Shown here piece by piece: positions 1 through 64,000 of a stretch of DNA of 64,000 nt; positions within the stretch are counted from its first letter, which is position 1; each line of letters starts with the position of its first letter. The position numbers and the translations under genes are program-made. This stretch comes from a bacterium (GTDB taxonomy: Bacteria > Sysuimicrobiota > Sysuimicrobiia > Sysuimicrobiales > Kaftiobacteriaceae). Under the pieces are notes generated by a model. That model ran no database searches. It saw nothing but the letters and a program-made list of their open reading frames with translations, and had not been told where the DNA came from. Location: assembly GCA_036505015.1 (NCBI GenBank), contig DASXUC010000053.1, positions 38,232 to 102,231 of the forward strand. The letters run 5' to 3'.

Positions 1-1255
1 CCTCATCCGTATTCCGAGCTATACACTGCAGGAGGGGCAGCTGGCGGAGTTCATACGAGCGTTCCTGAGTTCTGCGGGAATAGACGCCGAACTGCAAGAC
101 GTCCCCATACCCGAGTTCATCCAGTCTCACAATTTTCCCCCAAGGCTGACGACTCACCCCGGCGAGGCCCCCGCCGTGGGGCACAACGTGGTGGCAGTGC
201 TGCCTGGCAGTGGACAAGGACCGAGCCTGATGTTCTGCGGTCATATGGACAGTACTGGAAATACGATCGATGCCAACGGCCGCGTCGCTGAGGATTTCAC
301 AGGGTGGAAACGTGACCCCCATAGGCCCGTCGTCGAAGATGGCCGCATCTACGGCAAGGGAGCCGTCGATGAAAAGGGCGGTTTGAGTGCTATGCTTTCG
401 ACCGCGGTGGCGATCAAGAGGGCTGGCTTACGACCGAAGGGCGACATCTATTTCTGCCCCGTGATGGGCCATAAGACGCTCAACATAGGGGTCAAGCATT
501 TGATGAAGCAGGGCATTCGCACGACCTATGGCATTTGTACTGAAAATGCCGGCAACTGGATCGTTCCCGCGCATGTCGGATCAGTGCGGGCGGAGGTACA
601 CGTACATGGCGTGAATCCTACTTCGATGCGCTACACACTCCCGGAGACAAAAGACAAAGCGTCGGGATTTGCGAACGCGATGCGGTTTGTTCAGACCTTA
701 GGCATGGAAGGCGTTCGACACCCCGACGACGGATGGCTGACCTTCAAGCGCCACCCTGTTCTTCAAGAGTATCCAAATCACCGCGTGAACTATATGAATC
801 CCAAGGGATTGAAACACATAGTGGTTGGCCTGTTGATCAAAACCGTGCCCGGCATGACGCCAGAGACGTGCAAGGTAGACTTGGAACGCCTGCTCGATCG
901 TTTGAAGGAGCAACATCCTGATTTTGTCGCTAGCGAAGTGGCGGTCCAACAAGGTGTTCCTCCACTGGACACTCCATTCACGTCCCCCGTGGTGAAAGCG
1001 CTTGCTGCCGCCTACTCGACCGTGACGGGCGACGAAGCGCGGATTGGTCTCGAGGGCCGCGTCGGTTCCTTCGCAGATAGCGGCGTCATGGCAGAAGCCG
1101 GCATTGAGACCTGTATTTTTGGCCCTGGGTATTTGCATGGTGCCGGGGTGGCGCCGCTCCGCGGGGAAGCGCCGCCGGATGAGTGGATCTCGGTCGCGGA
1201 GCTAGTCGATGCAGCTCGCACCATGACTCTGGCAGCGGTGGATCTCTCCTGCTGA
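1..1255 (+). CDS. M20 family metallopeptidase/deacylase (ArgE/DapE/CPG2-like); 5' end cut by window edge
   Basis: Frame is open from nt 2 (LIRIPSYTLQEGQLAEF...), so the GTG at 176 in the ORF track is internal. M20 metal-ligand motifs FCGHMDSTG and GKGAVDEKGG are present. Stop at 1253-1255. Confidence 0.85.
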   Translation, partial: LIRIPSYTLQEGQLAEFIRAFLSSAGIDAELQDVPIPEFIQSHNFPPRLTTHPGEAPAVGHNVVAVLPGSGQGPSLMFCGHMDSTGNTIDANGRVAEDFTGWKRDPHRPVVEDGRIYGKGAVDEKGGLSAMLSTAVAIKRAGLRPKGDIYFCPVMGHKTLNIGVKHLMKQGIRTTYGICTENAGNWIVPAHVGSVRAEVHVHGVNPTSMRYTLPETKDKASGFANAMRFVQTLGMEGVRHPDDGWLTFKRHPVLQEYPNHRVNYMNPKGLKHIVVGLLIKTVPGMTPETCKVDLERLLDRLKEQHPDFVASEVAVQQGVPPLDTPFTSPVVKALAAAYSTVTGDEARIGLEGRVGSFADSGVMAEAGIETCIFGPGYLHGAGVAPLRGEAPPDEWISVAELVDAARTMTLAAVDLSC

Positions 1256-1293
1256 GCGGCCGCGAGAATGAGCAAATCAAGGAAGCGGCGTTC

Positions 1294-2364
1294 ATGAAGC
1301 AATCGATTTACGAGCTGCTTCGCGAGCTGACAGCTCTTGATGGAGTGTCGGGGCAGGAGACGCAAGTCGTGCGTCGGCTGGCGGAGATCATCCGGCCGGG
1401 GGTCGATGAGGTCACGGTCGATCAAATGGGGAACCTGTACGCGTTCCGGCGGGGGCCGCGGCCCGGACCGACGCTAGCTCTCTTTGCCCACAGCGACGAG
1501 ATTGGCATGGTTGTCAAATCCATCGATCCGAATGGGTTCATTCGGTTTCACACCATCGGCGGCACGCCTCCCGCCGTGCTGCCCGCACGGACCGTGCGGA
1601 TCGCCGGGCGTCATCTGGGCGTCATCGGCATCAAGCCCGGTCATTATCAGACGGCTGAAGATGTCAGCCGGGTAAAGAGTGTGGCGGAGAGTTATGTTGA
1701 TGTTGGGGCGCGAAGCGCGGCCGAGGTCGACGCGATGGGAATCCGCGTGGGCGATCCGATCGTCTTGGTCGCCCCGCTGACGCGGCTTACCCATAACTCA
1801 GATCTCGTGTTCGGCAAGGGTGTCGATAATCGTATCGCGTGTGCGCTCCTGGCCCGTCTCTTTCTCGACGACATCAATGTTCCGGCTGGCGCCTGTGTCG
1901 GGGTGGTCACCGTCCAGGAAGAAGTCGGTCAGCGGGGAGCCCGCGTCGCCGCCCATCGGCTGCAGCCCAATCTGGCCATCGTCGTGGACACGATGCCCGC
2001 AGCCGGCACGCCGGACATGCGCCGTGATGTTGAGCTGGACGTTACCATGGGAAGTGGGCCGGTATTTCAGCTCATGACTCGAGGCTATCTGATGCCGCCC
2101 GGTGTGAGGAACTTCCTCACCCAGGTGGCCGAGGCGGAAGGCATCCCATACCAGACTTCCACCGCGAACACCAGCAACACCGATGCGGCGGTCATTCAGG
2201 TCGCTGACAAGGGGATCCACACAGGGATCATTGCATTGCCCCGGCGGTACTCCCACTCTCCGGTCGAGATGCTCGATCTGAACGACGCCGCGAACGCTCT
2301 GCGGTTGCTCAAAGCCATCGTTGGTCAGATTGAGGAACTGCCCGAGATGGGTCTGGTGGACTAA
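1294..2364 (+). CDS. M42 family aminopeptidase (FrvX/CelM/PepA-like)
   Basis: ATG at 1294 inside track ORF 1183..2364. Motifs LDGVSGQE, FAHSDEIG, KGVDNRIAC and VQEEVGQRGA are typical of M42 peptidases. Confidence 0.85.
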   Translation: MKQSIYELLRELTALDGVSGQETQVVRRLAEIIRPGVDEVTVDQMGNLYAFRRGPRPGPTLALFAHSDEIGMVVKSIDPNGFIRFHTIGGTPPAVLPARTVRIAGRHLGVIGIKPGHYQTAEDVSRVKSVAESYVDVGARSAAEVDAMGIRVGDPIVLVAPLTRLTHNSDLVFGKGVDNRIACALLARLFLDDINVPAGACVGVVTVQEEVGQRGARVAAHRLQPNLAIVVDTMPAAGTPDMRRDVELDVTMGSGPVFQLMTRGYLMPPGVRNFLTQVAEAEGIPYQTSTANTSNTDAAVIQVADKGIHTGIIALPRRYSHSPVEMLDLNDAANALRLLKAIVGQIEELPEMGLVD

Positions 2365-2388
2365 CACCACGCCCCAAGATCATAACTC

Positions 2389-3366
2389 ATGCTTTTGCCG
2401 AAAGTGCACATGATAGCGACGGGCGGGACAATTGCTGGAAAGTTGGGGCCATCAGGAGAGGTGACGCCTAGTCTAACCGCACGGGAACTGTTGAGCCGAG
2501 TCCCCGCGATAGACAACTACGCGTTGTTGTCATCTGAGGATTTTCTCCAAGTAAGTAGTAGAAATATTGGCTTTCGCGAGATGATGGCCTTGGCACGGCG
2601 AGTTGAGCAGGTCCTGTCCGATCGCGATGTTGGTGGAGTCGTGATCACCCATGGAACTGCCACGTTAGAGCACACCGCCTACTTCCTCGACATTGTGCTG
2701 GGCCATGACCGCCCGGTGGTGCTCACCGGAGCCATGCGAAACCCAACTCTCCCCAGTGACGACGGCCCACTGAACCTGCTCGATGCCATCCAAGTGGCCG
2801 CGTGCGATAGGTCGCGAGGACTTGGGGTCCTCGTTGTGATGCATGGGTTCGTCTACTCTGCACGGGATGTTACCAAGTGCCATTCCACGAACATTGGCGC
2901 TTTCCAGTCTCCGGAATTTGGCCCCCTCGGCGCCGTTGATGGGGACCACGTGTTCTATGCTCGGCGGCCATTTCTACGGTATCCTGCTGTGACGCCAAAG
3001 GAGATCACGGCAAGGGTTGAACGAATTCCCAACGTCCTTGCCGCGGCTGACTTGCCTACGGCTCTTGAAAAGGGGATAGACGGAGTCGTCGTCGAGGGAG
3101 TCGCGCTCGTTCAGCGGCATCCTGAACTATTCACCGGCGCGGTCGCTCAAGGCGTGGTGATAGTGGTGGCCAATCCCTTTCTTATGGGGCGGCTACCCCG
3201 CCGCATGACCTCCCGTGGCCAGGGTGGCGAATCTAACTTGATAGATGGCGGTATTGTGTGGGCGGAAACTTCTGCAGTAAGGGCATGGATCAAGTTATCG
3301 ATTGCCATGAGCGCTGGCCTAAGCAAGACTCAGATCCGTGAGTTGTTTCATTCGGAGCGGCAGTGA
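2389..3366 (+). CDS. L-asparaginase (type I-like)
   Basis: Thr-nucleophile motif IATGGTIAG near the N-terminus and second motif VITHGTATLEHT. Confidence 0.8.
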   Translation: MLLPKVHMIATGGTIAGKLGPSGEVTPSLTARELLSRVPAIDNYALLSSEDFLQVSSRNIGFREMMALARRVEQVLSDRDVGGVVITHGTATLEHTAYFLDIVLGHDRPVVLTGAMRNPTLPSDDGPLNLLDAIQVAACDRSRGLGVLVVMHGFVYSARDVTKCHSTNIGAFQSPEFGPLGAVDGDHVFYARRPFLRYPAVTPKEITARVERIPNVLAAADLPTALEKGIDGVVVEGVALVQRHPELFTGAVAQGVVIVVANPFLMGRLPRRMTSRGQGGESNLIDGGIVWAETSAVRAWIKLSIAMSAGLSKTQIRELFHSERQ

Positions 3367-3426
3367 CGTGTGCCCACGAGGCTTGGTTGAGCCTAGGGCA
3401 ATAGAAATTGCTCCGGGGGTCATGTT

Positions 3427-4611
3427 TTGCCGCTGAGTGACAACCTGAAGAGCGTCGTACTCAGGACGATCGACTCCATTTCAGAGGGACTGATTGACCT
3501 CGCCACGCACATTCACGAGCATCCAGAGATCGCCTTTCGGGAAGTTCAGGCTTCCCAATTGCTGGTTGAGACCCTGCGGCGGCACGGGTTTGCGACTGAA
3601 CTAGGTGTCACCGATTTGCCGACCGCGTTCCGTGCCGAGCTCAGCGGCCGGGCCGACGGCCCGACCGTCGCATTCCTCGCAGAGTACGATGGCTTGCCGG
3701 AGATCGGTCACGCCTGCGGCCACAACCTGATCTGTACGGCGGCGCTCGGCGCCGGGATTGGGTTGGCCTCGGTAATGAACGAACTTTCCGGGAAGGTTGT
3801 CATTCTCGGTACCCCCGCCGAAGAGCACGGAGGTGGGAAAGTGCTCATGCTGGAACGGGGCGCTTTTCGCGCCGTCGACGCTGCGATCATGTTTCACCCT
3901 GGAAATGCAACATTGCTCGCCACTGGATCGCTGGCGTCCTATAGGTTGAAGGTTGAGTTCCTCGGGAAAGCCGCCCATGCCGCGGCGGCGCCGTTTGAGG
4001 GCATCAATGCCTTGGACGCTCTCGTTCAGATGTTCGTGAACCTCGGTCTGCTCCGACAACAGCTACGCGACGACGCCCGAGTGCACGGTATCATCACCTA
4101 CGGCGGCGCGGCGCCGAACATCATTCCCGACCGTGCAGAGGCAACCTTCAGTATCCGGGCAACCGACCGTGAGTATGCGGCCGTTGTCCTGGAGAAGGTC
4201 ATCAAGTGTGGAAGAGCCGGCGCCGAAGCCACTGGGTGCGCATTCAAGTTCGAGAGTGCGAAAGGCTACGATGCCCTAAGATCTAACGGCCCCATGGCCG
4301 GTGCGTTTGGCCATCACCTGAACGACTTGGGCTGGACGGTCGATCCCATACCTGCGAAACCTCGCATGGGGTCGACCGACATGGGCGATGTCAGCCAAGC
4401 AGTGCCTGCGGTGCAGCCTTTTGTGAAAATTGCGGACAATGTCGCCTGGCACACGGTGGAGTTTCGCGAGGCGGCGCGCGCGGAGCAAGGCATGCGGGCT
4501 ATGCTCATCGCAGCAAAGGCGATGGCGCTGACGGGGTTTGACTACCTGACCGATCAGAATTTTCGGGAAGAAGTACAACTGGACTTTCAGGACAAGCGCG
4601 AAGAGCAGTGA
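3427..4611 (+). CDS. M20D-type amidohydrolase (aminoacylase/AbgB/HipO-like)
   Basis: Motifs IHEHPEIAFRE, GHACGHN and GTPAEEHGGGK. Non-ATG start as in the ORF track. Confidence 0.8.
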   Translation: MPLSDNLKSVVLRTIDSISEGLIDLATHIHEHPEIAFREVQASQLLVETLRRHGFATELGVTDLPTAFRAELSGRADGPTVAFLAEYDGLPEIGHACGHNLICTAALGAGIGLASVMNELSGKVVILGTPAEEHGGGKVLMLERGAFRAVDAAIMFHPGNATLLATGSLASYRLKVEFLGKAAHAAAAPFEGINALDALVQMFVNLGLLRQQLRDDARVHGIITYGGAAPNIIPDRAEATFSIRATDREYAAVVLEKVIKCGRAGAEATGCAFKFESAKGYDALRSNGPMAGAFGHHLNDLGWTVDPIPAKPRMGSTDMGDVSQAVPAVQPFVKIADNVAWHTVEFREAARAEQGMRAMLIAAKAMALTGFDYLTDQNFREEVQLDFQDKREEQ

Positions 4612-4678
4612 GCAGACCGTCACCGATTTCGGGGGACACCCGCCGTATTGCGTAGATCGCAGGCTGAGAGCGGGAGTC

Positions 4679-5223
4679 CTACTTCGTTAAGGCGTAACAG
4701 TAGCAGTCGCGGGGTTCGTCGCTGATGTTGGGATGCATGATCCAGCGGTGCAGGATGCCTTCGCGCCGCATGCCGATCTTCTCCAGCACGCGGGCCGAGC
4801 CGGTGTTCTCGACGTCGCACAACGCCCAGACGCGATAGATCGCCGGCTGGGCGATCGCCCAGCCGGTCATCGCCTCCACGGCTTCTGTCATCAGCCCGCG
4901 GCCCCACAATTCGCGCGCCAGCACGTATCCGATCTCGGCCTTGTGCCCCTGCATCCGCAGCTCAATCATGCCGACGGCGCCCCGGAGATTTCGGAGGGCG
5001 ATCACGTAGGGGAAGGCTTCACCGTTTCCCACGCGCGAATGCATCGGCGGATGAATGCCTCCGTTTGTGCAATCTCCGAGTGCAGTCGCCACATCAGGTA
5101 TCGCGTCACTTCTGGGTCTGGTGCATAGCGGTCGAAGATGGCGGGAGCATCGTCGAGCGTCGGACGTCGCAGCACGAGTCGGGTGGTCTGGATCTCTTCG
5201 GGTGGTCCCATGCCTTGACCCAC
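4679..5223 (-). pseudogene. RimJ/RimL-like GNAT N-acetyltransferase split by a 1-nt frameshift
   Basis: The N-terminal half (ORF 5002..5223: TTRLVLRRPTLDDAPAIFDRYAPDPEVTRYLMW) and the C-terminal half (ORF 4679..5092: GNGEAFPYVIALR...IGYVLARELWGRGLMTEAVEAM) lie in different frames. They join as RAWE|NGEAF if one base is added to the homopolymer run at 5025-5027 (TTT on the + strand). Confidence 0.7.
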
Positions 5224-5238
5224 GGAGGCTAAGGCCGC

Positions 5239-6630
5239 TCAGATGTAGCCATAACAGCGCTTGAGCTCATCGAAGCGGTAGTAGTGGCTGCCGGCGCGGA
5301 TGCTGCGGCACCCGGTCTTGAACAGCGTCTCGCGTTCGTTGTAGAGTATCTTGACGAGGTAGTCCCGGCCGCATTGGCATAGACGTCCCACTGGATGTTC
5401 ACCGCATAGGGCGTGACCAGCTCTCCCCGCCACGGGTTGGTGTCGTACGTGTACGTCTCGGCGACGGGCACCTGCTTGTCGCTGTATGGCAGTCGCATCA
5501 GCGCTGCGAGCGGGATGACAATCTCCGCATGGGCGAACCGGAGGTCGGCCAAGAGTGAGCTGTGGCCACTGCGGATTTCATCCACGGCGTTGAAGAAATC
5601 GTCCTGGAGCACCTTCGCCATCTTGAACGTAATGGTGGCGCCCGCGAAGCTCGGACCCTTGCCGTAGAAGTCTTAGGCGTCCTTGAGGTACGCGAACCAG
5701 CGCGCCGCCGGCACCGGAATGAAGAGATTGAACGTCCACCGCCCTTCTTCGCTGAGACCCGGGGCGATCGCGTAGAGGCTGTACAGCGAGGCCACGGCGT
5801 CGACGTCGTTGAAATCGACCGCGGCACCGGTGTCCGGGTCCGTGATGAAGTACCCGCCCGCGGCCAGCCCATCGACGAACGCCGACGTAAAGAGGCCCCT
5901 GAGCACCTCTCTGGCGTACCGGTGACTGGCGGGGCTGTAATAGATCCCATCGATCTTGGCCGCCAGCGTTGGGTCGTGGACGAGCCACTCCTGGTAGTCG
6001 GCGTTCTGCGGTGCCTTGTGGAAGTAGAGCAGATCTGTGTTGACCTCAGGCGGATCGATGAGCGGAACGAGCGCCGGCATGTGCGCGCCGAGCGAGGTGA
6101 CAAAGTTGTTCTGACTGTCGACCGCCCGATCTTTGCCGGAGCTCAGCACACGCACACGCCGTCCGGCCCGTGCGCCTTGTGCGAAGAACGCGGATAGCCG
6201 CTCGAGCAGGCGCGCGGCTAATTGGCGATGCTCTCGCACCCCGCGGCCGCTCAGGTTTCCGTAGCCAAGCTTGATGTTGACCCGCTCCAGGCTCACGACC
6301 TGGGGTTCAAGGAGACGGCCGAGGTCGGTGAGCGCCCCCGCGGCACGTGCGTGCGCGGTGAGCTGCTTGAGGTAGTCGATGTCGCGTCCCGACGTGAGCG
6401 CCCGTGAGCCGTGCCGCGCGACGAGCTGTGTGAAGACCGGAGCATACCCCGCCGGCGGGGGCTCATAGCTCTTGATGTTCTGCTGCGGCTCGTAGGGGGT
6501 ATTGGAGGCGAAGTAACCTTTCGAGGAGAAGGTGTCTGCCTGCCCGAGACACGCGCTGGTGAGGGCTAGGGTCAGCGCGATGGCCAGGAATCCGAGCTTC
6601 GACTGAGTGTCGCGACCTGCTCCGCATCAT
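5239..6630 (-). pseudogene. Histidine acid phosphatase (branch-2 histidine phosphatase, phytase/AppA-like) with at least three lesions
   Basis: Catalytic RHGSR is encoded on the complement of 6402-6416, with a signal/lipobox-like LGFLAIALTLALTSAC upstream. Three lesions are visible: (i) the only ATGs (6625-6630) are out of frame with the signal peptide; (ii) an in-frame TAA at 5673-5675 (WFAYLKDA*DFYGKG); (iii) a frameshift near 5365-5375 (WDVYANA|GRDYLVKILYNERE). Confidence 0.7.
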
Positions 6631-6665
6631 GGAGTCAATGGGAAGTCGGTTTCGGCAGCGGAATC

Positions 6666-7514
6666 ATGCTTCCTGGAGACTATATGAAGCCACACACGCG
6701 CTTCGCCGTTCCAAGCGACCTCACCACACTGGCGGCTCTGTGCCGTGCGGCCGTTGGCCCAGACGACTACGTGCTGGAATACCTTCCCGAGATGGTTGCC
6801 GACAAGGAAATTCTTGTCGCCGTGGCGAGCGGACACATCCGGGCCATGACCGGTCTGACCGAGTGCGCGGATGGCGCGCTGTGGATTGGGCAACTCCGTA
6901 CCCATCCCAGATGGCGCCGCCGCGGCCTGGCGCGGGCGCTGCTGGACCATGCGTATGCGCGTGTCATCCGCGAGCGGCGTCCGGCGCTGCGCCTGTGGAC
7001 GAGCCAGCACAACGTCGCCGCCCGGACTCTGTTCGAGTCGGATGGCTTCAGGCCCGTCGCGGTATTCAGCCGGATGCAGGCCAGAGGGCTTCCGAGTAGA
7101 ATCCGCCGGGGACCTGCGCTCAGCGTCCGCGGGATGAACAGCCTGCTGCGGCGATGGAAACGGTCACTATTCTCCAGACATGCGAAGGGCTATCTGGACT
7201 ACCGCTGGCGTTTCATACGCCTGAATGGGTCGGTGATCCGGACGCTCGTCAGGCGGGGGGAGCTCTTCGTGGGTTCACGAAACGCATTCCTGCTCTGGAA
7301 TGAGGAGGAAGTTCAGACGCACGCTCACGTCGTGGTGCTTACTGGAGGCAAGGCGACGCTGCGGATTGCTCGCCGCACTGCGGGCGCCAAAGGGCATTCA
7401 CTGGTCGAGGCGTTTCTGCCCAGAACGAAACGCTCGCTGGCCGTCGCACGTCAGGCGGGTTTCAGGATGGCGAGCTGGGGAACGCGGGCCATCCTCTTCG
7501 AGCGGCCGGCATGA
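6666..7514 (+). CDS. GNAT family N-acetyltransferase with ~140-aa C-terminal extension
   Basis: Acetyl-CoA binding-type motif QLRTHPRWRRRGLARALL. The stop overlaps the next start (ATGA at 7511-7514). Confidence 0.7.
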   Translation: MLPGDYMKPHTRFAVPSDLTTLAALCRAAVGPDDYVLEYLPEMVADKEILVAVASGHIRAMTGLTECADGALWIGQLRTHPRWRRRGLARALLDHAYARVIRERRPALRLWTSQHNVAARTLFESDGFRPVAVFSRMQARGLPSRIRRGPALSVRGMNSLLRRWKRSLFSRHAKGYLDYRWRFIRLNGSVIRTLVRRGELFVGSRNAFLLWNEEEVQTHAHVVVLTGGKATLRIARRTAGAKGHSLVEAFLPRTKRSLAVARQAGFRMASWGTRAILFERPA

Positions 7515-8242
7515 CACACGAAGAGCGGCTGGAGCTTGCCGGGCGCCTGCGTGACCTCATCCTCGAGCGGTACGCGGACGCAGTCATAGCGGTCTTCGTC
7601 ACAAGTTCGACGGCGCGCGGGCTCGATCTCGAATTCTCTGACCTGGAGTTGACGGCGGTCCATCGCGATGGTGCCGCCCCGCCGGACCGCTCCTACTACT
7701 ACCGCGGCATTCTGATTGAAGTGTCGCACGTTGAGGAGTCGAAGATCCTCGCCCCGCAGATGGAGGCGCGCTGGCCGGAGACGGCCGGCGGGTATCGGGG
7801 CCGCATCGTCCTCTATGAGCGTGACCGCTGGACCGAACGCCTGGACCAAGTCCTCGATGCGTTTGACGCGGTCGAGCGGACTCCGGCGCAACGGATGGCG
7901 CTGCTCGACATGCTGGAGTTCCGTGACAAGCTTCGCAACGCGCGCCTGACCGACGACGAAATTTTCTTTCGCGGGTGCGCCACCTACTTCGCCGACAGTG
8001 CCACCAACTTCGTGCTCTTCCTGAACGGCCGGCAGATGGTCACGACCCGCTGGTTCTTTCAGCAGGCACTGGAGTGCCCGGAGCAGCCGGCGCGGTTCCG
8101 CGAGCACCTCGAAGTACTGCTGGGTGTGCGGCGGGCTAACAGGGAGGAGATCTCTGCTGTTGCGGAGGGCCTGGCGAATGGCCTGATCACGATGGCGGCG
8201 GCGCACGGAATCGTCGCCGAGTCGGAAGAGCTGCTGGTGTGA
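7511..8242 (+). CDS. Kanamycin-nucleotidyltransferase-like (ANT(4')/KNTase family) nucleotidyltransferase
   Basis: The N-terminal pol-beta NTase core reads THEERLELAGRLRDLILERYADAVIAVFVTSSTARGLDLEFSDLELTAV. The usual hG[GS] is SS, followed by D-x-E. A helical C-terminal domain of KNTase-like length follows. Confidence 0.6.
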   Translation: MTHEERLELAGRLRDLILERYADAVIAVFVTSSTARGLDLEFSDLELTAVHRDGAAPPDRSYYYRGILIEVSHVEESKILAPQMEARWPETAGGYRGRIVLYERDRWTERLDQVLDAFDAVERTPAQRMALLDMLEFRDKLRNARLTDDEIFFRGCATYFADSATNFVLFLNGRQMVTTRWFFQQALECPEQPARFREHLEVLLGVRRANREEISAVAEGLANGLITMAAAHGIVAESEELLV

Positions 8243-8256
8243 GTGAACTGGCCTCC

Positions 8257-9195
8257 TCAGTCGCCGGCCAGGGCGGACACCTCGACGGCCTCGTCATCGG
8301 TCATCGTCCACGCCGCCGCCGCAACGTTGATTCCGACATGCTCGGGGGCGGTCACGCCGGTGATAATGGTCGCCACGGCCGGCTGCGCGAGCAGCCAGGC
8401 GATGGCCACGTCGGTGATGCTGTGCTCATACCGCCGCGCCCACTCTTCGAGCTTGCGGACGATGGCAAAGTTCCGGGGCGTAGCAATGGCCCGCGCAAAT
8501 CGCTCATTGTCATGGCCGCGCGTCCCTGCCGGCGCCGGTTCGCCCTCGCGGTATTTTCCCGTCAGCATCCCGCCGGCCAGCGGCGCATAGGGGATGATCC
8601 CAATTCCGAGCGCACGGCAGGCGGGGAGCAGCTCTCGCTCGATGTCTCGGAACAGCAGCGAATAGTGGGGCTGGATGGAGACCAGCGGCGCCCACCCGTG
8701 CCGGTCGGTCGTCCACTGCGCCCAGGTCATCTGCCAGGCCGCGAAGTTGCTGCATCCGACGTATCGCACCTTCCCGGCGCGGACGAGATCGTCCAGCGCT
8801 CGCATCGTTTCATCGATTGGCGTCTCCTGATCCCACCCATGGAGCTGCAGCAGGTCGATGTAGTCGGTGCGCAGCCGGACCAGGCTGGCGTCGACGGCCG
8901 GCAGGATATGCGCGCGGGACGATCCGCGGTCCAGTGGACCGGATCCCATCCGCCCGTGGACCTTCGTCGCGATGACGGCCTGCGCCCGCTTGCCCGCCAG
9001 GGCCGCACCGAGATAGGTCTCCGACAGCCCGCGGCTGTACACGTTGGCGGTATCGAAGAAGTTGACCCCAAGATCGAGCGCGGCCGCGACGATGCGCCCG
9101 GTGCCGGATGCATCCACCCGCGCGCCGAAGGTATTGCCTCCGAGGCCGAGCCGGGAGACCTTCAGCCCCGAGCTGCCGAGCCGGCGATATTCCAT
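8257..9195 (-). CDS. Aldo/keto reductase
   Basis: N-terminus MEYRRLGSSGLKVSRLGLGGNTFG, DTANVYS and the overall AKR pattern. Confidence 0.85.
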   Translation of the reverse strand: MEYRRLGSSGLKVSRLGLGGNTFGARVDASGTGRIVAAALDLGVNFFDTANVYSRGLSETYLGAALAGKRAQAVIATKVHGRMGSGPLDRGSSRAHILPAVDASLVRLRTDYIDLLQLHGWDQETPIDETMRALDDLVRAGKVRYVGCSNFAAWQMTWAQWTTDRHGWAPLVSIQPHYSLLFRDIERELLPACRALGIGIIPYAPLAGGMLTGKYREGEPAPAGTRGHDNERFARAIATPRNFAIVRKLEEWARRYEHSITDVAIAWLLAQPAVATIITGVTAPEHVGINVAAAAWTMTDDEAVEVSALAGD

Positions 9196-9315
9196 CTGCT
9201 GTCACCTGCTGTTCCGATTCCCTCCGACCGCGGGGGCAACCTGTCGCCGTCCCGGTAAACGTCCACCGCCCGCGCGCGGTCAGAGCAGTGACTACGCAGA
9301 AAGGGGTGGCACGCA

Positions 9316-9732
9316 GTGCAGAGATCGAAGAGGTTGCTCGCCGCAGGCCTGGCCGTGGCCGTTACCGCCGGGCTGCTGTTCGTCACCGCCGCGCTTGCTC
9401 AGCCGGCTCCGCCGAGTCCCCAGCAGCGCGGGCCGATGTGTCAGGGAGTGCTTCCCAGCCAGGCGGACCCGATCCTCGCCAAATATCGGGAGCGGGCACA
9501 AACGGCGCGCGACAATGTGATGAAGGAAGACCGGGCGTTGTTCGCGCTGCTGATCGCCGAGAATACGACGCGGGCGGCCGTGGATGCCCAGACCACCAAG
9601 GCCAACGATGCGCGCAGCGCGTTGGCCAGAGTGCGGCTGGACATGCTCTGGGATCTGCGGGCGGTCATTCCAGCCCAGAACCGTGAGCAGGTGTTTCGCT
9701 GCGCGGAGTTCACGCTGCTGCGGCGCCGGTAA
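9316..9732 (+). CDS. Periplasmic Spy/CpxP/ZraP-like (heavy-metal-sensor family) protein
   Basis: Signal peptide (LLAAGLAVAVTAGLLFVTAALAQP) and a helical body with an LTxxQ-like C-terminal element (VIPAQNREQVFR). GTG start. Confidence 0.5.
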   Translation: MQRSKRLLAAGLAVAVTAGLLFVTAALAQPAPPSPQQRGPMCQGVLPSQADPILAKYRERAQTARDNVMKEDRALFALLIAENTTRAAVDAQTTKANDARSALARVRLDMLWDLRAVIPAQNREQVFRCAEFTLLRRR

Positions 9733-9755
9733 GTCCCGAGGCTCAGCGGCACGCG

Positions 9756-9793
9756 AATCGGGCCGGGTGCACTCCGGCCCGATTGCTTTTTCT
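9756..9793 (+). terminator. Rho-independent terminator
   Basis: Perfect 11-bp stem AATCGGGCCGG / CCGGCCCGATT with a 7-nt loop, followed by GCTTTTTCT. Confidence 0.8.
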
Positions 9794-9828
9794 GGGGAAA
9801 AGAACATACGACGGAGGAGGCAGACACG

Positions 9829-10032
9829 ATGCATCAGCACCCGCCCGGGCCGCCACCGCCCGGTCCCCCGGTTCCGCCCGGTCCCCCGGGTCCGCCACCG
9901 ATGCCACCAGAACCGCCGATCCCGCCGGGTCCGCCCGAACCGCGCCCCCAGCCCCGTACGAACCCGAGTCCTCAATTGTACGATTCGCGGCAGATTTCTC
10001 TCGGGTTCGTCCGGGGCCAGGACACGGGTTAG
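9829..10032 (+). CDS. Proline-rich 67-aa protein (PPGP repeats), unknown function
   Basis: ATG preceded by GGAGGAGG at 9813-9820. Product is MHQHPPGPPPPGPPVPPGPPGPPPMPPEPPIPPGPPEPRPQPRT... Low complexity, so the coding status is uncertain. Confidence 0.4.
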   Translation: MHQHPPGPPPPGPPVPPGPPGPPPMPPEPPIPPGPPEPRPQPRTNPSPQLYDSRQISLGFVRGQDTG

Positions 10033-11225
10033 CGGATCGTCAGGCGCTCGAGGTCCCGCGGGTACGAGGTCAGCGGTTCTGCGCCGGACTCGGTCACGAC
10101 GACGGTGTCTGAGTGGCGGAAGCCGCCCAGGCCCGGCACGTAGATTCCCGGTTCGATGCTGAAGACCATTCCGGGCTGAATCTCGGTCGGATCGCCGCTG
10201 TCCAAATACGGCGCCTGATGGTTGGGGACGCCCAGACCGATGGAATGGCCGGTGTGATGCCGCCAGTACGGCGTCAGATTCCGGTCTGCGAAGTATTTCC
10301 GGACCACCCGGTCGACATCGGCACACCGCCGGCCCGGCCGCAGCGCGTCGAGGGCCACCTGCTGCATCTCCAGCATCAACGAGAAGAACGCTGCCGCCTC
10401 GGCGGAGACCGGCGCGACGATCATCGTCCGCTCCAGCTCGCTGTAGTAGCCCGCCATCCCGGCCGTGGCGCCGCTGACCAGCACATCTCCGGGCTGAATC
10501 TGTGCGTTCGTGATCATCGCGTGCGCCAGGGCGGAGTGCGGTCCGATCTGGCCCCGGTACCCGGCGTGCGCGCCGGCCGACATCCAGCCGTAAGGCCGAT
10601 AGGCGTCCCCGAGCTCGGCCAACATCTGCGCGCTTGCCTCGCGGGACGCCTGTTCGGAGATGTCGATCTCCTTCACCCCCGGGCGCGTGTAGCGCTGCAG
10701 GAGTTCGTGTGCGCGATGACCCCAGCGGGCGCTCTCACGGAACAGCGCAAGCTCTTGCGCCGACTTGACGGCCATCATCGCGTCGATGCCGGGACCGATC
10801 TTCCGCACGTCCGCCTGCGGCAGCAGGGTGCTGAGGGCGGGCCCACGGTATCCACACCCGCCGCTGTAGCCGTCGTCGTCGACGGCGAGGATACCCAAGG
10901 CCACGCCGGCCGCGGTGAGGTGATCGGCCAGCAGGTGCATCGGATGTCGGTCGCCCGGATACTCCGGATAGGCGATCACGGCGTCGGCGTCCGCGAGCGC
11001 CGCCGCGTGTTCCTGCTCCAACCGGGGAACGAACAAGGTTGTCGGGCCATCGGCGGTGACGATCAGTGCGAGCGGCCGCTCCGTGGGGATGAACGCAAAC
11101 CCCGTAAAGTACAGTACGGAGAGAGGAGAGAACAGGCAGGCGCCTGCGGCCCGTTCGCGGGCCACCAGCGCCCGCAGCCGATCGCGGCGCGCGGCCAGTT
11201 CGGATCCAGACGGCGCGAGGATCAT
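10029..11225 (-). CDS. M24 family Xaa-Pro peptidase/creatinase-like
   Basis: HHTGHSIGLGVPNHQAPY and SIEPGIYVPGLGGFRHSD metal-ligand motifs, plus a creatinase-like N-terminal domain. Confidence 0.85.
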   Translation of the reverse strand: MILAPSGSELAARRDRLRALVARERAAGACLFSPLSVLYFTGFAFIPTERPLALIVTADGPTTLFVPRLEQEHAAALADADAVIAYPEYPGDRHPMHLLADHLTAAGVALGILAVDDDGYSGGCGYRGPALSTLLPQADVRKIGPGIDAMMAVKSAQELALFRESARWGHRAHELLQRYTRPGVKEIDISEQASREASAQMLAELGDAYRPYGWMSAGAHAGYRGQIGPHSALAHAMITNAQIQPGDVLVSGATAGMAGYYSELERTMIVAPVSAEAAAFFSLMLEMQQVALDALRPGRRCADVDRVVRKYFADRNLTPYWRHHTGHSIGLGVPNHQAPYLDSGDPTEIQPGMVFSIEPGIYVPGLGGFRHSDTVVVTESGAEPLTSYPRDLERLTIR

Positions 11226-12160
11226 CGTTCGGCAGAGGCCATGTTGCCGATCATGTAGCCATAGATGCCCGGCTCGACGACGTTGGCCGTGCGCTGGGTG
11301 AGCACCATGATGCCGCGATCGAACGGGCAGCGCACCACTTCGAGTTCGTCGAAGGAATAGGGGCTGACGATCCGCCCCAAGACCTGGCCGCCGGTGACTT
11401 CGATCCCCAGGTCGGTGACCTCCGGCAGCAGCAGACCTCCGTGGTGCGGGCGGAGGATGGCGATCTCGGTGAGCACGATCTGCGGCGGTGGCGCCGCCGG
11501 CTCTCCCGGCAGCACGTGCAGCGTCTGCAGGACGTTGGCCAGCCCCTGGATGCCGCGCCGCACATAGGCCGTTTGATCGATGTCGCCCCCGCCCAGTTCG
11601 ACCACCACGGAAGGAACGTTCAGGCCCCGCGTGACACTGATCGACGTCCCGGCCAGGCTCTCCCTGGCACGGTAGAGCAGCGGCGAGCCGAAGGCGCGCG
11701 AGAGTGTCTCGGCGTTAAGGATGTAAACGTAATCCACGGTGGGATAGGCACCGCCCGCGTGCAGGTCGATGTAGTACTCGATCTTCTTCAGGAAGTGCTC
11801 GACCATGTGGTGGGCCAGTTGTTCGGTGAGCAGACCGTCGGCGCTGCCGGGAAAGACGCGGTTCAAGTTGACCATGTCGATCGGTGTGGCGCGGGTGATG
11901 GCGGCGTAGGAGAAGGGATTGGCCACCGGCAGGACCAGCAGCGTGCCCGCGAGTCCGCTCAGATCATACTCGTGGAGGAAGCGGTAGACGATTTCGACCC
12001 CCACCGATTCCTCCCCGTGAATGCCCGCGGAGATGCCGACCGTGGGTCCCGGCCTGTCTCCGACGATTTCGTGCAGGGGCAGCAGCAATTCGGTACCGCT
12101 GGCCAACTGTGAGACGTGGATCGGGCGGTACGTGCGCGTGGGCATCGTCAGCCTCCTCAT
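11222..12160 (-). CDS. Succinylglutamate desuccinylase/aspartoacylase (AstE/AspA, M14-like) family deacylase
   Basis: SAGIHGEESVG and YIDLHAGG motifs. Overlaps both neighbours by 4 nt. Confidence 0.75.
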   Translation of the reverse strand: MRRLTMPTRTYRPIHVSQLASGTELLLPLHEIVGDRPGPTVGISAGIHGEESVGVEIVYRFLHEYDLSGLAGTLLVLPVANPFSYAAITRATPIDMVNLNRVFPGSADGLLTEQLAHHMVEHFLKKIEYYIDLHAGGAYPTVDYVYILNAETLSRAFGSPLLYRARESLAGTSISVTRGLNVPSVVVELGGGDIDQTAYVRRGIQGLANVLQTLHVLPGEPAAPPPQIVLTEIAILRPHHGGLLLPEVTDLGIEVTGGQVLGRIVSPYSFDELEVVRCPFDRGIMVLTQRTANVVEPGIYGYMIGNMASAER

Positions 12161-13035
12161 TGTGGGCGGAACTTGGGATCGAGCATGTCCCGGATACCAT
12201 CACCCAGCAGGTTGAAACCCAGCACGGTCAGCATGATGGCCAGACCGGAGAACGTGGCGAGGTGGGGCGCATCGCGCAGGTAGCGCGTCCCGAAGGCCAG
12301 CGTCCAGCCCCACGACGGCGCGGGGGGTTGAACGCCCATCCCCAGAAACGAGAGCGTCGATTCCGCCACCACCGCCGCCCCCATCCCCAGCGTGGCCAGG
12401 ATGATCACCGGCGAGATCACATTCGGCAGTATGTAGCGGACCAGGATGCGCCCGCTGCCGGCACCGACCGCGCGGGCCGCCTCGACGTAGGCCTTTTCGC
12501 GCTCGGCCAGCGTGGCCGAACGCACCACGCGGGCGTACTGTGTCCAGAACACCAGCGTCAGCGCGATGATCACGCTCGTGATCCCGGCGCCCATCACCGC
12601 CACGAGGGCGAGCGCCAGCAAGATGGCCGGGAACGCCAGGAAGATGTCCACGGCGCGCATCACCCCGGTTTCCGTCCAGCCCCCGTAGTATCCGGCCAAC
12701 AGTCCCAAGGTGACGCCGATGCATGCCGCTCCGCCGACGGAGATGACGGCCACGAGGAGCGAGATCCTGGCGCCATGGACCAACCGGGCCAGCAGGTCCC
12801 GTCCGATGTTATCCGTGCCCAGGGGATGCGCCCGCGACGGCGGCGTCAGCCGCGCCATGATGTCGACCTCGTCGGGGTTGGCGCGCGTGAAGACGACCGG
12901 GGCGACCGCCGCCAACAGGATCACCGCCAACACCGCGCCGCCGATCCTCGCGGAAGGGGTCAGCCGGCGGCGGCGCCGCGCCGGTCCGGTCTGGGACGCG
13001 GGTGCGCCGCTACTCATATCGGATCCGCGGATCAA
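12157..13035 (-). CDS. Peptide ABC transporter permease (DppC/OppC-like)
   Basis: Polytopic protein with an EAA-type loop (YVEAARAVGAGSGRILVRYILPNV). The start may be the internal ATG at 13017. Confidence 0.85.
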   Translation of the reverse strand: MIRGSDMSSGAPASQTGPARRRRRLTPSARIGGAVLAVILLAAVAPVVFTRANPDEVDIMARLTPPSRAHPLGTDNIGRDLLARLVHGARISLLVAVISVGGAACIGVTLGLLAGYYGGWTETGVMRAVDIFLAFPAILLALALVAVMGAGITSVIIALTLVFWTQYARVVRSATLAEREKAYVEAARAVGAGSGRILVRYILPNVISPVIILATLGMGAAVVAESTLSFLGMGVQPPAPSWGWTLAFGTRYLRDAPHLATFSGLAIMLTVLGFNLLGDGIRDMLDPKFRPQ

Positions 13036-13981
13036 CGAACGCGTAGGTGAGATCCACGACCAGGTTGACCAGGGAGAACAATACTGCCAGCACGAGCACC
13101 GCCCCCTGCACCACCGGAAAGTCCCGCTGGCCGATCGCCTGTACGACCAGCCGTCCCATTCCGGGCCACCCGTAGATCGTTTCCGTGACCACCGCGCCGC
13201 CGAGGGCGTTTCCGAACTGCAGCCCGATGATCGTGACGATCGGCAGCAGGGCGTTGCGCAGCGCGTGTCGGTACAGCACTACGCGCTCCTGCTGTCCTTT
13301 CGCCCGCGCCGTGCGCACGTAGTCTTCCTCCAAGACTTCCAGCACCGCCCACCGCGTCAGCCGGGAGAGCAGCGCCAGATTGAAGAACGCCAGGGTAAAC
13401 GCCGGCAGCAGCAGGTGCAGCAGGCTGTCCGTGATCGTCGACTGGTTTCCCGATACGACCGCACTCAGCAGCGGCGCCCCGCGGCCGAATGACGGCAGCC
13501 AGTCGAGTTTGACCGCAAACAGCAAGATCAGCAGCACCCCGAGCCAGAACACCGGCATCGAGACGCCCAACTGCGCGACGACCATGGTGCCGGTGTCCAT
13601 CCACCCGCCGCGCCGCCGCGCGGCCAGCAGGCCCAGCGGGATCCCCAGCCCGATTGCCAGCAGGAGTGAGACGGTGGCCAGTTCAAGGGTCGCCGGCAGC
13701 GTGGAGGCGATCAGCCGCAGCACGGACGTATGCAGCGTAATGGACTGCCCGAAATCGCCATGGAGGGCCCGCCAGAGATACAGGCCGAGCTGGACGACCA
13801 CCGGTCGATCCAGCCCGAGCAGGTGCCGGAACCGCTCCAGTTCCGGACCCGTCACGTTCTGTCCGAGCAGCGCCACGGCGGGATCGCCGGGGATGAACAG
13901 CAGCAAGGCAAACGCGATGACAGCCGCGCCGAAGACGACGGGGATCAGGAGCAGCAGCCGCCGGACCGTGTAGCGGAGCAT
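13010..13981 (-). CDS. Peptide ABC transporter permease (DppB/OppB-like)
   Basis: N-terminus MLRYTVRRLLLLIPVVFGAAVIAF and EAA loop YVRTARAKGQQERVVLYRHALRNAL. Confidence 0.85.
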   Translation of the reverse strand: MLRYTVRRLLLLIPVVFGAAVIAFALLLFIPGDPAVALLGQNVTGPELERFRHLLGLDRPVVVQLGLYLWRALHGDFGQSITLHTSVLRLIASTLPATLELATVSLLLAIGLGIPLGLLAARRRGGWMDTGTMVVAQLGVSMPVFWLGVLLILLFAVKLDWLPSFGRGAPLLSAVVSGNQSTITDSLLHLLLPAFTLAFFNLALLSRLTRWAVLEVLEEDYVRTARAKGQQERVVLYRHALRNALLPIVTIIGLQFGNALGGAVVTETIYGWPGMGRLVVQAIGQRDFPVVQGAVLVLAVLFSLVNLVVDLTYAFVDPRIRYE

Positions 13982-14029
13982 GTTACCGCAGAGGGGCCGG
14001 CAGGCGGCCCCCCTGCGGATGGATGGAGG

Positions 14030-15565
14030 CTACGGGACGCTGGTGACCCAGAGCGACCGGAAATACCCGCCCGGATTCGGGACGAACCCCGCGACCCGCT
14101 TGTTGATGCCCACGATGTAGCCCTGGTAGGTGAGCACGTAGTACGGCAGATCGGACGCGATGATCCGTGCGATCTCCCGGTAGATGCGCGCGCGCTCATT
14201 GGGGTCGGACTTCTGCCGTCCTTCTTCCAACAGCGCGTCGACGCGCGGGTTGTTGTACTTTTCCCAGTTGCTGCTGCCCTTGGTGTTGAACTGGTTGTAC
14301 ATCCCGCGGTCGGGATCGACCAGTCCCAGCCAGCCGACCAGCGTGACCTGGTAGTTCCCGGCCAGCAGCGCCTGCAGCAGCGCCGGGAACTCCGTGATCT
14401 CCGCCCGCGCCTCGATGCCGTAGGACCGGAAGATGCTCACCAGCAGTTCCACGACCTGCACGCGGTTGGGATCCTCGCTGTGCGTGCGGATCACGATGGA
14501 GAGGTTGCGGCCGCCCTGGTCGAGGATGCGATCGTTGTTCGTGTCCCGCCATCCCGCTTCCGCCAGCAGCGCCCTGGCCCGCGCGACGTCGTAGCCGGGC
14601 TGCGTCACCTCATCGGTGTAGATGCCCGCCCAGGCCGGGATCAGCATCGAGTTTGCCGGCTTGTCCATGGACTGGTAGATCTGCCGCACGATCGTCTGCT
14701 GCGGGATCAACGCGGCGAGGGCCCGGCGGACCCGGACGTCCCTGATGACGGGATCGGCCTGGTTCATGTTCAGGTAGGTGATCCCCAAGCCGGTCATCTC
14801 GGTCACGTTCAGTCGGGAGTTGTTCTTCATCCGGGCCACGTCCTGCGGCGACAGCGGCGAATGGATCAGGTCGACATCGCCGGACTCCAACGCCGCGGCG
14901 CGGGTGGTGTTGTCGGGGATGATGTTGAAGATGACCTGGCTGAGTTTCGGCGCGCCCCGGAAGTAGTTCGGGTTGGCTTCCAGGACGATCCGGCTGTTGC
15001 GCTGCCACGACACGAACTTGAACGCGCCCGTCCCCATGGGACGGCTGGAGTAGTCGGCGCCGAGCTGTTCGGCGGCGCGCTTGGAGACGATGCCCATGTC
15101 CAGGTACTTCAGCAGTGGTGCGTAGGGGGCGCTGAGCGTGAACCGCACGGTCAGGTTGTCGACCGCTTCGATCTTGCTGATCGGGATGTACAGCCCGCGC
15201 AAGGGTGCCCGGAACGCCGGATTGAGGATCGTCTCGAAGGTGTAGACGACGTCCTCGGCCGTCAGCGGGGACCCGTCCTGAAACCGCACGCCGCTCCGGA
15301 GCTTGAACACCCACACGGTGGGAGAAACTTCGGTCCAGGACTCCGCCAGCACCGGCCGGGGTCGCAGCTGCGGATCCAGCTCGATCAATCCATCGTAGAC
15401 CTGCTCGATCACCCGGCGCGCCGTGGTATCGTTGGCCAGCCGCGGATCGAGCGTACCCGCATCGACGTCGATGCCGATGCGCAGCACCCCGCCGGCGGGC
15501 GCGGCCCCGACATGAAATGCCGTGCCCATCACCAGCACAAGCAGCAGCGCGAGAGCGATTCGCAT
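14030..15565 (-). CDS. ABC transporter substrate-binding protein, family 5 (peptide/nickel)
   Basis: Signal peptide, size and family-5 SBP pattern (LDPRLANDTTARRVIEQVYDGLIELD). Confidence 0.85.
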   Translation of the reverse strand: MRIALALLLVLVMGTAFHVGAAPAGGVLRIGIDVDAGTLDPRLANDTTARRVIEQVYDGLIELDPQLRPRPVLAESWTEVSPTVWVFKLRSGVRFQDGSPLTAEDVVYTFETILNPAFRAPLRGLYIPISKIEAVDNLTVRFTLSAPYAPLLKYLDMGIVSKRAAEQLGADYSSRPMGTGAFKFVSWQRNSRIVLEANPNYFRGAPKLSQVIFNIIPDNTTRAAALESGDVDLIHSPLSPQDVARMKNNSRLNVTEMTGLGITYLNMNQADPVIRDVRVRRALAALIPQQTIVRQIYQSMDKPANSMLIPAWAGIYTDEVTQPGYDVARARALLAEAGWRDTNNDRILDQGGRNLSIVIRTHSEDPNRVQVVELLVSIFRSYGIEARAEITEFPALLQALLAGNYQVTLVGWLGLVDPDRGMYNQFNTKGSSNWEKYNNPRVDALLEEGRQKSDPNERARIYREIARIIASDLPYYVLTYQGYIVGINKRVAGFVPNPGGYFRSLWVTSVP

Positions 15566-15649
15566 TCTCTCCTCCTCGGATGGATGTCCTGCGGGCGTGG
15601 TTAACTTCGCGGCTTCGAGGATCGCCCAGCGATTCCTTCCTTTAAGGAC

Positions 15650-15682
15650 CGCCGGTGCCGTCTATGGGCCTGCGCACCGGCG
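15650..15682. other. 9-bp-stem hairpin in the leader of the peptide-uptake operon
   Basis: CGCCGGTGC (15650-15658) pairs with GCACCGGCG (15674-15682). It lies between the SYLF terminator and the SBP start. Function unknown. Confidence 0.3.
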
Positions 15683-15695
15683 TCGGCAATCTATC

Positions 15696-15737
15696 AGAAG
15701 ACAAAGAGGCCAGACCCGGTGATCCGGGTCTGGCCTC
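15696..15737 (-). terminator. Rho-independent terminator of the SYLF gene
   Basis: 14-bp perfect stem GAGGCCAGACCCGG / CCGGGTCTGGCCTC (15706-15737), followed on the minus strand by TTTGTCTTCT. Confidence 0.8.
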
Positions 15738-15743
15738 GGGTGC

Positions 15744-16313
15744 TCAATACTTCGGGTAGATGCGGCTCATCTTCGTGCCTTCGAGGGTCAGGTTGTACAT
15801 CAGACCCCGCTGGCCAACGACGAACGCGACGATCGGCTGGTTCAGCTTTGTCGTGTCGATCGAGGCATTGGCCCCAACGTTGACGACGACGATCGAGCCG
15901 TCGACGCCGACCTGCCAGCCCTGCTTGGCCCGGAAGCCCGCCAGGGCCTTGTCCTGCAGAAACACGATGATCACGTCTTTGCGCTGGATGCCGAACTGCA
16001 GGCCGATCGAGGCGGAGGCGATATTGTAATACGCGACCGTCCGGCCGCCGACGCGCAGGGCGCCTTCGCCATACTCGCCGCCAATGCCCGCTCCGGCCTT
16101 GATCACACCCGCAAAGACGAGTACCGCCTTCGCGGAACTCAGCAGCCGCTGCGCGCCTTTGACCTGCGCGGTGAACCGCGCCAACGCCGTATTCACGGAG
16201 GCGTCAATCTCCGTCTTGGTCTTGGCGTAGGAAACCGCTGGAAGGACCAGCGTGGCCGCCAGCGCCAGGCAGACTACCAAGGTGAGGCTCCTGCCGACGT
16301 TCCGAATTCTCAT
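15744..16313 (-). CDS. SYLF (Ysc84/DUF500) lipid-binding domain protein, secreted
   Basis: Start moved to ATG 16313 (MRIRNVGRSLTLVVCLALAATLVLPAVSYA signal peptide). The body GGEYGEGALRVGG...IGLQFG...VGVDGS is typical of the SYLF domain. Confidence 0.7.
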   Translation of the reverse strand: MRIRNVGRSLTLVVCLALAATLVLPAVSYAKTKTEIDASVNTALARFTAQVKGAQRLLSSAKAVLVFAGVIKAGAGIGGEYGEGALRVGGRTVAYYNIASASIGLQFGIQRKDVIIVFLQDKALAGFRAKQGWQVGVDGSIVVVNVGANASIDTTKLNQPIVAFVVGQRGLMYNLTLEGTKMSRIYPKY

Positions 16314-16563
16314 CGCCGTTGTTCTCCTCTCATCCTGAATCGATCCAGATGTTTTTAACCCGCCCGCATCCTGGCTCCATAGGCGACCGTAATCGTCACT
16401 TAACTTGGCCTCCATGCTACCTTCCACCTTCCGGCGCCCGGCGGGCCGGCAGACATTTCCCTTCGTCGGCTGGACCGGTCAAAGGGTTGTCCGCGTTCCG
16501 GCCCGAAGCCGGGACCTGTCGAGAGGTGGCTTCTCCCATTGACCCCACAGGAGGAGATAGCAT

Positions 16564-17109
16564 ATGCCCAGGCGTGCGGCACCGAAAGCATCGAAGCCCG
16601 TGCAGTCACCGAAACCCGCCCAGCGCGCGGAGCGGGCCGAGCCCTCGGAGCCCGAGATTACCCGCGAGCAGCTTGTTACGCTGCTGAATGAGGATCTGGA
16701 ACGTGAGTACCAGGCGGTGATCGCCTACGTGGTGTACTCGCAGGTGATCAAGGGCGCGCAGTATATGACCATCGCCAAGGAGCTCGAGGTCCACGCCACC
16801 GAAGAACTCGCCCACGCGCTGACGATCTCCCGGCTGGTTGACTATCTCGGCGGCGTGCCGGCGGTGACGCCCAAGGCCGTGAAGATATCCGAGAATACCG
16901 TCGACCTGCTGCGCTTCGACCTCGACAACGAAAACGTGACCATCGAGCACTACCGGCGCCGGGTCCGGCAGTGCCAGGCGCTCGGCCTGGACGCCATGGT
17001 CGAAGACATCCGGGAGATCCTGCGTCAGGAGCAGGACCACCAGATTGCCCTGGCCACCGCGCTGGGCAAAGACGTCACGCAGGTCGCGAAGCCGGCGCAA
17101 CAGGCCTGA
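16564..17109 (+). CDS. Ferritin-like di-iron protein (bacterioferritin/Dps-like) with basic Pro/Lys/Ala-rich N-terminal tail
   Basis: Four-helix ligand pattern E...ExxH...E...ExxH (LEREYQA, EELAHA, NVTIEHY, QEQDHQ). The first ~36 aa are PRRAAPKASKPVQSPKPAQRAERAEP. Confidence 0.7.
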   Translation: MPRRAAPKASKPVQSPKPAQRAERAEPSEPEITREQLVTLLNEDLEREYQAVIAYVVYSQVIKGAQYMTIAKELEVHATEELAHALTISRLVDYLGGVPAVTPKAVKISENTVDLLRFDLDNENVTIEHYRRRVRQCQALGLDAMVEDIREILRQEQDHQIALATALGKDVTQVAKPAQQA

Positions 17110-17115
17110 CAACCC

Positions 17116-18654
17116 GTGAAATACGTTCGGCAGGCAATCTGGGTGTTGGTGTCCATCGCGGCGTGCACCCTGGGTGCGGGCGCCACTTCGCCGGCTCCGG
17201 ATATCCGGGTTGCCGTCAACCGTGCTGGGGTCGTCGTCGCGCAGATCCAGCCGGATGGCTGGATCCGTCATCTCCTTGCACCAGGCGGGCCGCCTGCTGC
17301 TCCCCCGCCGCCTCAGCCAGCGGATCCAGACTTGGAACCAGGGTTTCCGGTCTACACCATGCACCGCGCAGGGCTCAGTCCCGGAGGACCGGCGGTGTTT
17401 ACACTTGTCGGGAATATCGACAGCGATCCACGGCTGGAGATTCTGGCGACCGGCCTCGCGCGCGGACCACTGCATGCCTGGCATTACAACGGGACGCGTG
17501 TGACGGGATGGCCCCGCACGCCTTCGAGTGCCGCGGGCGCCGCCTTTCCGTCTCTGGGGAAGCTCGGCCAGCTTCCCTGGAAGGTCTTCGCCGCCTTTGT
17601 GGGATGCGCCGATCCGGAGTGCAGCAAAGGCGTCCTCATTGGATACGACGGCAGCGGGATAAAACTTCCCGGGTGGCCGAAGCAGACCGCCAACTACGTG
17701 GGCAGTCCAGCTTCGCTTGAACACGTGGCCGGCACCGACCTCGATGAGATCTTCGTCGAGGAAGAAGATTGGAAACTCCACGGCTATGATGCCCTGGGCG
17801 TCCCTCTGCCGGGTTGGCCGATCTGGGGAAGCGGAGGCCAGGTGCGGCATACGCCGGCTATCGGGGATCTGGATGGTGATGGGGACTTCGAGATCGTGAC
17901 CGCCTCGGGGTGGACGACGGGGGGCTTCACCCTGTTTGCATATCATCATACGGGGGCCAAAGTCGCCGGCTTTCCTATCCGGATCACCGCCAACAATGGG
18001 GACACCTGGCCGGTGATCGGTGATGTGGACCGTGACGGCAAGAACGAGGTCGTTGTTATTGTGCAGCTTCGGGACGAACGCATCCGGATCTACTCGGGTT
18101 CCGGTGTCCTGGAGCGCACCATCGTACTCACGGGCAACATCGACTGGGGAACCGCTCCGGCGCTGGCCGACCTCAACGGAGACGGCATCCTGGAAATCAT
18201 CGTACAGGGCGGAGGATGGCTCGATGCCTACTCCGGGAACGGCCAGCACGTTCCGGGATGGCCGGTGGTCTGGTCCAAGACGCACTGGCTGGGGAACTCG
18301 GCGCCGGTCGTCGGGGACGTCGATGGAGATCTCAAACCCGACATCGTGGTCACTACCTTAGAGGGCGGGCAGTCAGAGATCGGCGAACTGCGCGCATACA
18401 GCGCCGCCGGAAAGCTGCTCCCGCATTTTCCCAAGGTATTGCCCATTGGGTTCGGCGGCGTGCCGGCGATCGCTGATATTGACCTCGACGGTCGCAACGA
18501 GATTGTCATCTGCGGAGACTATTGGAGCGGCGTGGAGAACAACTTCGCCAAATGTTGGGCGTACGATCTGCACAAGGCGGCGACGGGTAAACCTCTGTGG
18601 GGACAGTTTGGAGGCGACGCAGCGCACAGCGGCCGGTATCCGGTTCCGAGATGA
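17116..18654 (+). CDS. Secreted FG-GAP/VCBS repeat beta-propeller protein
   Basis: Signal peptide and repeated Ca-binding FG-GAP loops [64 protein letters not shown]. Confidence 0.8.
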
Positions 18655-18671
18655 CGCAAGGTGAAAAGCAC

Positions 18672-19013
18672 ATGACAACTCTTGCCCAGTCTAAGTGCAC
18701 CGCCTGCCGTGAAGGCGAACCGACCGTGACCGACGCGGAGATGGCCGAACTAATGCCGCAGATCCCTGAGTGGCGGGTCGTGGAGCGCGATGGGATCAAG
18801 CGTCTGGAGCGCACCTTCAAATTGAAGGATTTCGCCGAGGCCCTGAAGTTTACCAATCGCGTCGGCGCACTCGCCGAGGAAGAAGACCATCACCCCGCGC
18901 TGCTCACGGAATGGGGAAAGGTCACCGTGACCTGGTGGACGCACAAGATTCGCGGGTTGCATCGCAACGATTTCATCATGGCCGCAAAGACCGATCGCCT
19001 CTATGGGTCATGA
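18672..19013 (+). CDS. Pterin-4-alpha-carbinolamine dehydratase
   Basis: ATG 18672 inside track ORF 18597..19013. The [29 protein letters not shown]...WTH core is the PCD/DCoH signature. Confidence 0.85.
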
Positions 19014-19040
19014 CGGGAATCCCCGCCAGCCCACCGAAAT

Positions 19041-19140
19041 GCGGGACTAGGGGACTCGGGACTAGGGGACTCGAATCCAAGTCGAGTCTGTTGAGCCTTT
19101 CGCCTAGTCCCCTAGTCCCCCCAGTCCCTTAGTCCCGAGG
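19041..19140. repeat. Long imperfect hairpin built of tandem octamers (AGGGGACT-type) and their complements
   Basis: Left arm is GCGGGACT AGGGGACT CGGGACT AGGGGACT CG. Central perfect stem is GACTCGA-atccaag-TCGAGTC. Right arm is CCTAGTCC CCTAGTCC CCCCAGTCC CTTAGTCC CGAG. Confidence 0.8.
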
Positions 19141-19944
19141 TTGAGGGTGACCGACCGGGTGGTGGTCGTGACCGGGGCATCCAGCGGCATCGGCGAGGCC
19201 ACCGCACGGGCGTTCGGCCGCGCGGGTGACCGGGTGGTGCTCGTCGCCCGCCGCGCGGGCCTGCTCGAACGGCTGGCGGGGGAGCTGCCGCAGAGTCTGG
19301 TCGTGCCCGCGGACCTCACCCAGGTGGATGATCTCGCCCGGGTCGTGGAGCGGACGCACGAACGCTTCGGCGACGTCGACGTGCTGGTCAACAATGCCGG
19401 GCGGGGCCGCTATGACTGGCTGGAACACCTGCCGGTGGACGACATCCGCACCGACATCCGGATCAACCTTACCGCGCCGATTCTCCTCACCCGCGCCGTG
19501 CTGCCGATGATGCTGCGCCGCCGGCGCGGCGTCATCATCAACGTGGGATCGGTCGCCGGTCGCATCGGCGCCCCGACGATGGCGATCTATAACGCGACGA
19601 AGTTCGGGCTGGACGGTTTCACCGAAGCCTTGCGGCGCGAGGTCGCCCCGCAGGGCATCCACGTCTGCATCATCTATCCGGGCGGCGTGGCCGGGACGGA
19701 GTTCGGAGCGCAGGCCAAGCGGGTCAATGTCGGGGTCAGTACGCCTACACGGCTGCGGCTGAGCGCCGATCAGGTCGCGGCGGCGATCGTCGATCTGGCC
19801 GATCATCCCCGGCCGAGGCGCGTCCTGCCCGGGATCTACGGCGCGGCGATCGCGGTTAACGCGCTGGCGCCCTCCCTGGTTGATGCCGTCGTGATTCGCG
19901 CGACGCGTCGCGCTCAGCGGCAGCGCCGGCCGGCTTCGTCATAA
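19141..19944 (+). CDS. SDR family oxidoreductase
   Basis: TGASSGIGEATARAF cofactor motif, NNAG, and YNATK catalytic Y-x3-K. TTG start. Confidence 0.85.
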   Translation: MRVTDRVVVVTGASSGIGEATARAFGRAGDRVVLVARRAGLLERLAGELPQSLVVPADLTQVDDLARVVERTHERFGDVDVLVNNAGRGRYDWLEHLPVDDIRTDIRINLTAPILLTRAVLPMMLRRRRGVIINVGSVAGRIGAPTMAIYNATKFGLDGFTEALRREVAPQGIHVCIIYPGGVAGTEFGAQAKRVNVGVSTPTRLRLSADQVAAAIVDLADHPRPRRVLPGIYGAAIAVNALAPSLVDAVVIRATRRAQRQRRPASS

Positions 19945-21118
19945 TCTCGGTCCAGGCAGACACAAGCCCGTCGACCACCCGGTCGACATCGGCTTCGCTG
20001 TGTGCGGCCGTCGTGGTGATGCGCAGCCGGCTCGTCCGCGGAGGCACCGCGGGGGACACGACCGGGGACGCAAAAATTCCCGCATCGAACAGCGTCCGCG
20101 TCATCATCAACGCTGCCTCATCGCTACCGGTCATCACCGGCACAATCGGTGTCGGATCCTCCCGGACCTGCAGCCCCCCGGCGCGCAGGCCCGCCCGCAG
20201 CTGGGTGGACCGCGCGCGCAGGCGCGCCACCCGCTGGGGCTCGGCCTCGACGATGTCCAGCGCGGCCAGGGCCGCCGCGGCGCTGGCCGGCGGCAGCGCG
20301 GCGGAGAAGACAAACGCGCGGGAGACGTGCTTGAGGTAGGTGATGAGATCCGCCGAGCCGCCGATGAACCCGCCGACCGACGGGATGGCTTTCGACAGCG
20401 AGCTCATCTTGATCGCAATGACCCCGGGGAGCTCGAAGTGCGACTCGATGCCCCGGCCTTCGGGCCCCAGCACACCGAGGGCATGCGATTCGTCGGCCAT
20501 GAGCCACGCGTTGTGACGGTGAGCCACCTCCACCACCGCGGGCAGATCGATCACGTCGCCGTCCATGCTGAACACGGAATCGACGACCACCAGCTTGCCC
20601 GCGCGATCCGGGATCCCCGCCAGCGCGCGGTCCAGCGCGGCGATATTGTTGTGCGGCACGCGCACAAACTCCGCCCCGGAAAGCCGGCACCCATCCACGA
20701 TGCTGGCGTGGTTGAGTTTGTCGCAGACGACCACGTCGCCGCGGCCGATCAGCGCCGAGATCGCGGCCACGTTCGCCATGTAGCCGCTGGAGTAGACGAC
20801 GGCGGCCTCGGTTCCCACGAATGAGGCGACCCGGCGCTCGAGCTGGTCGTGGAGGTCGGTGTTCCCGGCCAGCAGGCGGACGCCGTGGGTCCCGCTGCCG
20901 TAGTGCGCCAGGGCCGCGGCCGCGGCCGCCTCGATGGCCGGATGCCCCAGCAGTCCCAGGTAGGAATACGACGACGCCAGGAGCATCGTCCGCCCCCCGA
21001 TCGTGACCGACGAGCCGGCGACGGCTTCGACGGGTTCGAGGTAGTAGTAGAGGTGTGCCGCCTTCACCTGCCGGGCGCGGTCGGCCACCTCGCGGATGCG
21101 GCGGGCGATCGGATCCAT
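19856..21118 (-). CDS. PLP-dependent alpha-oxoamine synthase family (BioF/Kbl/Spt-like)
   Basis: SVFSMDGD and SSLSKA (PLP lysine) motifs, plus HGVRLLAGN. The 3' end overlaps the convergent SDR gene by 89 nt. Confidence 0.8.
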   Translation of the reverse strand: MDPIARRIREVADRARQVKAAHLYYYLEPVEAVAGSSVTIGGRTMLLASSYSYLGLLGHPAIEAAAAAALAHYGSGTHGVRLLAGNTDLHDQLERRVASFVGTEAAVVYSSGYMANVAAISALIGRGDVVVCDKLNHASIVDGCRLSGAEFVRVPHNNIAALDRALAGIPDRAGKLVVVDSVFSMDGDVIDLPAVVEVAHRHNAWLMADESHALGVLGPEGRGIESHFELPGVIAIKMSSLSKAIPSVGGFIGGSADLITYLKHVSRAFVFSAALPPASAAAALAALDIVEAEPQRVARLRARSTQLRAGLRAGGLQVREDPTPIVPVMTGSDEAALMMTRTLFDAGIFASPVVSPAVPPRTSRLRITTTAAHSEADVDRVVDGLVSAWTEIMTKPAGAAAERDASRESRRHQPGRAPAR

Positions 21119-21168
21119 GCCATGGGGCTTCGGGAGGAGCCCATGTATTCCTGTGGTAATCAGCGGGC

Positions 21169-21867
21169 ATGTTCCTGGTCGTGCTCGCGCTCGCGCCGGT
21201 CGTGTTCTGGTTGTGGTACTTTCAGATGCGCGACCGCCTGCATCCGGAGCCCCGCGCGCTTGTCGTGCGGGTGTTTGTGTTCGGCGGGGTGGTGGCCATC
21301 CCGGCCGCCTTCATCGAGCTGGGAGTGCTTGCCGGAGCCGGGCTGACCCTGCACCGCGGCTCGGCGGCGGACGCGCTGGCAGCGGCATTCATCATCGGCG
21401 TGGTCGAAGAATCGGTGAAGTTTGCCGCGGTGATGTTCGGCGTCTACCGCAACGTTGAGTTCAACGAAGTCATCGACGGGATCATCTACGCGGTGGCGGC
21501 CTCGCTCGGATTCGCGGCGGTGGAGAACCTGTTCTACGTGCTGCAGGGGGGTGTCTCGGTCGGACTGCTCCGGGCGTTCCTCTCGATTCCCGGACACGCC
21601 TTCTTCGGGGCGATCATGGGATTCTACATGGGTGCCGCCAAATTCTCGGGGCCTCGCGAACGTCAGATGCTGCTGGCCGGGCTGGTCCTCGCCATCCTGG
21701 CGCACACGGCCTACGACGGGGTGCTCTTTGTGGGCGACTGGATCGGTCTGGCCGTCGTGCCTATCGTGCTGTTCCTGTGGCGCCGCTCGGTCCTCGGCGC
21801 CCGCCGCGCCTCGCTGCTCGATGACGAGCGCGTGAAGGCGCAAGCACCTCCCGACCAGCGCGCCTGA
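21169..21867 (+). CDS. PrsW family intramembrane metalloprotease
   Basis: N-terminus LAPVVFWLWYFQMRDRLHPEP, EESVKF motif, and HAFFGAIMG / HTAYDG motifs. Confidence 0.8.
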   Translation: MFLVVLALAPVVFWLWYFQMRDRLHPEPRALVVRVFVFGGVVAIPAAFIELGVLAGAGLTLHRGSAADALAAAFIIGVVEESVKFAAVMFGVYRNVEFNEVIDGIIYAVAASLGFAAVENLFYVLQGGVSVGLLRAFLSIPGHAFFGAIMGFYMGAAKFSGPRERQMLLAGLVLAILAHTAYDGVLFVGDWIGLAVVPIVLFLWRRSVLGARRASLLDDERVKAQAPPDQRA

Positions 21868-21891
21868 CGCGCGGTGTGGGCCCGCAGGCGG

Positions 21892-22293
21892 TTACGGGTT
21901 CGGCGGATTCTGATCGGGCCGGCACCGCGGCAGCAGATCCCTGAGTCTCGCGTGCCAGGCCTGCGCCAATGCGGCCGTGGTCGTGCCGTTGGCCTGGGCG
22001 TCCACCTGCTGCACTGTGATGATCAGCGTTCCGCCCGCGTAGATCGACCATGTGGTCCCGGTCTGACGCAGCATCACATTGCCGGCTGTGATGCGTTCCT
22101 TGGCCCAAGCGGCGACGATGCGTTGATACACTGTATCGATCCGCTGCTGGACGGTCATCCCCGGGGCGCTGACGCGGATGCGCAGGGCGACCTCGTTGCA
22201 GACGATCACCGCGTTGGTCGTCGGTCCCTGCGCGCGCCCGACACCCGTCCACAACAGGGCGATCACGGTGACGGTGATGATCAGGATCTTCAT
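21892..22293 (-). CDS. Small secreted protein, unknown function
   Basis: ATG 22293 with GAGAGGGAAAC upstream. Signal peptide MKILIITVTVIALLWTGVGRAQG. The rest of track ORF 21892..22794 is an upstream read-through. Confidence 0.5.
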   Translation of the reverse strand: MKILIITVTVIALLWTGVGRAQGPTTNAVIVCNEVALRIRVSAPGMTVQQRIDTVYQRIVAAWAKERITAGNVMLRQTGTTWSIYAGGTLIITVQQVDAQANGTTTAALAQAWHARLRDLLPRCRPDQNPPNP

Positions 22294-22456
22294 GGGTACC
22301 GTTTCCCTCTCGATTGTTGATTTGCGTCCGTCACGCTGCTTTCTGCGATCGGCGGCCGGTTCCCCCTGCGTGATGTGCGGCGGAGACGTTCGCGCCGCGC
22401 CCAGCCCACCGCGTGCGGAGCAGGAGCGCAGGAGCCGATGGGGTATCCACGAGTCT

Positions 22457-25321
22457 ATGGGACTGTTTGTTGTCCCGGTCCAACCCACGACGCTGATCGG
22501 CCGCGCGCGGGAGATCACCGATGCCAGGCACCGCCTGCTCCGTGTTCGCCTGCTGTCCCTCACCGGCCCACCCGGCGTGGGCAAGACCCGTCTGGCGCTC
22601 GCTATCGCTGACGGCGTCAGGGCGGACTTTGACGACGGCATCGTCTTCGTGGATCTCGCCCCCATCACCACAGCCGCGGCCGTGGTGCCGGCCATCGCCC
22701 AGGCCCTCGGCGTGCGCGACGCCCCGGGGCAGAGTCTGCCGGACCGTCTGAAGGCCCACCTCGCCGAGCGGCAGCTGCTGCTGATCCTCGACAATCTCGA
22801 GCATCTGCTCGACGCGGCGCCTCAGTTGGCCGATCTCCTGGGCTCCTGTCCCGCCACAAAGATGCTGGTGACCAGCCGCTCTCCCCTGCGGGTGAGCTGG
22901 GAACACGAGTATCTGGTCCCGGCGTTACCCGTGCCACAACTGAATCCGGTCCCGCCGGTCGAGGTGCTCGTGGACATCCCGGCGGTGCAGCTGTTCATCG
23001 AACGCGCAAAGGCGGTGTCGCCCGAGCTGACCGTGACCGAACGCAACGGGCGTGCGATCGCGGAGATCTGCGCCCGGCTGGATGGTCTCCCCCTGGCGAT
23101 CGAGCTGGCCGCCGCCCGCGCGAAGGCGCTGCCGCCTGAGACGTTGCTCAGCCGTCTGCAGCGGCGACTGGAACTGCTCACCGGCGGCGGACGGGATGCG
23201 CCGCAGCGACATCAGACCCTGCGGCGAGCCATCGGTTGGAGCTACGATCTTCTCGACGAGCCGGAGCGCGCGCTGCTTCGCCAGCTCGCCGTATTCGTAG
23301 GCGGCGCGACGCTCCCGGCGGTCGAAGCGGTCTGCGTCGGGATGCCCGCCGGCGAGCCGGTCATTGACGTGCTGGGGTCGTTGGTCGACAAGAGTCTGGT
23401 CTGGCGGGTCGATGCGGGCGATGAGACCCGCTACCGGCTGCTGGAAACGATCCGGGAATTCGTGCTCGAGCACCTGCACCACTCGGAGGAGTCCGGCCCG
23501 GCACGCCGCCGGCACGCGCAGTTCTTCCGCGCGCTCGCTGAGGCGGCCGACGGGCACCTCAGCGGTCCCGACCAGTCGCCATGGTTGGAGCGGCTGGAGG
23601 TAGAGCACGACAACCTGCGCGCGGCGCTGCAGTGGACGATCGATGCCGGTGAGACGAGCACCGGGCTGCGGCTGGCCGCGGCGCTCGGCCGGTTCTGGGA
23701 GCGCCACGGGTATTCGACCGAGGGCCGGACGTGGCTGCGCACGCTATTGAACGTGCCGCCGCGCGAGGACGACGCGCTGCGTGGGCGGGTGATCAACATC
23801 GCGGGCAATCTGGCGCGGGCCCAAGGCGATTATGGCACTGCCGAAACAATGTACCTCGACAGCCTGGCCATCCGCGAGGCCCTCGGCGACCGGCGGGGCG
23901 TCTCGGCATCGCTGAACAACCTCGGGGTGGCCGCGAAGGACCAGGGCGACTATGCAACGGCGCGCGGCTACTTCGAGCGCAGCCTCGCCGTGAAGCGCGA
24001 GCTGGGCGACCAGCGCGGTATCGCGCTGACGCTCAGCAACCTGGGGCTCGCGTTCAAATCCCAGGGCCACGTCGCCGACGCCGAGCAGTTGCTGACCGAG
24101 AGTATGCAGCTGTTCGCGGCTCTGCCTGATCCGTGGGGGGTGGCCCTCGCGCTGAGCAACCTCGGGGCCGCCGCCACCGCCCGCGGGGACCCCGAGATCG
24201 CTCAGACCCGGTATCTGGACAGCCTGCGCCGCCGGTGGATATTGAAGGATCGGTGGGGGGTGGCCGAGTGCCTGGAAGGTCTGGCCGCCTCACGCGCGGC
24301 GTATGGGCGCGGCGTCGACGCCGCGCGCCTGCTCGGAGCCGCCGAGGCGGTGCGGGAGGCGCTGGGGTTTCCGATTGCGCCGGATGAGCGAATCGGCTAC
24401 AAGCGCGTGGTGGCCGCTGTGCGCGCGGTCCTGAGCGGCGAAGCGTTCTCCGCCGCGTGGCAATTCGGACGTGCCATGCCGCTGGCGGATGCCGTCGAAG
24501 GCGTGTTGGCGGCCGAGAGCGAGCCCGCGGCGAATGGCCCTGGGCCGTTCAGGGTCTCGCTGCTGGGCGGCTTCCGTCTGGTGGCGGGACGGCACGAGGT
24601 GCCCGACGCGGCCTGGGATCGGCCGCAGGCGCTGGCGATTTTTCAATTTCTCGTCCTGCACCGCGCCCGATCCGTCGCCGCCGACGAACTGGTGGACGTG
24701 TTCTGGCCCGGCGCCCGCGCCGTGGAGGACACACCCTTGTATACCACGTTGTCGCGAATCCGCAGGACGCTGCAGCACCTCCCCGGTTTTGCCAACGTGG
24801 AGCTGCTGGCAAAGGCCCGCAGCGGCTACCGCCTCGTCCCGCCCGCCGGCATGACCGTCGACGCGCACGAATTTGAGCTGGCCGTACTCGCAGCGCGGCA
24901 GGCGAACACGGGCGGGCATCTTGACGATGCGGCCCGCCATCTCGCGCATGCACTGACCTTGTACCGCGGCGACCTGTTGGCAGGGGCGCCGCACAGTGAC
25001 TGGTGCAGTTTGGAGCGTGAGGCGCTGCGCCGGCAGTACATCGACGCCGCCTTGCTGCTCGGCCGCATCCACGAACTGCGCGGTCGCCCGCTGGAGGCAT
25101 CCGAGGCGTACCAGCGGGCGCTGGAGCGCGAGCCGGCCACGGAGGCCGCCCACCGCGGGCTGATGCGATGCTATGCCGCGGATGGTCAACGCGACAGTGC
25201 GCTGCGGCAGTATCAGGCCTGCCGCGCGCTCCTCCGGGAGCACCTTGACGTCGATCCCGATGCGGACACCGAGGCCGTGTACCGGGCGCTCCTCGCCGAC
25301 GCGCCGCGGAGCGTGGGATGA
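22457..25321 (+). CDS. STAND (NB-ARC-like) ATPase - TPR - C-terminal winged-helix + BTAD (SARP-type) transcriptional regulator
   Basis: Walker A LTGPPGVGKTRL, Walker B LLLILDNLEH, TPR-like LNNLGVAAKDQGDYATARGYFERSL repeats. The C-terminal part reads FRVSLLGGFRLV...YTTLSRIRRTL...GYRLV followed by BTAD (LMRCYAADGQRDSALRQYQACRALLREHLDVDP). Start chosen at ATG 22457 and is uncertain. Confidence 0.75.
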   Translation: MGLFVVPVQPTTLIGRAREITDARHRLLRVRLLSLTGPPGVGKTRLALAIADGVRADFDDGIVFVDLAPITTAAAVVPAIAQALGVRDAPGQSLPDRLKAHLAERQLLLILDNLEHLLDAAPQLADLLGSCPATKMLVTSRSPLRVSWEHEYLVPALPVPQLNPVPPVEVLVDIPAVQLFIERAKAVSPELTVTERNGRAIAEICARLDGLPLAIELAAARAKALPPETLLSRLQRRLELLTGGGRDAPQRHQTLRRAIGWSYDLLDEPERALLRQLAVFVGGATLPAVEAVCVGMPAGEPVIDVLGSLVDKSLVWRVDAGDETRYRLLETIREFVLEHLHHSEESGPARRRHAQFFRALAEAADGHLSGPDQSPWLERLEVEHDNLRAALQWTIDAGETSTGLRLAAALGRFWERHGYSTEGRTWLRTLLNVPPREDDALRGRVINIAGNLARAQGDYGTAETMYLDSLAIREALGDRRGVSASLNNLGVAAKDQGDYATARGYFERSLAVKRELGDQRGIALTLSNLGLAFKSQGHVADAEQLLTESMQLFAALPDPWGVALALSNLGAAATARGDPEIAQTRYLDSLRRRWILKDRWGVAECLEGLAASRAAYGRGVDAARLLGAAEAVREALGFPIAPDERIGYKRVVAAVRAVLSGEAFSAAWQFGRAMPLADAVEGVLAAESEPAANGPGPFRVSLLGGFRLVAGRHEVPDAAWDRPQALAIFQFLVLHRARSVAADELVDVFWPGARAVEDTPLYTTLSRIRRTLQHLPGFANVELLAKARSGYRLVPPAGMTVDAHEFELAVLAARQANTGGHLDDAARHLAHALTLYRGDLLAGAPHSDWCSLEREALRRQYIDAALLLGRIHELRGRPLEASEAYQRALEREPATEAAHRGLMRCYAADGQRDSALRQYQACRALLREHLDVDPDADTEAVYRALLADAPRSVG

Positions 25322-25428
25322 GCGGCGTTGGGTGTGTTGCGAACGGGGAAAGGTATATGAGAGGATAGAACCCTCCGGCAGGTCCATGCCGCTGGAGAGA
25401 ACAGCAGGGGAAGGCAGGGATCAGTTCG

Positions 25429-25635
25429 ATGGCAACAGGGACGGTGAAGTGGTTCAACGCCGAGAAGGGCTACGGGTTCATTACGCCCGACGACGGCGGC
25501 AGGGATCTCTTCGTCCACTACACCGGCATCGAAGGCAGCGGATACCGGTCGCTCAACGAAGGACAGAAGGTCGAGTATGAGGCGACGCAGGGACAAAAGG
25601 GTCCCCAGGCTACCAACGTCCGCGTCGTAGGCTAA
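25429..25635 (+). CDS. csp: Cold-shock protein (CspA family)
   Basis: [18 protein letters not shown] (RNP1) and DLFVHY (RNP2). Confidence 0.95.
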
Positions 25636-25664
25636 GGCCTCCCTTCCGAGATCAGATCCTTGGC

Positions 25665-25691
25665 GAGCCACGCCTGCGCAAAGCGTGGCTC
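25665..25691 (+). terminator. Hairpin downstream of csp (no clear U-tract)
   Basis: GAGCCACGC-ctgcgcaaa-GCGTGGCTC, 30 nt after the csp stop. Confidence 0.45.
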
Positions 25692-25740
25692 ACCGCACAC
25701 CTCCGACACCACTGCAGGTGACCGCATCCCTCGCAAATAT

Positions 25741-25800
25741 CACTATTGATTAATTTATTGGCCTCTCAACAGGACTTCGATTAACAACGTCGAATCCTAC
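25741..25800 (+). promoter_or_regulatory. AT-rich island with repeated GATTAA half-sites upstream of the small peptide ORF
   Basis: The sequence cactaTTGATTAATttattggcctctcaacaggacTTCGATTAACaacg stands out in otherwise GC-rich DNA. No clean -35/-10 could be assigned. Confidence 0.3.
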
Positions 25801-25826
25801 AGCAGGAGGGCAGGGGAGGCCCTGCC

Positions 25827-25976
25827 ATGAGAACGGCAGTCGCTGGTCTGCTCGCTGCAATGTTATTGCTGGTCGCCGTGCCCGCCACAGTCCTCGCCGG
25901 AACCGGCGGCGAACGACCCGGGAGCGGGGCTGCGGGACCCGCACCTCAGGGACACGGCGATGGCTGGCTGCTGTAG
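25827..25976 (+). CDS. 49-aa secreted peptide candidate
   Basis: Below the ORF-track cutoff. ATG preceded by AGGAGGGCAGGGGAGG. Product is MRTAVAGLLAAMLLLVAVPATVLA|GTGGERPGSGAAGPAPQGHGDGWLL. The stop lies 3 nt before the listed ORF of the XRE-TPR regulator. Confidence 0.5.
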   Translation: MRTAVAGLLAAMLLLVAVPATVLAGTGGERPGSGAAGPAPQGHGDGWLL

Positions 25977-26045
25977 CGATTGACCCTGGCAGCCGCATCG
26001 GTGGGACCTCACGGCTCCTGGCGCGGGGTCCGCGGGAGGGCATCG

Positions 26046-27329
26046 ATGACGCTGGGACAACAGCTGAGATCGGCCCGCCGGGCCCGTAAGATGACCCAGC
26101 GGGAACTTAGCGGGGGCACCCTGTCGGAAAGCTTCATCAGCATGGTCGAGCACGACAAGGTGCGCCCGTCGCTGGAGACACTCGAGCTGTTTGCGCGCCG
26201 ACTGAACGTGCCGGTCGCGACGCTCCTCGAGAGCATCCAGCCGTCTCAGCGCTCGACCGATCTTGAGATCCGTCGCTGCGAAGCGCTGCTCCGTCAGCAC
26301 CGGTTCACCGACGCGCTGGAAGGATTCTCGCGTCTGGCTCCGCTGGTCGCGAGGGATGGAGTTGAGGCGGCGGTTCGCGTGAGGTGTAGGCTCGGCCTGG
26401 GGCAGGCCCTGGCGGGTACGCGCCAGCTTGACTTGGCCGAGCCTCACCTGCAACAGGCGTACCAGGAGGCCCGCGAGGCCGGCGATCCCGGGCTCCTGGG
26501 CGCGGCGGCGAACGCCTGGGGATTCCTCTGCTTCCGCGCCAGGAAGTTCGCCCTCGCCCAGGAGGTCCTTGAAGAGGCCGCCTCGCGCCTGCGGGGCGTC
26601 TCGGAACATGGCGAGATGCTCGGAAAGATCCTCGCCAATCTCGGACGGGTGTTCGTCGAGTTGGGCCTGCCGGTGGAGGCGATGAAGATGTACCGGGAAG
26701 CCGGCGCACTGCTGGGTCCGTCCGCGGACCCTGCCCATCGCGCCTTGCTGCACTTCAACATGGGCATCGCCTCCGAGCAGCAGCGGGCCTTCGACCAGGC
26801 GCAGTGGCACCTGGACCAGGCCCTCGAACTGTTCCGTCTCCAGGAAAACATCCACCTGCTCTCCGTCGTGCAGCGCAGCATAGGCATCATGCGCCTGGAG
26901 CAGGGCGCCCCCGGCGATGCACTGGCGCCGCTGGAGCAGAGTCTGCGGCTCGCACAGCAGGTCGGCGACGCTGAAGGAACGGCGCAGTCGATGGTGGAGC
27001 TGGCCCGTGTGCACATCCGGACTGGGTCCGCCGCGGACGGACGGCGGCTGGCTACTGAGGCCGCGAAGGTCGCCGCCCGGATCGGTGATCCCTTAGAGGG
27101 CGCGCGCGCGGACCTGGTGCTGGCGGAAGCGGCGCAGGCGGCGGGTCATACCTCCGAGGCTCATTCCCGGCTCCGAACTGCGATTGCCGTCTTCGAGGGG
27201 CTGGGCGCGGCAGCCGATTTGGGCCGCGCGCACCGATCCCTCGGGGAATCGCTGCTCCGCACCGGCAGGCCGGCCGATGCCGCCGTGCACCTCGCCCGTG
27301 CGCTGGAGCTGATCGGCCGCAACCCATGA
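26046..27329 (+). CDS. XRE-family HTH + TPR regulator
   Basis: ATG 26046 (MTLGQQLRSARRARKMTQRELSG...SMVEHDKVRPSLETLELFARRLNV is an HTH_3 motif). TPR-like helical repeats fill the remaining ~350 aa. Confidence 0.75.
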   Translation: MTLGQQLRSARRARKMTQRELSGGTLSESFISMVEHDKVRPSLETLELFARRLNVPVATLLESIQPSQRSTDLEIRRCEALLRQHRFTDALEGFSRLAPLVARDGVEAAVRVRCRLGLGQALAGTRQLDLAEPHLQQAYQEAREAGDPGLLGAAANAWGFLCFRARKFALAQEVLEEAASRLRGVSEHGEMLGKILANLGRVFVELGLPVEAMKMYREAGALLGPSADPAHRALLHFNMGIASEQQRAFDQAQWHLDQALELFRLQENIHLLSVVQRSIGIMRLEQGAPGDALAPLEQSLRLAQQVGDAEGTAQSMVELARVHIRTGSAADGRRLATEAAKVAARIGDPLEGARADLVLAEAAQAAGHTSEAHSRLRTAIAVFEGLGAAADLGRAHRSLGESLLRTGRPADAAVHLARALELIGRNP

Positions 27330-27637
27330 TGGCCCACTCGCCGCGGCGGCTGAGCCCCCGGGAGCGCGAGATCGCCGGGCTGGTGGCCCAGGGATTCCCG
27401 TCGAAGAGCATCGCCGTCACGCTGGGGATCAGCGTCTGGACGGTGACGACACACCTGCGGCGCGTGTATGCCCGGTTCGGCGTCCAGTCGCGGGCGGCGA
27501 TGGTGGCGACGCTGCTCTCGGCGGGGCTGCTGGACTGGCCGCCGGCCGGCGAGCCCGCCGGACGGGTATCTGATACGATGACATCGTGGATGCCGTCACC
27601 GCGCTCCAGCGGTACTTCACGAAAGAAGCCGACGTAG
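27326..27637 (+). CDS. LuxR/GerE-type HTH protein (stand-alone)
   Basis: LSPREREIAGLVAQGFPSKSIAVTLGISVWTVTTHLRRVYARFGV. The start overlaps the upstream stop (ATGATGG). Confidence 0.8.
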   Translation: MMAHSPRRLSPREREIAGLVAQGFPSKSIAVTLGISVWTVTTHLRRVYARFGVQSRAAMVATLLSAGLLDWPPAGEPAGRVSDTMTSWMPSPRSSGTSRKKPT

Positions 27638-28488
27638 CGGCCGTGTATCTCTACGGAAGCTACGCTACGCCGACGACCTATCCCGACAGCGATCTCGAGC
27701 TCGCCATCCTCTTCCAGGATCGTCTCAGTGAAGACGAGACGGCACAGTTCTTGGAACACATGCAGTCCACCAATCCTCTGGGTGAGGCCCCCGGCATCCT
27801 GATGCCGTCGGCGCTGAACACCCACATCCTCCCGGTGATCTACGAGATGTTGTCCGCCGCGACCGTGATCGTCGATAATGACCCAGCGGCGCGGGCTGAT
27901 TTTGCCTCACGTACGATGGCCCAGCTTGACACCGAGCGTCCCGCGCTGCTGGACGAGGCGAAAGAAGCCATCACCCAAGCGCGCACGCTGGGCCTGATCG
28001 TCGTACCCTCCGATGGCGTGATGCTGCCGCAGCCGCCGCGGCTGCTCGACCCGCTGCGGATCGGCTGGCGGTTGGCCCGGATCCTGGCGTCGGCGGCGGT
28101 GCTCGACTCGCTGGCCCGCTCCGGCGACAGCACGGAACGTGACCCCGAGCTCCTCGGACAACTGGTGGGATGGTTCAGCAATGCGGTGGGTGCGGCCACC
28201 GGTATTGCCAAAGCGATGCTGACCATGTTCGAGATGCCCCGGCCCCCCCGGCGGTGGCAGGTGTTCATTCCCCTGGCGGATGCCGGGCTGGTGCCGATGG
28301 AACTCGCCCTGCAGATGGCCGCGAACGTCGAGTCACGCTGGCAGCTGGTCACCGGAAGCGGCATGATGTCGCCGGAACGTCTGGTGGCGGTGATCCGCGC
28401 GTCGCTGATGCCCGTGATCGGGTTCGCCCGGCTGGCGGCCTGGTACACCCAAGTCCCCGGGGCGAAAGCCGATCACCACCTGCACTGA
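27586..28488 (+). CDS. MNT-like nucleotidyltransferase fused to a DUF86/HEPN-like helical domain
   Basis: NTase core VYLYGSYATPTTYPDSDLELAI (GS...D-x-E). The C-terminal LADAGLVPMELALQMAANVESRWQLVTG resembles the DUF86 R-x4-H region but has Thr where His is expected. GTG start overlaps the LuxR gene by 52 nt. Confidence 0.5.
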   Translation: MDAVTALQRYFTKEADVAAVYLYGSYATPTTYPDSDLELAILFQDRLSEDETAQFLEHMQSTNPLGEAPGILMPSALNTHILPVIYEMLSAATVIVDNDPAARADFASRTMAQLDTERPALLDEAKEAITQARTLGLIVVPSDGVMLPQPPRLLDPLRIGWRLARILASAAVLDSLARSGDSTERDPELLGQLVGWFSNAVGAATGIAKAMLTMFEMPRPPRRWQVFIPLADAGLVPMELALQMAANVESRWQLVTGSGMMSPERLVAVIRASLMPVIGFARLAAWYTQVPGAKADHHLH

Positions 28489-28500
28489 GGAAGGTCTGCG

Positions 28501-28929
28501 CTAGCCGTCGCCGAGGCTCTTGCGGACGGCGTCGATGAGTTCTGAGGGACTGAAGGGTTTGGTGACGATGCGGTCGGCGCCTGACTGCAGCGCGCGGGCG
28601 GTCATTTCCTGAGTCCCGAACCCGGTGATCAGCACCACGGCCACGTTGGGCCGCAGCGCTTTCGCCGCCTCGAGCACTTCCAGACCGGATACCACCGGCA
28701 TCCGCAGGTCACAGACGATGAGGTCAAACAACTCATCCGTGACCAGCCGCACCGCCTCGACGCCGCCGGCGGCCACCGTGACGCGATAGCCGGCCCGCGC
28801 GAGCACACGGGCGCACAGTTCCCTGATCGGCTCCTCATCATCCACGACGAGGACGTGCCGTGCCGTCACGACCGGACCGTCCGAGTCTTGCGGCATCAGG
28901 GTACTGCGGCTCATCACGGCATCCATCAT
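28501..28929 (-). CDS. Single-domain response regulator (CheY-like receiver)
   Basis: VLVVDDEEPIRELCARVL...DLIVCDLRMPVVSGLEVL...VVLITG. The start overlaps the kinase stop. Confidence 0.85.
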   Translation of the reverse strand: MMDAVMSRSTLMPQDSDGPVVTARHVLVVDDEEPIRELCARVLARAGYRVTVAAGGVEAVRLVTDELFDLIVCDLRMPVVSGLEVLEAAKALRPNVAVVLITGFGTQEMTARALQSGADRIVTKPFSPSELIDAVRKSLGDG

Positions 28930-31382
28930 GAGGCTGCCGGGACCGCGGGAACGCGAATCACAAACTTCGTACCCTGACCGGGTACGCTGGCCACGTCGAT
29001 CGTCCCGCCGTGCTGCTCGATGATGCGCTTGCTGATGGCCAGCCCCAGCCCCGTGCCCTGGCTGCCCTTCTTGGTCGTAAAGAACGGATCGAAGATCTTC
29101 GGCAGGTGCGCCGGATCGATCCCGACGCCCGAATCCTGGAAGACGATCTCGACCTGCGGGGTGCGGCCGACCTCCGGGGCGCTGCGCGCGGTGATGTCCA
29201 CGACACCGCCCCGCGGCATCGCGTCGATCGCGTTGTTCAGGAAATTGATGAACACCTGCTTGAGTCCGTTGACGTCGGCGAGGATGGACGGCAGCACGTG
29301 GTCGAAGTGGGTGGTGATGGTGACGTGCTGCGCCCGCTGCTTCACCAGCGGCAACACGCTCTCGATCACGCTCTCCACCTGCGTCGGTTCCTCCTCCGTG
29401 CCGGTCTGCCGCGCGTAATCCAGCAGGTTGCGCACGATCTCGCGCGCCCGGATCGCCTCGTTCTCCACGACCTGGAGGTCCGCGCGGATCGGGTCGTCCT
29501 TGCCGGCCTCGCTCAGCAGCAGCGACGTGTAGCCCAGCACGCTGGTCAGCGGGTTGTTGATCTCGTGCGCCACGAACGCGGCCAGCTCACCGATCGTCGC
29601 CAGCTTCGCCGACTGCACCAGCTGCAACTGGGTGCGTTCCAGCTCTTCCATCTGCGTCCGCTGGCGCTCGTAGAGGCGCGCATTCTCAATGCCCACCGCG
29701 ATCCCGTCGGCCAGCATCTGCAGCATCGAGACGTCGTCCGGCGAGAACGTCACCCCCGGCCGCTGCCAGACGCGCAGCACCCCGCTGGCGCGGTCGTGGG
29801 TCAGGATCGGGATGTCGGTGCAGCGCTCATCGGGTCCCACCGGCGGGAGAGGGTCGTCCCCCTCCCGCAGGACCACTTCCACGCGCGAGAAGCCGAATGA
29901 CTCCTCGATCAGGCGGGAGGTCTGTTGCAGGAGGATGTCGACGTTGAGGATGGTCGCGATCTTGCGTGTCGCCTGGGTGATCGCGCTGAGCAGCGCGCTG
30001 CGGCGCCGCTCCTGGCCGAACAGCTGGGCTTTCTCGATGGCCACGGCGGCCTGGCTGGCCATCGTGGAGAGGAGATCGATGTTCGACGGCGTCGTTTCGC
30101 GCAGCTCCCCCCCGATGATGATCAGCCCGATGAGGTGATCGCGCAGCTTCATGGGCAGCGTGATCACCGCGGTGGTATCCGACTGCGCATCTCCCATGCA
30201 CAGCTCGCGCACCAACGCCGGGTCGGCGGCGGCGTCGATGACCGTGGCGTGTTCGGCTTCCACGACGCGTCGCATGGCCGGGTCGTCGATCGGACGCAGC
30301 CGCGGTGGCCGGCGCCCTCCGTTGACCTGCCAGACCGCGAACGACAACTGCCTGGCGCTGGCTTCGTAGACCCCGATGCCCAGCAGGTGCAGGGGAATCG
30401 TGCCCCCGATTTGCGTCGCCAGCGCCTCGCTGATCTGGTCGAGCTCAATGCTGCTGGTCAGGGCCCGGGCCAGCTCGTTCAATCCGGCCAGTTCACGCGC
30501 GCGCCCCTCGGCGTCCACCTGGCTCTGCCGGATGCTGTCGGCGGCTTCCACCTGTCCGCGCAGCATCTGCGAGAGTGCCACCATCGGGACCACCAGCAGC
30601 GGCGTCAGCCAGGGGTTGACCAGCCAGAGGTTCGCGACGAGGACCCCCATCCAGATCAGCACAACCTCACGGAAGAAGTTGACCCGTGAGATCGCCCCGG
30701 TCTGGAAAAAGGACCGCCCGGTGGAGAGCACGATGACCTGTCCGACGAGCACGATGTTGGTGAAGTAGAACGTCAGGCCCACGACCAGCGCGAGGCCATA
30801 CCACTGCAAGGCCACCAGTCCCTGGGATTCGACCGGGCGAATGGCGTGCCAGAGCAGTCCGGCCGGGACGACCGATACCAGGTGCTGGGAGATGTTGAAC
30901 AGCCCACGCCGCCAGTCGTACCGTCGCTTGATCCAGTACCCAACCATCGTCACCGCGGCAATGACCAGCGTGCTGATCAACGGCAACAGCAGCAGCGAGG
31001 CCACCAGGACCGCGGTGAGCAGGGAATAGGAAATGCGGGCTTCGGCGGTGGTCGTGGGCATCTGCACGCCCACGAGCTGGGCGACCAGCGCCGCCCCCAG
31101 GAGCAGGACGAAGGGGACATTGAGAACGATCGTGCCCGGCGTCAACAGTACCGCGATCGGCGCCGAAAACGCGCCGAGGGCGACGACCGCCAGGATGTAG
31201 TACTGGGCGGGCAGCGGCAGCCCGGCGGCCGTCCGGGACGGAGGAGCAGGAAGAGTCGTGCCTGTCGATGGTGCGGATGCGCCCTGTCCGCCGGAAAGCA
31301 GCCGCCGGCCCCAACCCCGCAGTGGGCCGACGACCGCGGGAGCCGGCCTGCTCACCTCTTGACCTCCACGGACCGAAGACAC
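28926..31382 (-). CDS. Polytopic sensor histidine kinase (about 8-9 TM, two GAF-like domains, HisKA, HATPase_c)
   Basis: GTG start at 31382. Hydrophobic N-terminal ~280 aa with short loops. H-box AAFVAHEINNPLT. N/G boxes FINFLNNAIDAM, FQDSGVGI and GTGLGLAISKRI. Confidence 0.85.
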   Translation of the reverse strand: MSSVRGGQEVSRPAPAVVGPLRGWGRRLLSGGQGASAPSTGTTLPAPPSRTAAGLPLPAQYYILAVVALGAFSAPIAVLLTPGTIVLNVPFVLLLGAALVAQLVGVQMPTTTAEARISYSLLTAVLVASLLLLPLISTLVIAAVTMVGYWIKRRYDWRRGLFNISQHLVSVVPAGLLWHAIRPVESQGLVALQWYGLALVVGLTFYFTNIVLVGQVIVLSTGRSFFQTGAISRVNFFREVVLIWMGVLVANLWLVNPWLTPLLVVPMVALSQMLRGQVEAADSIRQSQVDAEGRARELAGLNELARALTSSIELDQISEALATQIGGTIPLHLLGIGVYEASARQLSFAVWQVNGGRRPPRLRPIDDPAMRRVVEAEHATVIDAAADPALVRELCMGDAQSDTTAVITLPMKLRDHLIGLIIIGGELRETTPSNIDLLSTMASQAAVAIEKAQLFGQERRRSALLSAITQATRKIATILNVDILLQQTSRLIEESFGFSRVEVVLREGDDPLPPVGPDERCTDIPILTHDRASGVLRVWQRPGVTFSPDDVSMLQMLADGIAVGIENARLYERQRTQMEELERTQLQLVQSAKLATIGELAAFVAHEINNPLTSVLGYTSLLLSEAGKDDPIRADLQVVENEAIRAREIVRNLLDYARQTGTEEEPTQVESVIESVLPLVKQRAQHVTITTHFDHVLPSILADVNGLKQVFINFLNNAIDAMPRGGVVDITARSAPEVGRTPQVEIVFQDSGVGIDPAHLPKIFDPFFTTKKGSQGTGLGLAISKRIIEQHGGTIDVASVPGQGTKFVIRVPAVPAAS

Positions 31383-31436
31383 ATCAGCGATGGTATGGTT
31401 GTTCGCCTTTCCATTGGGGTTCCCCTACGAGGATAG

Positions 31437-31452
31437 AGCAACTTCCATGCCA
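31437..31452 (-). promoter_or_regulatory. Sigma-54 (-24/-12) promoter for kinase-CheY operon
   Basis: Minus strand reads TGGCATggaagTTGCT, 54 nt upstream of the kinase start. Confidence 0.8.
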
Positions 31453-31480
31453 GAACGGGGCGAAAATCCGTCTGTTGCCA

Positions 31481-31528
31481 GGTAGCCACGAGCCATCGCT
31501 TCAGGCTACCCGGCTACCGGTCTACCGG
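31481..31528. repeat. Tandem octamers GCTACCCG GCTACCGG TCTACCGG with an upstream inverted GGTAGCC
   Basis: 31505-31528 holds three tandem 8-mers. GGTAGCC (31481-31487) is the complement of GGCTACC (31504-31510). Confidence 0.6.
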
Positions 31529-31619
31529 TGCAAGGCGGCAGTGGGGACCCGCCGGCGCCCGCGTATTACGGTGCGCAGACGGGCCCCGCCGCCGATGAGC
31601 CTCGGTGCGAAAGGCGCAG

Positions 31620-31772
31620 TTACTCCCAGGTTGCCCCGGTAATCGTGAACCCGCCGCCTCCTGAAAGTACTGGATCCGAGGGCTTCCCGTTTCCATTGCC
31701 CCCCCAGGAGATCGACGTGGCCGCCAGCAGCATTGCTGCCACCAGCAGAGCGGTCATCAGCTTCTTGATCAT
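31620..31772 (-). CDS. 50-aa secreted Gly-rich peptide, paralog 1
   Basis: Below the ORF-track cutoff. RBS GAGAGGAGG. Product is MIKKLMTALLVAAMLLAATSISWGGNGNGKPSDPVLSGGGGFTITGATWE. Compared with paralog 2 over the aligned codons there are 11 synonymous versus 7 (mostly conservative) non-synonymous codon differences. Confidence 0.8.
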   Translation of the reverse strand: MIKKLMTALLVAAMLLAATSISWGGNGNGKPSDPVLSGGGGFTITGATWE

Positions 31773-31814
31773 CTACAGGCGCCTCCTCTCGAATTAGGCT
31801 CAACCTCCAAGAGG

Positions 31815-31830
31815 AGCAAGAACGATGCCT
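31815..31830 (-). promoter_or_regulatory. Sigma-54 (-24/-12) promoter for peptide paralog 1
   Basis: Minus strand reads AGGCATcgttcTTGCT, 42 nt upstream of ATG 31772. Confidence 0.7.
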
Positions 31831-31865
31831 CAGGGGGGACTGGTCCAAAAGAATCTTGCCAGACG

Positions 31866-31902
31866 CAAAAAGGACGACGGCCGGCCGGGATGGCCAACCG
31901 TC
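31866..31902 (-). terminator. Terminator of peptide paralog 2
   Basis: Stem GACGG-cc-GGCC / GGCC-aa-CCGTC (31876-31902), followed on the minus strand by a CCTTTTTGC tract. Confidence 0.55.
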
Positions 31903-31953
31903 GCCGATGACTTCGATGCGCCGGACGTTTTGACTAGCGAACGGACGTGCGGG

Positions 31954-32103
31954 TTACTCCCAGGTTGCCCCGGTAACGGAGAACCCGCCGCTTCCTGAGA
32001 GTACTGGATCCGCGGGCTTCCCGCCTCCATTCGCTCCCCAGGAAATGGACGTCGCCATCAACAGCATCGCAGCTACGAGCAGGGCGGTCAAAAAACTCTT
32101 CAT
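31954..32103 (-). CDS. 49-aa secreted Gly-rich peptide, paralog 2
   Basis: RBS GACGGAGG. Product is MKSFLTALLVAAMLLMATSISWGANGGGKPADPVLSGSGGFSVTGATWE. It shares the C-terminal TGATWE and central KP.DPVLSG with paralog 1. Confidence 0.8.
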   Translation of the reverse strand: MKSFLTALLVAAMLLMATSISWGANGGGKPADPVLSGSGGFSVTGATWE

Positions 32104-32148
32104 CGCAAGGCCTCCGTCGTTCAGTATGGTCGACTAACCATGAATAAG

Positions 32149-32164
32149 AGCAAGAAGCGTGCCA
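32149..32164 (-). promoter_or_regulatory. Sigma-54 (-24/-12) promoter for peptide paralog 2
   Basis: Minus strand reads TGGCACgcttcTTGCT (perfect consensus), 45 nt upstream of ATG 32103. Confidence 0.85.
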
Positions 32165-32273
32165 GTCACGGCCCAGTTGCAGCAAAATGAGTCCGTTATG
32201 TCACCGCATCACTTTTCTCGCGCCGCCGCGGCATGCTATCGTGCGTGCGCAGTCACGCGCAGGAGGGCCCCCC

Positions 32274-33620
32274 GTGTCGGTCAGCGCTCTGGTCGTCGAC
32301 GACGAAGAGAATATCCGCGGTCTGCTCCAGAAGATCCTGACCGAGGAAGGTTTCGATGTCGAGACCGCCACCACCGGCGAAGCCGGCCTGGAACGCTATC
32401 AGGCCCGTCCCTTCGACCTCGTGCTGGTCGACCTCCGCCTGCCCACGATCAGCGGGCTCGAGGTTCTCCAGAACCTTGTCTCCGCCGATCCCGATGCACT
32501 GGTCATCATCCTCACCGGCTACAGCACGGTGGAAACCGCGATCAAGGCGATCAAGCTGGGGGCGTACGATTACGTCGCCAAGCCGTTTCGCCCCGAAGAG
32601 TTGATGGTCGTGGTCAACCAGGCGCTGGAGCGGAACAGGCTGCTGAAAGAAAACCAGCTCCTGCAGCAGGAACTGATGGGCACGTTCAAGTTTCAGGGCA
32701 TCGTCGGTAACGCGCCCAGGATGCGGGAGGTGCTGGCGCTGGCCGCCCGGGTGGCGCCGACGGACGCGACCGTGTTGATCTTCGGCGAGACCGGGGCCGG
32801 CAAGGAGTTGCTGGCGCGATCGATCCACGCGCAAAGCGCGCGGGCCAACGGGCCGTTCGTGGTGGTGAACTGCGGCGCGATCCCCGAAACCCTCCTCGAA
32901 ACCGAACTGTTCGGCCACGAGAAAGGTGCCTTCACCGGCGCGGTGACCAGTCACGTCGGGCGGTTTGAGCGGGCGGCGGGCGGGACGATCTTCCTCGACG
33001 AGATCGGGGATATGAGCCCGGCGATGCAGGTGAAGTTGCTGCGCGTCCTGCAGGAGAAGGTGGTCGAGCGGGTCGGCGGCAGCAAGCCCATCGACGTCGA
33101 CGCCCGGGTGCTCGCAGCGACGCACAAGGACCTGCGCGAGGCGATCACCACCGGGCAGTTCCGGGAAGACCTGTACTACCGCCTCAGCGTGATGCCGCTG
33201 GTCGTGCCCCCGCTGCGCGATCGGGCCGATGATATCCCGATCCTGGCCGACTTCTTCATGAATAAGTACGCGGTGGCCTTCTCCAAGCGGATCAAGGGGT
33301 TTTCGCCGCTGGCGATGCGCCGGCTCCGCGCCCATCGCTGGCCCGGCAACGTGCGCGAGCTCGAGTACACCGTGGAACGCGCGGTCATTCTCGCCGCCGG
33401 ACCGATGATCGAGGCCGACGACATCTGGCTGGACGGGCAGAATGCCGATCCGACGAAGTTCCCCAAAGCGTACTCGCTGGTGGAAAGCGAGCGCCGGCAC
33501 ATCCAGGCCGTGCTGAAGATGACCGGCTGGAATCTGGATGACACCGCCGGCGTGCTGGGACTGGACCGCGACACCCTGCAGGACAAGATCACGACCCACC
33601 GGCTCGAGCCCGAATCGTAA
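32274..33620 (+). CDS. NtrC-family sigma-54-dependent response regulator (REC + AAA+ + Fis-type HTH)
   Basis: GTG 32274 preceded by AGGAGGG. Receiver [14 protein letters not shown]...[10 protein letters not shown]. Walker [15 protein letters not shown] loop (HEKGAFTGA). C-terminal [19 protein letters not shown]. Confidence 0.9.
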
Positions 33621-33668
33621 CCGCTGCCCCATGGCTGCCACATCCCCCCTCCGCCCGCAAAATGCGCG

Positions 33669-33684
33669 TGGCACGGAACTTGCT
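33669..33684 (+). promoter_or_regulatory. Sigma-54 (-24/-12) promoter for HD-GYP-rpoN operon
   Basis: TGGCACggaacTTGCT, 49 nt upstream of ATG 33734. Confidence 0.85.
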
Positions 33685-33733
33685 ACAGGCATCCGGCAGT
33701 GTCGTATGGTGCGAACGTGGCGCCGTGAGGTGA

Positions 33734-35206
33734 ATGCCGGTGATGCCGAAGGCGAAAGTCCTGATCGTGGACGACGAACCGTCGATCCGCGAGTTGTGCG
33801 CGAGAATTCTGGGAACCTCCTACGAAGTGGAGACGGCCCCCGACGGGCCCACGGCGATCCGCATGGCCGCAGCGGCGGCGCCTGATCTGTTGCTGGCCGA
33901 CCTGCGCATGCCTGGGATGAGCGGGCTCGACGCGGCGCGGCGGATCGTCGCCGATGCGCCCGAAGTCTCGGTCGTGATCATGACCGGGTTCAGCCAGTTC
34001 GACAGCCTGCTGGAGACCGTGCGGTTCGGCGTCAACGGTTTCGTACTCAAACCGTTCACGCCTGATGATCTCCGCCGGACCGTGGAAGACGGGCTGCGCC
34101 GCGGGCAGTACTTCAAACGTACCGCGCGGCTGCGCTCGCTGGCTCCGATCCTCGATCTGCGCGAAGGGAAGATCAACGGCGATCCGACCCGAATCTTCCA
34201 GACAATCTGTGAAACCGTGCAGCGTGAGCTCGACGCCGATTCGGTGACGCTGGTGGCGCTGGACGAAGACGGCCAGGAGGTGGCCGTCACATCGTCGGTG
34301 GGCAGTCCCGGCGCCGAGCCCGTCACCGTGACGCGGCGGCCCGGCGACGTCGACTGGGTCCCCCCGGTCGTGCCGACCAACGGCAACGGCAACGGGAACG
34401 GTACAGGGCACCACGACGACGGCCAGGTGTTGTCGATGCCGCTGCGCACCGGCGGCGCGGTGGTCGGGGCGCTCACCGTGAAGCGGCGCGATGGCCCGTT
34501 CACCGCGACGGACCGCGACCTGCTGCGGCTGATCTGTGCGCAGAGCAGCGTCGCCATCGAAAACATCCGGTTGTTCACGCACCTGCGCCAGTCCTACTGG
34601 AACACCGTCTATGCGCTGGCGGCGACCGTGGACCTGCGCGATCACCCGACGCGCGGTCACTCCGACCGGCTGGCGCGGTACGCGGTGGCGATCGGCGCCC
34701 GCTTGGGGCTGAAGCCCGACCGGCTCGACGATCTGAAGATTGCCGCGCTGCTCCACGATATCGGCAAGATCGGCATCGGCGACGGCGTGCTACTGAAGCC
34801 GGGCGATCTCACCGCCGAAGAGTACGACCAGATGAAGACCCACACCCTGATGGGCGCGAAAATCCTGGCCATGGCGGGGTTCTCGCCGCGTGTCGTCGAG
34901 GCGGTGCTGTTCCATCACGAACGCTATGACGGATCCGGGTACCCGCTGGGACTGCGGGAAGATCAGATCCCGCTGGAAGCGCGCATCCTCACCGGCGCCG
35001 ACGCGCTGGAGAGCATGACCAGTCCCCGCATGTACCGCCAGGCCATGCCGGTGCCCGCCGCCGTGACCGAGCTCGTGCGCGGGCGGGGGACGCAGTTCGA
35101 CCCGCAGATCATCGACGCCTTGATGGGGTGCCTGGATTCAGGAGAGTTCCACCAGTCACTGGCCGGTGGGCACGATTCGCTCCAGTTGCTCGCGGAGACC
35201 AGCTAA
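33734..35206 (+). CDS. Response regulator with GAF and HD-GYP (c-di-GMP phosphodiesterase) domains
   Basis: Receiver VLIVDDEPSIRELCARIL...DLLLADLRMPGMSG. HD motif LLHDIGKIGI. Intact HHERYDGSGYP. Confidence 0.85.
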   Translation: MPVMPKAKVLIVDDEPSIRELCARILGTSYEVETAPDGPTAIRMAAAAAPDLLLADLRMPGMSGLDAARRIVADAPEVSVVIMTGFSQFDSLLETVRFGVNGFVLKPFTPDDLRRTVEDGLRRGQYFKRTARLRSLAPILDLREGKINGDPTRIFQTICETVQRELDADSVTLVALDEDGQEVAVTSSVGSPGAEPVTVTRRPGDVDWVPPVVPTNGNGNGNGTGHHDDGQVLSMPLRTGGAVVGALTVKRRDGPFTATDRDLLRLICAQSSVAIENIRLFTHLRQSYWNTVYALAATVDLRDHPTRGHSDRLARYAVAIGARLGLKPDRLDDLKIAALLHDIGKIGIGDGVLLKPGDLTAEEYDQMKTHTLMGAKILAMAGFSPRVVEAVLFHHERYDGSGYPLGLREDQIPLEARILTGADALESMTSPRMYRQAMPVPAAVTELVRGRGTQFDPQIIDALMGCLDSGEFHQSLAGGHDSLQLLAETS

Positions 35207-36558
35207 TGGACCTCCGTATCGCCCCGCAGGCGAAAACCGGGCTGCACCAGCGCATGGTGCCCAAATTGATGATGGTGAACACCCTGCTGGTGCTGCCGCT
35301 GGACCAGTTGCTGGCCCGGATCGAGCAGGAACTGGCGGAGAACCCCGCGCTGGAACGCGACGACACCGTGCGCCCGGATGAGATCACCTGGTCGCGCGCC
35401 GGGGAGCGGTCCGCGGCGTCCTGGACGCCCGATGATGAGGATCGCGACCCGTTTGCGGGCCTCACGTCGTCGGTGAGCCTGCACGATCACCTGCTGCTGA
35501 CGCTGCAGGCCGAGCGCTTCACGCCGCGCGAGCACGCCATCGGCGCGCGGCTGATCGGCTACATCAACGATCGCGGGTACCTCGACGTCGCGATCGTGCA
35601 GGTCGCGCAGGAACTGAACGCGGAACCCGACGATGTCGAGCGCGTGCTGCGGCGTATCCAGCGGTTCGATCCGATCGGGATCGGCGCCCGCAGTGTGCAG
35701 GAATCGTTGAGCGTGCAGCTGGAGATGCTCGATGACGTGCCGGCGCGTCGGCTGGCCCAGCAGCTCGTCGCCGCGTACCTCACCCAGCTGGCCGAGCACC
35801 GGTTTGATGAGCTGGCGAAGGCGCTGGGGGCGCGCCCCGCGGAGGTCAAAGAGGCGCTGGCGTTTCTGCAGACCCACTGCTACGCGTCGCCCGGCGAGCG
35901 CTACCGCGCCGACCAGACCGGCGGCGCCGTCGCCCCGTCTGAGGTGGCCTATCCCGACGTGTTGATCCGTCGCACCGACGACGGCTTCGCGGTCGAGCTG
36001 ACGCATCAGGACGGCAGCGCCCTGCGCGTGAACGCCTTCTACGATGACCTGCGCCGCCAGCTCCGCCGCAGCGCGGGGTCGGGGGAGTGGTCCAAAGATC
36101 ACGTTCGCGACTACGTCACACGGGCGAAGTTGTTCGTCGAAGCCCTGCAGCGGCGCAACTGGACGCTGGCCAACATCGTCCAGGCCGTGGTCAGCGCGCA
36201 GTGGGAGTATCTCGACCGCGGCGACGCGCACCTGAAGCCGCTGACGAAAGCCATGATTGCGGCGGAGCTCGGCATCAGCGAATCTACGGTCAGCCGGGCG
36301 CTGGACAGCAAATTCGTGCAGCTGCCCAGCGGCCGGGTGAGCAGTTTCGACGTCTTCTTCGACCAGTCGGTGCCGGTGAAGGAGAAGATCCGCGCCATCG
36401 TCGCCGCCGAGCCGCACCCGCTGACCGACGAAGAGATCGCCACCGCCCTCACCCGCGTCGGCTACCGCGTCGCCCGCCGTACCGTCGCCAAGTACCGCGA
36501 AGCCATCTCCATCCCGCCGTCCACGAAGCGCACGCCGGCCCTCACCGCCGCCAGCTAA
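35206..36558 (+). CDS. rpoN: RNA polymerase sigma-54 factor
   Basis: ATG 35206 overlaps the upstream stop (TAATG). N-terminus MDLRIAPQAKTGLHQRMVPKLMMVNTLLVLP...LEQELAENPALE. RpoN box ARRTVAKYREAISIP at the C-terminus. Confidence 0.9.
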   Translation: MDLRIAPQAKTGLHQRMVPKLMMVNTLLVLPLDQLLARIEQELAENPALERDDTVRPDEITWSRAGERSAASWTPDDEDRDPFAGLTSSVSLHDHLLLTLQAERFTPREHAIGARLIGYINDRGYLDVAIVQVAQELNAEPDDVERVLRRIQRFDPIGIGARSVQESLSVQLEMLDDVPARRLAQQLVAAYLTQLAEHRFDELAKALGARPAEVKEALAFLQTHCYASPGERYRADQTGGAVAPSEVAYPDVLIRRTDDGFAVELTHQDGSALRVNAFYDDLRRQLRRSAGSGEWSKDHVRDYVTRAKLFVEALQRRNWTLANIVQAVVSAQWEYLDRGDAHLKPLTKAMIAAELGISESTVSRALDSKFVQLPSGRVSSFDVFFDQSVPVKEKIRAIVAAEPHPLTDEEIATALTRVGYRVARRTVAKYREAISIPPSTKRTPALTAAS

Positions 36559-36566
36559 GACCAAAA

Positions 36567-36648
36567 CTACCGTTGGTCGTTCGTCGTTGGTCGTTCATCG
36601 ACATTAACCACGAACGATGAACCACTAACGACGAACCATGAACGGTAG
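36567..36648. repeat. Long imperfect hairpin built of tandem heptamers (CGTTNNT) and complements, directly after rpoN
   Basis: CTACCGTTGGT CGTTCGT CGTTGGT CGTTCAT CG - acattaac - CACGAACG ATGAACC ACTAACG ACGAACC ATGAACGGTAG. Confidence 0.8.
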
Positions 36649-36655
36649 TCGAGCG

Positions 36656-36671
36656 TGGCACACCGGTTGCT
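36656..36671 (+). promoter_or_regulatory. Sigma-54 (-24/-12) promoter for GGDEF*-Roadblock operon
   Basis: TGGCACaccggTTGCT, 42 nt upstream of ATG 36714. Confidence 0.85.
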
Positions 36672-36713
36672 TCTATTACCAGCGAAGCACGTTGTGACAG
36701 GAGGCCGGACCCG

Positions 36714-37790
36714 ATGGCAGAGCGGATGCAGACAAAACGGACGGCGCCATCACCCACAGCACGCAATGGGTCGGCGCGCGGCGGACGGGGATGGACGGCG
36801 CCGGCGCGCGGGGGCCCGGCTGCGGTGGTGGAACTCGAACGCGAACCCCTTGTGGCCCGGCTCGCCGAACAAGCCGAGGAGATGGCGCTGCAGTTGGAGT
36901 GCATGAAGCTGGTGGATGAGGGCCTGCCCACCGAACAAGCGTACAAGCAGTTCCTCGACGTGATGCACCGCGCGGTGCCGTTTGAGCACGGCACCCTGTA
37001 CGTCGCGGAGTGGGAGACGGGCCGTCTCGCGCCCGTGGCCGTCCGCGGCGCCCGGGTGGACATGGCCGTCCGCGCGCCGTCTGCGGCCCCCGGTCCGTCC
37101 GGCTGGATGGTCCAAGCCAGCGCGAACGTCCGCGGCAGCGGCGACGGTGTGGTCGTTGACGGGACGCGGGGGGCGCTGGCCTTTCCGCTCATCCATAACG
37201 GACTGGTCGCCGGGGTCGTGGCGCTGGCCCGCCGCAACCGATCGTTCTCGGAGGAGGAGTCGGCCCGGCTGGCCCGCCTCGCGCACCCGCTGGTCACCAC
37301 GCTGTCCCGGCTGCGCCGCGAGGCGAGATTGCGGGAGCTGGTGTTCACCGACGTGCAGACCGGATTGAGCAACCGGCATCACTTCGTGGCCCGGATCGAG
37401 GAAGAGTTGCAGCGCAACCGTACGCAGGGGGGAGACTTCGTCGTGGCCGTCCTGGAACTGGCGGACGATCCGGCGGCCGCGGAGATGTCCCACACCCGCG
37501 TAGCGCAGTCGTTCGCCCGCGTCCTGCAGCGGTCGATGCGCGGCAGCGACGTGGCCTCGCACCTGGAAGACGGCCGGTTCGGCCTGCTGCTTGTCGGCGT
37601 GGGCCGGGAACAGGCCGTGTCCATCGTCGACCGGATCACGCGCAAGGTGCTGGCCGATCCAGAACTCGCCAACGACCGCAGCGCGATCCGTCTGCGGACC
37701 GGGCTCAGCGGGACGGGGACCGGCGTGCATTCGGTGGATGAGATGCTGGACGATGCAACCGCAGCGCTGGCGACGTTTGACGCCGCATGA
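36714..37790 (+). CDS. GAF-like domain + degenerate GGDEF domain protein
   Basis: GGDEF-domain start TDVQTGLSNRHHF. The active-site position reads SDVASHLEDGRFGLLL, i.e. EDGRF instead of GG[DE]EF. Confidence 0.75.
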   Translation: MAERMQTKRTAPSPTARNGSARGGRGWTAPARGGPAAVVELEREPLVARLAEQAEEMALQLECMKLVDEGLPTEQAYKQFLDVMHRAVPFEHGTLYVAEWETGRLAPVAVRGARVDMAVRAPSAAPGPSGWMVQASANVRGSGDGVVVDGTRGALAFPLIHNGLVAGVVALARRNRSFSEEESARLARLAHPLVTTLSRLRREARLRELVFTDVQTGLSNRHHFVARIEEELQRNRTQGGDFVVAVLELADDPAAAEMSHTRVAQSFARVLQRSMRGSDVASHLEDGRFGLLLVGVGREQAVSIVDRITRKVLADPELANDRSAIRLRTGLSGTGTGVHSVDEMLDDATAALATFDAA

Positions 37791-37827
37791 CGACACACAG
37801 ACATCGATGCTCAGAGGAGGAACGGAC

Positions 37828-38319
37828 ATGGAATCGTTGAGTGGTGCACTGCGCACGATGAAGACGCGATCGCTGGCCGAATCGGCGTTCGTAGCGTCAT
37901 CCGACGGGCTGGTGCTCGACGCGATCAGCGACGACGGGGTGGCGGTGGACTCCATCGCCGCGTACGCGGCCGGCAGCGTGTCGGTGGCGGAACGGATGGG
38001 CGAGGACGCCGAGCTCGGCGCCCCGCAGTCGGTCATCCACCTCTACGGCAACAAGACGCTGATGATCGCCCCGGTGGGCCCGGCCCTCCTGGTGCTCGTC
38101 GGCAACGGGCGCTCACAGCTGGGGATGATGCGCGTCCAGCTGCAGGCCGGTCTGGCAGATCTCCGCAGCGCCTTGGAGCGGGATCTGTTCGGACCCGGCG
38201 CCGAGCAGCCCGCGGCCGACGCGTCGGCGCCGGCCAGCGCCCCGGCGGCGACGAACGGTCACACGACCCCGGCGCGTCCCAACCTGGACGCGATTCTCGA
38301 AGCGGCGGTGGCCCGCTAA
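37828..38319 (+). CDS. Roadblock/LC7 (MglB-like) domain protein with Ala/Pro-rich tail
   Basis: ATG 37828 preceded by GAGGAGG. SAFVASSDGLVLDAI...IHLYGNKTLMIAPVGPALLVLVG is the Robl/LC7 pattern. Confidence 0.7.
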   Translation: MESLSGALRTMKTRSLAESAFVASSDGLVLDAISDDGVAVDSIAAYAAGSVSVAERMGEDAELGAPQSVIHLYGNKTLMIAPVGPALLVLVGNGRSQLGMMRVQLQAGLADLRSALERDLFGPGAEQPAADASAPASAPAATNGHTTPARPNLDAILEAAVAR

Positions 38320-38334
38320 GGCACGGAAGTTGCT
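38319..38334 (+). promoter_or_regulatory. Sigma-54 (-24/-12) promoter for secreted protein A
   Basis: AGGCACggaagTTGCT, 127 nt upstream of GTG 38462. Confidence 0.7.
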
Positions 38335-38461
38335 CGCGGAATGAACAAAATACGGCGCAGAATGTACTTGCCAATGGTCCCGCGCGTCGATAGCATGATG
38401 GTGTTGCAGCCGCAGTGCACGGTCCGCGGCCGCAGCACTATCTCGACGGGCGGGACGTGGC

Positions 38462-38893
38462 GTGTTCGCCTACACAGCGCGGCACGGGAATCGGATCTGG
38501 CGCTTCGCCACAGCAATCCTCGCGGGATTGGCCGTGCTCGCCGCGCTGCAGATGCCAGTGCGCGCGCAGTCCTCTGCTTCCGTGATCTCCATCTCCGTGC
38601 CGGTCGCCCAGGTGCTCGACGGCGCAACCGTCAGCGCCGTGCCTGCGGGAACCCTTGTCAGTGGGCAGCTGACCGTGAAGAGCAACGTGCCGTGGATGCT
38701 GGTGGTCAACGTCGACACCGGCGAGCCCGCGCTGGTCACCTGGTCGCCTGAGGCCCTCTGGCAGCCACTTCCCGCACACGGCGTGGTCCTGCAAGGTCCC
38801 AAGGGCATTCATCACCTGATCTACCGCCTGCGCGCGGCGCCCGCCGCGAAGCTGCAGACGATCGTCCGCTTCTCGCTCTCGCCCTCCCCGTAA
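38462..38893 (+). CDS. Secreted small beta-sandwich-like protein A (putative fibre/pilin-like subunit)
   Basis: Signal peptide ...LAALQMPVRAQS. Motif LTVKSNVPWMLVVNV is shared with protein B. The C-terminal strand is TIVRFSLSPSP. Confidence 0.55.
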   Translation: MFAYTARHGNRIWRFATAILAGLAVLAALQMPVRAQSSASVISISVPVAQVLDGATVSAVPAGTLVSGQLTVKSNVPWMLVVNVDTGEPALVTWSPEALWQPLPAHGVVLQGPKGIHHLIYRLRAAPAAKLQTIVRFSLSPSP

Positions 38894-38971
38894 GACCAGC
38901 GGTTGACTTTTTTTCGTCCTGATGTCCTAGGACGTATTTCCTATTCCCGGCGGGCCGCCGCCCGGGTCCGG

Positions 38972-38987
38972 TGGCACCGAAGTTGCT
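38972..38987 (+). promoter_or_regulatory. Sigma-54 (-24/-12) promoter for protein B / chaperone-like / usher-like operon
   Basis: TGGCACcgaagTTGCT (perfect consensus), 66 nt upstream of ATG 39054. Confidence 0.85.
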
Positions 38988-39053
38988 CATCTGGTATTCC
39001 GGGAGCAGATTGATGCTCAGATACGACATCACCGGAATTCAGGAGGGCTACAG

Positions 39054-39554
39054 ATGAGCACGTATCTCGGGTTCGCGCGCATCGCTATCATCGCCGTACT
39101 GCTGGTAAGTCTCGCCGCCGGAGCCGGATTCGGTGCCGCTGGTGGGTCACAGAGCGTGACCACCGCGGCGGCGGCAGGCATCGACATTACCGTATCGGGA
39201 TCCGCGTCGATTGCTTCGACCGCGCCGGGGGCCTGCGGCACGAGCGGCACGACCGTCAACGTCAAGAGCAACAAGGCGTGGAACCTGCAGGTCCGTTCAG
39301 ATCCGTCGAGTTATTCGAACGGAAAGGCGAAGAACGGGACCACGGAGATGACCGACGCCTTCCAGTACAAGGGCGGCGACGTCTCCTCGTACACGGCGAT
39401 CACGGCATCGTACGGGAACCTCTACAGCTCAAACCAGGTCAAGACCACAGGTTCAGGCGTGGACGTGAGCGTTAACTATCAGCAGTGCGTGGAGTATGAG
39501 GACTCGCCGGGCAACTACACGATCGTCGTTGAGTACCTCGGCGTCCAGCCGTAG
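39054..39554 (+). CDS. Secreted small beta-sandwich-like protein B (putative fibre/pilin-like subunit)
   Basis: RBS AGGAGGG and a signal peptide. Carries the VNVKSNKAWNLQVRS motif. The C-terminal PGNYTIVVEYLGVQP is reminiscent of the terminal strand of CU pilins, SCPU and WxL-type domains. Confidence 0.6.
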   Translation: MSTYLGFARIAIIAVLLVSLAAGAGFGAAGGSQSVTTAAAAGIDITVSGSASIASTAPGACGTSGTTVNVKSNKAWNLQVRSDPSSYSNGKAKNGTTEMTDAFQYKGGDVSSYTAITASYGNLYSSNQVKTTGSGVDVSVNYQQCVEYEDSPGNYTIVVEYLGVQP

Positions 39555-39566
39555 CGGTCCACGGAT

Positions 39567-40397
39567 GTGACGGGGGCGCGGGTCCAGACGATGCGGGCTA
39601 GAGTGCGGGGGATCACGCTGGCCTGCGCCCTCTTCCTCTTCACGGCGGCGCTGCCGCTGCACGCCGACACCCTGCGGTTCGGGCTCACGCCCCCGGACGT
39701 CGAATTGGTCCCCGCTCCGGGCGGCACCGCCAGCGGCACCCTGGTCGTCTACAATCGTTCCACCCGAGCGCTGCACTTCCGCGTGGTGACCCAGGATATG
39801 TTCATCCGTCCCAGCGGGGTGATGGAAGTCCTGAAGCCCGCCAGCACGGCATGGTCGGTGGCGGCGGCGACCCGTCTGGCGCCGGCGGAGTTCGATCTCG
39901 ATCCCAATCAGCAGATGGCGGTGCGGGTGGTCGTCACCGCTCCCCGCGACGCGCGGGGCGGTTTGTACGGCGCGATCGTCGTCTCGCCGACGCCCATGCT
40001 GCAGTCGAACGGCCCGCGCGGCACGTTCGCGGTCGTCGCCCCGAAGCTGGCGGCGCGGCTGCTCGTGCCCATTGACGGCACGACGGCGCTGCAAGGCGCG
40101 ATCGTCAACATGCTTGCGGCCGCCGTTCCCGGAAAGGGCGTCGACGTCAAAGTCGCCTTCCGCAACAGCGGCAACGTGCACGTGCGTGCCGACGGCGTGA
40201 TCACGCTGCTCCGCAACGGCGACGTGGTGGCCAGGGCTCCGATGGAAGAGTCGCTGGTGCTGCCGGGCACCGTACGGGAGTTCCGGCTGCTCCTGCCCAC
40301 CGGCCGTCTGGCCCCCGGCTCGTACACCGTCCGGGCTGTGATGGACTTCGGCGGCGACGTCATGGTCGCCGGGGAAGTTCTGTTCGTCTCCCGGTGA
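39567..40397 (+). CDS. Secreted two-Ig-fold protein (PapD/DUF916-like putative chaperone)
   Basis: Signal peptide (ITLACALFLFTAALPLHA). Two ~110-aa beta-rich halves (GTLVVYNRSTRALHFRV...; VKVAFRNSGNVHVRADGVI...PGSYTVRAVMDFG). The start may be ATG 39591. Confidence 0.5.
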   Translation: MTGARVQTMRARVRGITLACALFLFTAALPLHADTLRFGLTPPDVELVPAPGGTASGTLVVYNRSTRALHFRVVTQDMFIRPSGVMEVLKPASTAWSVAAATRLAPAEFDLDPNQQMAVRVVVTAPRDARGGLYGAIVVSPTPMLQSNGPRGTFAVVAPKLAARLLVPIDGTTALQGAIVNMLAAAVPGKGVDVKVAFRNSGNVHVRADGVITLLRNGDVVARAPMEESLVLPGTVREFRLLLPTGRLAPGSYTVRAVMDFGGDVMVAGEVLFVSR

Positions 40398-40412
40398 GCC
40401 CGGTCGCCTCCC

Positions 40413-42830
40413 ATGCGGCTTCTCCGTTCCGCACTCGCCGGGTGCGTCGCAGCCCTCCTGATCTGGGCCGCGCCCACGTCTGCCGCCGCCGCGTCGCCGG
40501 CGGTGCGCGTGTTTCTTGACGACGCTCAGTCCAGCGCGCTGACCGCGCTCATCCTCAACGAGGCGTTGTACTTCCCCCTGCGCGCGCTCGCCGTGTCGCT
40601 GCGGGCCACGCTGACCGTCAAGGGCGTTGAGCTGGAGGTCCGGCGCGCGGATGGCCGGGTGTTTATGGTGCGCGTGGGACGCCGGGAGATCTGGGCCGAT
40701 GCCCAGGTGATCGCGCTGGCCGAATCGCCGGTCCTGCTCGTCAATGGGATTACGATGGCGCCGCGCGGCGCCGTCGAGACGATGTTCGACGCCTTGGTCA
40801 TCTGGAACAAGGAGGAGAACACCGCGACGCTCGTGACGCAGGCCGCCTTTCATCCTGCCGAACCGGTCCCCGCCCCCATCCGAGCGAGCGTCAGACCCAT
40901 CGCGAAAACCGTGACGACGTTCGCGCCCGAGTTTCAGCCGGTGCGGGAGCGCCCGGTCGTGGCGTCGGGCACCGTGGGGGTCACGCTGTCTGCCAGCGGA
41001 TCTGCTCTGTCGGTCTCGTCGCATCTGGCGTTTGTGTCGCAGGGTGAGAGCGGCACGATCCGCGGTGCGTTCGGCATCGGCTCCGGCGCGAACGGGCCGG
41101 CCGGAGCCGAAGGCATCCTGACCTGGCGCCGCGGGTCCTCGCTGCTCTCGGCGGGGGTGTTGTCGATCTATGATTCTCCGCTCACGCTGTATGAGCAGGG
41201 CTTCGTGGGGCTGATGTACGATCAGCGTTTGGGCAGCATCCAGACCCGTTTCTTCGGCGGGATGCTGCCCGGCTCCGGCGGTTCGGTCTACGGGATGTCC
41301 ATCCGCCTGCCGCAGGTCGGCTCGCTGCTGGCCGAAGCCACGCTGCTGTACAGTCCGGAGGCCAACGCGACGATCGCGCGCGGCCGCGTCGACTGGCGCC
41401 TCCGCCCCGGCGTGTCGCTGTTCGGGGAGGTCGCCGTCGGCACGTCGGCGGCAGGATCGGGCCTGGGCTGGCGGTCCGGGGTGGAGTACGCCTCGGATCG
41501 ATGGACGATCTCACTCAGCTACCTGTCGCTGGGACCCCGCTTCCCGACGTTGGGCAACGCCGCCGTGTTTGCCGGACGCCATGGGCCTGTCATTGAGCTG
41601 GCCTACCATCCGAACTCGCGCTGGCTCGTGCTGGCGAGCGCCGCCCTGCTGGCGGGGGAGCCGGGCATCCCGAGCCGGCTGGCCTACCGCGTCTTCCTGC
41701 AGTATCAAATCTCTGCGTCGCTCGCGGTGGTGGGGGAAGCCCGCAGCACCGACGAGCCGGTGAACGGCGTGCGCGTGCGCCGCGATTCGGCGCAGGTTTC
41801 ACTGCTGTACACGTCGGGCCGCTGGAACGCCGCGCTGACCGCGGGGAAGGGGCTGGATGAGCAGGCCGGGCGGACCACCGCCAACAGCGCATCGGTCTCG
41901 CTGCGCGCGGGGTACGTTCTCTCCAACGGGTGGCCGGTGTGGGGCGAAGCGAGCGCGCTGATCGGCGATACCCGCGGGTGGGTGCTGAGCGCCGGGACGA
42001 GGTTCAAGGTGAATTCGCGGTTCGACCTGACCGCGCAGCTGCGCAGTAAGACGATCGTCTGGCCGAGTCCGTCGGCAGAACGGGCCGTCGAGCTGGGCAT
42101 CGTGCATCCGCTGGCGTCCGGTGGGCAACTCAGCGTGGGCGCGGGCGTCAAACTGACCTCCTCGTCTGCAGCCGCGCCGTATCTGACCATCGGCTACACG
42201 CGACCGTTCACCGTCTTTGGGCCGCTGCGCGTGGGCCAGGTGGCCGCCGACGTCTTCATCGATTCCAACGGCAACGGGCGGCGCGATCCCGGCGAGCCGG
42301 GCGTGGCCGGCGTGGTCATCCGCCTCGATGCGCGCAGCGCAGCGCGCACCGACGCCGCGGGGCATTCGACGGTGGAGGGCGTGCGCGAGGGAGAGTACGG
42401 GGTGTCGGTGGATGAAAATACGGTCCCCGTCGGACTCGTTGCCCAGCAGCCCGAGACGCGCGTACGGATTACCGCCGACGGCCGCACCACCATCAGCTTT
42501 GGGCTGATCCCCGCCGCCGCGCTGCGGTGTGTCGTGTATCTGGACGAGAATGGCAACGGCGTGCGCGAGAAGACTGAGCACGGGATCTCCGACGTGTCAG
42601 TGCTGCTACAGCCACTGGGTCGGCGCATCATCTCAGATGCCGATGGGGTGCTGGTGTTCGGAGACCTGCGGTCTGGGGCCTACACGGCGGTGATCGATGC
42701 CAGCGTGCTGCCGGCGGGGCTCAAGATGGGAGGTCCGGGAACCTTCACGACGACGCTGGCGGCCGGCGGATCGGCGTCGTGTGAGCTGCCGGTGCTCAAC
42801 GCGAAGCCCATCGTGGTCACCTTCCCCTAA
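40413..42830 (+). CDS. 805-aa secreted protein: copper-amine-oxidase-N-like domain + beta-barrel-like core + two SdrD-B/CnaB-like domains (putative usher-like platform)
   Basis: Signal peptide. LNEALYFPLRALAVSLRATL...LLVNGITMAPRGAVETMFDALVIW is the Cu_amine_oxidN1 pattern. A ~450-aa region of alternating amphipathic strands follows (ISLSYLSLGPRF, VFLQYQISASLAVVGEARS, VSLLYTSGRWNAALTAG, GWVLSAGTRFKVNSRFDLTAQLRS). The C-terminal repeats read DSNGNGRRDPGEPGVAGVVIRLD and DENGNGVREKTEHGISDVSVLL. Confidence 0.6.
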   Translation: MRLLRSALAGCVAALLIWAAPTSAAAASPAVRVFLDDAQSSALTALILNEALYFPLRALAVSLRATLTVKGVELEVRRADGRVFMVRVGRREIWADAQVIALAESPVLLVNGITMAPRGAVETMFDALVIWNKEENTATLVTQAAFHPAEPVPAPIRASVRPIAKTVTTFAPEFQPVRERPVVASGTVGVTLSASGSALSVSSHLAFVSQGESGTIRGAFGIGSGANGPAGAEGILTWRRGSSLLSAGVLSIYDSPLTLYEQGFVGLMYDQRLGSIQTRFFGGMLPGSGGSVYGMSIRLPQVGSLLAEATLLYSPEANATIARGRVDWRLRPGVSLFGEVAVGTSAAGSGLGWRSGVEYASDRWTISLSYLSLGPRFPTLGNAAVFAGRHGPVIELAYHPNSRWLVLASAALLAGEPGIPSRLAYRVFLQYQISASLAVVGEARSTDEPVNGVRVRRDSAQVSLLYTSGRWNAALTAGKGLDEQAGRTTANSASVSLRAGYVLSNGWPVWGEASALIGDTRGWVLSAGTRFKVNSRFDLTAQLRSKTIVWPSPSAERAVELGIVHPLASGGQLSVGAGVKLTSSSAAAPYLTIGYTRPFTVFGPLRVGQVAADVFIDSNGNGRRDPGEPGVAGVVIRLDARSAARTDAAGHSTVEGVREGEYGVSVDENTVPVGLVAQQPETRVRITADGRTTISFGLIPAAALRCVVYLDENGNGVREKTEHGISDVSVLLQPLGRRIISDADGVLVFGDLRSGAYTAVIDASVLPAGLKMGGPGTFTTTLAAGGSASCELPVLNAKPIVVTFP

Positions 42831-42835
42831 CGGAT

Positions 42836-42927
42836 GATCAGGCGATAAAAGGCGATAGAGGCGATCACGGCGAATACACGGCACTGCCGTTCTCGCTCGT
42901 ATCGCTCGTATCGCGGTCTCGCTGATT
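42836..42927. repeat. Long imperfect hairpin built of tandem GGCGATA-type 8-10-mers and complements
   Basis: GATCAGGCGATAAAAGGCGATAGAGGCGATCACGGCGAATACACGGC - act - GCCGTTCTCGCTCGTATCGCTCGTATCGCGGTCTCGCTGATT. The apex stem is ACGGC/GCCGT. Confidence 0.8.
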
Positions 42928-42940
42928 TGGGGGTCCTTGG

Positions 42941-43213
42941 GTGTCCGATGACCTGATGATCGAAGTTCAGCCCACGCCGAACGTCAACGCGCTGAAGTTT
43001 ATCACCAACCGCCGTCTGACTGAAGGCCGCTCTCAGACGTTCCGCACGGTCGCGGAGGCCGCCGCATCGCCGCTCGCGGCGAAGTTGTTGCAGATTCCCG
43101 GCGTCGTGCAGGTGTTTGTGCTCAACGATTTCATCACGGTGACGCGGGATCCCGCCACACCGTGGGAGGGGATCGCCGGGCCGGTCGAAGATGCGATCCG
43201 CGCATACCTCTAG
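42941..43213 (+). CDS. Nfu/NifU N-terminal-domain-like small protein
   Basis: GTG start. IEVQPTPNVNALKFITNRRL...PGVVQVFVLNDFITVTRD pattern of Nfu_N scaffolds. Confidence 0.55.
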   Translation: MSDDLMIEVQPTPNVNALKFITNRRLTEGRSQTFRTVAEAAASPLAAKLLQIPGVVQVFVLNDFITVTRDPATPWEGIAGPVEDAIRAYL

Positions 43214-44439
43214 GTCACGAGCAACCCCGGGTTCTCCAGCAGCCGCTTGACTTCTCCCAGGAATCGTGCCACCTCGGCGCCGTCGGTGATACGGTGGTCG
43301 GCGGACATCGTGAGTTTCATGGTCGTGGCCACCGCGAGGTGACCGCCGCGCACAACAGGCCGGCCCTGGGCGCTGCCGACGGCGAGGATGGCGGCGTGCG
43401 GCGGGTTGATGATCGCGGTGAAATTGTCGACGTCGTACATCCCCAGATTACTGACCGTGAACGTCCCGCCGTCATAATCTTCACTCCGCAGGCGCCCGCT
43501 GCGGGCCCGCTCGCCCAGGGATTTGGCGGCGTCACCGATCTCGGCCAGGGTCTTGCGGTCGACATCGTGGATGACCGGGGCGATCAGTCCTTCCGGCAGC
43601 GCGATGGCGATCGCCAGGTTGATCCGCGTGTAGCGCCGGATCTGACCTCCGACCAGCGCGCTGTTCAGGTTCGGGAACGTTCGCAGGGCAACGGCGGTGG
43701 CGCGCAGGACGATGTCGTTGACGGAGAGTTTGCGCGTGTCGCCCAGGGCCGCATTCAGTTGCTGGCGCACCCGCATGGCCTCGTCCATCGTCACGTCGAC
43801 CGTGACGTAGAAGTGCGGTGCCTGCTGCGTGCTCTCCAGCATGCGTTTGCCGATCGTCTGGCGGATCTTGGTGAGAGGCTGCTCTTCGTACTCCCGCTCA
43901 GGCCCGGTCCGGGCCGCCGCGGGTGGCGCGGCCGTCTTCGCCGCCGCCGCTTCCACGTCTTCCTTTGTAATGCGGCCGTCGGGACCGGTCCCGCGGATCG
44001 TCGAAAGGTCGATCCCGGCCTCGCTCGCCAGCCTGCGCGCGACGGGCGATGCTTTGACGCGCTCGTCGGCCGTCATCGGCACCGCTGGGGCGGTCTTTCG
44101 AGGACGCTCGGGGCCTGCGGCCGCCGGCTGCGGCTCCGCTGTGGCCCCGCGACTGCGCTCGGGGCCTGCGGCCGGCTGGACCGTGGCGCGAGGTTCCACC
44201 GTCTGACCCGGCTCGCCGATCAGCGCGATCGTGCTCCCTACCGCAGCGGTCTCCCCTTCGCCGACCACGATGTCCAGCAGCACGCCCTCGTCTTCAGCTT
44301 CCAGGTCCACGTTGACCTTGTCGGTCTCGATCTCTGCGATCGGCTCGCCCTTGCTGATGGAGTCGCCGGGGCGCTTCATCCACCGCAGCACCTTGCCTTC
44401 GGTCATCGCGTCGCCCATTTTGGGCATGATCACGTCCAC
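43210..44439 (-). CDS. 2-oxoacid dehydrogenase E2 (dihydrolipoamide acyltransferase)
   Basis: Lipoyl domain ([22 protein letters not shown]), Pro/Ala linkers, E3-binding segment, catalytic SADHRITDG. Confidence 0.9.
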
Positions 44440-44454
44440 GGAACCACCCGCATT

Positions 44455-45435
44455 TTAGTCCTTATACAGCGTCTTCCGCACGGCCTGGACGATATCGGTT
44501 TCGTGTGGGGTGGCGAGCAGTTCCAGGTTGCGCGCGTAGGGCATCGGGGCGTCGGCGCCGGTGACCCGCACGACGGGCGCATCGAGCTGGTCAAAGGCCT
44601 CTTCATAGATGACCGCGGCGATTTCCGCGCCGGCGCCGAACAGTTTCCATTGTTCCTGCACGACGACCGCGCGGTGAGTCTTGGCCACTGAGGCGACGAT
44701 CGTGGCGGTATCCAGCGGCCGCAGGCTGCGCAGGCTGATGACCTCCGCGTCGATACCCTCGGCGGCAAGTTGGTTGGCGGCCGCCAGCGCCAGCAGCAGC
44801 ATCCGGCTGTAGGCGATAATCGTGACGTCAGAACCCGGCCGCGCCACCTCCGCGCGGCCGAACGGGAGCGCGTAGTCGCCGTCGGGCACGTCGCCTTTTG
44901 CTCCGTAGAGCGCGGCATTTTCGAGGAAGATGACCGGGTCCCGGCCGCGGACGGCCGTGCGGAGCAGCCCCTTCGCTTCCGCGGGGGTTGCCGGCGCCAC
45001 GACGACCAACCCCGGAAAGTGCGCGTAGGTGGCCTCCAGACTCTGTGAGTGCTGCGCGGAGAGCTGCACGCCCGCGCCGTTGGGCCCGCGGATCACCATC
45101 GGCACCTCGACCTGCCCGCCGGAGAAATAGCGCAGCTTCGCCGCATTCTGGACGATCTGGTCCATGGCCAGCAGCGAGAAGTTCCAGGTCATCACCTCGA
45201 CCACCGGCCGCAGGCCCAGCATCGCCATCCCCACCGCGGCGCCGACGAACCCGAGTTCGGAAATCGGTGTGTCGATCACCCGCCGCGAGCCAAACCGTTC
45301 GTACAATCCCGCGGTGACGCGGAAGGTCCCCTCGTAAATGCCGATGTCCTCGCCCAGCAGCAGCACCGATGCGTCGCGGTCCATCTCCTCGACCAGCGTG
45401 GACCGCAGGGCGTCGCGGTAGGTCATCTCAGGCAT
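44455..45435 (-). CDS. 2-oxoacid dehydrogenase E1 beta subunit
   Basis: MTYRDALRSTLVEEMDRDASVLLLGEDIG...DTPISE pattern. Confidence 0.9.
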   Translation of the reverse strand: MPEMTYRDALRSTLVEEMDRDASVLLLGEDIGIYEGTFRVTAGLYERFGSRRVIDTPISELGFVGAAVGMAMLGLRPVVEVMTWNFSLLAMDQIVQNAAKLRYFSGGQVEVPMVIRGPNGAGVQLSAQHSQSLEATYAHFPGLVVVAPATPAEAKGLLRTAVRGRDPVIFLENAALYGAKGDVPDGDYALPFGRAEVARPGSDVTIIAYSRMLLLALAAANQLAAEGIDAEVISLRSLRPLDTATIVASVAKTHRAVVVQEQWKLFGAGAEIAAVIYEEAFDQLDAPVVRVTGADAPMPYARNLELLATPHETDIVQAVRKTLYKD

Positions 45436-45438
45436 GGG

Positions 45439-46500
45439 TCACTCGCCACCATAGATGTCCGAGTACAGCTCCGACGGGGCCGGTTCCGGGCTTTCCTCCG
45501 CGAACCGCACCGCGTCGGCGACGGCCCGCTTGGCCTCGTCGTGCACGCGCGCGGTCTTGGCGTCGTCGAGCACTCCGGCCTCATGCAGTTTCGTTTCCAG
45601 GATCAGGATCGGGTCGCGGCTCCTCATCTGTTCGAGCTCGGATTTCGTGCGGTAGGGCTGGAACAGATCGGCGGCGCCGTGGCCGGCGAAGCGGTAGGTG
45701 ATCAACTCGATCGCATATGGATGCCCGGTGGTGCGCACCTCGGCCAGAATACGGGCGGCGCGCTCGCGGACCTCGAAGAAGTCCATGCCGTCGGCACGCT
45801 CGTGGGCGATGCCGTGGGCGTCGAACCGCGACGCCAGGTTCGTCACCGCATGCGCGCGTTCGATCGACGTGCCCATGGCATACTTGTTGTTCTCGACGAT
45901 GTAGACGATCGGGCACAATCCGTCGCGTCCCCACAGCGCGGCCATGTTCACCGGTTCGTGAAACGACCCACTGTTCATCGCACCGTCGCCGAGGAAGCAC
46001 ACACAAACACGGTCGGTACCCTGATAGCGCAGCGCGTAGGCCGCACCGGTGGCGAGGGGGATGTGGCCGCCGACGATGCCGTAGCCCCCGTAGAATCCGC
46101 GCGGGACGTCGAACAGGTGCATCGATCCGCCCTTGCCCTTGGCCAGGCCGGTGGCCTTGCCGAACAACTCCGCCATCACGGCGCCTGGCGTGGCACCGCG
46201 AAACAGGGCATGGGCATGGTCACGATATGCCGTGAAGAAAATGTCGTCGGGGCGCAGCACCGCGAGGAATCCTGCCGCCACCGCCTCCTGGCCGCTGTAC
46301 ACGTGGAGGTAGCCCCCGATCTTCCCGCGGCGAAAGGCCCGCTCAGCCTCCTCCTCGAAGGTGCGCGCCAGCACCATCTTCGCGTACCACTCCGCTCCCG
46401 CGTCCAGCGCGGCGGGATCGCCCACACGCGCGCGGAGCTCCCGTCCGCCGGTGCGTGCGGAGGGGCGCGATCTGGCATCGGACGACGAAGCGTCGGTCAT
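45439..46500 (-). CDS. 2-oxoacid dehydrogenase E1 alpha subunit (TPP-dependent)
   Basis: TPP motif FLGDGAMNSGSFHEPVNMAAL and YRDHAHAL. No E3 gene is adjacent. Confidence 0.9.
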   Translation of the reverse strand: MTDASSSDARSRPSARTGGRELRARVGDPAALDAGAEWYAKMVLARTFEEEAERAFRRGKIGGYLHVYSGQEAVAAGFLAVLRPDDIFFTAYRDHAHALFRGATPGAVMAELFGKATGLAKGKGGSMHLFDVPRGFYGGYGIVGGHIPLATGAAYALRYQGTDRVCVCFLGDGAMNSGSFHEPVNMAALWGRDGLCPIVYIVENNKYAMGTSIERAHAVTNLASRFDAHGIAHERADGMDFFEVRERAARILAEVRTTGHPYAIELITYRFAGHGAADLFQPYRTKSELEQMRSRDPILILETKLHEAGVLDDAKTARVHDEAKRAVADAVRFAEESPEPAPSELYSDIYGGE

Positions 46501-46827
46501 TGCAGTGCGATCACCTGTCCGGCACGTCCCGTACCCGAGCGTGGCGAGTGGTACGGGAGAATGCGTGCGGAAAGCGCAAATGGAATTATACTAACATACG
46601 GTGGGTCGGATCATCTCCCTGCTGTCGTTTGCACGGTGTGCCGCCGATGGAATATCGCATGCCGACACACGCTGAGCTGCGCGCGCGGCTGGACGCCGCG
46701 CTGGCCGCCGCCGAAGAGGCCGCACGTGACGCGGCCGGCTGTGACGCCGTGCCCGAGGAGCTGCGCGCGCGCCATGCCGCGGTGCTCAACGAGCTGATCG
46801 CGCTGCGGCGCGAAATGGCGGCGGCCT

Positions 46828-47844
46828 TTGAGTAAGCTGGCGTCCGTCCCGTCGCTGGCGGCGATCCGCCGGATGCCGAAGGTAGAACTCCACGTGCACC
46901 TGGAGACCTCGCTGCGGCTGCGGCGTCTTGCCGAACAGCAGCACAATCCCGGTCCCCTGATGACCGAGCTCTCCCTCATCGCCGATCCCTCCAAGTTCAC
47001 CGGCTATGACCGCCTGCGGCGGCTCCGCTATGCCAGCCGCGTCGGGAAGATTCCCGACGCGCTGTACACCCCGGAGAACCTCGAGCAGATCACCTTCGAA
47101 CTGCTGAGCGAGAGCCACGCCCAGGGGACACGCTACGTCGAAGTCCGCGTGGGCGGCCGGCGCGGGTTTTCGATCCTCGGCACGCGCCGGTTACTGGAGG
47201 CGATGGCCCGGGCGCGGGCCCGCGCGGAAGAGTCGTTCGGTGTGCGGTCGGGATTCCTGATCACCATCGTCCGCGAACGCGGGCCCGACGAGGCCGATGC
47301 GCGGGTGCGGGACGCGATCGACGGAGCCGACTGCGGGGTGGTGGGGGTGGATCTGGCCGGCGATGAGGAAAACTATCCTCCCGCGTTGTTCGCCCGCCCG
47401 CTGGCGCGGGCGAGGGAGGCGGGACTGGGTGTGACCGTCCACGCCGGGGAATTTGCCGGACCGGCCAGCATCTGGACCGCCGTGTATCAGGTGGGCGCGA
47501 CCCGGCTCGGGCATGGGATCCGCGCGGTGGAAGATCCCGACCTGCTGACGTACCTTCGCGACCACCAGATCACGCTGGAGGTCTGCCCGTCCAGCAACAT
47601 GCGCTTGGGCCTCTGCGCCACCATCGGCCAGCATCCGGTGGGGAAACTGCTCCAGCTCGGCGTCCCCGTGACGATCAACAGCGACGATCCGGTCCTGCTG
47701 GGCACGGATCTGTCCCAGGAACTCCACACGGTGGCGACCGTCTTTTCCCTCTCGCAGGCGCAGCTGTCTGACCTGATGAGGGGGGCCGCCCGTGCGGCAT
47801 TCATCCCGGCCGATCAAGTGCAGTGGCTTCAAACCCAGCTCTGA
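46828..47844 (+). CDS. add: Adenosine deaminase
   Basis: Motifs VELHVHLETSLR, VGVDLAGDE, TVHAGE and TINSDDP. Confidence 0.85.
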   Translation: MSKLASVPSLAAIRRMPKVELHVHLETSLRLRRLAEQQHNPGPLMTELSLIADPSKFTGYDRLRRLRYASRVGKIPDALYTPENLEQITFELLSESHAQGTRYVEVRVGGRRGFSILGTRRLLEAMARARARAEESFGVRSGFLITIVRERGPDEADARVRDAIDGADCGVVGVDLAGDEENYPPALFARPLARAREAGLGVTVHAGEFAGPASIWTAVYQVGATRLGHGIRAVEDPDLLTYLRDHQITLEVCPSSNMRLGLCATIGQHPVGKLLQLGVPVTINSDDPVLLGTDLSQELHTVATVFSLSQAQLSDLMRGAARAAFIPADQVQWLQTQL

Positions 47845-47857
47845 CGCGTCCCTTCCA

Positions 47858-47886
47858 TTGACACCCCCGCACCCCCGTGACAGAAT
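47858..47886 (+). promoter_or_regulatory. Sigma-70-type promoter candidate for the suf operon
   Basis: TTGACA (47858-47863), 17-nt spacer, CAGAAT (47881-47886). Confidence 0.45.
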
Positions 47887-47905
47887 GAAAATCGAGCGGA
47901 TTGTT

Positions 47906-47918
47906 GAGTAATTTACTC
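47906..47918. promoter_or_regulatory. Perfect 13-bp palindrome (candidate operator) just downstream of the suf promoter
   Basis: GAGTAA-T-TTACTC, 25 nt before the sufC ATG. Confidence 0.45.
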
Positions 47919-47942
47919 CAGAATCTTGTCCGAGGTTTGTGG

Positions 47943-48773
47943 ATGTCCGATCTTGAGATCAAGGACCTCACCGTCCAGGTCGAGGACAAAGTGATTCTGA
48001 AGGGCGCCAATCTCTCCATCAATAGAGGAGAGATCCACGCCCTGATGGGGCCGAACGGTTCGGGAAAGTCGACCCTGGCCAATGTGCTGATGGGCAACCC
48101 GTTCTACCAGGTCGTGCGCGGCGAGGTGCTGTACAAGGGGGAAGACCTCCTGTCGATGGCACCGGATGTGCGCGCCAGGAAAGGATTGTTTATCGCCTTC
48201 CAGTACCCGGTCAGCATTCCCGGTGTGACCATGGCCAGCTTCCTGCGGACCGCGCTGTCGGCGCGCCGCGGCTACGAGAAGGAACTGATTCCGGTCGGGG
48301 AGTTCCAGAAGCTGCTGAAGCAGAAACTGGAAGAACTGCGCATCGAACCGTCGATCGTCAGCCGCTACGTGAACGAAGGGTTCTCCGGCGGCGAGAAGAA
48401 GCGCGCCGAGATCCTGCAGATGGCGCTGTTGGAACCGGAGATCGCGATCATGGACGAGACGGACTCCGGATTGGACATCGACTCGATGAGGGTGGTCGCC
48501 GACGGTGTGAACCGGATGTACGAGCAGTCGAACCAGACGATGGGCCTGCTGGTCATCACCCACTACTCGCGCATCCTGCAGTTCATCAAGCCGTCGTTCG
48601 TGCACGTCATGTTCGACGGCCGCTTCGTCGTGTCCGGGGGGCCGGAACTGGCCGAGGAACTCGAAGAGGCCGGCTACGAGGGGATCAAGTCGCAGTTTGA
48701 GGTTGTCGCCGCGGAGGTGCAGTCCGAAGGCGCCGTGCGGCGGGCCGGCAAAGTGTTCTGGGTGGCGCACTAG
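47943..48773 (+). CDS. sufC: Fe-S cluster assembly ATPase SufC
   Basis: ATG 47943 (MSDLEIKDLTV), Walker A GPNGSGKST, signature NEGFSGGEKKR. Confidence 0.9.
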   Translation: MSDLEIKDLTVQVEDKVILKGANLSINRGEIHALMGPNGSGKSTLANVLMGNPFYQVVRGEVLYKGEDLLSMAPDVRARKGLFIAFQYPVSIPGVTMASFLRTALSARRGYEKELIPVGEFQKLLKQKLEELRIEPSIVSRYVNEGFSGGEKKRAEILQMALLEPEIAIMDETDSGLDIDSMRVVADGVNRMYEQSNQTMGLLVITHYSRILQFIKPSFVHVMFDGRFVVSGGPELAEELEEAGYEGIKSQFEVVAAEVQSEGAVRRAGKVFWVAH

Positions 48774-48794
48774 CGCCGTAGAGGAGAAGGGCTG

Positions 48795-50201
48795 ATGGCC
48801 GTCACGAACCAGCTGGGGATCGATCTCGAGAAATACAAGTGGGGCTTCCGCGAGCCGGAGAACTACGTGTTCAAGGCCCGCCGGGGTCTGAACGCGCGCG
48901 GGGTGGAGGAGATCTCCGCCATGAAGAACGAGCCGGACTGGATGCGCGCGTACCGGTTGCACTCGTACGAGCACTACCTGCAGCGGCCGATGCCGCGGTG
49001 GGGCGCGGATCTGTCCTCGATCAACTTTGACGACATCTTCTACTACATCAAGCCGACGGACAAGCAGGCCGGGACGTGGGAAGAGCTGCCGGCGGAGATC
49101 AAGCGCACGTATGACAAGCTCGGGATTCCCGAAGCGGAACGGAAGTTTCTCTCCGGCGTGTCGGCGCAGTACGAAAGCGAAGTGGTCTACCACAACCTCA
49201 AGGCCGAGTGGGAGAAGCTCGGCGTCATCTTCGTGGACACCGATACGGCGCTGCGCGAGCATCCCGATTTGGTGCGCGAGTACTTCGGCACCGTGGTCCC
49301 GCCGGAAGACAACAAGCTGGCGGCGCTGAACTCGGCGGTGTGGTCGGGCGGGTCGTTCGTGTACGTGCCCGCGGGCGTGCACGTGGACATCCCGCTGCAG
49401 GCCTACTTCCGCATCAATGCGCAGAACATGGGCCAGTTCGAGCGCACGCTGATCATCTGCGAGCCGGGGTCGTACGTCCACTATGTCGAGGGCTGCACGG
49501 CGCCGATCTACACCACGGACTCGCTGCATACCGCGGTCGTGGAGATCATCGTGAAGGAAGGGGCGCGCTGCCGCTACACCACGATCCAGAACTGGTCCAC
49601 CAATGTCTACAACCTGGTGACCAAGCGCGCGATCGCGTACCGCGACGCGACCATGGAGTGGATCGACGGGAACCTGGGGTCCAAAATCACGATGAAGTAC
49701 CCCAGCGTGTACATGGTGGAGCCCGGCGCGAAGGCGGAGATCCTCTCCGTGGCCTTTGCGGGCAAGGGACAGCATCAGGATCCCGGCGGCAAGGTCATTC
49801 ACGCCGCCCCGCACACCCAGTCGGTCATCGTCAGCAAATCGATCAGCAAGGACGGCGGTCGGGCGGGGTACCGCGGGCTGGTGAAGATCTATCCGGGGGC
49901 GAAGGGCAGCCGCTCGGCGGTGCGCTGCGACGCGCTGATCCTTGACGACCACAGCCGATCCGACACGTACCCGACGATGGAGATCGACGAAGAGGACGTC
50001 TCGATCACCCACGAGGCCACCGTGTCGAAGGTGTCCGATGAGCAGTTGTTCTACCTGATGAGCCGCGGCGTGAAGGAAGACGAAGCGATGAACATGATCG
50101 TCCGCGGATTCGTGGAGCCCATCGTGAAGGAACTGCCGCTGGAGTATGCCGTCGAGCTGAACCGTCTCATCGAGCTGGAGATGGAGGGTTCGGTCGGCTA
50201 A
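48795..50201 (+). CDS. sufB: Fe-S cluster assembly scaffold SufB
   Basis: Size, position after sufC and typical SufB C-terminal beta-helix sequence ([20 protein letters not shown]). Confidence 0.9.
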
Positions 50202-50212
50202 CAGCGCTGGGC

Positions 50213-50285
50213 CAGGGATTAGGGGAGTAGGGGACTAGGGGAGTCAGGTCCGGTTGCGTTCCCCTGCGCCCTTAATCCCCTAATC
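50213..50285. repeat. Imperfect hairpin of tandem AGGGGAnT octamers and complements (same unit family as 19041-19140)
   Basis: CAGGGATT AGGGGAGT AGGGGACT AGGGGAGT CAGG ...CCCCTGCG CCCTTAAT CCCCTAAT C. It sits between sufB and sufD. Confidence 0.8.
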
Positions 50286-50303
50286 TGGTGTTTGTGAGGA
50301 ATA

Positions 50304-51617
50304 ATGTCCGAGCAAATTCTGGAAGCAACCGAGCTGACCCGCGCCGCCGTCGAAGCCCTCTCGGCGCGGTTCGACGAGCCGGCGTGGGTGCGCACCGCGC
50401 GCCTGGGGGCGTTTGATCGCTTCGAGCAATCGCCCTGGCCGTCCACGCAGGATGAGCGTTGGCGGCGCACCGACCTCAGCGGCCTTGCGGCCGACCGGAT
50501 CCGCCCGTTTGTCGAAGGCGCCTCCGATCCGCTGCCCGCCGCCGTGCGGCTGGCGGGGGACCGGCTCAGCCCCGCCGCCGGACTGCTCGTGCAGCGCAAC
50601 GCCACGACCGTCAGCGCGCACCTCGACGCCGATCTTGCCGCCCGCGGGGTCGTGTTCACCGATCTGCATGCGGCGGTGCGCGATCACCCCGACCTGGTCG
50701 AACCCCACCTGATGCAGTTAATCCGCGCGGACGAAGGAAAATTCCAGGCCCTCCACGCCGCCTTCTGGTCGGGGGGAACGTTCGTCTACGTCCCTGCCGG
50801 TGTGGAGGTGGCGCTGCCCCTGCTGACGCTGTCATGGATCGACGCCCCAGACGCCGGGTTGTTCCCGCACATCCTGCTGATCGCCGAACCGGGCAGCCGT
50901 GTCACCCTGATCAACGCGTCGGGGCTGGACAGCGGCGGGCGCGCCCTGGTGGTTCCCGCGGCCGAGATCATCATCCACGACGGCGCCGCGGTGCGCCACG
51001 CGACGGTGCAGAACTGGGGCCGCGAGGTCTGGGAGATCGGAGTGCTGCGGGCACAGATCGAACGCGATGCCACCCTGCACAACCTGCTGGTCGCCCTCGG
51101 CGGCGGTGTGGTCAAGGCGGACGTGGAGTCCATCCTGGCCGGACCGGGTGCTTCGTCCGAGATGCTGGGACTCGTGTTTGGCGACGGCGGCCAGCATTAC
51201 GACATCCACACCCTGCAGGAGCACGCCGCCCCGCACACGCTCAGCGACCTGCTGTATAAGAATGCGGTGAAGAACCACGCTTCCAGTTCGTTCGTCGGGA
51301 TGATCCGCGTCCATCCCGGGGCCCAGAAAACCAATGCGTTCCAATCCAACCGCAATCTGATTCTGTCGGAAGGGTCGCGCGCGATCTCCGACCCCAAGCT
51401 GGAGATCCTGGCCAACGATCTGCGCTGCACGCACGGTTCGGCCACCAGCCGCCTGAATGAAGAACATCTGTTCTATCTGATGAGCCGCGGCCTCACGCGC
51501 GAACAGGCCGTGCGGATGGTCGTGGAGGGCTTCTTCGCCGAACTGCTCGACCGCGTGCCCCTGGCGCCGCTGGCCGACAGCCTGCGCGGCGAGATCGCGG
51601 TGCGGATGACGGCGTGA
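50304..51617 (+). CDS. sufD: Fe-S cluster assembly protein SufD
   Basis: SufB/D-family beta-helix with C-terminal [20 protein letters not shown]. Position after sufB. Confidence 0.85.
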   Translation: MSEQILEATELTRAAVEALSARFDEPAWVRTARLGAFDRFEQSPWPSTQDERWRRTDLSGLAADRIRPFVEGASDPLPAAVRLAGDRLSPAAGLLVQRNATTVSAHLDADLAARGVVFTDLHAAVRDHPDLVEPHLMQLIRADEGKFQALHAAFWSGGTFVYVPAGVEVALPLLTLSWIDAPDAGLFPHILLIAEPGSRVTLINASGLDSGGRALVVPAAEIIIHDGAAVRHATVQNWGREVWEIGVLRAQIERDATLHNLLVALGGGVVKADVESILAGPGASSEMLGLVFGDGGQHYDIHTLQEHAAPHTLSDLLYKNAVKNHASSSFVGMIRVHPGAQKTNAFQSNRNLILSEGSRAISDPKLEILANDLRCTHGSATSRLNEEHLFYLMSRGLTREQAVRMVVEGFFAELLDRVPLAPLADSLRGEIAVRMTA

Positions 51618-51619
51618 TG

Positions 51620-51674
51620 CGGGATCGCGGGAACGGGGGAACGCGGGAACGCGAACTGGTGGACTACGTTCCCG
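51620..51674. repeat. Tandem octamers GCGGGATC GCGGGAAC GGGGGAAC GCGGGAAC GCGAAC plus downstream complement CGTTCCCG
   Basis: Read directly. 51620-51657 is tandem. CGTTCCCG at 51667-51674 can pair with CGGGAACG. Confidence 0.75.
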
Positions 51675-52000
51675 TCGCCGCGGTGGAAGAGATTCCACCG
51701 GGCACGGCGAAACAGGTGCACGTCAACGGGTACACGGTGGCGGTCTTCAACGTTGGCGGCACGTTTTACGCGATCGACGACACGTGCACCCACGAAGAGG
51801 CGTCCCTGGCCGGCGGCGCGGTGTACGGTGACATCGTGGCCTGCCCCAAGCATGGTTCCCGGTTCCACGTCCCGACCGGTCGGGTGCTCTCGCTGCCGGC
51901 CGTGGTGCCGGTGAACACGTATCCGGTGAAGGTCGAGGGCGGACGGGTGCTGGTGCTGCCGGAGCCCCACCGGGGCCACGGGATGCCGCACAAGGCATGA
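51659..52000 (+). CDS. Rieske [2Fe-2S] ferredoxin-like protein
   Basis: CTHEEASL...CPKHGSRF (C-x-H...C-x-x-H). Start moved to GTG 51659 because the first 15 codons of track ORF 51614 translate the tandem octamer repeat. Confidence 0.8.
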   Translation: MDYVPVAAVEEIPPGTAKQVHVNGYTVAVFNVGGTFYAIDDTCTHEEASLAGGAVYGDIVACPKHGSRFHVPTGRVLSLPAVVPVNTYPVKVEGGRVLVLPEPHRGHGMPHKA

Positions 52001-52025
52001 CAGACCGGGCGCGGAGGGCGCGGCA

Positions 52026-53276
52026 ATGATGCCTGAGACGGTCCGAGCGGACTTCCCCCTGCTGGCGCGGACGATGCACGGCAAGCCGCTGGTCTACCTC
52101 GACAGCGCGGCGACGTCGCAGAAGCCCGCGCGGGTCATCGACGCGCTGGTGCGCTACTACCAGGAGTACAACGCCAACATCCACCGCGGCATCTACCTGA
52201 TCGCGGAAGAAGCCACGGCGCAGTACGAGGCGTCGCGCGCCAAGGTCGCCACGTTCATCCACGCCGCCCGCCCGGAAGAAGTGGTCTTCACCCGCAGCAC
52301 CACCGAGGCAATCAACCTCGTGGCCTACGCGTGGGGACGGGCCAACGTTGGCGCCGGCGACGAGATCCTCCTCACCGAGATGGAGCACCACAGCAACCTG
52401 GTGCCCTGGCAGATGCTCGCGGCCGAGCGGGAGGCGCGGCTGCGGTTTGTGCCGTTCGATGAGCGGGGCATCCTCCGGATGAATGAGTTCGACCGAGCGC
52501 TCACCGAGCGCACGAAGCTCGTGGCCCTGACCCATCAGTCCAACGTGTTGGGCACCATCAACCCCGTGGAAGACATCGCGCGGAAGGCGCACGCCGTGGG
52601 GGCAAAGGTGCTGATCGATGGGGCGCAGAGCGCGCCGCACATGCCGGTGGATGTGCAGGCGCTGGGCTGTGACTTCTTCGCCTTCTCCGGACATAAGATG
52701 TGCGGCCCCACGGGCACCGGCGCGCTGTGGGCGCACTATGATCTGCTCGACACGATGCCGCCGTTCAACGGCGGCGGCGAGATGATCATGCTGGTCCACC
52801 TGGACCGCTCCACCTACAAAGACCCGCCGTTGAAGTTCGAGGCGGGGACGCAGAACATCGCGGACTGCATCGCCTGGGGCGACGCGATCGACTACCTGGG
52901 CTCGATCGGCATGGATGCCATCCGGCAGCACGAGCGGGAACTGACCGGCTACGCGCTGGACCGGTTGAGCGAGTTCGTGCCGGGCCTGACGATCTTCGGT
53001 CCCACCGATCTCGCCGTCCGCGGCGGCGCGGTGTCCTTCGAGCTGGACGTGGCCCACGCGCATGACGTCGCGCAGGTGCTGGATCAGGAAGGCATCGCGG
53101 TGCGCGCCGGCCACCACTGCACCCAGCCCCTGCACCGGGCACTCGGGGTGTCCGCCACCGCACGGGCGAGTTTCTATCTGTACAACACGAAAGACGACGT
53201 GGACGCGCTGGTGCGCGGCCTGCAGACCGTGCGGCGCCTGTTCGCTCCGCAGACCGCCCCGATTCCCCGCCGTTAA
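52026..53276 (+). CDS. sufS: Cysteine desulfurase SufS (group II)
   Basis: PLP lysine FSGHKMCGPTG and active-site RAGHHCTQP. Confidence 0.9.
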   Translation: MMPETVRADFPLLARTMHGKPLVYLDSAATSQKPARVIDALVRYYQEYNANIHRGIYLIAEEATAQYEASRAKVATFIHAARPEEVVFTRSTTEAINLVAYAWGRANVGAGDEILLTEMEHHSNLVPWQMLAAEREARLRFVPFDERGILRMNEFDRALTERTKLVALTHQSNVLGTINPVEDIARKAHAVGAKVLIDGAQSAPHMPVDVQALGCDFFAFSGHKMCGPTGTGALWAHYDLLDTMPPFNGGGEMIMLVHLDRSTYKDPPLKFEAGTQNIADCIAWGDAIDYLGSIGMDAIRQHERELTGYALDRLSEFVPGLTIFGPTDLAVRGGAVSFELDVAHAHDVAQVLDQEGIAVRAGHHCTQPLHRALGVSATARASFYLYNTKDDVDALVRGLQTVRRLFAPQTAPIPRR

Positions 53277-53349
53277 CTTGTCCCGACAACCCAACCGCGA
53301 GGGCCGGGCGTTCAGGTTTTGTTCAGGTCCGGCCGCTAGTCTGACCGCG

Positions 53350-53550
53350 ATGAGCCGGGACGTTCTGGAAGAGATTCTGGCGCGCGCGATGGAAGATGAC
53401 GCGTTCCGAAGCCGGCTGCTCACGGCGCCGGCGCAGGCCCTGGAAAGCTATGCACTCAGCCCGCGGGAGCGCCAGGCATTCATCGCCGGTGACCTGCGGC
53501 AGATCCTCCTCGCCGCCGATCTTCCGCCCGAGATTCAAGGAGCCGAGTGA
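53350..53550 (+). CDS. 66-aa helical protein resembling NHLP/Nif11-leader or LigA-subunit-like domains
   Basis: ATG 53350 within track ORF 53062..53550. MSRDVLEEILARAMEDDAFRSRLLTAPAQALESYALSPRERQAFIAGDL. The stop overlaps the next start (GTGATG). Confidence 0.45.
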   Translation: MSRDVLEEILARAMEDDAFRSRLLTAPAQALESYALSPRERQAFIAGDLRQILLAADLPPEIQGAE

Positions 53551-54023
53551 TGCACACGTCCTGGCACCGCATTTCGATCCTGGCGGTGGTCATGGTCACC
53601 GCGGTGGCGACCGGGTGCGCCCGGCGGCAGCCATCCGCCGCACCACCCGCGCCATCGACCACCGCGCCGCCTTCGGCCTCCACTCAGATTGGATCGATCA
53701 CGTTCGCCCGCGGCGAATCGAACGGCAGCCCCCAGGATCCTGGGGATCACTTTCCTGCCGGGGTGAGTCGCGTCTACGGCTTCTTCACCTTTGCAGGGCT
53801 GAAGGCCGATGACGTCGTGCGCGGCGTCTGGACGGAGGGCGGACGCCAGATTCTCGAGAAGCACCTCACACTCCCGGAAGTATTTAGCGGCCGGACGCCA
53901 GACAAGGGGACCCTGTGGCTGTGGATCCAATGGGCCAAAGGCGCACCGGCGGGGACGTTCCAGTTGGACATCAGCGTGAATGGAACCGTGATGCAGTCGG
54001 GGACCTTTGTCGTGGAGCCGTAG
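53547..54023 (+). CDS. Lipoprotein with single beta-sandwich-like domain
   Basis: Lipobox AVATGC. The C-terminal APAGTFQLDISVNGTVMQSGTFVVEP resembles the first folded domain of the next protein (FAPGDYRVELKVSGG). Confidence 0.55.
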   Translation: MMHTSWHRISILAVVMVTAVATGCARRQPSAAPPAPSTTAPPSASTQIGSITFARGESNGSPQDPGDHFPAGVSRVYGFFTFAGLKADDVVRGVWTEGGRQILEKHLTLPEVFSGRTPDKGTLWLWIQWAKGAPAGTFQLDISVNGTVMQSGTFVVEP

Positions 54024-54043
54024 CCGTGGCTCGCCCAGCCCGC

Positions 54044-57000
54044 ATGCACATGAGACGCGCCGGGGTCGTTGGGGTCGTGCTGCTGGCGTTGATCATCGCG
54101 GCCTGCGGCGGGCCGCAGGGAGCGCGGCGTCCCCGCGTCACCCCGGGACCTGAATCCACCCCGGCCCCTGCGCCGTCGCCGCCCCCGGCGCCCGCCCCGG
54201 CGCCGGCTCCACCACCGCCGCCGACTCCGGCGCCGACTCCCGCTCCGGCACCACCGCCGCCGACTCCGGCGCCGACGCCCGCTCCGGCACCGGCGCCCAC
54301 GCCCGCGCCGACCCCACCTGCGCCCCCCTCGCCGTCGTTTGAGGCCGTCCTGGCCGCCGGGGTGAGCGCGCAGCACGAGCCGGTTTCGCCGACGACCGAA
54401 TTCGTGGAGAACGCGGAGAAGATCTACCTTGCGGTGACATCGCATGCATCGTCGTCGATCCTCGTGTCGTCGACGTGGATCGCTGTGGATGCCGAAGGGT
54501 ACGATCCGAACCAGCAGATCGGCGAGTTCAACCTCAGTCTGGATCCGAACCAGCGCGGCTCGATGTGGATCGGCGCGCCGCGCGGGGGATTCGCCCCAGG
54601 CGACTACCGCGTCGAGCTGAAGGTGTCCGGCGGCGGGTCGCGGCGCTCCCTGGACTTCAAGATCACGCCGCTGCTGCCCCCCGCCGCCCTGCTCACTCCT
54701 GCTGATGCCCCCCGCGGCTTCAACATCGCGCAGTCGGCCCTGGGCGGAAAGGTCGTCAGTGCGACCTCGGAGTACAACGACCGGGATTGGGCGGCCGCGA
54801 ACCTCGTCGACGGCGGCCCCGACGGATGGTCCACGAAGGATCAGACCGTCCCGCAAGAGGTCGTGTTGTCGTTTTTCGGCGGGCGGACGGCGCAGATCGG
54901 CGCCATCGTCATCGACACCGCCACGAAAGAGACGTTGAACACGCCGGACCGGATGCCCAAACTTGTCGAGGTGTGGGTCTCGACCACCAGCGCGACCGAC
55001 GGCTTCACGAGGGTTGCCGGCGCGCGCCTGGCGCGGCGGGCGGTGGAACAACTCATCACGCTGCAGCCGGTCGCCGCGAAGTTCGTGAAAATCCGGTTCC
55101 TCTCCAACCACGGCGGCAGCTACACGCAGGCCGGAGAGATCAAGATCTTTGAAGTGCCCACGGCGAGCTCGATCCTCGCGGACATCCCCAAGAACCTCGC
55201 GCTCCCCGGCCTGGGAGGGTCGGTCGTTCGGTTCACCTCGCAGTCCGGCAGCGGGCACGGCGCCATCCAGCTGGTGGACAACGTCGTGGAGTCGGCCGGG
55301 TGGCGGTCCGCCGACGACTATCTCCCGCAGGACCTGGTGTTTGCGTTCCGCGGCGACCAGACCGCGCTGATCGACCGGATCGTGCTGAACCCCAAGACCA
55401 ACGAGGACCCTTCGACGTGGGTGAAGACGTTCACCGTCGCGGTGTCCGCCGAGACGCCGCTGGATGGGTTCGTGGAGGTTGGGCAGTTCACGCTCACCCA
55501 GGACCCGAAGGATCAGGCGTTTCAGATCAGGCGGCGGGCCCGCTTCGTGAAGGTGCGCATCCTCAAGAACTACGGGGGCCGCTCCACAAGCCTCGGCGAG
55601 GTGAAGATCATCGAGGGGTCGGCCCCGGGCTATGAATCGATCCTGATTTCGCCGATCGCCGCGGCCGCGTCGGCGGCGGCGGGCGTGCAGCCGGTCGACG
55701 AGACCGGCATCGCCGTCGAGAAGGAATCCAACAACACGCCGGCGGACGCCAATCCGCTGGCGTGGGGTCGGCGCACCAAAGGGACGATCGATCCGCTCGG
55801 CGAGTTCGACTACTTCAAGCTCACGCTGCCGCCGCCGGCGCCCGTGCTGACCCTTGAACTGCTCGGTCGGCCGTACATTCGCACCTCGCTCGCCCTGCTC
55901 GATGGATCGGGCACACCGGTGAAGCGGTTCGATCCCGGCGCCGTCCCCTCCGACCATGCCGCATGGACGTGGGCGATGGCCCCCGGCGACTACACCGTCC
56001 AGGTGACCGAGCCGCCGATTTCGATCGTGCTGATCTGGGACACCTCCGGCAGCATGTCCGGCAGCTATAAGGACCTGGAGGTCGCCGTCCAGGGATACCT
56101 CGACCAGGTGGGATCCAGCGAGCGGCTGGCGCTGATCCGGTTCAGCGACAAGGTCGAGGTGCTGCAGGGAGAGTTTACCAGCGACCACGACCGCCTCAAG
56201 GCGGCGGCGCAGGGCAAGTTCTTTGCCAAGGGCGGCACCCCATTCTACGACGCGATCGCGAAAGGCATCGACCTGCTCAGCGGGGTGACGGGCAACCGCG
56301 CCATCATCGTGATGACCGACGGCGAGGACACCGCGAGCAAACTGCATTACCCGGAGTTCTGGCGCCTGCTGGAGGAACGCCGCATCCGGCTGTACACGAT
56401 CGGGCTGGGCGATGAACTGCAGCGGTTCACCAACGAGATCGCCAGCACTCCGGCCCAGATGATGGCGCACATCGCGATGGCGACGAACGGCCGGTCCTTC
56501 TTTGCCCGCACCAGCGAGGACCTCAAAGGTCTCTACCAGCAGATTGCAACGGAGCTGCGCACGGTCTCGACCTACTATCTCAAGCCGTCGCTAAGCAGCG
56601 GCCCGGGGGCCTTGAGCGTAGTGGCCACCGGCGAGCGCATCGCCGCCGTGTCGGCGCCCAGCCAGATCGAGTTGATTCTCGACGCGTCGGGCTCCATGAA
56701 GCTGCGGGTGGAGGGTCGGCCGAAGATCGATATCGCCAAAGAGGTCATGGCCCAGATCATCAAGGGTCTGCCCAACGACGCGCAGGTCGCGCTGCGCATC
56801 TACGGCCACCGCATCCGCGAGGGCCGGAGCGGCGACTGCCAGGATTCGCAGCTCGTCTTCCCGTTCGGCAAGATCGACAAGCCGCGGATGCTGGCGAGGG
56901 TCCGGGAGGTCAACGCGCTGGGGACGACGCCGATTGCCTACTCACTGAAGCAGGTGGCGCGCGATTTCGGCCGGGCGCGCGGCGAGAAGATGGTCATCCT

Positions 57001-57439
57001 GGTGACCGACGGCAAAGAGGAGTGCGGCGGCAGTCCCAGCGCGGTGGTGTCCGAGCTCGTCGCGCGCGGGATCAAGATTAAGCTCAACATCGTGGGCTTC
57101 GCCCTCGCCGATGTGGCCACCAAGCAGGAAATGGAGCGGGTGGCCCGACTGACCGGCGGCCGGTTCTTCGACGCCAGCAACGCCAAGACCCTGACGCAGG
57201 CGATCGAGCAGGCCCTTGCCGTGCCCTACGACGTGGTGGATGCGGCCGGGACGAAGGTCGCCGGCGGCGTGACCGGGCAAGGGGGCGTGAAGGTCCCCGA
57301 GGGCATCTACACCATCATCGTGCGCGCGGCGGGCAAGCCGATCGAAATTCCCAACGTGCGCATCGCCGCCAGCCGTTTCACCAAGGTCGTGCTGAAGAAG
57401 GAAGGGCAGGAGATCGGCATTCAGGTTCAGGGCCCATGA
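54044..57439 (+). CDS. Large lipoprotein: Pro-rich linker, beta-sandwich, 2 x discoidin (F5/8 type C)-like, PPC-like, 2 x vWA, C-terminal beta-sandwich
   Basis: ATG 54044 with lipobox LIIAAC. Discoidin-like segments end in KFVKIRFLSNHGGSYTQAGEIKIFE and RFVKVRILKNYGGRSTSLGEVKIIE. PPC-like NNTPADANPL...GEFDYFKL. MIDAS motifs IWDTSGSMSG...TPFYDAI...MTDGEDT and LDASGSM...TTPIAYSL...VTDGKEECGG. Confidence 0.75.
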   Translation: MHMRRAGVVGVVLLALIIAACGGPQGARRPRVTPGPESTPAPAPSPPPAPAPAPAPPPPPTPAPTPAPAPPPPTPAPTPAPAPAPTPAPTPPAPPSPSFEAVLAAGVSAQHEPVSPTTEFVENAEKIYLAVTSHASSSILVSSTWIAVDAEGYDPNQQIGEFNLSLDPNQRGSMWIGAPRGGFAPGDYRVELKVSGGGSRRSLDFKITPLLPPAALLTPADAPRGFNIAQSALGGKVVSATSEYNDRDWAAANLVDGGPDGWSTKDQTVPQEVVLSFFGGRTAQIGAIVIDTATKETLNTPDRMPKLVEVWVSTTSATDGFTRVAGARLARRAVEQLITLQPVAAKFVKIRFLSNHGGSYTQAGEIKIFEVPTASSILADIPKNLALPGLGGSVVRFTSQSGSGHGAIQLVDNVVESAGWRSADDYLPQDLVFAFRGDQTALIDRIVLNPKTNEDPSTWVKTFTVAVSAETPLDGFVEVGQFTLTQDPKDQAFQIRRRARFVKVRILKNYGGRSTSLGEVKIIEGSAPGYESILISPIAAAASAAAGVQPVDETGIAVEKESNNTPADANPLAWGRRTKGTIDPLGEFDYFKLTLPPPAPVLTLELLGRPYIRTSLALLDGSGTPVKRFDPGAVPSDHAAWTWAMAPGDYTVQVTEPPISIVLIWDTSGSMSGSYKDLEVAVQGYLDQVGSSERLALIRFSDKVEVLQGEFTSDHDRLKAAAQGKFFAKGGTPFYDAIAKGIDLLSGVTGNRAIIVMTDGEDTASKLHYPEFWRLLEERRIRLYTIGLGDELQRFTNEIASTPAQMMAHIAMATNGRSFFARTSEDLKGLYQQIATELRTVSTYYLKPSLSSGPGALSVVATGERIAAVSAPSQIELILDASGSMKLRVEGRPKIDIAKEVMAQIIKGLPNDAQVALRIYGHRIREGRSGDCQDSQLVFPFGKIDKPRMLARVREVNALGTTPIAYSLKQVARDFGRARGEKMVILVTDGKEECGGSPSAVVSELVARGIKIKLNIVGFALADVATKQEMERVARLTGGRFFDASNAKTLTQAIEQALAVPYDVVDAAGTKVAGGVTGQGGVKVPEGIYTIIVRAAGKPIEIPNVRIAASRFTKVVLKKEGQEIGIQVQGP
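54212..54289 (+). repeat. 39-bp tandem duplication (1 mismatch) inside the Pro-rich linker
   Basis: 54212-54250 and 54251-54289 both encode PPPPTPAPTPAPA. They differ at a single position, T at 54238 versus G at 54277. Confidence 0.9.
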
Positions 57440-59580
57440 TCGCGCGGCGCCGCATCACGATTGCCGCCGCGCTGGTCGTCGCCGCGGCGCTCGTTCTGGT
57501 GGGCTGTGCGTCGCCCCAGGCCGGCGCCCCCGGCCCACCCCCGGCTGGTGCCCCGCTCGGCGCCCGCGGTCCGGGCATGAAGCCGATGAACCTGGCCGAC
57601 CTGCCGCTCCCGGTCCCGCGGACATTTGAACTGACCCACGTCACGCCGGCCGCCTTCGCGCAGGCCCTGGGCAAAGACGTTACCCGCATCTTTGAGTTTG
57701 TGCGAGACAACATTGCTTTTGAGGCGTACTCCGGAGTCCTCCGCGGGCCGCGGGGGACGCTGCTGGCGATGGCCGGCAACTCCGCCGACCGCGCGACCCT
57801 GCTGGCCGCCCTGTTGACCGAGTCGGGCTATCAGGTCCGTTTCGCGAAGGGGACCCTTTCGCGGCGCGATGCCCAAGAACTGGTGAGTTCGATCTGGGCT
57901 CCCCTGCCGAGGCTGCCCGGCCAGAACAAAACAGCCACCGACGTAGCGAAGACGGCCGTTCAGGCATTTGTGAGATCGGGGAAACGCGAGTTCGGCAGGA
58001 TCCAAGACGCGCTCAAGCAGGCAACACCTGATGCGACCCAGGTCGGCCCAGCGTTCGACACCCTGGTAGCAGAAACCCTGACGCACTACTGGGTGCAGGT
58101 TGCAAAGGACGGCGGCTGGATCGATCTGGACCCGTCGTTCGCCGATTCGGCGGTGGGCGGCGCTCACGCGACAGCCGACGAGACGATGGAGACGTTGCCG
58201 GCAAACCTTTATCATCGCGTCACGCTCAGGGTGGTCGCGGACGTATCGGACGGCACGAGCGCTCGAACTGAGGAACTGGTCACATATTCTGCCAACGCAG
58301 CAGATCTCTCCGGCGTCGACATCGTCCTGGTGCACGTTCCGGAAAACTGGACCGGCCCGGTGCGGAATATTCAAGGGGCTCTGTCTTCGGCGATGTCGGA
58401 CACCGGCCGCTTCAAGCCCGTGCTGCTCCGCGCCGGTGCTGCCCCGATCATTGGCGCGCCGTTGACGATGGAAGTGCAGACGTCCGGCGCTCCGGGGGTC
58501 ATCAACATCCTGAAGGGTCAGGGGACGCGACATGCCGCGGAGATTGCTGTCGCAGAACGGATTGAATTCACCTTCGATTCTCCCGATCGGCGCCGCGACG
58601 GCGCGGTCCGGGACGTGTTCGACTCGTTGGGCGCAGCACGCCGCGCCGCGGGTCGCGCACTCACGCCGGAGGAGGTCAGCGCGCTCGCCACGACTTCGCG
58701 GCGTGATCTGGTGACGCCCAGGTTCCTCAGTATCTTCATCACCACGGGCCGCCTCGACGCGGCGCATCTCGTTGGTGCCTCGGCAGCATCGAGTCCGGCT
58801 CAGGGGGCTCGGCCGGGAGCCTCGCCGATGCCTCTGCGGCGATTGGCGGTCACCTATCAAGTCATGTCCGACATGCTGCTGGCCCGGCTGGGCTCGCCCG
58901 ACAAGGCGATCGTGAGCTTCTACCCGGTCTCACCACGGGTGTTCATCGCAGAGTTTTCCGCTCAGGGCAAGCGGTTCCGGTTGGCAGTGGATCTGCGGCG
59001 TGACCGCGCCCGAGCCGTGGCAAGAAGTGCAGATGCCCAATTCGTCTTCAGGGCAAACGTCATGCGAGGCGTTGTCGATGGGACGCTGGAGCGCATGGTG
59101 ATTGACTATGTCGCGGCTCAAATCCCGGGAACCGTTGATCTCAAGACCGGCCTCAATACGAGTCAGCTGTTCCAAATCGCTGACGATCAGCGAGTGTCTG
59201 ACGTTCTCGTCACCAGCGATCAGGCGCGGCTGGATCCCGCGGTCTCGCAGGATGCGGTCTCGAGGCTGCTCGATGACATCCGCAATGGCAACTACGCGGT
59301 CGCGCCGCAGCGGCCGGTCCGCGTGAACGACGAGTCTCGCTACGCCTGGTGGAGCGTCAACCCGCACAGTGGAGAAACGATTGCGGTCGCCGATGACGGG
59401 TTACATCAGGCCGGCACGGAGTACGTCGTCGATAACGGTGATGGGACCTTTGATGTGTGGGTGGAAGCCGAGTCAGGCCAGGGCGCTTTTCCGGTGGCTG
59501 AGGGCATTGGGATCGATGCGCTGGCCGATCTTGTGTTTGAGGCGCTGCTGGAAGGGATCGAAGTTCTCGGTCCACTGTGA
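57436..59580 (+). CDS. Lipoprotein with transglutaminase-like core in which the nucleophile Cys is Ser, paralog 1
   Basis: The start overlaps the upstream stop (ATGA). Lipobox [34 protein letters not shown] ... THYWVQVAKDGGWIDLDPSF matches the G-x-C...H-x-W...D-P layout of Transglut_core, with Ser116 at the Cys position. Confidence 0.6.
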   Translation: MIARRRITIAAALVVAAALVLVGCASPQAGAPGPPPAGAPLGARGPGMKPMNLADLPLPVPRTFELTHVTPAAFAQALGKDVTRIFEFVRDNIAFEAYSGVLRGPRGTLLAMAGNSADRATLLAALLTESGYQVRFAKGTLSRRDAQELVSSIWAPLPRLPGQNKTATDVAKTAVQAFVRSGKREFGRIQDALKQATPDATQVGPAFDTLVAETLTHYWVQVAKDGGWIDLDPSFADSAVGGAHATADETMETLPANLYHRVTLRVVADVSDGTSARTEELVTYSANAADLSGVDIVLVHVPENWTGPVRNIQGALSSAMSDTGRFKPVLLRAGAAPIIGAPLTMEVQTSGAPGVINILKGQGTRHAAEIAVAERIEFTFDSPDRRRDGAVRDVFDSLGAARRAAGRALTPEEVSALATTSRRDLVTPRFLSIFITTGRLDAAHLVGASAASSPAQGARPGASPMPLRRLAVTYQVMSDMLLARLGSPDKAIVSFYPVSPRVFIAEFSAQGKRFRLAVDLRRDRARAVARSADAQFVFRANVMRGVVDGTLERMVIDYVAAQIPGTVDLKTGLNTSQLFQIADDQRVSDVLVTSDQARLDPAVSQDAVSRLLDDIRNGNYAVAPQRPVRVNDESRYAWWSVNPHSGETIAVADDGLHQAGTEYVVDNGDGTFDVWVEAESGQGAFPVAEGIGIDALADLVFEALLEGIEVLGPL

Positions 59581-59639
59581 AGGATCGCGCTAAACGCGCG
59601 CCACGGTCCGTACCAAAACTGGGGGGTGGAGGTGCAAAG

Positions 59640-59912
59640 ATGGGCTGGCTGGACAAGGTGAAGGAAGGCATGGAGAAGGCAGCGGGGCAGGCGGAAGAGA
59701 TGGCGGCTGTAGGCAAGCTGCGCGTGGAAATCCGCAGCTTGACCGGCAAGATGGAGGACGCGTTCAAGGCCATCGGGGCGAAAGTCTACGACCTACATGA
59801 AGCCGGAACGGCGTTTCCCGCGGAGGTCGACGCGCTGGTCCAGGCGGCCGACCAGTTCGCGGATCAGATCAAAGCGAAGGAAGCCGAAATCGAGGAGTTG
59901 CGGAAAACGTAG
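59640..59912 (+). CDS. 90-aa coiled-coil protein
   Basis: ATG 59640 preceded by GGTGGAGG. MGWLDKVKEGMEKAAGQAEEMAAVGKLRVEIRSL...KAKEAEIEELRKT. The stop abuts the next ATG. Confidence 0.6.
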   Translation: MGWLDKVKEGMEKAAGQAEEMAAVGKLRVEIRSLTGKMEDAFKAIGAKVYDLHEAGTAFPAEVDALVQAADQFADQIKAKEAEIEELRKT

Positions 59913-62051
59913 ATGCGACCGCGCTCCATCCTCGCTGCCGCGTCAGCCGCTGTGGTGCTCACCCTCGCCCTGAGCGCCTGCCAGGGTGGACCGCGGCGTG
60001 GCGGGCAGGTCGCCCCAGCGAGCGCCCAGGGCCCGGGTCTGCATCAACTCACGATTTCTGCGTTACCCCTGTCCGTGCCGCGCCGGCTGGATCTGTCGCA
60101 TGTCGATCCCGCGCGGTTTGCGGAGGCCCTCAAGCATGACCCAAGCCGGATTTTCGAGTTCGTCCGCGACGAGGTCGCGTTTGAAGCCTACTCGGGGGTG
60201 CTCCGCGGCCCGCGGGGAACGCTGCTGGCGATGGCGGGCAATTCGGCCGATCGGGCATTGTTGCTGGCGGCGATGCTCACGGCGTCGGGGCAGCAGGTCC
60301 GGTTCGCCCGTGGGACTTTGCCGGAGGGACTCGCGCGCCAACTCGTGACCTCTATGTGGACGGAGCGCGCCGGTACACCGAAGCAGCAACCCGAAGATTA
60401 TCCGCAGTGGGCCCGCGACGCCCTCGAGAAGATCAAAGATTCCGTGACAGCGGATTACGCGCTCGTCCATGATCAGCTCGCCAGGCAGCGCCGCGCTGGA
60501 GGATCTGCCGGGCCTACGCTCGACCAACTGGTGCAAGAGGTGCGGACGCATTACTGGGTGCAGCGGTCAGGTCCTCAGGGGTGGGAAGACCTGGATCCGT
60601 CGTTCGCTGATGCGGTCCCCGCCCGCGCGTACGCCCAGATCGATGAAACTCTGGCGGCCATTCCGGCATCGCAGTTCCACACGGTTACCTTCGAAGTCAT
60701 CGTGGAGGAGCATGACGGGAGCGCCGCCTCGCGCCGCACGGTGTTGACTTTCTCGGCGGCGTCAGCCGACCTGGCGGGTCGGGACGCGGCGCTGGCCCAT
60801 GTCCCCGAACAGTGGGGCGGTCCCAGCATCGCGGGAGCGATCCGGTCGGCCGTGACCGACACGGGCCGCGTGAAGCCCGTCATCCTCATCGGCGCCGACG
60901 CGCACCAGGGAGATCCGTTCCTGCCGAAGGTGAAGACGACCGGCCTGGGTGGTATCCCAGGACTCCTCCGCGGCTCCGGAACCCGCCACTCCGAGACGGT
61001 GGTGCTTGCCGAGTGGCTGCAGCTGGCGTTTGCCGATCCTGCGGGCGGACGCATCCAGGTGAGCCGTGAAGTTTACGACCTCCTCGGCCCAGCCCGCCGC
61101 GCCGCAGGAGGCGCCGTGACCGCAGACGACGTTCAAAGATTGACCGCGGATTTCGACGTCTCCCAGCTCACGCGCACGCTGTTGAGTGTGTTCATTGTCC
61201 CAGGCCATGTCCTCGCGGAGCATCTCGCGGACGCCTCCCCCGTGCCGTGGAACCAAGGTGATGCCATCGATCTGCGGTCGATGTTGCTGGAAGTGAACGT
61301 GGCATTCGTGGCCGCCGCCGACGGCATGGCTGATCGGATGACCGCGGCCAACGGGGCGCCCGTGCGTTCCTACCCCGCATCGCCGCGGGTGGTCATCGCA
61401 ACATTCGCAGAAACCGGCGGCCACCCGCGCATCACGCTAGATCTCCGCAGAACCACCGCCAGGACCGTCTCGTCTGATGCATCCGCGGACGTCGTTTCGG
61501 TCCAGGCGCTGCGCGGCGTCCTCGAAGGCGCGTTTGAGTGGACGGTGATGGACCACCTCACCTCACGGGCCCGGGAGCGCGTCGGCGGGGGCGACATCAT
61601 CAGTACCTCCTCGATCTTCGCACGCATGCGCGCGGAACGGATTTCCCCCGTGCTCCTGCCGGGAGGCGGCCTGACCGATGTCCAAGACGATGCCGCGGCC
61701 CGGATCAGGAGCGACAGCCAGGGCGGCTATCTCGCACTCGCCCCGGCGCGGAGCGTGATGATCAACGGACGCCCGCGCCTGGCATGGTGGCGGATCGATC
61801 CGACGTCCGGCGAAACGGTGGGGGTCACCGACGAAGGTCTGTATGAAGCGGCCACCGAGAGCGAGTTGACGATCGAGTATAGTGAAGGCAACACCCAGGT
61901 TTCCGTGCAGCTCGTGCGGCCCGTCGCCGGCACTGCGGGTACGACCACCTATTCATTTAGCGGCGGCGTGATGGAACTGGCGACGGATATTCGCGTGCTG
62001 ACGGCCCTTGGGTACGCGTCCGATTGGATCATTCGCACGATCCATCGATGA
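59913..62051 (+). CDS. Lipoprotein with transglutaminase-like core (Cys to Ser), paralog 2
   Basis: Lipobox [34 protein letters not shown] ... [20 protein letters not shown]. Colinear similarity to paralog 1 along the whole length. Confidence 0.6.
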
Positions 62052-62165
62052 TAGTCAATGGCGACCACCGTACGGGTTCTATTCGGGTCGTCTTGGTAGG
62101 GTTCCAGACCGGGACGCGCCCATCCGGGCCGCGAGCCCGAGAACGTCGCGAAAGGGGGTGAATCA

Positions 62166-62696
62166 GTGAATCGACTGAGGCACGTACATGTGATCGTAGC
62201 CGTCGTGGCGACACTCTTGGTCGGACTGCCCGGACTTGCCCGAGCGCAGACCATCGAGCAGCGGCTCGCCACGATCAAAGCCGGGCTCGAACGTGAAGGG
62301 TTGAAGGTCCTCGAGGTGCGGTACACGCCCGTGGACCGCAACGGACCGGCGTACTGGTTCGGGGTCACCGCCACCACGTACAGCCAGCCGAACTGGCCGG
62401 CCGTGGCCAAGCAGGCGCTGGTGACCTGGCTGGTCATGAACGAGTCCACCGCATCCGATCCGCCGGAATCCATGCTGATGTCGGCGCAGGTCTGGACCAA
62501 GTACATGATCCAGATCGGGCAGCAGAACAAGCTCGTGTCGGAGTTCGCTGCCGCGTTGAAGGCGGCGCGGACGGACGCTGAGAAGAATGCCGCCGTGAAC
62601 AAAGTGCTGGGAAGGTTTCTTGTGCGGGTCTTCGATCTGGAGCGGAATCAGTTCGTCGACGCGAAGGACTTTGTGAACAAGAATTTCATGGACTAA
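62166..62696 (+). CDS. Secreted protein, unknown function
   Basis: GTG start after AAAGGGGGTG and signal peptide VVATLLVGLPGLARAQ. No motif recognised. Confidence 0.5.
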   Translation: MNRLRHVHVIVAVVATLLVGLPGLARAQTIEQRLATIKAGLEREGLKVLEVRYTPVDRNGPAYWFGVTATTYSQPNWPAVAKQALVTWLVMNESTASDPPESMLMSAQVWTKYMIQIGQQNKLVSEFAAALKAARTDAEKNAAVNKVLGRFLVRVFDLERNQFVDAKDFVNKNFMD

Positions 62697-62710
62697 AAGG
62701 GGGGACTGAG

Positions 62711-63004
62711 ATGACCTGGTTGTGGATCACGATAGCGCAGCAACTGCCGCCGTTTGCGATTCCATCGGGGGGCACGGATTACGGGCGCATCTTGCTGAAT
62801 GCCGTCTTCCTCTTGTTCTGGGTCGTGGTCGCCGGGATCGCGTTTGCGATCATGGCCCCGATCGCGATGCGGGTCTTCAACCGCGTCACGCCGGGGATCG
62901 ACGAGATGGAGGAATTGAAGAAGGGGAACATGGCGGTCGCGCTGGTCCAGGCGGCGACCATCCTGGCCATGGCGGTGCTGGTCCTCGCGGTGGTCTTGAA
63001 GTAG
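62711..63004 (+). CDS. DUF350-like small membrane protein
   Basis: Two or three TM helices with the loop TPGIDEMEELKKGNMAVALVQAATILAMAV, typical of DUF350. Confidence 0.6.
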   Translation: MTWLWITIAQQLPPFAIPSGGTDYGRILLNAVFLLFWVVVAGIAFAIMAPIAMRVFNRVTPGIDEMEELKKGNMAVALVQAATILAMAVLVLAVVLK

Positions 63005-63029
63005 GCGCCGCGATTCCGGGAGGACGGTC

Positions 63030-63881
63030 ATGGAAATCACCGTCAGCGAGCAGAAGGTCTTCATGGTCCACCCCCGCGTCACCGATGAAGCGGCGCGGGA
63101 GCGGGCGGTGGAGCAGAAAGGCGCGGCGTTTGGCTCCGTGGCGCGGCTGCTGCTGCGTCCCAGGGGCGAGGAGATCAAGATCGTCTCCATCGGCAAACGA
63201 TTCGACCCGATCTGGCATGTCATCGCGCACAAGCACGTCGTCTTTGACCGGGGGCGTGAGTACCGGGTCCCGGTGGCCGATGGGACCGTGCAGGGCGTGA
63301 CCGTGAAGGGGGACGACTACCAGGTGGCGGCGGGCCCGCCGCGGCACTTCATCATCCGCGGCGTGGAACACTGCATCGACGACGCCCGGCTGGAGAAGCT
63401 CGTCGACGCCGTGGGCGGCGCCGACATCGAGGCGAAGGCCGTGCTCGCCGCGCCGCGCGAGGAAATCGTGGAACTGGCGGACTTCGCGCCCCCCGATGCC
63501 ATTGTGGTGCCCCCCGACGTGCGGGCGTCGATGCTGGTCCAGACCCTGGTGCAGCAACTGGTGAAGCCGTACGAGGCGGACCAACTCTTCGAAGAGATGA
63601 TCGAAATCGAGCAGCTGCATCTCATCTACCATCCGGTCTACGCCATCGAGTACACGTGGGAAGCCAAAGGGAAGAAGGCGATGCTGGAACTCGACGCGGT
63701 GGGCGGCGAGGTGACGACCGGCAGCCGGGCCTTCCAGCAGCAGATGCGCCGCATCTTCAACCGGGAGGTGTTGTTCGATCTCGGCGCGGAATCGGTGAAC
63801 CTGATCGTCCCGGGCGGCGCCATCGCGCTGAAGATCGGCAAGGCCGTCGTGGACCATCAGCGGCGGCAGAAGGGCGGATGA
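63030..63881 (+). CDS. Hypothetical 283-aa protein
   Basis: RBS GGGAGGA, soluble, no recognised motif. Sits between the DUF350 and PrsW genes. Confidence 0.5.
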   Translation: MEITVSEQKVFMVHPRVTDEAARERAVEQKGAAFGSVARLLLRPRGEEIKIVSIGKRFDPIWHVIAHKHVVFDRGREYRVPVADGTVQGVTVKGDDYQVAAGPPRHFIIRGVEHCIDDARLEKLVDAVGGADIEAKAVLAAPREEIVELADFAPPDAIVVPPDVRASMLVQTLVQQLVKPYEADQLFEEMIEIEQLHLIYHPVYAIEYTWEAKGKKAMLELDAVGGEVTTGSRAFQQQMRRIFNREVLFDLGAESVNLIVPGGAIALKIGKAVVDHQRRQKGG

Positions 63882-63900
63882 CGAACGAGGAGGGCGGACG

Positions 63901-64000
63901 ATGATCCCGATTCTGGCGCTGCTGGTCACCTTTATCCCGGCGGTGCTGTGGCTGTGGTTCTTCTACAGCCGAGACCGGTATGAGCATGAACCGAAGCGGT
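63901..64000 (+). CDS. PrsW family intramembrane protease, 3' end cut by window edge
   Basis: RBS GAGGAGGG. MIPILALLVTFIPAVLWLWFFYSRDRYEHEPKR matches the N-terminus of the PrsW at 21169 (LAPVVFWLWYFQMRDRLHPEPRA). Confidence 0.65.
   Translation, partial: MIPILALLVTFIPAVLWLWFFYSRDRYEHEPKR

Follow-up and report, generated by a model that had tools for sequence, protein, structure and literature searches.

The DNA analyzed here appears to hold a conserved chromosomal σ54 regulon that has grown in place around an ancestral pair of genes, one for an NtrC-type enhancer-binding protein (EBP) and one for σ54 (rpoN), and we consider it fairly probable that this regulon works by the mechanism proposed below. 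The window, by which we mean the whole stretch of 64,000 nucleotides that was analyzed, comes from a soil lineage not yet cultured, the records of which carry the label Armatimonadota. Our reading is based on promoter statistics, positional conservation of the promoter motif, conserved gene order and the domains and motifs of the encoded proteins. It is further based on a TAATG overlap ahead of rpoN, a terminator-free gap between the EBP and HD-GYP genes, a kinase core resembling the partners of NtrC-type EBPs, and an orthologous EBP (59% identical) in a distant Armatimonadota genome (L022), where the locus is a bare skeleton with no local σ54 promoters.

Seven −24/−12 sites in the window, all within 31.4–39.0 kb, are confirmed, from sequence and conservation, as predicted promoters of the σ54 type:

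31437–31452, (−): kinase–REC operon, TGGCATggaagTTGCT (motif and PWM)
31815–31830, (−): peptide 1, AGGCATcgttcTTGCT (motif and PWM)
32149–32164, (−): peptide 2, TGGCACgcttcTTGCT (motif and PWM)
33669–33684, (+): HD-GYP–rpoN operon, TGGCACggaacTTGCT (motif)
36656–36671, (+): GGDEF*–Roadblock operon, TGGCACaccggTTGCT (motif)
38319–38334, (+): secA, AGGCACggaagTTGCT (motif)
38972–38987, (+): secB–p276–p805 operon, TGGCACcgaagTTGCT (motif)

The coordinates, strands and orientation given for these sites in an earlier note were all correct, as was the distance of 42–127 nt from the 3' end of a site to the start codon, and most of these starts carry a GGAGG-type ribosome-binding site. When a PWM built from 55 sites was scanned over the window, only the seven scored above 14 bits, in agreement with the claim that the other ~50 kb holds no further site; the sole other match (13.4 bits, at 45877) lies inside a coding region. 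The motif GGCAY-N5-TTGCT was found seven times, whereas 100 dinucleotide shuffles averaged 0.21 ± 0.43, gave at most two and reached seven in 0/100 cases. As comparison set we used 11 related metagenome-assembled loci (L001–L011, 177.6 kb, rpoN identity 59–90%). These hold 48 copies, with ~0.6 expected at the shuffle rate of the window, at orthologous positions even where the intergenic surroundings are unalignable, and no additional sites were found in their flanks. Taken with the shuffles, the correct orientation of all seven sites ahead of genes and the invariance of the related copies within otherwise unalignable spacers, this conservation effectively refutes the idea that the matches are chance or non-promoter sequence. 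The kinase promoter (54–81 nt from the kinase start) has an orthologous site in nine of the ten loci holding the region, none being scored in L008, and the HD-GYP–rpoN promoter is conserved in 10/10 loci covering the position. The GGDEF*–Roadblock promoter is invariant in 12/12 sequences despite unalignable flanking DNA, and sites equivalent to the secB promoter precede secB in L001, L002, L006 and L009–L011. The secA promoter lies 127 nt ahead of the secA start and overlaps the Roadblock stop codon TAA (38317–38319) by one base, the A at 38319 with which the promoter begins.

The regulatory genes and the conserved flanks are as follows:

27586–28488, (+): Polβ-type nucleotidyltransferase (NTase), conserved left flank (Pfam Polbeta)
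28501–28929, (−): stand-alone receiver (CheY-like) protein, second gene of the kinase operon (Pfam Response_reg, 101.7 bits)
28926–31382, (−): sensor histidine kinase with TM segments, GAF, HisKA and HATPase_c (Pfam, hydropathy)
32274–33620, (+): NtrC-type EBP, REC–AAA+–HTH_8 (Pfam Sigma54_activat, 241 bits)
33734–35206, (+): REC–GAF–HD-GYP protein (Pfam HD_5, 121.6 bits)
35206–36558, (+): rpoN (σ54), 450 aa (Pfam AID/CBD/DBD; RpoN box ARRTVAKYRE)
36566–36649, (+): long hairpin of 8-nt tandem units, after the rpoN stop and ahead of the promoter that follows
36714–37790, (+): GAF–degenerate GGDEF protein (Pfam GGDEF, partial match, 37.9 bits)
37828–38319, (+): Roadblock/LC7-domain protein, 163 aa (Pfam Robl_LC7, 28.2 bits; JGI gene call)
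42941–43213, (+): Nfu_N scaffold protein, conserved right flank (Pfam)

The domain calls proposed earlier for the regulators (polytopic GAF kinase, REC-only protein, NtrC-type activator, REC–GAF–HD-GYP, rpoN, degenerate GGDEF and Roadblock) were upheld by Pfam, and rpoN proved bona fide by TIGR02395 (294.7 bits vs a cutoff of 277.35). The kinase, which probably starts at a GTG at 31355 or 31382, has about 6–8 TM segments by hydropathy (aa 63–270); a family search with this membrane domain gave no match and no known ligand domain, and the kinase core is nearest to the AtoS/ZraS/NtrB type. The CheY-like receiver gene is kept in loci L001–L011. For the EBP the reading frame opens at 32187, the JGI gene call is 448 aa and the start is likely the GTG at 32274; its best NCBIfam matches are both below cutoff (AtoC 476 vs 714; PrsR 446 vs 502.6). 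As previously described, its translation holds an intact GAFTGA, and the PWM scan of the window gave no σ54 promoter for this gene. Near the seven promoters, k-mer and inverted-repeat searches found no shared activator binding site, and we therefore infer, rather than observe, that this activator is paired with them. The REC–GAF–HD-GYP protein keeps its HDIGK and HHERYDGSGYP motifs intact in translation and is likely a phosphorylation-controlled c-di-GMP phosphodiesterase. Its stop codon overlaps the rpoN ATG (TAATG), which indicates translational coupling and, with the coupled genes behind a σ54 promoter, positive feedback. The hairpin after rpoN (35-nt arms, 86% complementary, ΔG −48.5 kcal/mol, z −7.0) may be a terminator, an insulator or an RNA stabiliser, and analogous hairpins of different sequence occur in other loci. 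The degenerate GGDEF protein reads EDGRF in place of GGDEF and retains, five residues before it, the RxxD I-site (RGSD); rather than a cyclase, it is probably a receptor for c-di-GMP.

The earlier description of the cluster as an island was not borne out. The composition of the cluster agrees with that of its flanks, and the gene order, housekeeping flanks included, is conserved in the 11 loci. At the same chromosomal position L022 has a bare NTase–EBP–rpoN–Nfu: its NTase gene, immediately ahead of the EBP gene, shares 50% identity with that of the window, the EBP gene overlaps rpoN and Nfu follows directly after rpoN. Taken together, this points to an ordinary chromosomal rpoN locus that was expanded in place, not to a mobile island, and the lineage of the window appears to have added the remaining genes between the NTase and Nfu flanks.

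In the proposed mechanism, the polytopic GAF histidine kinase would sense a membrane or periplasmic cue and phosphorylate the EBP on its receiver domain, with the receivers of the CheY-like protein and of the REC–GAF–HD-GYP protein as probable further targets. The activated EBP, presumably the one encoded here, would then remodel Eσ54 closed complexes at the seven −24/−12 promoters. These would drive the kinase operon, and with it feedback through the sensor; two small peptides that contain Trp and are exported by Sec; the HD-GYP c-di-GMP phosphodiesterase with the coupled rpoN, giving positive feedback on σ54; the degenerate GGDEF, c-di-GMP-receptor-like protein with the Roadblock protein; the pilin-like protein secA; and a divergent chaperone–usher-type fibre operon for secB, a PapD/WxLIP-like chaperone and an usher-fold pore. 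Basal σ54 would come from read-through out of the σ54-independent activator gene, which we propose because no terminator was found between the EBP gene and the HD-GYP–rpoN operon. If true, the circuit would amount to a switch-like, self-amplifying commitment to cell-surface remodelling, coupled to a change in c-di-GMP.

The promoters could be real and the circuit still not closed, with rpoN as a general σ54 that serves other activators and distant targets and of which the local genes are just the nearest part; we find this plausible, if somewhat doubtful. Such a role would fit the ancestral chromosomal position of rpoN between NTase and Nfu, and also the L022 skeleton, where σ54 must act elsewhere since it has no local σ54 promoters. 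In L003–L011 the cluster also contains FlgN-/FlaG-like genes and a FliA/WhiG sigma factor (212.8 bits, cutoff 189.6). FliA/WhiG inside the clusters of relatives implies targets elsewhere, and together with the FlgN-/FlaG-like genes it suggests a regulon wider than the cluster, extending for example to flagellar genes via the FliA cascade of those relatives. These genes, like the lack of a shared activator site, were counted against the closed circuit; other EBPs, σ54 targets or a second rpoN may be present elsewhere in the genome, which would also count against it. Against a wider regulon, neither the ~50 kb rest of the window nor the flanks of the 11 loci hold more sites, and FliA, FlgN and FlaG are missing from the sub-lineage of the window. 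For the local genes, a larger regulon is compatible with the regulon grown in place that we prefer.

Between the kinase and the EBP lie the putative peptide genes:

31620–31772, (−): peptide 1, 50 aa, signal peptide ending SISWG, then GNGNGKPSDPVLSGGGGFTITGATWE
31873–31905, (−): intrinsic-terminator-like hairpin after peptide 2, 14-bp stem and T tract
31954–32103, (−): peptide 2, 49 aa, signal peptide ending SISWG, then ANGGGKPADPVLSGSGGFSVTGATWE

Both peptides were independently called as genes in the JGI record. The ATG of peptide 1 has a GGAGG ribosome-binding site and lies 42 nt behind its promoter, and the peptide gave no Pfam or NCBIfam match. The two are indeed paralogous, and they belong to a conserved family with a leader ending S[VI]SWG, a variable core and ATWE units. 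Such genes occupy this slot in 10/11 loci, which is every locus that has it, and each of these loci has 2–3 paralogues. Two peptide genes with a σ54 promoter apiece are seen in the window, L001 and L002; distant loci have at most one σ54 site in the slot. The core logic might then be peptide autoinduction, where the secreted Trp peptides are putative ligands of the polytopic kinase in a quorum- or confinement-sensing loop, Agr/Com-like and wired via an NtrC-type EBP and σ54. The number of paralogues, the separate promoters and the retention of the slot point in this direction, the latter including L004 and L005, where L005, like L003, lacks the pilus operon. The same holds for the conserved leader with a core hypervariable between lineages, a pattern expected for signal specificity, for a polytopic sensor of no known ligand domain, and for the autoinduction topology that arises when peptides, kinase and σ54 are all under one promoter type. 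Still, we regard this as unlikely. Without export a mature peptide of ~25 residues would stay trapped in a diderm periplasm, and genes for processing or export are absent. The core of the kinase resembles AtoS/NtrB and not the HPK10 type that senses peptides, and the peptides lack any family match.

The outputs furthest downstream are predicted surface proteins:

38462–38893, (+): secA, secreted, 143 aa
39054–39554, (+): secB, pilin-like secreted subunit, 166 aa (AF2 pLDDT 75)
39567–40397, (+): p276, 276-aa periplasmic protein with two β-sandwich domains (family profile)
40413–42830, (+): p805, usher-fold outer-membrane protein, 805 aa (Pfam, AF2 pLDDT 70)

Homology and AF2 models of moderate confidence (secB and p805) support secB–p276–p805 as a very divergent, previously unannotated chaperone–usher-like pilus machine. 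None of the three gave a Pfam PapD, Usher or fimbrial match at gathering thresholds, and the labels "chaperone-like" and "usher-like" in the earlier note gain their backing elsewhere. For p276 it comes from profile–profile comparison with FimC/YadV/SfmC/EcpB/EcpE (hhalign Prob 95.5%, E 1.3e-8, 206 columns), and for p805 from a Foldseek search with the model, where ranks 1–15 were all FimD/PapC (E 6.9e-17 to 1.7e-8). In p805 an N-terminal Cu_amine_oxidN1 domain is followed by a barrel of ~26 β-strands (aa 182–602) and, at the C-terminus, by a pair of SdrD_B-type β-sandwiches. The fold matches of its model are stronger for ushers than for porins by about eight orders of magnitude, and no sequence-profile similarity to ushers was found. 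In secB two Cys are invariant, the N-terminal segment alternates and a YTIVVEY strand lies at the C-terminus; its family is small (36 clusters only). Most of its top Foldseek matches, and among them all those above rank 27, were chaperone–usher pilus subunits or their pilin domains (CfaB, CsuA/B, FimA, PapE), each individually weak (E 2e-3 upward, TM 0.45–0.54). secA is a distant paralogue of secB: the two have the N-terminal strand and the VKSNxxWxL motif in common, and hhalign aligned secA with the secB family at Prob 59% and E 9e-5. Of the 11 loci, only L001 and L002 share secA with the window. The three-part module recurs without annotation in unrelated lineages, there with several pilin-sized paralogues each, as in sets of major and minor subunits. 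The pilus part of our reading thus builds on the pilin-like fold, the chaperone homology, the usher fold and this recurrence; the best E of 2e-3 for secB, the missing usher sequence similarity of p805 and the moderate pLDDT were counted against it.

The family profile of p276 (2,442 representatives among its relatives) matched EfmWxLIP1 in the PDB over the full length (E 5e-14) and EcpB at 0.0033, WxLIP_PGBD was found in 27/58 family members, and hydropathy gave no C-terminal TM helix. These data place p276 in the WxLIP (DUF916/DUF3324) family, and it is remotely PapD-like. With a WxL-interacting protein as its strongest match, the operon could build a static surface complex like Gram-positive WxL/Csc clusters instead of a polymerised pilus, with p805 as outer-membrane anchor or pore. 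The WxLIP_PGBD matches and the W-x-L strand motif in secA and secB agree with this, and PMC10599100 proposes that a WxLIP strand inserts into WxL domains and that no polymer is formed. We judge it rather improbable, as the fold matches of secB are polymerising chaperone–usher pilins, p805 is nearer to ushers than to porins, the WxLIP membrane anchor is missing from p276, no Pfam WxL domain was found in secA or secB, and other modules hold several pilin-sized paralogues.

Known systems resemble parts of this locus. Like the circuit proposed here, autoactivated rpoN circuits have the σ54 gene distal in an operon behind a σ54-dependent promoter, the activator encoded nearby, and positive feedback that needs a basal promoter. 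The nifU2–rpoN superoperon of Rhodobacter capsulatus, reportedly described by Cullen et al. in 1994, is one example, and rpoN2 of Rhizobium etli is a further example of such circuits or of dedicated RpoN–EBP pairs. The RpoN paralogues of Cereibacter sphaeroides with their cognate activators (PMC11999139) are another. The window departs from these circuits in that its rpoN is the orthologue at the ancestral position instead of an additional paralogue, that this gene is coupled to one for an HD-GYP protein, and that in place of nif or fla genes the outputs would be peptides, c-di-GMP proteins and a pilus. The kinase core and the REC–AAA+–HTH_8 activator are of the kind seen in NtrB/NtrC, AtoS/AtoC, ZraS/ZraR and PrsK/PrsR, and PrsK of PEP-CTERM systems shares a polytopic membrane domain and GAF with the kinase of the window. 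In contrast to these systems, the EBP falls under every equivalog cutoff, the membrane domain of the sensor matches no family, and the peptides carry no PEP-CTERM signal.

The operon order subunit–chaperone–usher is that of chaperone–usher pili, especially the archaic (Csu) and alternative (CFA/I, ECP) types; the secB fold is nearest to CfaB and CsuA/B, the p276 profile aligns with both domains of FimC and EcpB, and modelled p805 has the domain order and fold of an usher. It differs in the Cu_amine_oxidN1 and SdrD_B-like domains at the ends of p805 and in that no plug is visible in its AF2 model, which is of moderate confidence. Chaperone–usher systems have been reported in Proteobacteria, Cyanobacteria and Deinococcus-Thermus (PMC4654587), and the host of the window is outside these phyla. 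As in WxL/Csc clusters, a protein whose family matches the solved EfmWxLIP1 is encoded together with small partners carrying a W-x-L motif. Unlike there, p276 lacks the C-terminal TM helix, the partners lack the Pfam WxL domain, no LPXTG protein is present, and an usher-fold outer-membrane barrel is found in a presumably diderm host. In the literature library that was searched, no paper linked WxLIP/DUF916 to ushers. In RpfC/RpfG a kinase senses a cell–cell signal and controls a REC–HD-GYP protein, and Agr/Com are cases of peptide autoinduction. The window differs from both in that its kinase is neither of the hybrid RpfC type nor of the HPK10 type, and from Agr/Com in that AgrB- or ComAB-like processing genes are absent from the cluster. 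It shares with RpfC/RpfG a sensor kinase encoded beside a REC–HD-GYP phosphodiesterase, and with Agr/Com the secreted-peptide genes, of putative signal role, and the sensor under one inducible promoter type, although its output would be wired via σ54 and an EBP.

The earlier note had placed seven σ54-type sites in a block of genes around rpoN, each pointing at a start codon, and had seen no further copy elsewhere in the window. A pattern scan with GGCAY-N5-TTGCT returned exactly 7 copies in the 64-kb window, all at the positions and on the strands that had been claimed, against 0.21 ± 0.43 expected from dinucleotide shuffles of the window (0 of 100 shuffles reached 7); the seven-site observation is confirmed and lies far beyond chance. 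The form TGGCAC-N5-TTGCW with one mismatch allowed recovered six of the seven in the window together with one unrelated site. A σ54 weight matrix trained on 55 sites from the window and its relatives gave no extra site above 14 bits in the window, the sole other match (13.4 bits) being within a coding region, and the claim of no further motif held in this respect too. Every site is oriented toward a gene with 42–127 nt between the promoter 3' end and the start codon, as had been read by eye, and most of the starts behind the sites have a GGAGG-type ribosome-binding site. The genes discussed below are:

31620..31772, minus strand, secreted peptide 1
31954..32103, minus strand, secreted peptide 2
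32274..33620, plus strand, EBP (NtrC-type activator)
33734..35206, plus strand, HD-GYP protein
35206..36558, plus strand, rpoN
36714..37790, plus strand, GGDEF* (degenerate GGDEF protein)
38462..38893, plus strand, secA
39054..39554, plus strand, secB
39567..40397, plus strand, p276 (276 aa)
40413..42830, plus strand, p805 (805 aa)

The two peptide genes lie between the kinase operon and the activator gene. In 11 related loci, with a combined length of 177.6 kb, the strict motif occurs 48 times, at positions matching those of the window. The sites thus combine GG at −24, GC at −12, a fixed spacing, orientation and conservation at orthologous positions, the features by which σ54 promoters are recognized, and by sequence and conservation we regard the seven as predicted σ54-dependent promoters. 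In the spacer between rpoN and GGDEF* the 15-nt motif is invariant in 12 of 12 sequences, within flanking DNA that cannot be aligned between sub-lineages, and the motif is therefore read as the footprint of a functional element. The site in front of secA overlaps the preceding gene, as the A at 38319 both closes the Roadblock stop codon TAA (38317–38319) and opens the 16-nt site, with the −24 GG at 38320–38321; the secA transcript is therefore predicted to start about 30 nt or less past the end of the upstream operon. There is no terminator at this junction between the upstream operon and the secA transcription start.

Between rpoN and the next promoter there is also a very stable hairpin (36566-36649; ΔG −48.5 kcal/mol, z −7), the arms of which consist of tandem 8-nt units, GGTCGTTC and its complement. 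Hairpins of the same design are found upstream of the GGDEF promoter in six of the related loci (L001, L002, L006 and L008–L010), and repeats of a similar kind stand before the HD-GYP promoter of L008 and L009. The units of other sub-lineages are quite unlike those of the window (CCCAGTCT, TTGAAACG, GGGATC…), that is, the structure is kept and the sequence is not. Possible identities of the hairpin are a REP-like element, a terminator and an insulator.

Pfam searches supported the domain assignments made earlier and identified a REC-only protein, an 818-aa kinase with GAF, HisKA and HATPase_c, an activator of the form REC–Sigma54_activat–HTH_8, a REC–GAF–HD_5 protein, a σ54 with AID, CBD and DBD, a protein with GAF and a partial GGDEF, and a Roadblock/LC7 protein. 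An independent JGI gene call of an identical contig gave the same gene map and also called both small peptides. In the kinase, about 6–8 hydrophobic segments lie within residues 63–270; its membrane domain gave no match in a family profile search, and its catalytic core is nearest to AtoS, ZraS and NtrB, which are partners of NtrC-type activators. The activator combines REC, an AAA+ domain with a GAFTGA loop and a Fis-type HTH, as expected of an NtrC-type EBP, and the loop, previously described as intact, could be read in the translation. The rpoN gene scored above the NCBIfam equivalog cutoff (TIGR02395, 294.7 bits vs 277.35) and contains the RpoN box ARRTVAKYRE; judged by domains, box and score, its predicted product is σ54. 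Its reading frame actually begins with the ATG at 35206, overlapping the HD-GYP stop codon (TAATG), and HD-GYP and rpoN are therefore considered to be translationally coupled behind one σ54 promoter. In the HD-GYP protein the catalytic motifs HDIGK and HHERYDGSGYP are intact (HD_5, 121.6 bits), which fits a predicted c-di-GMP phosphodiesterase. The active site of GGDEF* reads EDGRF and not GG(D/E)EF, its score is below the TIGR00254 cutoff (34.3 bits vs 37.4) and the RxxD I-site is kept five residues upstream; from these motifs a role as c-di-GMP receptor is more likely than one as cyclase.

We propose a circuit in which the kinase would phosphorylate the activator, with the two other receiver proteins as probable further targets, and the activator would serve all seven promoters. 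No terminator separates the activator gene from the HD-GYP–rpoN operon, and read-through from the σ54-independent activator gene could supply the basal σ54 that starts the loop. Induction would raise σ54, sensor, phosphodiesterase and receptor together, giving a self-amplifying switch with secreted peptides and a surface fibre as outputs. With σ54 encoded behind the promoter type that it recognises and translationally coupled to a c-di-GMP phosphodiesterase, such a switch is predicted to be bistable and self-locking. The main weakness of the circuit model is the absence of a common activator binding site, as no enriched k-mer or inverted repeat was shared among the 7 upstream regions in the window or the 55 locus-wide regions when compared with shuffled controls; the activator site may be degenerate or intragenic. 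An Rfam scan of the cluster (E ≤ 1) returned only one chance-level snoRNA match, and hence no c-di-GMP riboswitch in the long leaders.

By scanning one genome per species we found 11 loci (L001–L011) encoding a relative of this rpoN with 59–90% identity, all of them in soil MAGs of uncultured organisms that go under the names Armatimonadota/Armatimonadetes, "Bacillati bacterium ANGP1" or "bacterium". The synteny search suggested in the earlier note showed the same gene order in these 11 loci, including the left flank (HTH-TPR, LuxR-type and Polβ-nucleotidyltransferase genes) and the right flank (Nfu and the 2-oxoacid dehydrogenase E2 subunit). A core of REC, kinase, EBP, HD-GYP, rpoN, GGDEF* and Roadblock is present in all loci covering the region, and peptide genes occur in every locus holding the kinase–EBP slot. 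L003 and L005 lack the pilus operon, Nfu coming directly after Roadblock there, and secA is confined to the window, L001 and L002. On the whole the observation is genuine and well conserved, with most of the earlier reading correct.

Three genes absent from the window are found in the more distant loci (L003–L011). One encodes a FliA/WhiG-family sigma factor (TIGR02479, 212.8 bits vs 189.6) and lies between GGDEF* and Roadblock; the clusters of the window, L001 and L002 are without it. The other two, a FlgN-like ORF (28.3 bits, under cutoff) and a FlaG-like ORF (27.1 bits vs a cutoff of 23.8), directly precede the activator gene and have a σ54 promoter in front of them, with no flagellar structural genes within ±10 kb. 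Their positions in individual loci are:

L009 12632-13441, FliA/WhiG sigma gene within the σ54-driven GGDEF*–Roadblock operon (equivalent gap in L003–L011)
L009 5783-6283 and 6202-6648, FlgN-/FlaG-like ORFs
L006 6380-6778, FlgN-/FlaG-like ORF
L004 5784-6227 and 6325-6642, FlgN-/FlaG-like ORFs

In the distant relatives with FlgN-/FlaG-like ORFs the activator is probably autoregulated. A FliA/WhiG gene inside a σ54-driven operon implies a σ54→σ28 cascade in those genomes, and their regulon is therefore argued to extend past the cluster.

The term "island" used previously is not supported in the sense of horizontal transfer. We rejected a mobile genomic island since the GC content is like that of the flanks, mobility genes are lacking, synteny extends over 11 loci and an ancestral skeleton occupies the same site. 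Base composition is equal inside and outside the cluster, the flanks hold housekeeping genes such as Suf and 2-oxoacid dehydrogenase, and Pfam detected no integrase or transposase in the cluster and its flanks. The skeleton is seen in L022, a distant Armatimonadota relative, where nucleotidyltransferase, EBP, rpoN (overlapping) and Nfu follow each other with no other genes between. Compared with the window its rpoN is 47%, its EBP 59% and its nucleotidyltransferase 50% identical, and there are no σ54 promoters within ±10 kb; a still remoter rpoN (37% identical) has an unrelated gene context. From the skeleton and these identities the rpoN of the window is therefore an ordinary chromosomal orthologue and no island-borne extra copy. 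By this comparison the EBP–rpoN pair is ancestral, and it was in the window's lineage that the kinase operon, peptides, HD-GYP, GGDEF*, Roadblock and surface operon were inserted between the same two flanking genes, each inserted transcription unit with a σ54 promoter before it. The cluster is better described as a regulon that has accreted around the gene of its sigma factor than as an island. It is a natural example of such physical accretion, with the ancestral two-gene and the expanded states both open to comparison, and it bears on the evolutionary assembly of σ54 regulons, which always require an activator.

Several neighbouring genes were recorded as well. Upstream of the cluster lies a 1,047-aa STAND-type, SARP/AfsR-like regulator (22178-25321; AAA/NB-ARC, TPR, Trans_reg_C and BTAD), followed by HTH-TPR and LuxR-type genes, which keep their place beside the cluster in most loci. 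Downstream of the Suf operon, at 53915-62051, there is a run of large secreted-looking proteins:

within 53915-62051, 1,174-aa protein with two VWA, F5/8 type C and Sad1/UNC-like domains
within 53915-62051, 714-aa transglutaminase-like protein
within 53915-62051, 712-aa protein with no family match

The two peptides in the window are 49 and 50 aa long, each made of a Sec-type leader with SISWG at its end and 26–27 mature residues that finish in GATWE (for example ANGGGKPADPVLSGSGGFSVTGATWE). Two or three genes of the same design are present in each locus holding the slot, apart from L008 with one seen. In all copies but one the leader ends in S[VI]SWG and across loci the C-terminus is W, WE or WQ; the core differs sharply between sub-lineages and has 1–3 [GS]ATWE units. 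Neither Pfam nor NCBIfam gave a family match. The peptides accompany the kinase and EBP where the pilus operon is absent (L005) and also in L004, which ends before that position, and they are therefore part of the regulatory core and not of the fibre. Readings as PEP-CTERM proteins, RiPP precursors or pilins were dropped, as neither a supporting motif nor a neighbouring enzyme was found. In a phylum of which hardly any members have been cultured, these peptides make up a candidate signalling system. An Opp/Dpp-type peptide ABC importer with an M24 peptidase is located about 15 kb upstream (10029-15565, with SBP_bac_5 and BPD_transp_1 permease matches); it is probably unrelated to the cluster and would be relevant if the small peptides prove to be re-imported signals.

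The labels "usher-like" and "chaperone-like" given to the surface operon were right in substance. p805 consists of Cu_amine_oxidN1, a disordered linker, about 26 long β-strands (residues 182–602) and two SdrD_B-type β-sandwiches. In a Foldseek search its best 15 matches were all FimD/PapC (E 6.9e-17 to 1.7e-8, ~750 columns) and generic porins appeared only from E ~4e-8, although there was no sequence-profile similarity, neither to the Usher family PF00577 in Pfam nor to the E. coli ushers FimD/HtrE/SfmD/EcpC with hhalign (Prob 1.2%). The model thus predicts an usher fold, with a large outer-membrane β-barrel between an N-terminal domain and two C-terminal β-sandwiches; as to a plug domain in the barrel, the AF2 model has only short low-confidence strands and a loop at aa ~225–300.

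p276 has a signal peptide and two β-sandwich halves and belongs to a family of 2,442 representative clusters. A 58-member family profile matched EfmWxLIP1 of Enterococcus faecium over its full length in PDB (E 5e-14), with the fimbrial chaperone EcpB as second match; a profile of 6 orthologues gave no PDB match, the larger one being needed. With hhalign the family aligned to the five E. coli chaperones FimC, YadV, SfmC, EcpB and EcpE at Prob 95.5% (E 1.3e-8) across both domains (206 columns), and its Pfam PapD_N/C matches were sub-threshold only. Pfam WxLIP_PGBD (former DUF916) was detected in 27 of the 58 members, p276 itself being under the Pfam thresholds for WxLIP. On this homology p276 is a predicted PapD-like chaperone, periplasmic with two Ig domains and related to PapD/FimC, and via the family profile also a predicted WxLIP protein (PGBD/DUF916 plus HBD/DUF3324).

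Neither secA nor secB has a Pfam match. The small secB family comprises 36 clusters (≥53% identity), every one of them annotated hypothetical, and a sequence search of PDB with secB returned no match. PDB fold matches of the secB AlphaFold model (pLDDT 75) were mostly chaperone–usher pilus subunits or pilin domains, including CfaB, CsuA/B, CupB6, FimA and PapE, and every match above rank 27 was of this kind; individually they are weak (E from 2e-3, TM 0.45–0.54). The modelled N-terminal segment is disordered and alternating, consistent with a donor strand. Tandem secB-type genes replace secA and secB in L009 (14322-14774 and 14866-15333) and L010 (14278-14775 and 14863-15378), and such tandems fit sets of major and minor subunits. 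The three-part module is also found in unrelated metagenomic lineages (37–46% GC), with several pilin-sized W-x-L-strand proteins, a p276-like protein (single or tandem) and an SdrD_B protein of ~1,000 aa, and without σ54 promoters at these modules:

L012 1985-9680, module in an unrelated lineage
L013 2752-10177, module in an unrelated lineage
L014, module in an unrelated lineage
L015 4780-10691, module in an unrelated lineage

L012 has six tandem subunit paralogues, and some chaperone-like genes in these modules are tandem duplications of ~540 aa. The modules carry no functional annotation; Pfam gave domain-level matches on the large proteins and one faint match. Between the secB family and the small proteins of other modules only an xSNxxWxL strand aligned (Prob 8%), and there is therefore no support for subunit homology across modules.

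Among known systems, membership in the PrsK/PrsR PEP-CTERM system (TIGR02915/TIGR02916) was rejected, as the EBP reaches 446 bits vs a cutoff of 502.6, the kinase 99.7 bits vs 300 with only the core aligned, and the peptides end in …WE without the PEP-CTERM signal of that system's substrates. In contrast to Agr/Com peptide quorum sensing, the kinase is AtoS/ZraS/NtrB-like and not HPK10-type, and the cluster has no dedicated peptide processing or export gene of that type. WxLIP proteins are described as membrane-anchored Gram-positive surface proteins with predicted β-strand insertion into WxL domains (PMC10599100); p276 differs in having no C-terminal hydrophobic segment in place of their TM helix, and secA and secB differ from Gram-positive WxL clusters in having no Pfam WxL match at E ≤ 5. 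Chaperone–usher systems have been reported from Proteobacteria, Cyanobacteria and Deinococcus-Thermus (PMC4654587), and our literature search found no paper connecting them with WxLIP proteins. The labels of p276 and p805 point to a system that is annotated nowhere, and the output operon exposes a large unannotated family of pilus-assembly-like modules. Sequence and structure evidence links WxLIP (DUF916/DUF3324) proteins to PapD-type chaperones, a link that would hint at how the poorly understood WxL clusters work and would extend the chaperone–usher principle to phyla without earlier reports of it. A speculative joint reading, possible rather than probable as a whole, is that secB–p276–p805 represents an unrecognised, widespread chaperone–usher branch (~2,400 chaperone clusters) whose chaperone is the soluble diderm counterpart of Gram-positive WxLIP, an evolutionary bridge between diderm pili and monoderm WxL clusters, and that the module was captured by a self-amplifying σ54 circuit whose Trp peptides may be autoinducers. 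No categorically new mechanism is involved; what is combined here is of known kinds, namely an NtrC-type σ54 circuit, an autoactivated rpoN and chaperone–usher-type assembly.

Follow-up and report, generated by a model that had tools for sequence, protein, structure and literature searches.

A Tandemly Repeated Peptide Ending Beside a Membrane Kinase Suggests a Self-Amplifying Peptide Signal in Uncultured Sysuimicrobiota

In the window, by which we mean the whole 64,000-nucleotide stretch of DNA analyzed here, two real and previously unannotated open reading frames (ORFs) of 49 and 50 aa lie on the minus strand between a membrane histidine kinase and a sigma-54 activator, and both products are predicted to be secreted. 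The conserved ending of these peptides, which occurs in tandem in relatives, suggests a self-amplifying peptide signal; our best reading, held with slightly less than even confidence, is that multi-copy secreted propeptides feed back through the kinase, the activator and sigma-54. Nearly all that is understood of peptide-based cell-cell signaling comes from Bacillota, and the locus offers a conserved and self-contained candidate from CSP1-3/Sysuimicrobiota, an uncultured phylum of soils and hot springs. It unites modules not known to occur in combination: a Sec propeptide whose units are in tandem, a polytopic kinase resembling MASE9 types, an activator of the NtrC type and a sigma-54 encoded at the locus itself. 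It also indicates that genes of 45-55 residues, which fall below routine ORF cut-offs, can form the conserved core of a regulon.

Results

The two ORFs of 49-50 aa had been claimed in the initial annotation, and their coordinates, minus-strand orientation and translations are exactly as given there (Table 1). Each has the proposed GGAGG-type ribosome-binding site, AGGAGG about 9 nt 5' of the ATG in the 50-aa gene and GGAGG about 8 nt 5' of the ATG in the 49-aa gene. The -24/-12 sigma-54 promoters that had been assigned to both genes were likewise located and are kept in relatives; their boxes, 50-60 nt 5' of the ATG, follow the sequence pattern by which we defined such promoters (GG at -24 and GC at -12, exactly one helical turn apart, TGGCAC-N5-TTGCW, upstream of a gene). 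The terminator claimed for one copy is a hairpin after the upstream, distal gene. The 171-nt region that holds the hairpin in the 3' UTR of the proximal gene has a folding z of -4.4. According to Pfam, the flanking genes match the description of a membrane-sensor kinase on one side and a sigma-54 activator on the other, and no modification or export gene adjoins the peptides, again as first noted. The description of the peptides as Gly-rich had to be given up as a defining trait, because the Gly/Asn-rich stretch is a variable, clade-specific spacer and not a conserved feature of the family. Pfam and NCBIfam searches with the peptides as queries assigned no family.

Table 1. Features of the peptide locus and the neighboring sigma-54 regulon, in window coordinates.
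Feature	Positions	Strand	Basis and remarks
Stand-alone receiver-domain response regulator	28501..28929	-	Pfam; directly 3' of the kinase gene; syntenic in relatives
Histidine kinase (8 predicted TM, GAF, HisKA, HATPase_c)	28926..31382	-	Pfam; N-terminal alignment
Sigma-54 promoter, kinase gene	31437..31452	-	TGGCATGGAAGTTGCT; kept, with 5' UTR block CTATCCTCGTAGGGGAACCCC
Long GC-rich hairpin without T-run, 3' UTR of proximal peptide gene	31535..31593	-	Folding
Kinase-proximal peptide gene	31620..31772	-	50 aa, MIKKLMTALLVAAMLLAATSISWG / GNGNGKPSDPVLSGGGGFTITGATWE; ORF list
Sigma-54 promoter, proximal peptide	31815..31830	-	aGGCATcgttcTTGCT; AGGCATCGTTCTTGCT; kept in relatives
Intrinsic terminator after distal peptide gene (read 31905..31873)	31873..31905	-	14 pairs then CTTTTTG; stem sequence kept in relatives
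Distal (promoter-first) peptide gene	31954..32103	-	49 aa, MKSFLTALLVAAMLLMATSISWG / ANGGGKPADPVLSGSGGFSVTGATWE; ORF list; member of the 86-cluster family
Sigma-54 promoter (-24/-12), distal peptide	32149..32164	-	TGGCACgcttcTTGCT; TGGCACGCTTCTTGCT; kept in L001, L004, L006
Divergent NtrC-type sigma-54 activator (REC, AAA+, HTH_8)	32187..33620	+	Pfam, NCBIfam
Sigma-54 promoter before REC-GAF-HD-GYP and rpoN genes	33669..33684	+	Pattern and orthologue conservation
REC-GAF-HD-GYP response regulator (c-di-GMP phosphodiesterase type)	33734..35206	+	Pfam
rpoN (sigma-54)	35128..36558	+	Pfam; orthologues
Sigma-54 promoter, GAF-GGDEF gene	36656..36671	+	Pattern and orthologue conservation
GAF-GGDEF protein	36714..37790	+	Pfam
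Sigma-54 promoter before 143-aa secreted protein gene	38319..38334	+	Pattern and orthologue conservation
143-aa secreted protein of unknown function	38462..38893	+	Sequence
Sigma-54 promoter, surface module	38972..38987	+	Pattern and orthologue conservation
Surface module (166-aa, 276-aa and 805-aa proteins)	39054..42830	+	Pfam and sequence

Other frames of the region hold several overlapping spurious ORFs, which is what could be said for reading the two peptide ORFs as chance products of GC-rich DNA and not as genes. Against this reading stand 86 homologous clusters, synonymous changes that far outnumber non-synonymous ones, and the conservation of promoters, ribosome-binding sites and terminator. 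Moreover, all length changes across the 86 clusters are in frame; the earlier analysis had named frame-disrupting changes as evidence against the genes. The selection data and in-frame homologues refute the chance reading, to which we assign a negligible probability; on sequence grounds, both genes are real and are translated in their own frame.

Comparison of the two paralogues yields 28 identical, 11 synonymous and 10 non-synonymous codons plus one indel, so that the earlier count of 11 synonymous differences stands, but that of 7 non-synonymous ones becomes 10 on recount, plus the indel. Purifying selection, which had been read from this comparison, holds for the signal half (dS 1.30, dN 0.13) but not for the mature half, where dS (0.16) is about equal to dN (0.13) and the pattern looks like recent gene conversion, not selection; orthologues and repeat units show selection instead. 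Among orthologues, pS is 0.4-0.8 vs a pN of 0.02-0.3 in the signal region, and the last seven codons have a pN of 0 with a pS of 0.2-0.56. The kinase-proximal gene, which has orthologues at three related loci (L001, L004 and L006), shows a signal-region pN of 0.02 vs a pS of about 0.5. Within relatives' genes, the copies of a C-terminal xxTWE unit are separated by 121 synonymous vs 6 non-synonymous codon differences, including AGC/TCN serine switches, and this unit appears to be what selection preserves.

The family comprises 86 sequence clusters, unannotated and found only in metagenome-assembled genomes (MAGs) of the uncultured CSP1-3/Sysuimicrobiota lineage; all genomes compared here are MAGs of this one uncultivated phylum. 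A profile search of 1.84 billion representatives returned four matches, all of them family members, and a literature search for the motif strings returned irrelevant text matches only. The peptides begin with a Sec-type signal of 23-26 residues ending in S[VI]SWG, a string that is nearly invariant among the clusters. In a rule-based check, we took a Sec (type I) signal to have a basic n-region, an h-region of 7-15 or more residues and small residues at -3 and -1. The family has one or two K/R in the n-region (two in 79/86 clusters), an h-region of 15-16 residues (83/86), S at -3 (84/86) and G at -1 (85/86), with Gln or Ala at +1 in 65 of the 86, and signal peptidase probably cuts after the Gly of S[VI]SWG. 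A class III (pilin) signal would have a short basic leader, a Gly and a hydrophobic mature N-terminus with Glu5, whereas here the conserved Gly comes after the hydrophobic stretch and is followed by a polar, acidic part. Type IV or Flp pilin and lasso or other RiPP identities were rejected, and lipoprotein and Tat signal identities were ruled out by the lack of Cys and of RR, respectively.

The 20-33 residues after the signal are acidic and rich in Trp, and what is conserved among them is the C-terminal xxTWE unit. Peptides of the window's clade carry a single unit and those of deeper relatives 1-4 tandem copies (e.g., SVSWG-GATWE-GATWE-GATWE-...), the number differing between close relatives, and one close relative of the window has GATWEGATWE. 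Its variation across the phylum is small ([GST][AV]TWE). Such repetition under strong purifying selection is a pattern typical of multi-copy pheromone propeptides. E or D precedes 133 of 183 units; in the window's clade, where the unit is single and follows a non-acidic residue, pentapeptide release is less apparent.

Co-occurrence of the peptides with the kinase and activator, which the initial annotation had proposed as a check, proved to be strict linkage in every related locus examined (L001-L008 and L088-L093, reached from the peptide, and L009-L024, reached from the kinase). In each, two or three peptide copies lie between the divergent NtrC-type activator and the 8-TM, MASE9-like kinase, and the order peptide gene(s), kinase, receiver is maintained. 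Eight hydrophobic segments make up the kinase sensor; its outer loops are very short, and the segments themselves contain conserved polar residues. In the window it matches MASE9 (Pfam PF20972) weakly (E = 0.021, 15.2 bits, below the 24.3 cut-off); precomputed Pfam annotations give MASE9 for the kinase orthologues in L001 and L002 and a 'faint' one in L006. With the sensor domain alone as query, there were no matches at E <= 0.001 among 8000 short-word candidates, a list possibly filled by common hydrophobic words. MASE9, a domain with no known ligand, has been proposed to bind its ligand inside the membrane (bioRxiv 10.1101/2021.11.05.467447).

Neither an exporter nor a processing protease was found linked to the locus. 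Among other candidate partners, a peptide ABC importer (12157..15565) was set aside as it sits with peptidase genes and looks metabolic, and a PrsW protease, a nucleotidyltransferase and a cold-shock gene belong to a genomic backbone conserved across the phylum. A second Sec-type repeat-peptide family (GHGGGELL) is encoded 5.6 kb away. As in RRNPP systems, the peptide gene immediately precedes that of an HTH_3-TPR regulator, and the GHGGGELL unit is triplicated in L022, L024 and L092. The HTH_3-TPR gene nearest to the xxTWE genes (25980..27329) is 4.3 kb from them and has its own, different adjacent peptide.

The motif GGCAYN5TTGCT occurs seven times in the 64-kb window vs 0.21 expected, a number reached in 0 of 100 shuffles. 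All seven sites fall within 31.4-39.0 kb, and sigma-54 boxes are found at orthologous positions in L001, L004 and L006. These seven predicted promoters would drive the peptides, the kinase, rpoN, the c-di-GMP enzymes and the surface-protein module. The true start of the activator is probably a GTG at 32274, because its orthologues have 448 aa, and that of rpoN is probably near 35206, judged from 450-aa orthologues. In the surface module, the 166-aa protein is secreted and beta-rich, the 276-aa protein is a predicted beta-sandwich and the 805-aa protein carries Cu_amine_oxidN1 and SdrD_B repeats. Sequence and profile searches with the 166-aa protein found no PDB or NCBIfam relatives, and its single-sequence structure model has a pLDDT of 47.6.

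In the clade with repeats, the first peptide copy is preceded by a sigma-70-like promoter (TTGACA-17-TACGCT) with a structured leader, the later copies by sigma-54 promoters, pointing to basal plus amplified expression. Footprint alignments reveal conserved blocks 5' of the distal peptide and kinase promoters. The window shows no enrichment of the candidate activator words CTGCGCAC and GGTAGCC, and we therefore claim no activator binding motif; Rfam searches of the window region and of one relative's leader returned nothing above noise.

Discussion

In the circuit we propose, the peptide genes would give rise to Sec-exported propeptides of a lineage-specific family, and the released peptide, either the whole mature part or pentapeptides of ~560-620 Da cut after Glu, would act as the auto-inducing ligand of the adjacent 8-TM kinase. 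The kinase would phosphorylate the NtrC-type activator, whose gene is divergent, and the REC-only and REC-GAF-HD-GYP regulators would probably be further targets. Activator and locus-encoded sigma-54 would then fire the seven clustered -24/-12 promoters, raising expression of the peptide genes, the kinase operon, the HD-GYP and rpoN genes, the GAF-GGDEF gene and the secreted and surface-protein module, with a self-amplifying (quorum- or confinement-sensing) switch over a c-di-GMP and cell-surface program as the outcome. Since the kinase gene is preceded by a conserved sigma-54 promoter of its own, positive-feedback wiring is plausible. Of the earlier hypothesis of autoinduced signaling peptides, the part that stands is that the genes are real, predicted to be secreted, sigma-54-driven and linked to the kinase and activator, whereas sensing of the peptides by the kinase, together with secretion, cleavage, processing after Glu and the direction of the feedback, is what we infer.

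Several observations count against signaling. The locus has no linked processing protease or exporter, and S[VI]SWG is more conserved than signal peptidase requires. The xxTWE unit is nearly constant across the phylum, and well-studied peptide pheromones usually diversify into specificity groups; an abundant output product would be just as likely to show multiple copies with strong promoters, a terminator and hairpins in the UTRs. The peptides might accordingly be outputs, that is, secreted anionic, Trp-rich structural, adhesive or matrix parts or partners of the surface module, with the kinase answering some other signal. We consider this main rival, which takes in the surface-module alternative of the initial annotation, unlikely, although a near-invariant unit would suit a structural interaction better than a diversifying signal, the two or three gene copies, each with a strong promoter, terminator and stabilizing hairpins, fit high abundance, and a sigma-54 regulon is common to the peptides and the 143-, 166-, 276- and 805-aa secreted or surface proteins. 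The peptide genes always lie beside the kinase, however, across the activator from the surface module, and the mature part has only 20-33 residues, with a five-residue period that by eye shows no amphipathic beta or helical pattern. A unit number that ranges from 1 to 4 between close relatives is also hard to fit with a fixed structural role.

Feedback could instead operate inside the membrane, where an uncleaved small protein or a released signal peptide would bind the embedded sensor of the kinase. The conservation of S[VI]SWG, far beyond what signal peptidase needs, is consistent with such a role, as is the proposal that MASE9-type sensors bind ligands in the membrane, and the pilin gene pilA, controlled by PilS-PilR, offers a precedent. 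Known parallels include the action of PilA on PilS and that of small membrane proteins, MgrB for instance, on PhoQ. Nevertheless, we judge this quite improbable: a hydrophobic core of only 15-16 residues with variable sequence is typical of a cleaved signal and not of a TM anchor, the small residues at -3 and -1 are conserved, and the repetition and individual conservation of the extracytoplasmic xxTWE units would go unexplained. Still further down we place modified (RiPP-like) precursors whose modifying enzymes are encoded elsewhere in the genome, a very remote prospect. Core-like units are indeed repeated with an invariant Trp, and ComX pheromones, which a multi-TM kinase senses, bear a modified Trp close to their C-terminus. 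Yet the co-located modification enzyme by which RiPP loci are recognized is missing from the conserved locus in all genomes and syntenic loci examined, a Sec-type signal is unusual for cytoplasmically modified precursors, and the peptides have no Cys and no Ser/Thr-Cys pattern.

GATWE or SVTWE peptides provide a concrete and cheaply testable ligand hypothesis for a sensor class without a known ligand. That the xxTWE peptides are natural ligands of the MASE9-class membrane-embedded sensor, the first known for that domain, and that Sec-exported multi-copy propeptides sensed by an 8-TM kinase with a dedicated sigma-54 regulon constitute a new quorum-sensing architecture in an uncultivated phylum, working beside an RRNPP-like peptide/HTH-TPR pair that would be the first outside Bacillota, is conceivable but, taken jointly, rather doubtful.

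Comparison With Known Systems

PilS-PilR-PilA exemplifies sigma-54 control of a small exported protein that is sensed in the membrane by a kinase. Similarly, a polytopic kinase and an NtrC-type activator here flank the sigma-54-transcribed gene of a small exported protein. Unlike PilA, the peptides lack a type IV prepilin leader or G|FTLIE-type N-terminus, their hydrophobic segment is an N-terminal Sec-type signal, and Pfam identifies no pilus assembly genes in the locus. As in LuxO-type circuits, the relay of a cell-cell signal would end in a response regulator of the sigma-54 enhancer-binding kind; with the LuxO model, the activator reaches 341 bits, far short of the 800-bit cut-off, and it is not a LuxO equivalog. 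In contrast to those circuits, the signal would be a ribosomal peptide and not a small molecule, and there is no phosphorelay protein or Qrr-type sRNA. The locus contains no ComQ isoprenyl transferase or polyprenyl-synthase-like gene and does not qualify as ComQXPA.

The comCDE, plnABCD and agrBDCA systems are peptide-pheromone 'three-component' modules of Gram-positive bacteria. They share with the present locus a peptide gene directly 5' of a polytopic, short-loop kinase, followed by a response regulator, as well as auto-induction of the peptide and kinase genes, which is predicted here. They differ in using a double-glycine leader with an ABC exporter, or AgrB, where the xxTWE peptides have a Sec-type signal, and the conserved locus holds no C39-peptidase ABC exporter or AgrB-type protein. 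The kinase core is also different, being HisKA with GAF domains, and the output is an NtrC-type enhancer-binding protein with sigma-54 in place of a LytTR regulator.

The RRNPP propeptides of Bacillota and phages (Phr, AimP, NprX and PapR) are defined together with a directly adjacent cytosolic TPR receptor of 250-500 aa (PMC10075063). No TPR receptor directly adjoins the xxTWE genes, which neighbor a membrane histidine kinase and an NtrC-type sigma-54 activator instead, and they belong to CSP1-3/Sysuimicrobiota, not Bacillota. Matches to AimP_fam and NprX_fam are not significant (E = 0.084 and 0.34; 13.1 and 10.8 bits vs cut-offs of 35 and 33) and cover signal residues 1-17 only. The likeness lies in the propeptides, which in RRNPP systems come from ORFs of ~40-60 aa with a Sec-type signal, carry the active part at the C-terminus and need no dedicated exporter. 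Taking as the RRNPP propeptide architecture a small Sec-dependent propeptide (10-100 aa) with a C-terminal pheromone that is sometimes tandem-duplicated, we find the same layout, as far as sequence can tell, in the xxTWE peptides, and tandem duplication of the pheromone is documented in Sec-exported Rap-Phr propeptides (PMC11343458; PMC10075063).

Organization and Conservation of the Peptide Locus

The two small ORFs predicted by the initial annotation were recovered with the same translations, and for each we located a ribosome-binding site (GGAGG, 8 nt 5' of the ATG of the 49-aa gene; AGGAGG, 9 nt 5' of the ATG of the 50-aa gene) and a -24/-12 promoter. The proposed terminator hairpin was also found, and Pfam supports both flanking genes, a kinase with a membrane-embedded sensor and a sigma-54 activator.

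Features of the peptide locus, its surroundings and related loci
Feature	Sequence	Position	Strand	Basis or remark
Second Sec-type peptide, 49 aa, ends GHGDGWLL	Window	25827..25976	plus	5.6 kb from xxTWE peptides
HTH_3-TPR regulator	Window	25980..27329	plus	
Stand-alone receiver	Window	28929..28501	minus	Pfam; 3' of peptides
Kinase (long hydrophobic N-terminus, GAF, HisKA, HATPase_c)	Window	31382..28926	minus	Pfam; 3' of peptides
Proximal (kinase-side) peptide ORF, 50 aa	Window	31772..31620	minus	ORF and translation
-24/-12 element, proximal peptide	Window	31830..31815	minus	aGGCATcgttcTTGCT
Terminator of upstream (49-aa) peptide gene	Window	31905..31873	minus	14-bp GC-rich hairpin, then CTTTTTG
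Distal peptide ORF, 49 aa	Window	32103..31954	minus	ORF and translation
-24/-12 element, distal peptide	Window	32164..32149	minus	TGGCACgcttcTTGCT
NtrC-type activator	Window	32187/32274..33620	plus	Pfam; divergent from peptides
REC-GAF-HD-GYP regulator	Window	33734..35206	plus	Pfam
rpoN	Window	end at 36558	plus	Pfam
GAF-GGDEF protein	Window	36714..37790	plus	Pfam
Roadblock/LC7-domain protein	Window		plus	Pfam
143-aa secreted protein	Window		plus	
Surface module	Window	39054..42830	plus	166-aa secreted beta-rich, 276-aa and 805-aa Cu_amine_oxidN1/SdrD_B-repeat surface proteins
Sigma-70-like promoter and leader	L015; L016; L012	2914..3016; 2403..2505; 9322..9424		and equivalents
Extra genes of repeat clade	L022	8478..9306	minus	
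Extra genes of repeat clade	L090	5481..6201	minus	promoter 6227..6241

With the 50-aa peptide as query, only six relatives were recovered, all of 47-53 aa with a conserved N-terminus and GATWE end around a variable middle, and a profile run against 1.84 billion representative proteins gave only four matches. On the relatives' contigs, the activator is followed by two to three divergent peptide genes, the kinase and the receiver. Querying GTDB representative genomes with the kinase returned 16 loci (L009-L024), matched over its full or nearly full length; L009 and L010 are the contigs of the related loci L004 and L001, and the other 14 (best-segment identity 50-58%) come from MAGs titled Armatimonadetes/Armatimonadota, 'Bacillati bacterium ANGP1' or Candidatus Calidihabitans tengchongensis, a named member of CSP1-3/Sysuimicrobiota (PMC11604079). 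In these 14 the entire gene order is conserved, and each kinase has between one and three small ORFs (44-56 aa) on its 5' side (only one in L019, where a later scan also found no second copy). These encode a signal-like segment ending in SVSWG, then tandem pentapeptides, as in SVSWG-GATWE-GATWE-GATWE-GFDAFGVWE (L022), SVSWG-SVTWE-SVTWE-SVTWE-ALDAVVWE (L016), or with SATWE three times (L023) and TATWE twice (L011). A profile of both peptide kinds yielded 86 clusters (90% identity), all 'hypothetical' and all from the CSP1-3/Sysuimicrobiota lineage. Because look-ups from three repeat-type peptides reached the same locus again, the peptide-kinase linkage is not an artefact of the kinase query. 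The homologous family whose co-occurrence with kinase and activator the initial annotation had raised is present, in a shared locus arrangement.

Over the 64 kb of the window, the consensus GGCAYN5TTGCT has seven matches where 0.21 would be expected (0/100 shuffles reach seven), every one of them within 31.4-39.0 kb. Both peptide genes, distal and proximal, have such a box in front, as do the kinase gene, the HD-GYP and rpoN pair, the GGDEF gene, the gene of the 143-aa protein and the surface module; all seven are kept at orthologous positions in three related loci (L001, L004, L006). The locus is thus a compact regulon in which sigma factor, activator and kinase are all encoded. The activator's best models were AtoC, PEP-CTERM PrsR, NtrC and ZraR, all scoring under cut-off. 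Since rpoN and the HD-GYP regulator gene lie downstream of one sigma-54 promoter (region 33669..36558), sigma-54 would drive its own gene, with basal expression presumably supplied by read-through from the activator gene.

The 166-aa surface-module protein (within 39054..40397) has a signal-like N-terminus, a WxL-like 'AWNLQV' motif and a YTIVVEYLGVQP end; it has no relative in Pfam, NCBIfam or PDB, and its single-sequence AlphaFold model (pLDDT 47.6) was too poor for use. Strong hairpins (z = -4.4) occupy 31455..31625 on the minus strand, which is both the 3' UTR of the proximal peptide and the region upstream of the kinase promoter; three GGTAGCC/GGCTACC copies lie there, with none in L001 or L006, and the word is not enriched across the 64-kb window. 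A peptide-type ABC importer (SBP_bac_5 and two permeases; 10029..15565, minus strand), beside an M24 peptidase and an AstE/AspA-type hydrolase, was rejected as a partner of the locus, to which it has no link; it looks metabolic.

Anatomy and Selection of the xxTWE Peptides

Across the 86 clusters, the signal segment spans 23-26 residues. It carries one K/R or, in 79 clusters, two, and its hydrophobic core measures 15-16 residues in 83. Positions -5 to -1 read S, V/I, S (84/86), W and G (85/86); at +1, 41 clusters have Gln and 24 have Ala. The segment's size and -3/-1 pattern would fit a Sec signal that is cleaved, not a membrane anchor. The mature part (20-33 residues; Trp 12%, Glu 14%, Thr 17%; net charge 0 to -8) is nearly devoid of Cys, with a single residue in 1/86. 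Each peptide carries one to four xxTWE units, Glu/Asp preceding 133 of the 183, and C-termini across the family read TWE, VWE, VWQ or xIW. The key element is this unit and not the Gly-richness by which the peptides had been characterized. In the window peptides a Gly/Asn/Ser-rich spacer has taken the place of the internal units, leaving the terminal unit alone; L004, a close relative, still carries GATWEGATWE.

Between the two window copies, 28 codons are identical, 11 differ synonymously and 10 non-synonymously, with one indel; the initial annotation had the same synonymous count and a slightly low non-synonymous one (seven). The purifying selection it deduced is evident in the signal half (dS 1.30, dN 0.13) but not in the mature half (dS 0.16, dN 0.13), where the DNA is near-identical in a way that looks like gene conversion. 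Similarly, DPALVGDGGGYSLLGATWE is identical in the two flanking peptide copies of L001, and the two cases suggest gene conversion, or co-selection keeping one genome's mature peptides alike. As the paralogues reveal selection only in the signal half, the argument for it has to come from orthologues and repeat units. In the window's clade, orthologues have pS 0.4-0.8 vs pN 0.02-0.3 in the signal region, and pN is 0 with pS 0.2-0.56 over the last seven codons; unit copies within one gene show 121 synonymous vs 6 non-synonymous codon differences, including AGC/TCN serine switches. These patterns indicate that the frame is translated and every pentapeptide individually maintained; chance ORFs are excluded.

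A Candidate Peptide Signalling System

Peptide gene(s), a polytopic kinase and a response regulator form the classical layout of Gram-positive peptide-pheromone systems. An exactly conserved unit of variable copy number, usually bounded by acidic residues, likewise suggests the build of multi-copy pheromone or hormone precursors, and cleavage after Glu would yield pentapeptides (560-620 Da). For Sec-exported Phr propeptides, tandem pheromone duplication and maturation by extracellular proteases are documented (PMC11343458; PMC10075063). The N-terminal 300 residues of the kinase form eight hydrophobic segments containing conserved polar residues, with outer loops of only about 4-12 residues; the sensor matches MASE9 weakly, and MASE9, for which intramembrane ligand binding has been proposed (bioRxiv 10.1101/2021.11.05.467447), is listed for orthologues. 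Because kinase and peptide genes both have sigma-54 promoters, a positive loop would be wired in.

In the repeat clade, comprising deeper relatives with tandem units, a sigma-70-like promoter (TTGACA-17-TACGCT in L015-L018) and a structured leader precede the first peptide gene, whereas sigma-54 promoters serve the later copies; the first gene would be a basal source and the later copies an amplifier. Within this conserved leader, a variable hairpin is enclosed by the pairing of GAAGACC with GGGTCT, and ATCTCA comes next. The leader has no Rfam match; it may be a 5' structure that serves stability or regulation. This clade also has two extra genes with their own sigma-54 promoter between activator and peptides, one FlgN-like (25 bits in Pfam for L022, under cut-off; listed as a FlgN match for L090) and one weakly FlaG-like, both absent from the window's clade. 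In a further related locus, L088 (1..541), a gene for a sigma-70-family sigma factor (Sigma70_r2/r3/r4 domains, 269 aa) lies 3' of the GGDEF gene. From these genes, the regulon may be linked to flagellar control.

The stop codon of the second Sec-type peptide lies four bases 5' of the HTH_3-TPR regulator gene. Its orthologues stand directly upstream of this regulator in 14 loci (L022, L024, L092 and 11 others) and share the unit AGHGGGELL, tandemly triplicated in the three named. With a propeptide beside a TPR receptor and tandem duplication, the arrangement follows the RRNPP grammar, and outside Bacillota these genes form an RRNPP-like propeptide/receptor pair. The lineage thus reuses a signal peptide and repeated C-terminal unit at a locus that would normally be read as signalling. 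By analogy, and not as proof, this parallel makes a signal role for the xxTWE peptides more likely.

The peptides would alternatively be regulon outputs, abundant, secreted, acidic and Trp-rich, working with the co-regulated surface module. The common regulon, several copies with predicted strong expression and the near-invariant unit agree with such a role, but the peptides are tiny, their number of units varies, and their genes are constantly beside the kinase. A further alternative, feedback regulation inside the membrane in a PilA/PilS-like or MgrB-like manner, or with the released signal peptide as ligand, would explain why S[VI]SWG is invariant, which is puzzling otherwise. A hydrophobic core this short and variable fits the idea poorly, however, and the conserved external repeats are left unexplained. 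RiPP precursors are argued against by the lack of a modification enzyme linked to the locus and by the Sec signal, which speaks against cytoplasmic modification. We infer that the locus is a candidate signalling system, a variant of peptide-based auto-induction; the feedback loop first proposed for it is partly supported and sharpened, and its mechanism is a prediction. It offers a conserved, unannotated and experimentally tractable signalling candidate in an uncultivated phylum.

Comparison With Known Systems

The closest working likeness is to Phr/AimP-type propeptides, in export and in a unit at the C-terminus that is duplicated in some cases. The xxTWE peptides are not members, as they have no adjacent TPR receptor and no model match. 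The module layout is that of comCDE and plnABCD, but without a double-glycine leader, exporter or LytTR regulator. Although the peptides are not pilins, the polytopic kinase, the NtrC-type activator and the small exported product with its sigma-54 promoter resemble PilS-PilR-PilA.

Follow-up and report, generated by a model that had tools for sequence, protein, structure and literature searches.

The window analysed here, a stretch of 64,000 nucleotides of bacterial DNA, contains four co-directional open reading frames on the + strand, designated A, B, C and D. The ORF listing of the window confirms both their coordinates and their order, which had been read from the sequence alone as subunit, subunit, chaperone, platform. 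The intergenic gaps measure 12 nt between B and C and 15 nt between C and D, and the GC3 of the four genes (0.81-0.88) is typical for genes of the window. The module is not flanked by genes for polysaccharide synthesis. The genes and associated features are the following.

32187..33620, + strand: response regulator/sigma-54 activator (bEBP), with Pfam Response_reg, Sigma54_activat and HTH_8
35206..36558, + strand: rpoN (sigma-54), with Pfam Sigma54_AID, Sigma54_CBD and Sigma54_DBD
38319..38334, + strand: sigma-54 type -24/-12 promoter 5' of A, aGGCACGgaagTTGCT, from sequence
38462..38893, + strand: gene A (ORF call), 143 aa, secreted, a shorter paralogue within the subunit family
38915..38944, + strand: weak hairpin resembling a terminator in the A-B gap, with a 7-bp stem and a T-rich tail, from a consensus scan
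38972..38987, + strand: sigma-54 type -24/-12 promoter 5' of B-C-D, TGGCACcgaagTTGCT, perfect consensus, from sequence
39054..39554, + strand: gene B (ORF call), 166 aa, secreted, candidate major subunit
39567..40397, + strand: gene C, 276 aa, or 268 aa with the start at 39591 chosen by other gene callers
40413..42830, + strand: gene D, 805 aa, predicted usher-like outer-membrane platform (AF2 and Foldseek)
40542..40829, + strand: Cu_amine_oxidN1-like N-terminal domain, D aa 44-139 (Pfam E 2.5e-8)
40956..42218, + strand: predicted transmembrane barrel, D aa 182-602 (DSSP of the AF2 model)
41172..41201, + strand: invariant loop DSPLTLYEQG, D aa 254-263, strands 5/6, the most conserved motif of the family
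42231..42800, + strand: two SdrD_B/CnaB-like beta-sandwiches, D aa 607-796 (Pfam SdrD_B E 5e-17)

The order of B, C and D is kept at every locus with a D homologue (at least 15 loci), down to 38% identity, and this repetition indicates that the module is more than a chance arrangement.

The subunits are secreted, beta-rich proteins with a pair of cysteines that is conserved in the alignment of homologues; in B, these are the invariant C61 and C145. A contains TVKSNVPWMLVV and ends in TIVRFSLSPSP, while B contains NVKSNKAWNLQV and ends in PGNYTIVVEYLGVQP; the subunit motif and the C-terminal ends quoted in the sequence-only reading are all present as written. B has a signal peptide, a strand-like N-terminal extension (GSQSVTTAAAA), the motif NVKSNKxWNLQ and a pilin-like C-terminal strand, YTIVVEYLGVQP. 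The two proteins are alike over the N-terminal half, and the HMM of the subunit superfamily matches A in this half only (single-target E 9e-9). A-like proteins begin with QSS-x-V-I-V-P after the signal peptide and do not carry the GSQxVTV segment of B. Because this N-terminal donor segment is missing, A is a candidate tip or initiator subunit. It is an accessory gene, being absent at loci L004 and L007-9. The extension present in B and missing from A is consistent with, though no proof of, a partial Ig fold that a donor strand would complete.

Homologues of B fall into 36 clusters, and a profile search retrieved 146 representatives of a superfamily of ~165-aa secreted proteins that includes B. 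No Pfam or NCBIfam family covers this superfamily, and neither A nor B has a match in these collections. Matches of the superfamily to SCPU, DUF4402 and the CPR Pam pilin are only faint; in addition, a single FimA-like pilin gave a weak full-length match. SCPU (PF05229) matches two of 135 superfamily members (best E 0.02) and neither A nor B. The WxL domain (PF13731) was found neither in A and B at E<=1 nor in the 135 members at E<=2, and a profile search of PDB sequences did not recover the WxL chain of 9i25. TasA and camelysin gave no match in the PDB profile searches either. Lipobox and LPXTG motif are both absent from A and B.

The promoters at 38319 and 38972, which had been read as sigma-54-driven, are present and are kept at orthologous loci. 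Their GG at -24, GC at -12 and 10-nt spacing, the conservation in orthologues and the presence of rpoN and a bEBP gene mark both as promoters of the sigma-54-dependent type. They are part of a local regulon with five sigma-54 sites. The sequence GGCAC-N5-TTGCW has five exact occurrences in the window, always within 32.1-39.0 kb, versus 0.25 expected. The promoter of A is also present 5' of its orthologues in L003 and L005. In L003, L005, L007, L011 and L012, loci whose D is 38-66% identical to the window D where stated, the B orthologue is preceded at 54-148 nt by a perfect TGGCAC-N5-TTGCT. The rpoN gene lies 2 kb upstream of the module and is syntenic in L003, L005 and L007-9; the bEBP gene is also found at L003 and L007-9. 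Given its proximity, the bEBP probably activates the two module promoters. Since terminator-like sites are not enriched compared to shuffles, the hairpin between A and B is only suggestive.

C carries a signal peptide and no conserved lipobox. Its AF2 model (pLDDT 87.8, pTM 0.75) consists of two beta-sandwiches, aa 38-168 and 177-275. A C-terminal TM helix is absent in both sequence and model, and the protein ends in a beta-strand (aa 267-275). The best Foldseek matches are the WxLIP structures of E. faecium, 9i1y and 9i25 (E 3e-13), which include the WxLIP-WxL complex. These are followed by ~40 chains of chaperone-usher chaperones, among which CfaA, FimC, Caf1M, SafB, CsuC and CupB2, at E ~1e-8 and a target-normalised TM-score of 0.5-0.58. 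C is thus predicted to have the two-Ig-domain fold of chaperone-usher chaperones, and it is a candidate soluble periplasmic chaperone. The only low-confidence part of the model is a hairpin (aa 144-157) that immediately precedes the final strand of domain 1, as would be expected of a flexible donor loop. Invariant residues of the family are R81, R130 and R237; in PapD, two conserved basic residues of the cleft, Arg8 and Lys112, hold the C-terminus of the subunit. At the sequence level, C itself has only sub-threshold Pfam matches to NPCBM_assoc and CARDB. PapD_C (PF02753) is matched below threshold by three of 25 C members (best E 0.013) and PapD_N (PF00345) by none, and hhalign of C to PapD-like chaperones gives a probability of 1%. 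WxLIP is likewise reached below threshold by C relatives (WxLIP_HBD in 4/25, WxLIP_PGBD in 1/25, and 0.003 for the relative at L013). One C homologue is independently called 'PapD' in the JGI annotation.

For D, a search of 5.8 billion proteins yielded only nine homologues. Usher (PF00577) is absent in D and in 17 D-like proteins of other phyla, and hhalign of D against FimD, SfmD, HtrE and YehB gives a probability of 0.1%. The AF2 model, of moderate confidence (pLDDT 69.8, pTM 0.41, 8-sequence alignment), runs from an N-terminal domain through a linker and 26 DSSP strands to two C-terminal sandwiches. The N-terminal domain is modelled as a small alpha/beta domain (aa 46-126) located where the usher NTD would be. 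In the barrel, ~24-26 long antiparallel strands are joined by very short turns, with a pLDDT mostly in the 80s. The strand map of this moderate model shows no plug-sized insertion of ~80 aa in the barrel, only two invariant 15-aa loops (aa 250-264 and 374-388). The DSPLTLYEQG loop is a low-pLDDT part of the model and is a candidate gating or constriction element. The two SdrD_B domains, starting from aa 613, carry DxNGNGxxD calcium-type motifs and are placed where CTD1 and CTD2 of an usher would be; invariant residues in this region are D617, N619, G620, N621 and D625, and D711, E712, N713 and G714. The top 15 Foldseek matches in the PDB are all FimD or PapC (E 7e-17 to 2e-8, ~750 aligned columns), at low TM-scores of about 0.3-0.5. 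OccK/OpdK porins and AlgE form the next class at E 1e-7, ~8 orders behind the top ushers. Compared to the FimD translocation domain 3ohn, the barrel has a TM-score of 0.53, normalised to the target. Within the moderate confidence of the model, D is therefore predicted to have the usher fold, i.e., a large barrel with a periplasmic N-terminal domain and two C-terminal beta-sandwiches.

These models bear out what the sequence-only reading had suggested about the two larger proteins. Its PapD/DUF916-like two-Ig protein finds its best structures in WxLIP (DUF916/DUF3324) and then in PapD-like chaperones. For its usher-sized protein, Pfam confirms both the Cu-amine-oxidase-N-like and the SdrD-B/CnaB-like ends, and the structure comparison it had called for yields an usher fold with porins far behind. 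The parts are non-canonical, as had been stated: Pfam matches to Usher, PapD, Fimbrial and SCPU are absent, and profile-profile comparison with E. coli Fim/Sfm/Yad/Yeh proteins gave no signal.

The pairing of C and D extends beyond the lineage of the window. In many diderm phyla, C-like genes are located directly upstream of genes for large proteins with SdrD_B domains; Lysobacter enzymogenes is one example. A C-D pairing was seen in ~20 loci of other diderm phyla, all retrieved solely by the C-terminal domains of D, and a C-like gene lies immediately upstream of a D-like gene in ~35 loci across phyla. Relatives of B and C are also found without D. The usher-less loci L092 and L093 encode a small subunit, a protein of 962 aa that carries a subunit domain at its C-terminus, and a C-like protein, which in L092 has a hydrophobic C-terminus, read as a membrane anchor. 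This layout resembles the WxL and CPR "Pam" systems.

Altogether, the module is probably a very divergent system of the chaperone-usher type, under sigma-54 control, by which a diderm bacterium makes and secretes a surface fibre. The predicted folds of C and D, the conserved promoters and the non-canonical parts support the chaperone-usher-like interpretation proposed earlier. Neither Pfam and NCBIfam nor hhalign gave sequence-level homology to chaperone-usher families, and the case for this likeness rests on the predicted folds. The host presumably possesses an outer membrane; one close relative is named Armatimonadota at NCBI. Armatimonadota is a Gram-negative phylum.

The best reading is a fibre of the usher-dependent donor-strand type, with the fold of the subunits and strand exchange as candidate features. 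The neighbouring histidine kinase, bEBP and RpoN would activate the module genes, and Sec would export A, B, C and D. In the periplasm, the soluble C would cap newly exported subunits by lending them a beta-strand from its two Ig domains. D would form a barrel of 24-26 strands in the outer membrane, with its periplasmic Cu_amine_oxidN1-like domain and two SdrD_B sandwiches substituting for the NTD and CTD1/2 of an usher. At D, B would polymerise head-to-tail as its N-terminal extension (GSQxVTV...) enters the preceding subunit, and the fibre would exit via the barrel. A, without extension and with its own promoter, may form the distal end of the fibre, as its starting or capping subunit.

The structural closeness of C to WxLIP, including the WxLIP-WxL complex, raises the question whether the module displays proteins at the surface without building a fibre, with C stabilising single A or B molecules and D as an outer-membrane exit or anchor. 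The WxL cluster layout of the usher-less relatives and the sub-threshold WxLIP matches of C relatives point in the same direction. However, A, B and the 135 scanned superfamily members do not contain a WxL domain, C has no membrane anchor, and D resembles ushers, which are polymerisation platforms, over its full length. The conserved strand-like extension of B also speaks against mere display, as does the related CPR Pam system, which forms polymers through donor-strand exchange (10.64898/2026.03.03.709456). WxL-type display thus appears unlikely, although it keeps some weight.

It is very unlikely that D is an unrelated channel or exporter of polysaccharides or small solutes, merely co-transcribed with independent A, B and C. 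The matches of D to OccK/OpdK and AlgE are significant and its model shows no plug domain, but ushers precede the porins by ~8 orders, in alignments that take in the flanking domains. Moreover, a C-like gene lies directly 5' of a D-like gene in the ~35 loci from several phyla, and the flanks of the module hold no polysaccharide synthesis genes. Also very unlikely is a secreted fibre of the matrix or amyloid kind, similar to TasA or curli, or a type V pilus primed by proteolysis, with only a superficial chaperone-usher likeness. Small beta-rich secreted subunits in a biofilm-style regulatory island (GGDEF, HD-GYP and sigma-54 components) would suit such fibres. Against this, neither a SipW-type peptidase nor CsgG/CsgE/CsgF-like genes are present nearby, A and B have no lipobox, LPXTG motif or TasA/camelysin match in the PDB profile searches, and the predicted folds of C and D indicate parts of the chaperone-usher type.

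Compared to chaperone-usher pili (Fim/Pap and the archaic Csu/CupE), the module has the same gene logic of subunit(s), a periplasmic two-Ig-domain protein and an outer-membrane protein of ~800 aa. The predicted fold of D is best matched by FimD/PapC and that of C also by FimC, Caf1M, CfaA, CsuC and CupB2, and the N-terminal extension of the subunits is strand-like and their last strand resembles that of pilins. In contrast to these pili, the module has no sequence similarity to Pfam Usher, PapD_N/C, Fimbrial or SCPU, and it is under sigma-54 control. D differs from known ushers by its Cu_amine_oxidN1-like N-terminal domain, its SdrD_B/CnaB-like C-terminal domains with calcium-type motifs, its two invariant loops in place of a visible plug-sized insertion and its ~26 DSSP strands versus 24.

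The WxL cluster of Firmicutes consists of a small WxL protein, a large WxL protein and WxLIP (DUF916, DUF3324 and a TM helix). The nearest solved structures of C are the E. faecium WxLIPs 9i1y and 9i25, and the usher-less L092/L093 share the three-part layout. The proposed role of WxLIP is the anchoring of surface proteins and not polymer building, and it is predicted to put a beta-hairpin strand into WxL (PMC10599100). Unlike in WxL clusters, however, C of the window lacks a TM helix, no WxL domain is detectable in A and B, and the module combines an usher-like outer-membrane partner with an apparently diderm host and has no LPXTG partner.

Pam pili of CPR are donor-strand-exchange polymers with PapD/FimC-like chaperones that are membrane-anchored; they use no usher, their pilins have two domains, and PamT is a single-domain tip pilin without donor strand (10.64898/2026.03.03.709456). 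The module likewise has a candidate PapD/FimC-like chaperone outside the classical chaperone-usher families, and A parallels PamT. The NCBIfam Pam pilin model NF058581 gives weak matches (9e-4 or weaker) in four of 135 members of the B superfamily and none to B of the window. In contrast to the Pam system, C of the window is predicted to be soluble and an usher-like D is present. As C is closer to WxLIP, a Gram-positive surface protein, than to the classical pilus chaperones, the module may link pilus systems that have so far been treated as unrelated.

The module consists of four co-directional open reading frames (ORFs) on the forward strand, confirming the four-gene arrangement described in the sequence-only reading, and all motifs quoted there are found in the ORF translations. 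A and B are candidate subunits, C is a candidate chaperone and D is an usher-like platform:

38462-38893, + strand: A, ORF of 143 aa
39054-39554, + strand: B, ORF of 166 aa
39567-40397, + strand: C, ORF of 276 aa (268 aa with the start at 39591 chosen by other gene callers)
40413-42830, + strand: D, ORF of 805 aa

B and C are separated by 12 nt and C and D by 15 nt, while the gap 3′ of A measures 160 nt and contains a weak hairpin. B, C and D share one reading frame (39054-42830), with spacers made up of a single stop codon and 4-5 codons. Each of the four proteins starts with a signal-peptide-like segment; C and D were rejected as lipoproteins, as the signal-peptide cysteine is either not conserved or located too early. 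In Pfam, D matches Cu_amine_oxidN1 (aa 44-139) and, from aa 613 onward, two copies of SdrD_B. C has sub-threshold matches to NPCBM_assoc and CARDB only, and A and B have none. NCBIfam adds no match for any of the four.

The AF2 model of D, built from 8 sequences, has a pLDDT of 69.8, with values mostly in the 80s in the barrel region. From the N-terminus, a small domain (aa 46-126) is followed by a disordered linker (aa 126-179), a core of 26 long antiparallel strands joined by turns of 2-6 residues (aa 182-602) and two C-terminal beta-sandwiches. When this model is compared with the PDB using Foldseek, the top 15 matches are FimD/PapC ushers (E 7e-17 to 2e-8, approximately 750 aligned columns), with ordinary porins and AlgE ranking behind them (1e-7). 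The target-normalised TM-score to the isolated FimD translocation domain is 0.53. There is no Pfam Usher match in D, and a PDB sequence search retrieves only SdrD, matching the C-terminal domains. Compared to known ushers, the N-terminal domain belongs to another family, the C-terminal domains are of the SdrD_B type with invariant DxNGNGxxD motifs, and the modelled barrel lacks a plug-sized insertion. Conservation in D is highest in two loops of 15 residues, DSPLTLYEQG (aa 254-263) and PTLGNAxxFAGxxGP (aa 374-392); they may gate the pore.

C is modelled with higher confidence (41 sequences, pLDDT 87.8, pTM 0.75) as two beta-sandwich domains, the only soft spot being a hairpin (aa 144-157) ahead of the last strand of domain 1. 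Its top three Foldseek matches in the PDB are Enterococcus faecium WxLIP structures (9i1y and 9i25, including a WxLIP-WxL complex; E 3e-13), WxLIP being the DUF916+DUF3324 protein of Firmicutes WxL clusters. They are followed by approximately 40 chaperone-usher (CU) chaperones of all classes, among which CfaA, FimC, Caf1M, SafB, DraB, CsuC and CupB2 (around 1e-8, target-normalised TM-score 0.5-0.58). Pfam traces in the C family are faint: NPCBM_assoc is found in 19 of 25 members, WxLIP_HBD in 4 and PapD_C in 3. Sequence and profile searches of the PDB with C give weak or spurious matches only. In contrast to WxLIP (PMC10599100), and also to PamC/D of the CPR Pam pili, C has no C-terminal membrane helix. 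Three arginines of C, R81, R130 and R237, are invariant. The motif of its last strand, PGSYTVRAV, resembles PGNYTIVVEY of the subunits closely enough for MAFFT to misalign the two families.

Among the candidate subunits, B has 36 close homologue clusters. In the family alignment, the signal peptide ends around AxG, the mature N-terminus GSQxVTVAAAAxIDITVP is conserved, two cysteines are invariant, and the motif NVKSNKxWNLQIRS and the C-terminal strand YTIVVEYLGVQP are present. Beyond these homologues, HMMER retrieves from 1.84 billion representatives a superfamily of 146 relatives, mostly of 150-200 aa and matched end to end, for which there is no Pfam or NCBIfam model. Faint matches in this superfamily are spread over DUF4402 (4/135), SCPU (2/135), the CPR Pam pilin model (4/135) and a small LPXTG protein family of enterococcal WxL clusters (7/135). 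When the superfamily profile is searched against the PDB, one FimA-like pilin is matched weakly over the full length (E 0.021), a match partly driven by the signal peptides, and WxL is not matched; with B alone, sequence and profile searches of the PDB give weak or spurious matches only. The idea that A and B are WxL domains, raised by their W-x-L and (F/Y)xLxxxP motifs, was dropped as it found no profile support.

A matches the B superfamily across its N-terminal half only. The mature A-like proteins open directly with a QSS-x-V-I-V-P strand and lack the segment of approximately 9 residues that precedes this strand in B. CU-pilus tip subunits and PamT likewise have no donor strand. By this analogy, we propose that A may be a distal-end subunit.

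For D, only nine clusters of homologues are found among 5.8 billion proteins (41-74% identity). Species-representative genomes, of which 185,579 were covered, contain three full-length relatives, and JGI metagenomes a further three. Only one taxon label is informative, i.e., ‘Armatimonadota bacterium’ for the MAGs carrying the close relative P0079, the others being ‘bacterium’. Every D-carrying locus has the order subunit, C, D. An A-like gene is present in the window and in the related loci L003 and L005, and on the opposite strand in L011 and L102; as it is absent from L004 and L007-9, A is accessory.

HMM scans of all fetched loci for C, D and subunit-superfamily members also revealed subunit and C-like genes together in clusters without any D, including:

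L092, 4703-9751: usher-less subunit/C-like cluster
L094, 2787-8335: usher-less subunit/C-like cluster

L092 and L093 encode a subunit of 161 aa, a 962-aa protein that carries a subunit domain at its C-terminus, and a C-like protein of 457 aa ending in a hydrophobic anchor with a GGIII-like TM region. L094 adjoins a sigma-54 activator gene and encodes a short paralogue of 115 aa, two subunits, a C-like protein of 484 aa in which domain 2 occurs in two additional copies, and a larger protein whose subunit-like domain is C-terminal, as in the large protein of L092. The L092-L094 clusters have the same layout as WxL clusters (PMC9772566) and are similar to the CPR Pam operon, whose membrane-anchored PapD-like chaperones are proposed to build donor-strand pili with no usher involved (bioRxiv 10.64898/2026.03.03.709456).

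C-like genes are additionally paired with large proteins in other phyla. Approximately 20 loci, fetched solely through a match to the SdrD_B domains of D, have a C-like gene (E 1e-6 to 1e-39) directly upstream of an SdrD_B-bearing protein of 670-1150 aa. They belong to Bipolaricaulota, Omnitrophota, Solibacteraceae (Acidobacteria), Halanaerobiales, uncultured Firmicutes, Sphingomonadales, Variovorax, Arenimonas, Pseudoxanthomonas and Lysobacter enzymogenes ATCC 29487. Hyphomonadaceae have their C-like gene close by on the opposite strand, and a large protein with the same layout as D (Cu_amine_oxidN1, weak OMP_b-brl, SdrD_B). The Lysobacter locus (L085 2057-6648, NZ_FNOG01000008.1) repeats the gene order of the window, with proteins of 208, 209, 266 (C-like) and 659 aa (D-like). 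The first two are secreted and end in ...YTASMP and ...YTLSAP, and the 659-aa protein has one C-terminal SdrD_B-like domain, with sub-threshold SdrD_B/CarboxypepD_reg matches only. None of the four has a significant Pfam family match, and the first two were rejected as members of the B superfamily, their similarity not being significant. A tblastn search of plasmids with the Lysobacter D-like protein gave no match. The D-like proteins of other phyla have no Pfam Usher match, and HMM, jackhmmer and hhalign comparisons reveal no link between them and the D barrel; high full-length hhalign scores are due to the terminal domains. The central regions are not alignable to the D barrel; homology of the platform across phyla rests on the terminal domains, on size and on the C-like neighbour, which is conserved.

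The sigma-54 spacing GG-N10-GC is present in aGGCACGgaagTTGCT (38319) and TGGCACcgaagTTGCT (38972). GGCAC-N5-TTGCW occurs at five exact sites in the window, compared to 0.25 expected, all at 32.1-39.0 kb (32149-38987):

32149-32163, - strand: 5′ of the second small secreted-peptide gene
33670: 5′ of the RR-GAF-HD-GYP gene and rpoN
36657: 5′ of the GAF-GGDEF gene
38319, + strand: 5′ of A
38972, + strand: 5′ of B

The sites keep their relative places in orthologous loci, and the B orthologue of L003, L005, L007, L011 and L012 has a perfect TGGCAC-N5-TTGCT upstream. As these clustered sites are shared and the genes immediately upstream include rpoN, a response-regulator sigma-54 activator, a GAF histidine kinase and a single-domain response regulator, the module is one arm of a local sigma-54 regulon. 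Site 33670 lies in front of the RR-GAF-HD-GYP gene, and the stop codon of this gene overlaps the rpoN start, so that sigma-54 may control its own expression. In L004, no GGCAC-N5-TTGCW-type site is present at the module, which is directly preceded by an HTH-TPR regulator gene. A 449-aa HTH_3-TPR protein with 29% full-length identity to this regulator (E 5e-27) is encoded 12 kb upstream of the module in the window (25980-27329, + strand) and may be an alternative or additional regulator.

Several neighbouring genes were observed as well. A 1047-aa AAA/NB-ARC-TPR-BTAD (SARP/AfsR-like) regulator (22178-25321, + strand) lies upstream of the HTH-TPR gene. The GAF-GGDEF protein (36714-37790, + strand) is probably not an active cyclase, as EDGRF replaces the GGDEF motif; its gene is followed by that of a Roadblock/LC7 (MglB-like) protein (37828-38319, + strand), directly upstream of the module. 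In L007-9, a 263-aa sigma-70-family gene is located between them, and a weak FlgN-like gene farther upstream. The small secreted peptides are encoded by paralogous ORFs of 49-50 aa:

31620-31772, - strand: signal peptide and Gly-rich mature peptide of approximately 25 aa
31954-32103, - strand: the same

The mature peptides end in GATWE, e.g., ...SWGANGGGKPADPVLSGSGGFSVTGATWE, and L003 and L007-9 have 2-3 copies with sigma-54 sites at the corresponding position. A role in signalling or as antimicrobial peptides within the same regulon is possible. A run of large genes without evident tie to the module (53915-62051, + strand) encodes a 1174-aa F5/8 type C, Sad1_UNC and VWA protein, a 714-aa transglutaminase-like protein and a 712-aa protein without Pfam match.

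The best-supported reading, and probably the correct one, is that the module is a divergent CU-type fibre system under sigma-54 control. The chaperone-usher-like interpretation put forward from sequence is supported at the level of predicted folds, D being usher-like and C WxLIP/PapD-like. The main rival, a non-polymerising WxL-style display complex, agrees with the closest structural matches of C and is considered unlikely. Folds alone cannot separate these two explanations. The module does not qualify as a WxL cluster, since there is no WxL domain and no anchored WxLIP, and the host is apparently diderm. Other surface systems were rejected by missing hallmarks, i.e., an LPXTG motif for sortase-dependent pili, a lipobox for type V pili and a signal peptidase gene for the TasA/SipW system.

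Textbooks describe CU pili as an assembly pathway of Gram-negative bacteria, which is defined through a few well-known protein families. Here, an usher/chaperone architecture occurs without detectable sequence similarity to these families, in a barely known lineage. It is conceivable, though less likely than not, that the module represents an old, widespread and unannotated branch of donor-strand fibres joining CU pili, WxL/WxLIP clusters and Pam pili. One WxLIP-like chaperone lineage and one subunit superfamily may then be common to both forms, diderms using an outer-membrane usher and bacteria without an outer membrane possibly the membrane-anchored chaperone alone; the usher-bearing or a similar form may have gone unrecognised in cultured Proteobacteria such as L. 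enzymogenes. If this is true, the CU pathway would be far older and wider spread than present annotation indicates, given this architecture and the C-like/D-like pairs in many phyla. It would also provide a concrete test for a common origin of WxL clusters, CPR Pam pili and CU pili, as the chaperone is nearer to WxLIP than to PapD and the subunit family occurs in usher-less clusters too, and of how such systems changed as the outer membrane was gained or lost. The same-order cluster in the cultured strain ATCC 29487 makes the question experimentally approachable. In the literature searched, no paper was found that connects WxL proteins with ushers, deals with CU systems in Armatimonadetes or mentions DUF4402.

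By sequence, the module falls outside the classical and archaic CU families: hhalign comparisons of the D, C and B families with E. coli K-12 usher, chaperone and pilin alignments reach a probability of at most 10%, no better than cross-family controls. Neither is it a Pam system, because it has the usher-like D and a soluble chaperone candidate. It would work most like the CU pathway, with a chaperone that is structurally closest to the WxLIP of WxL clusters.
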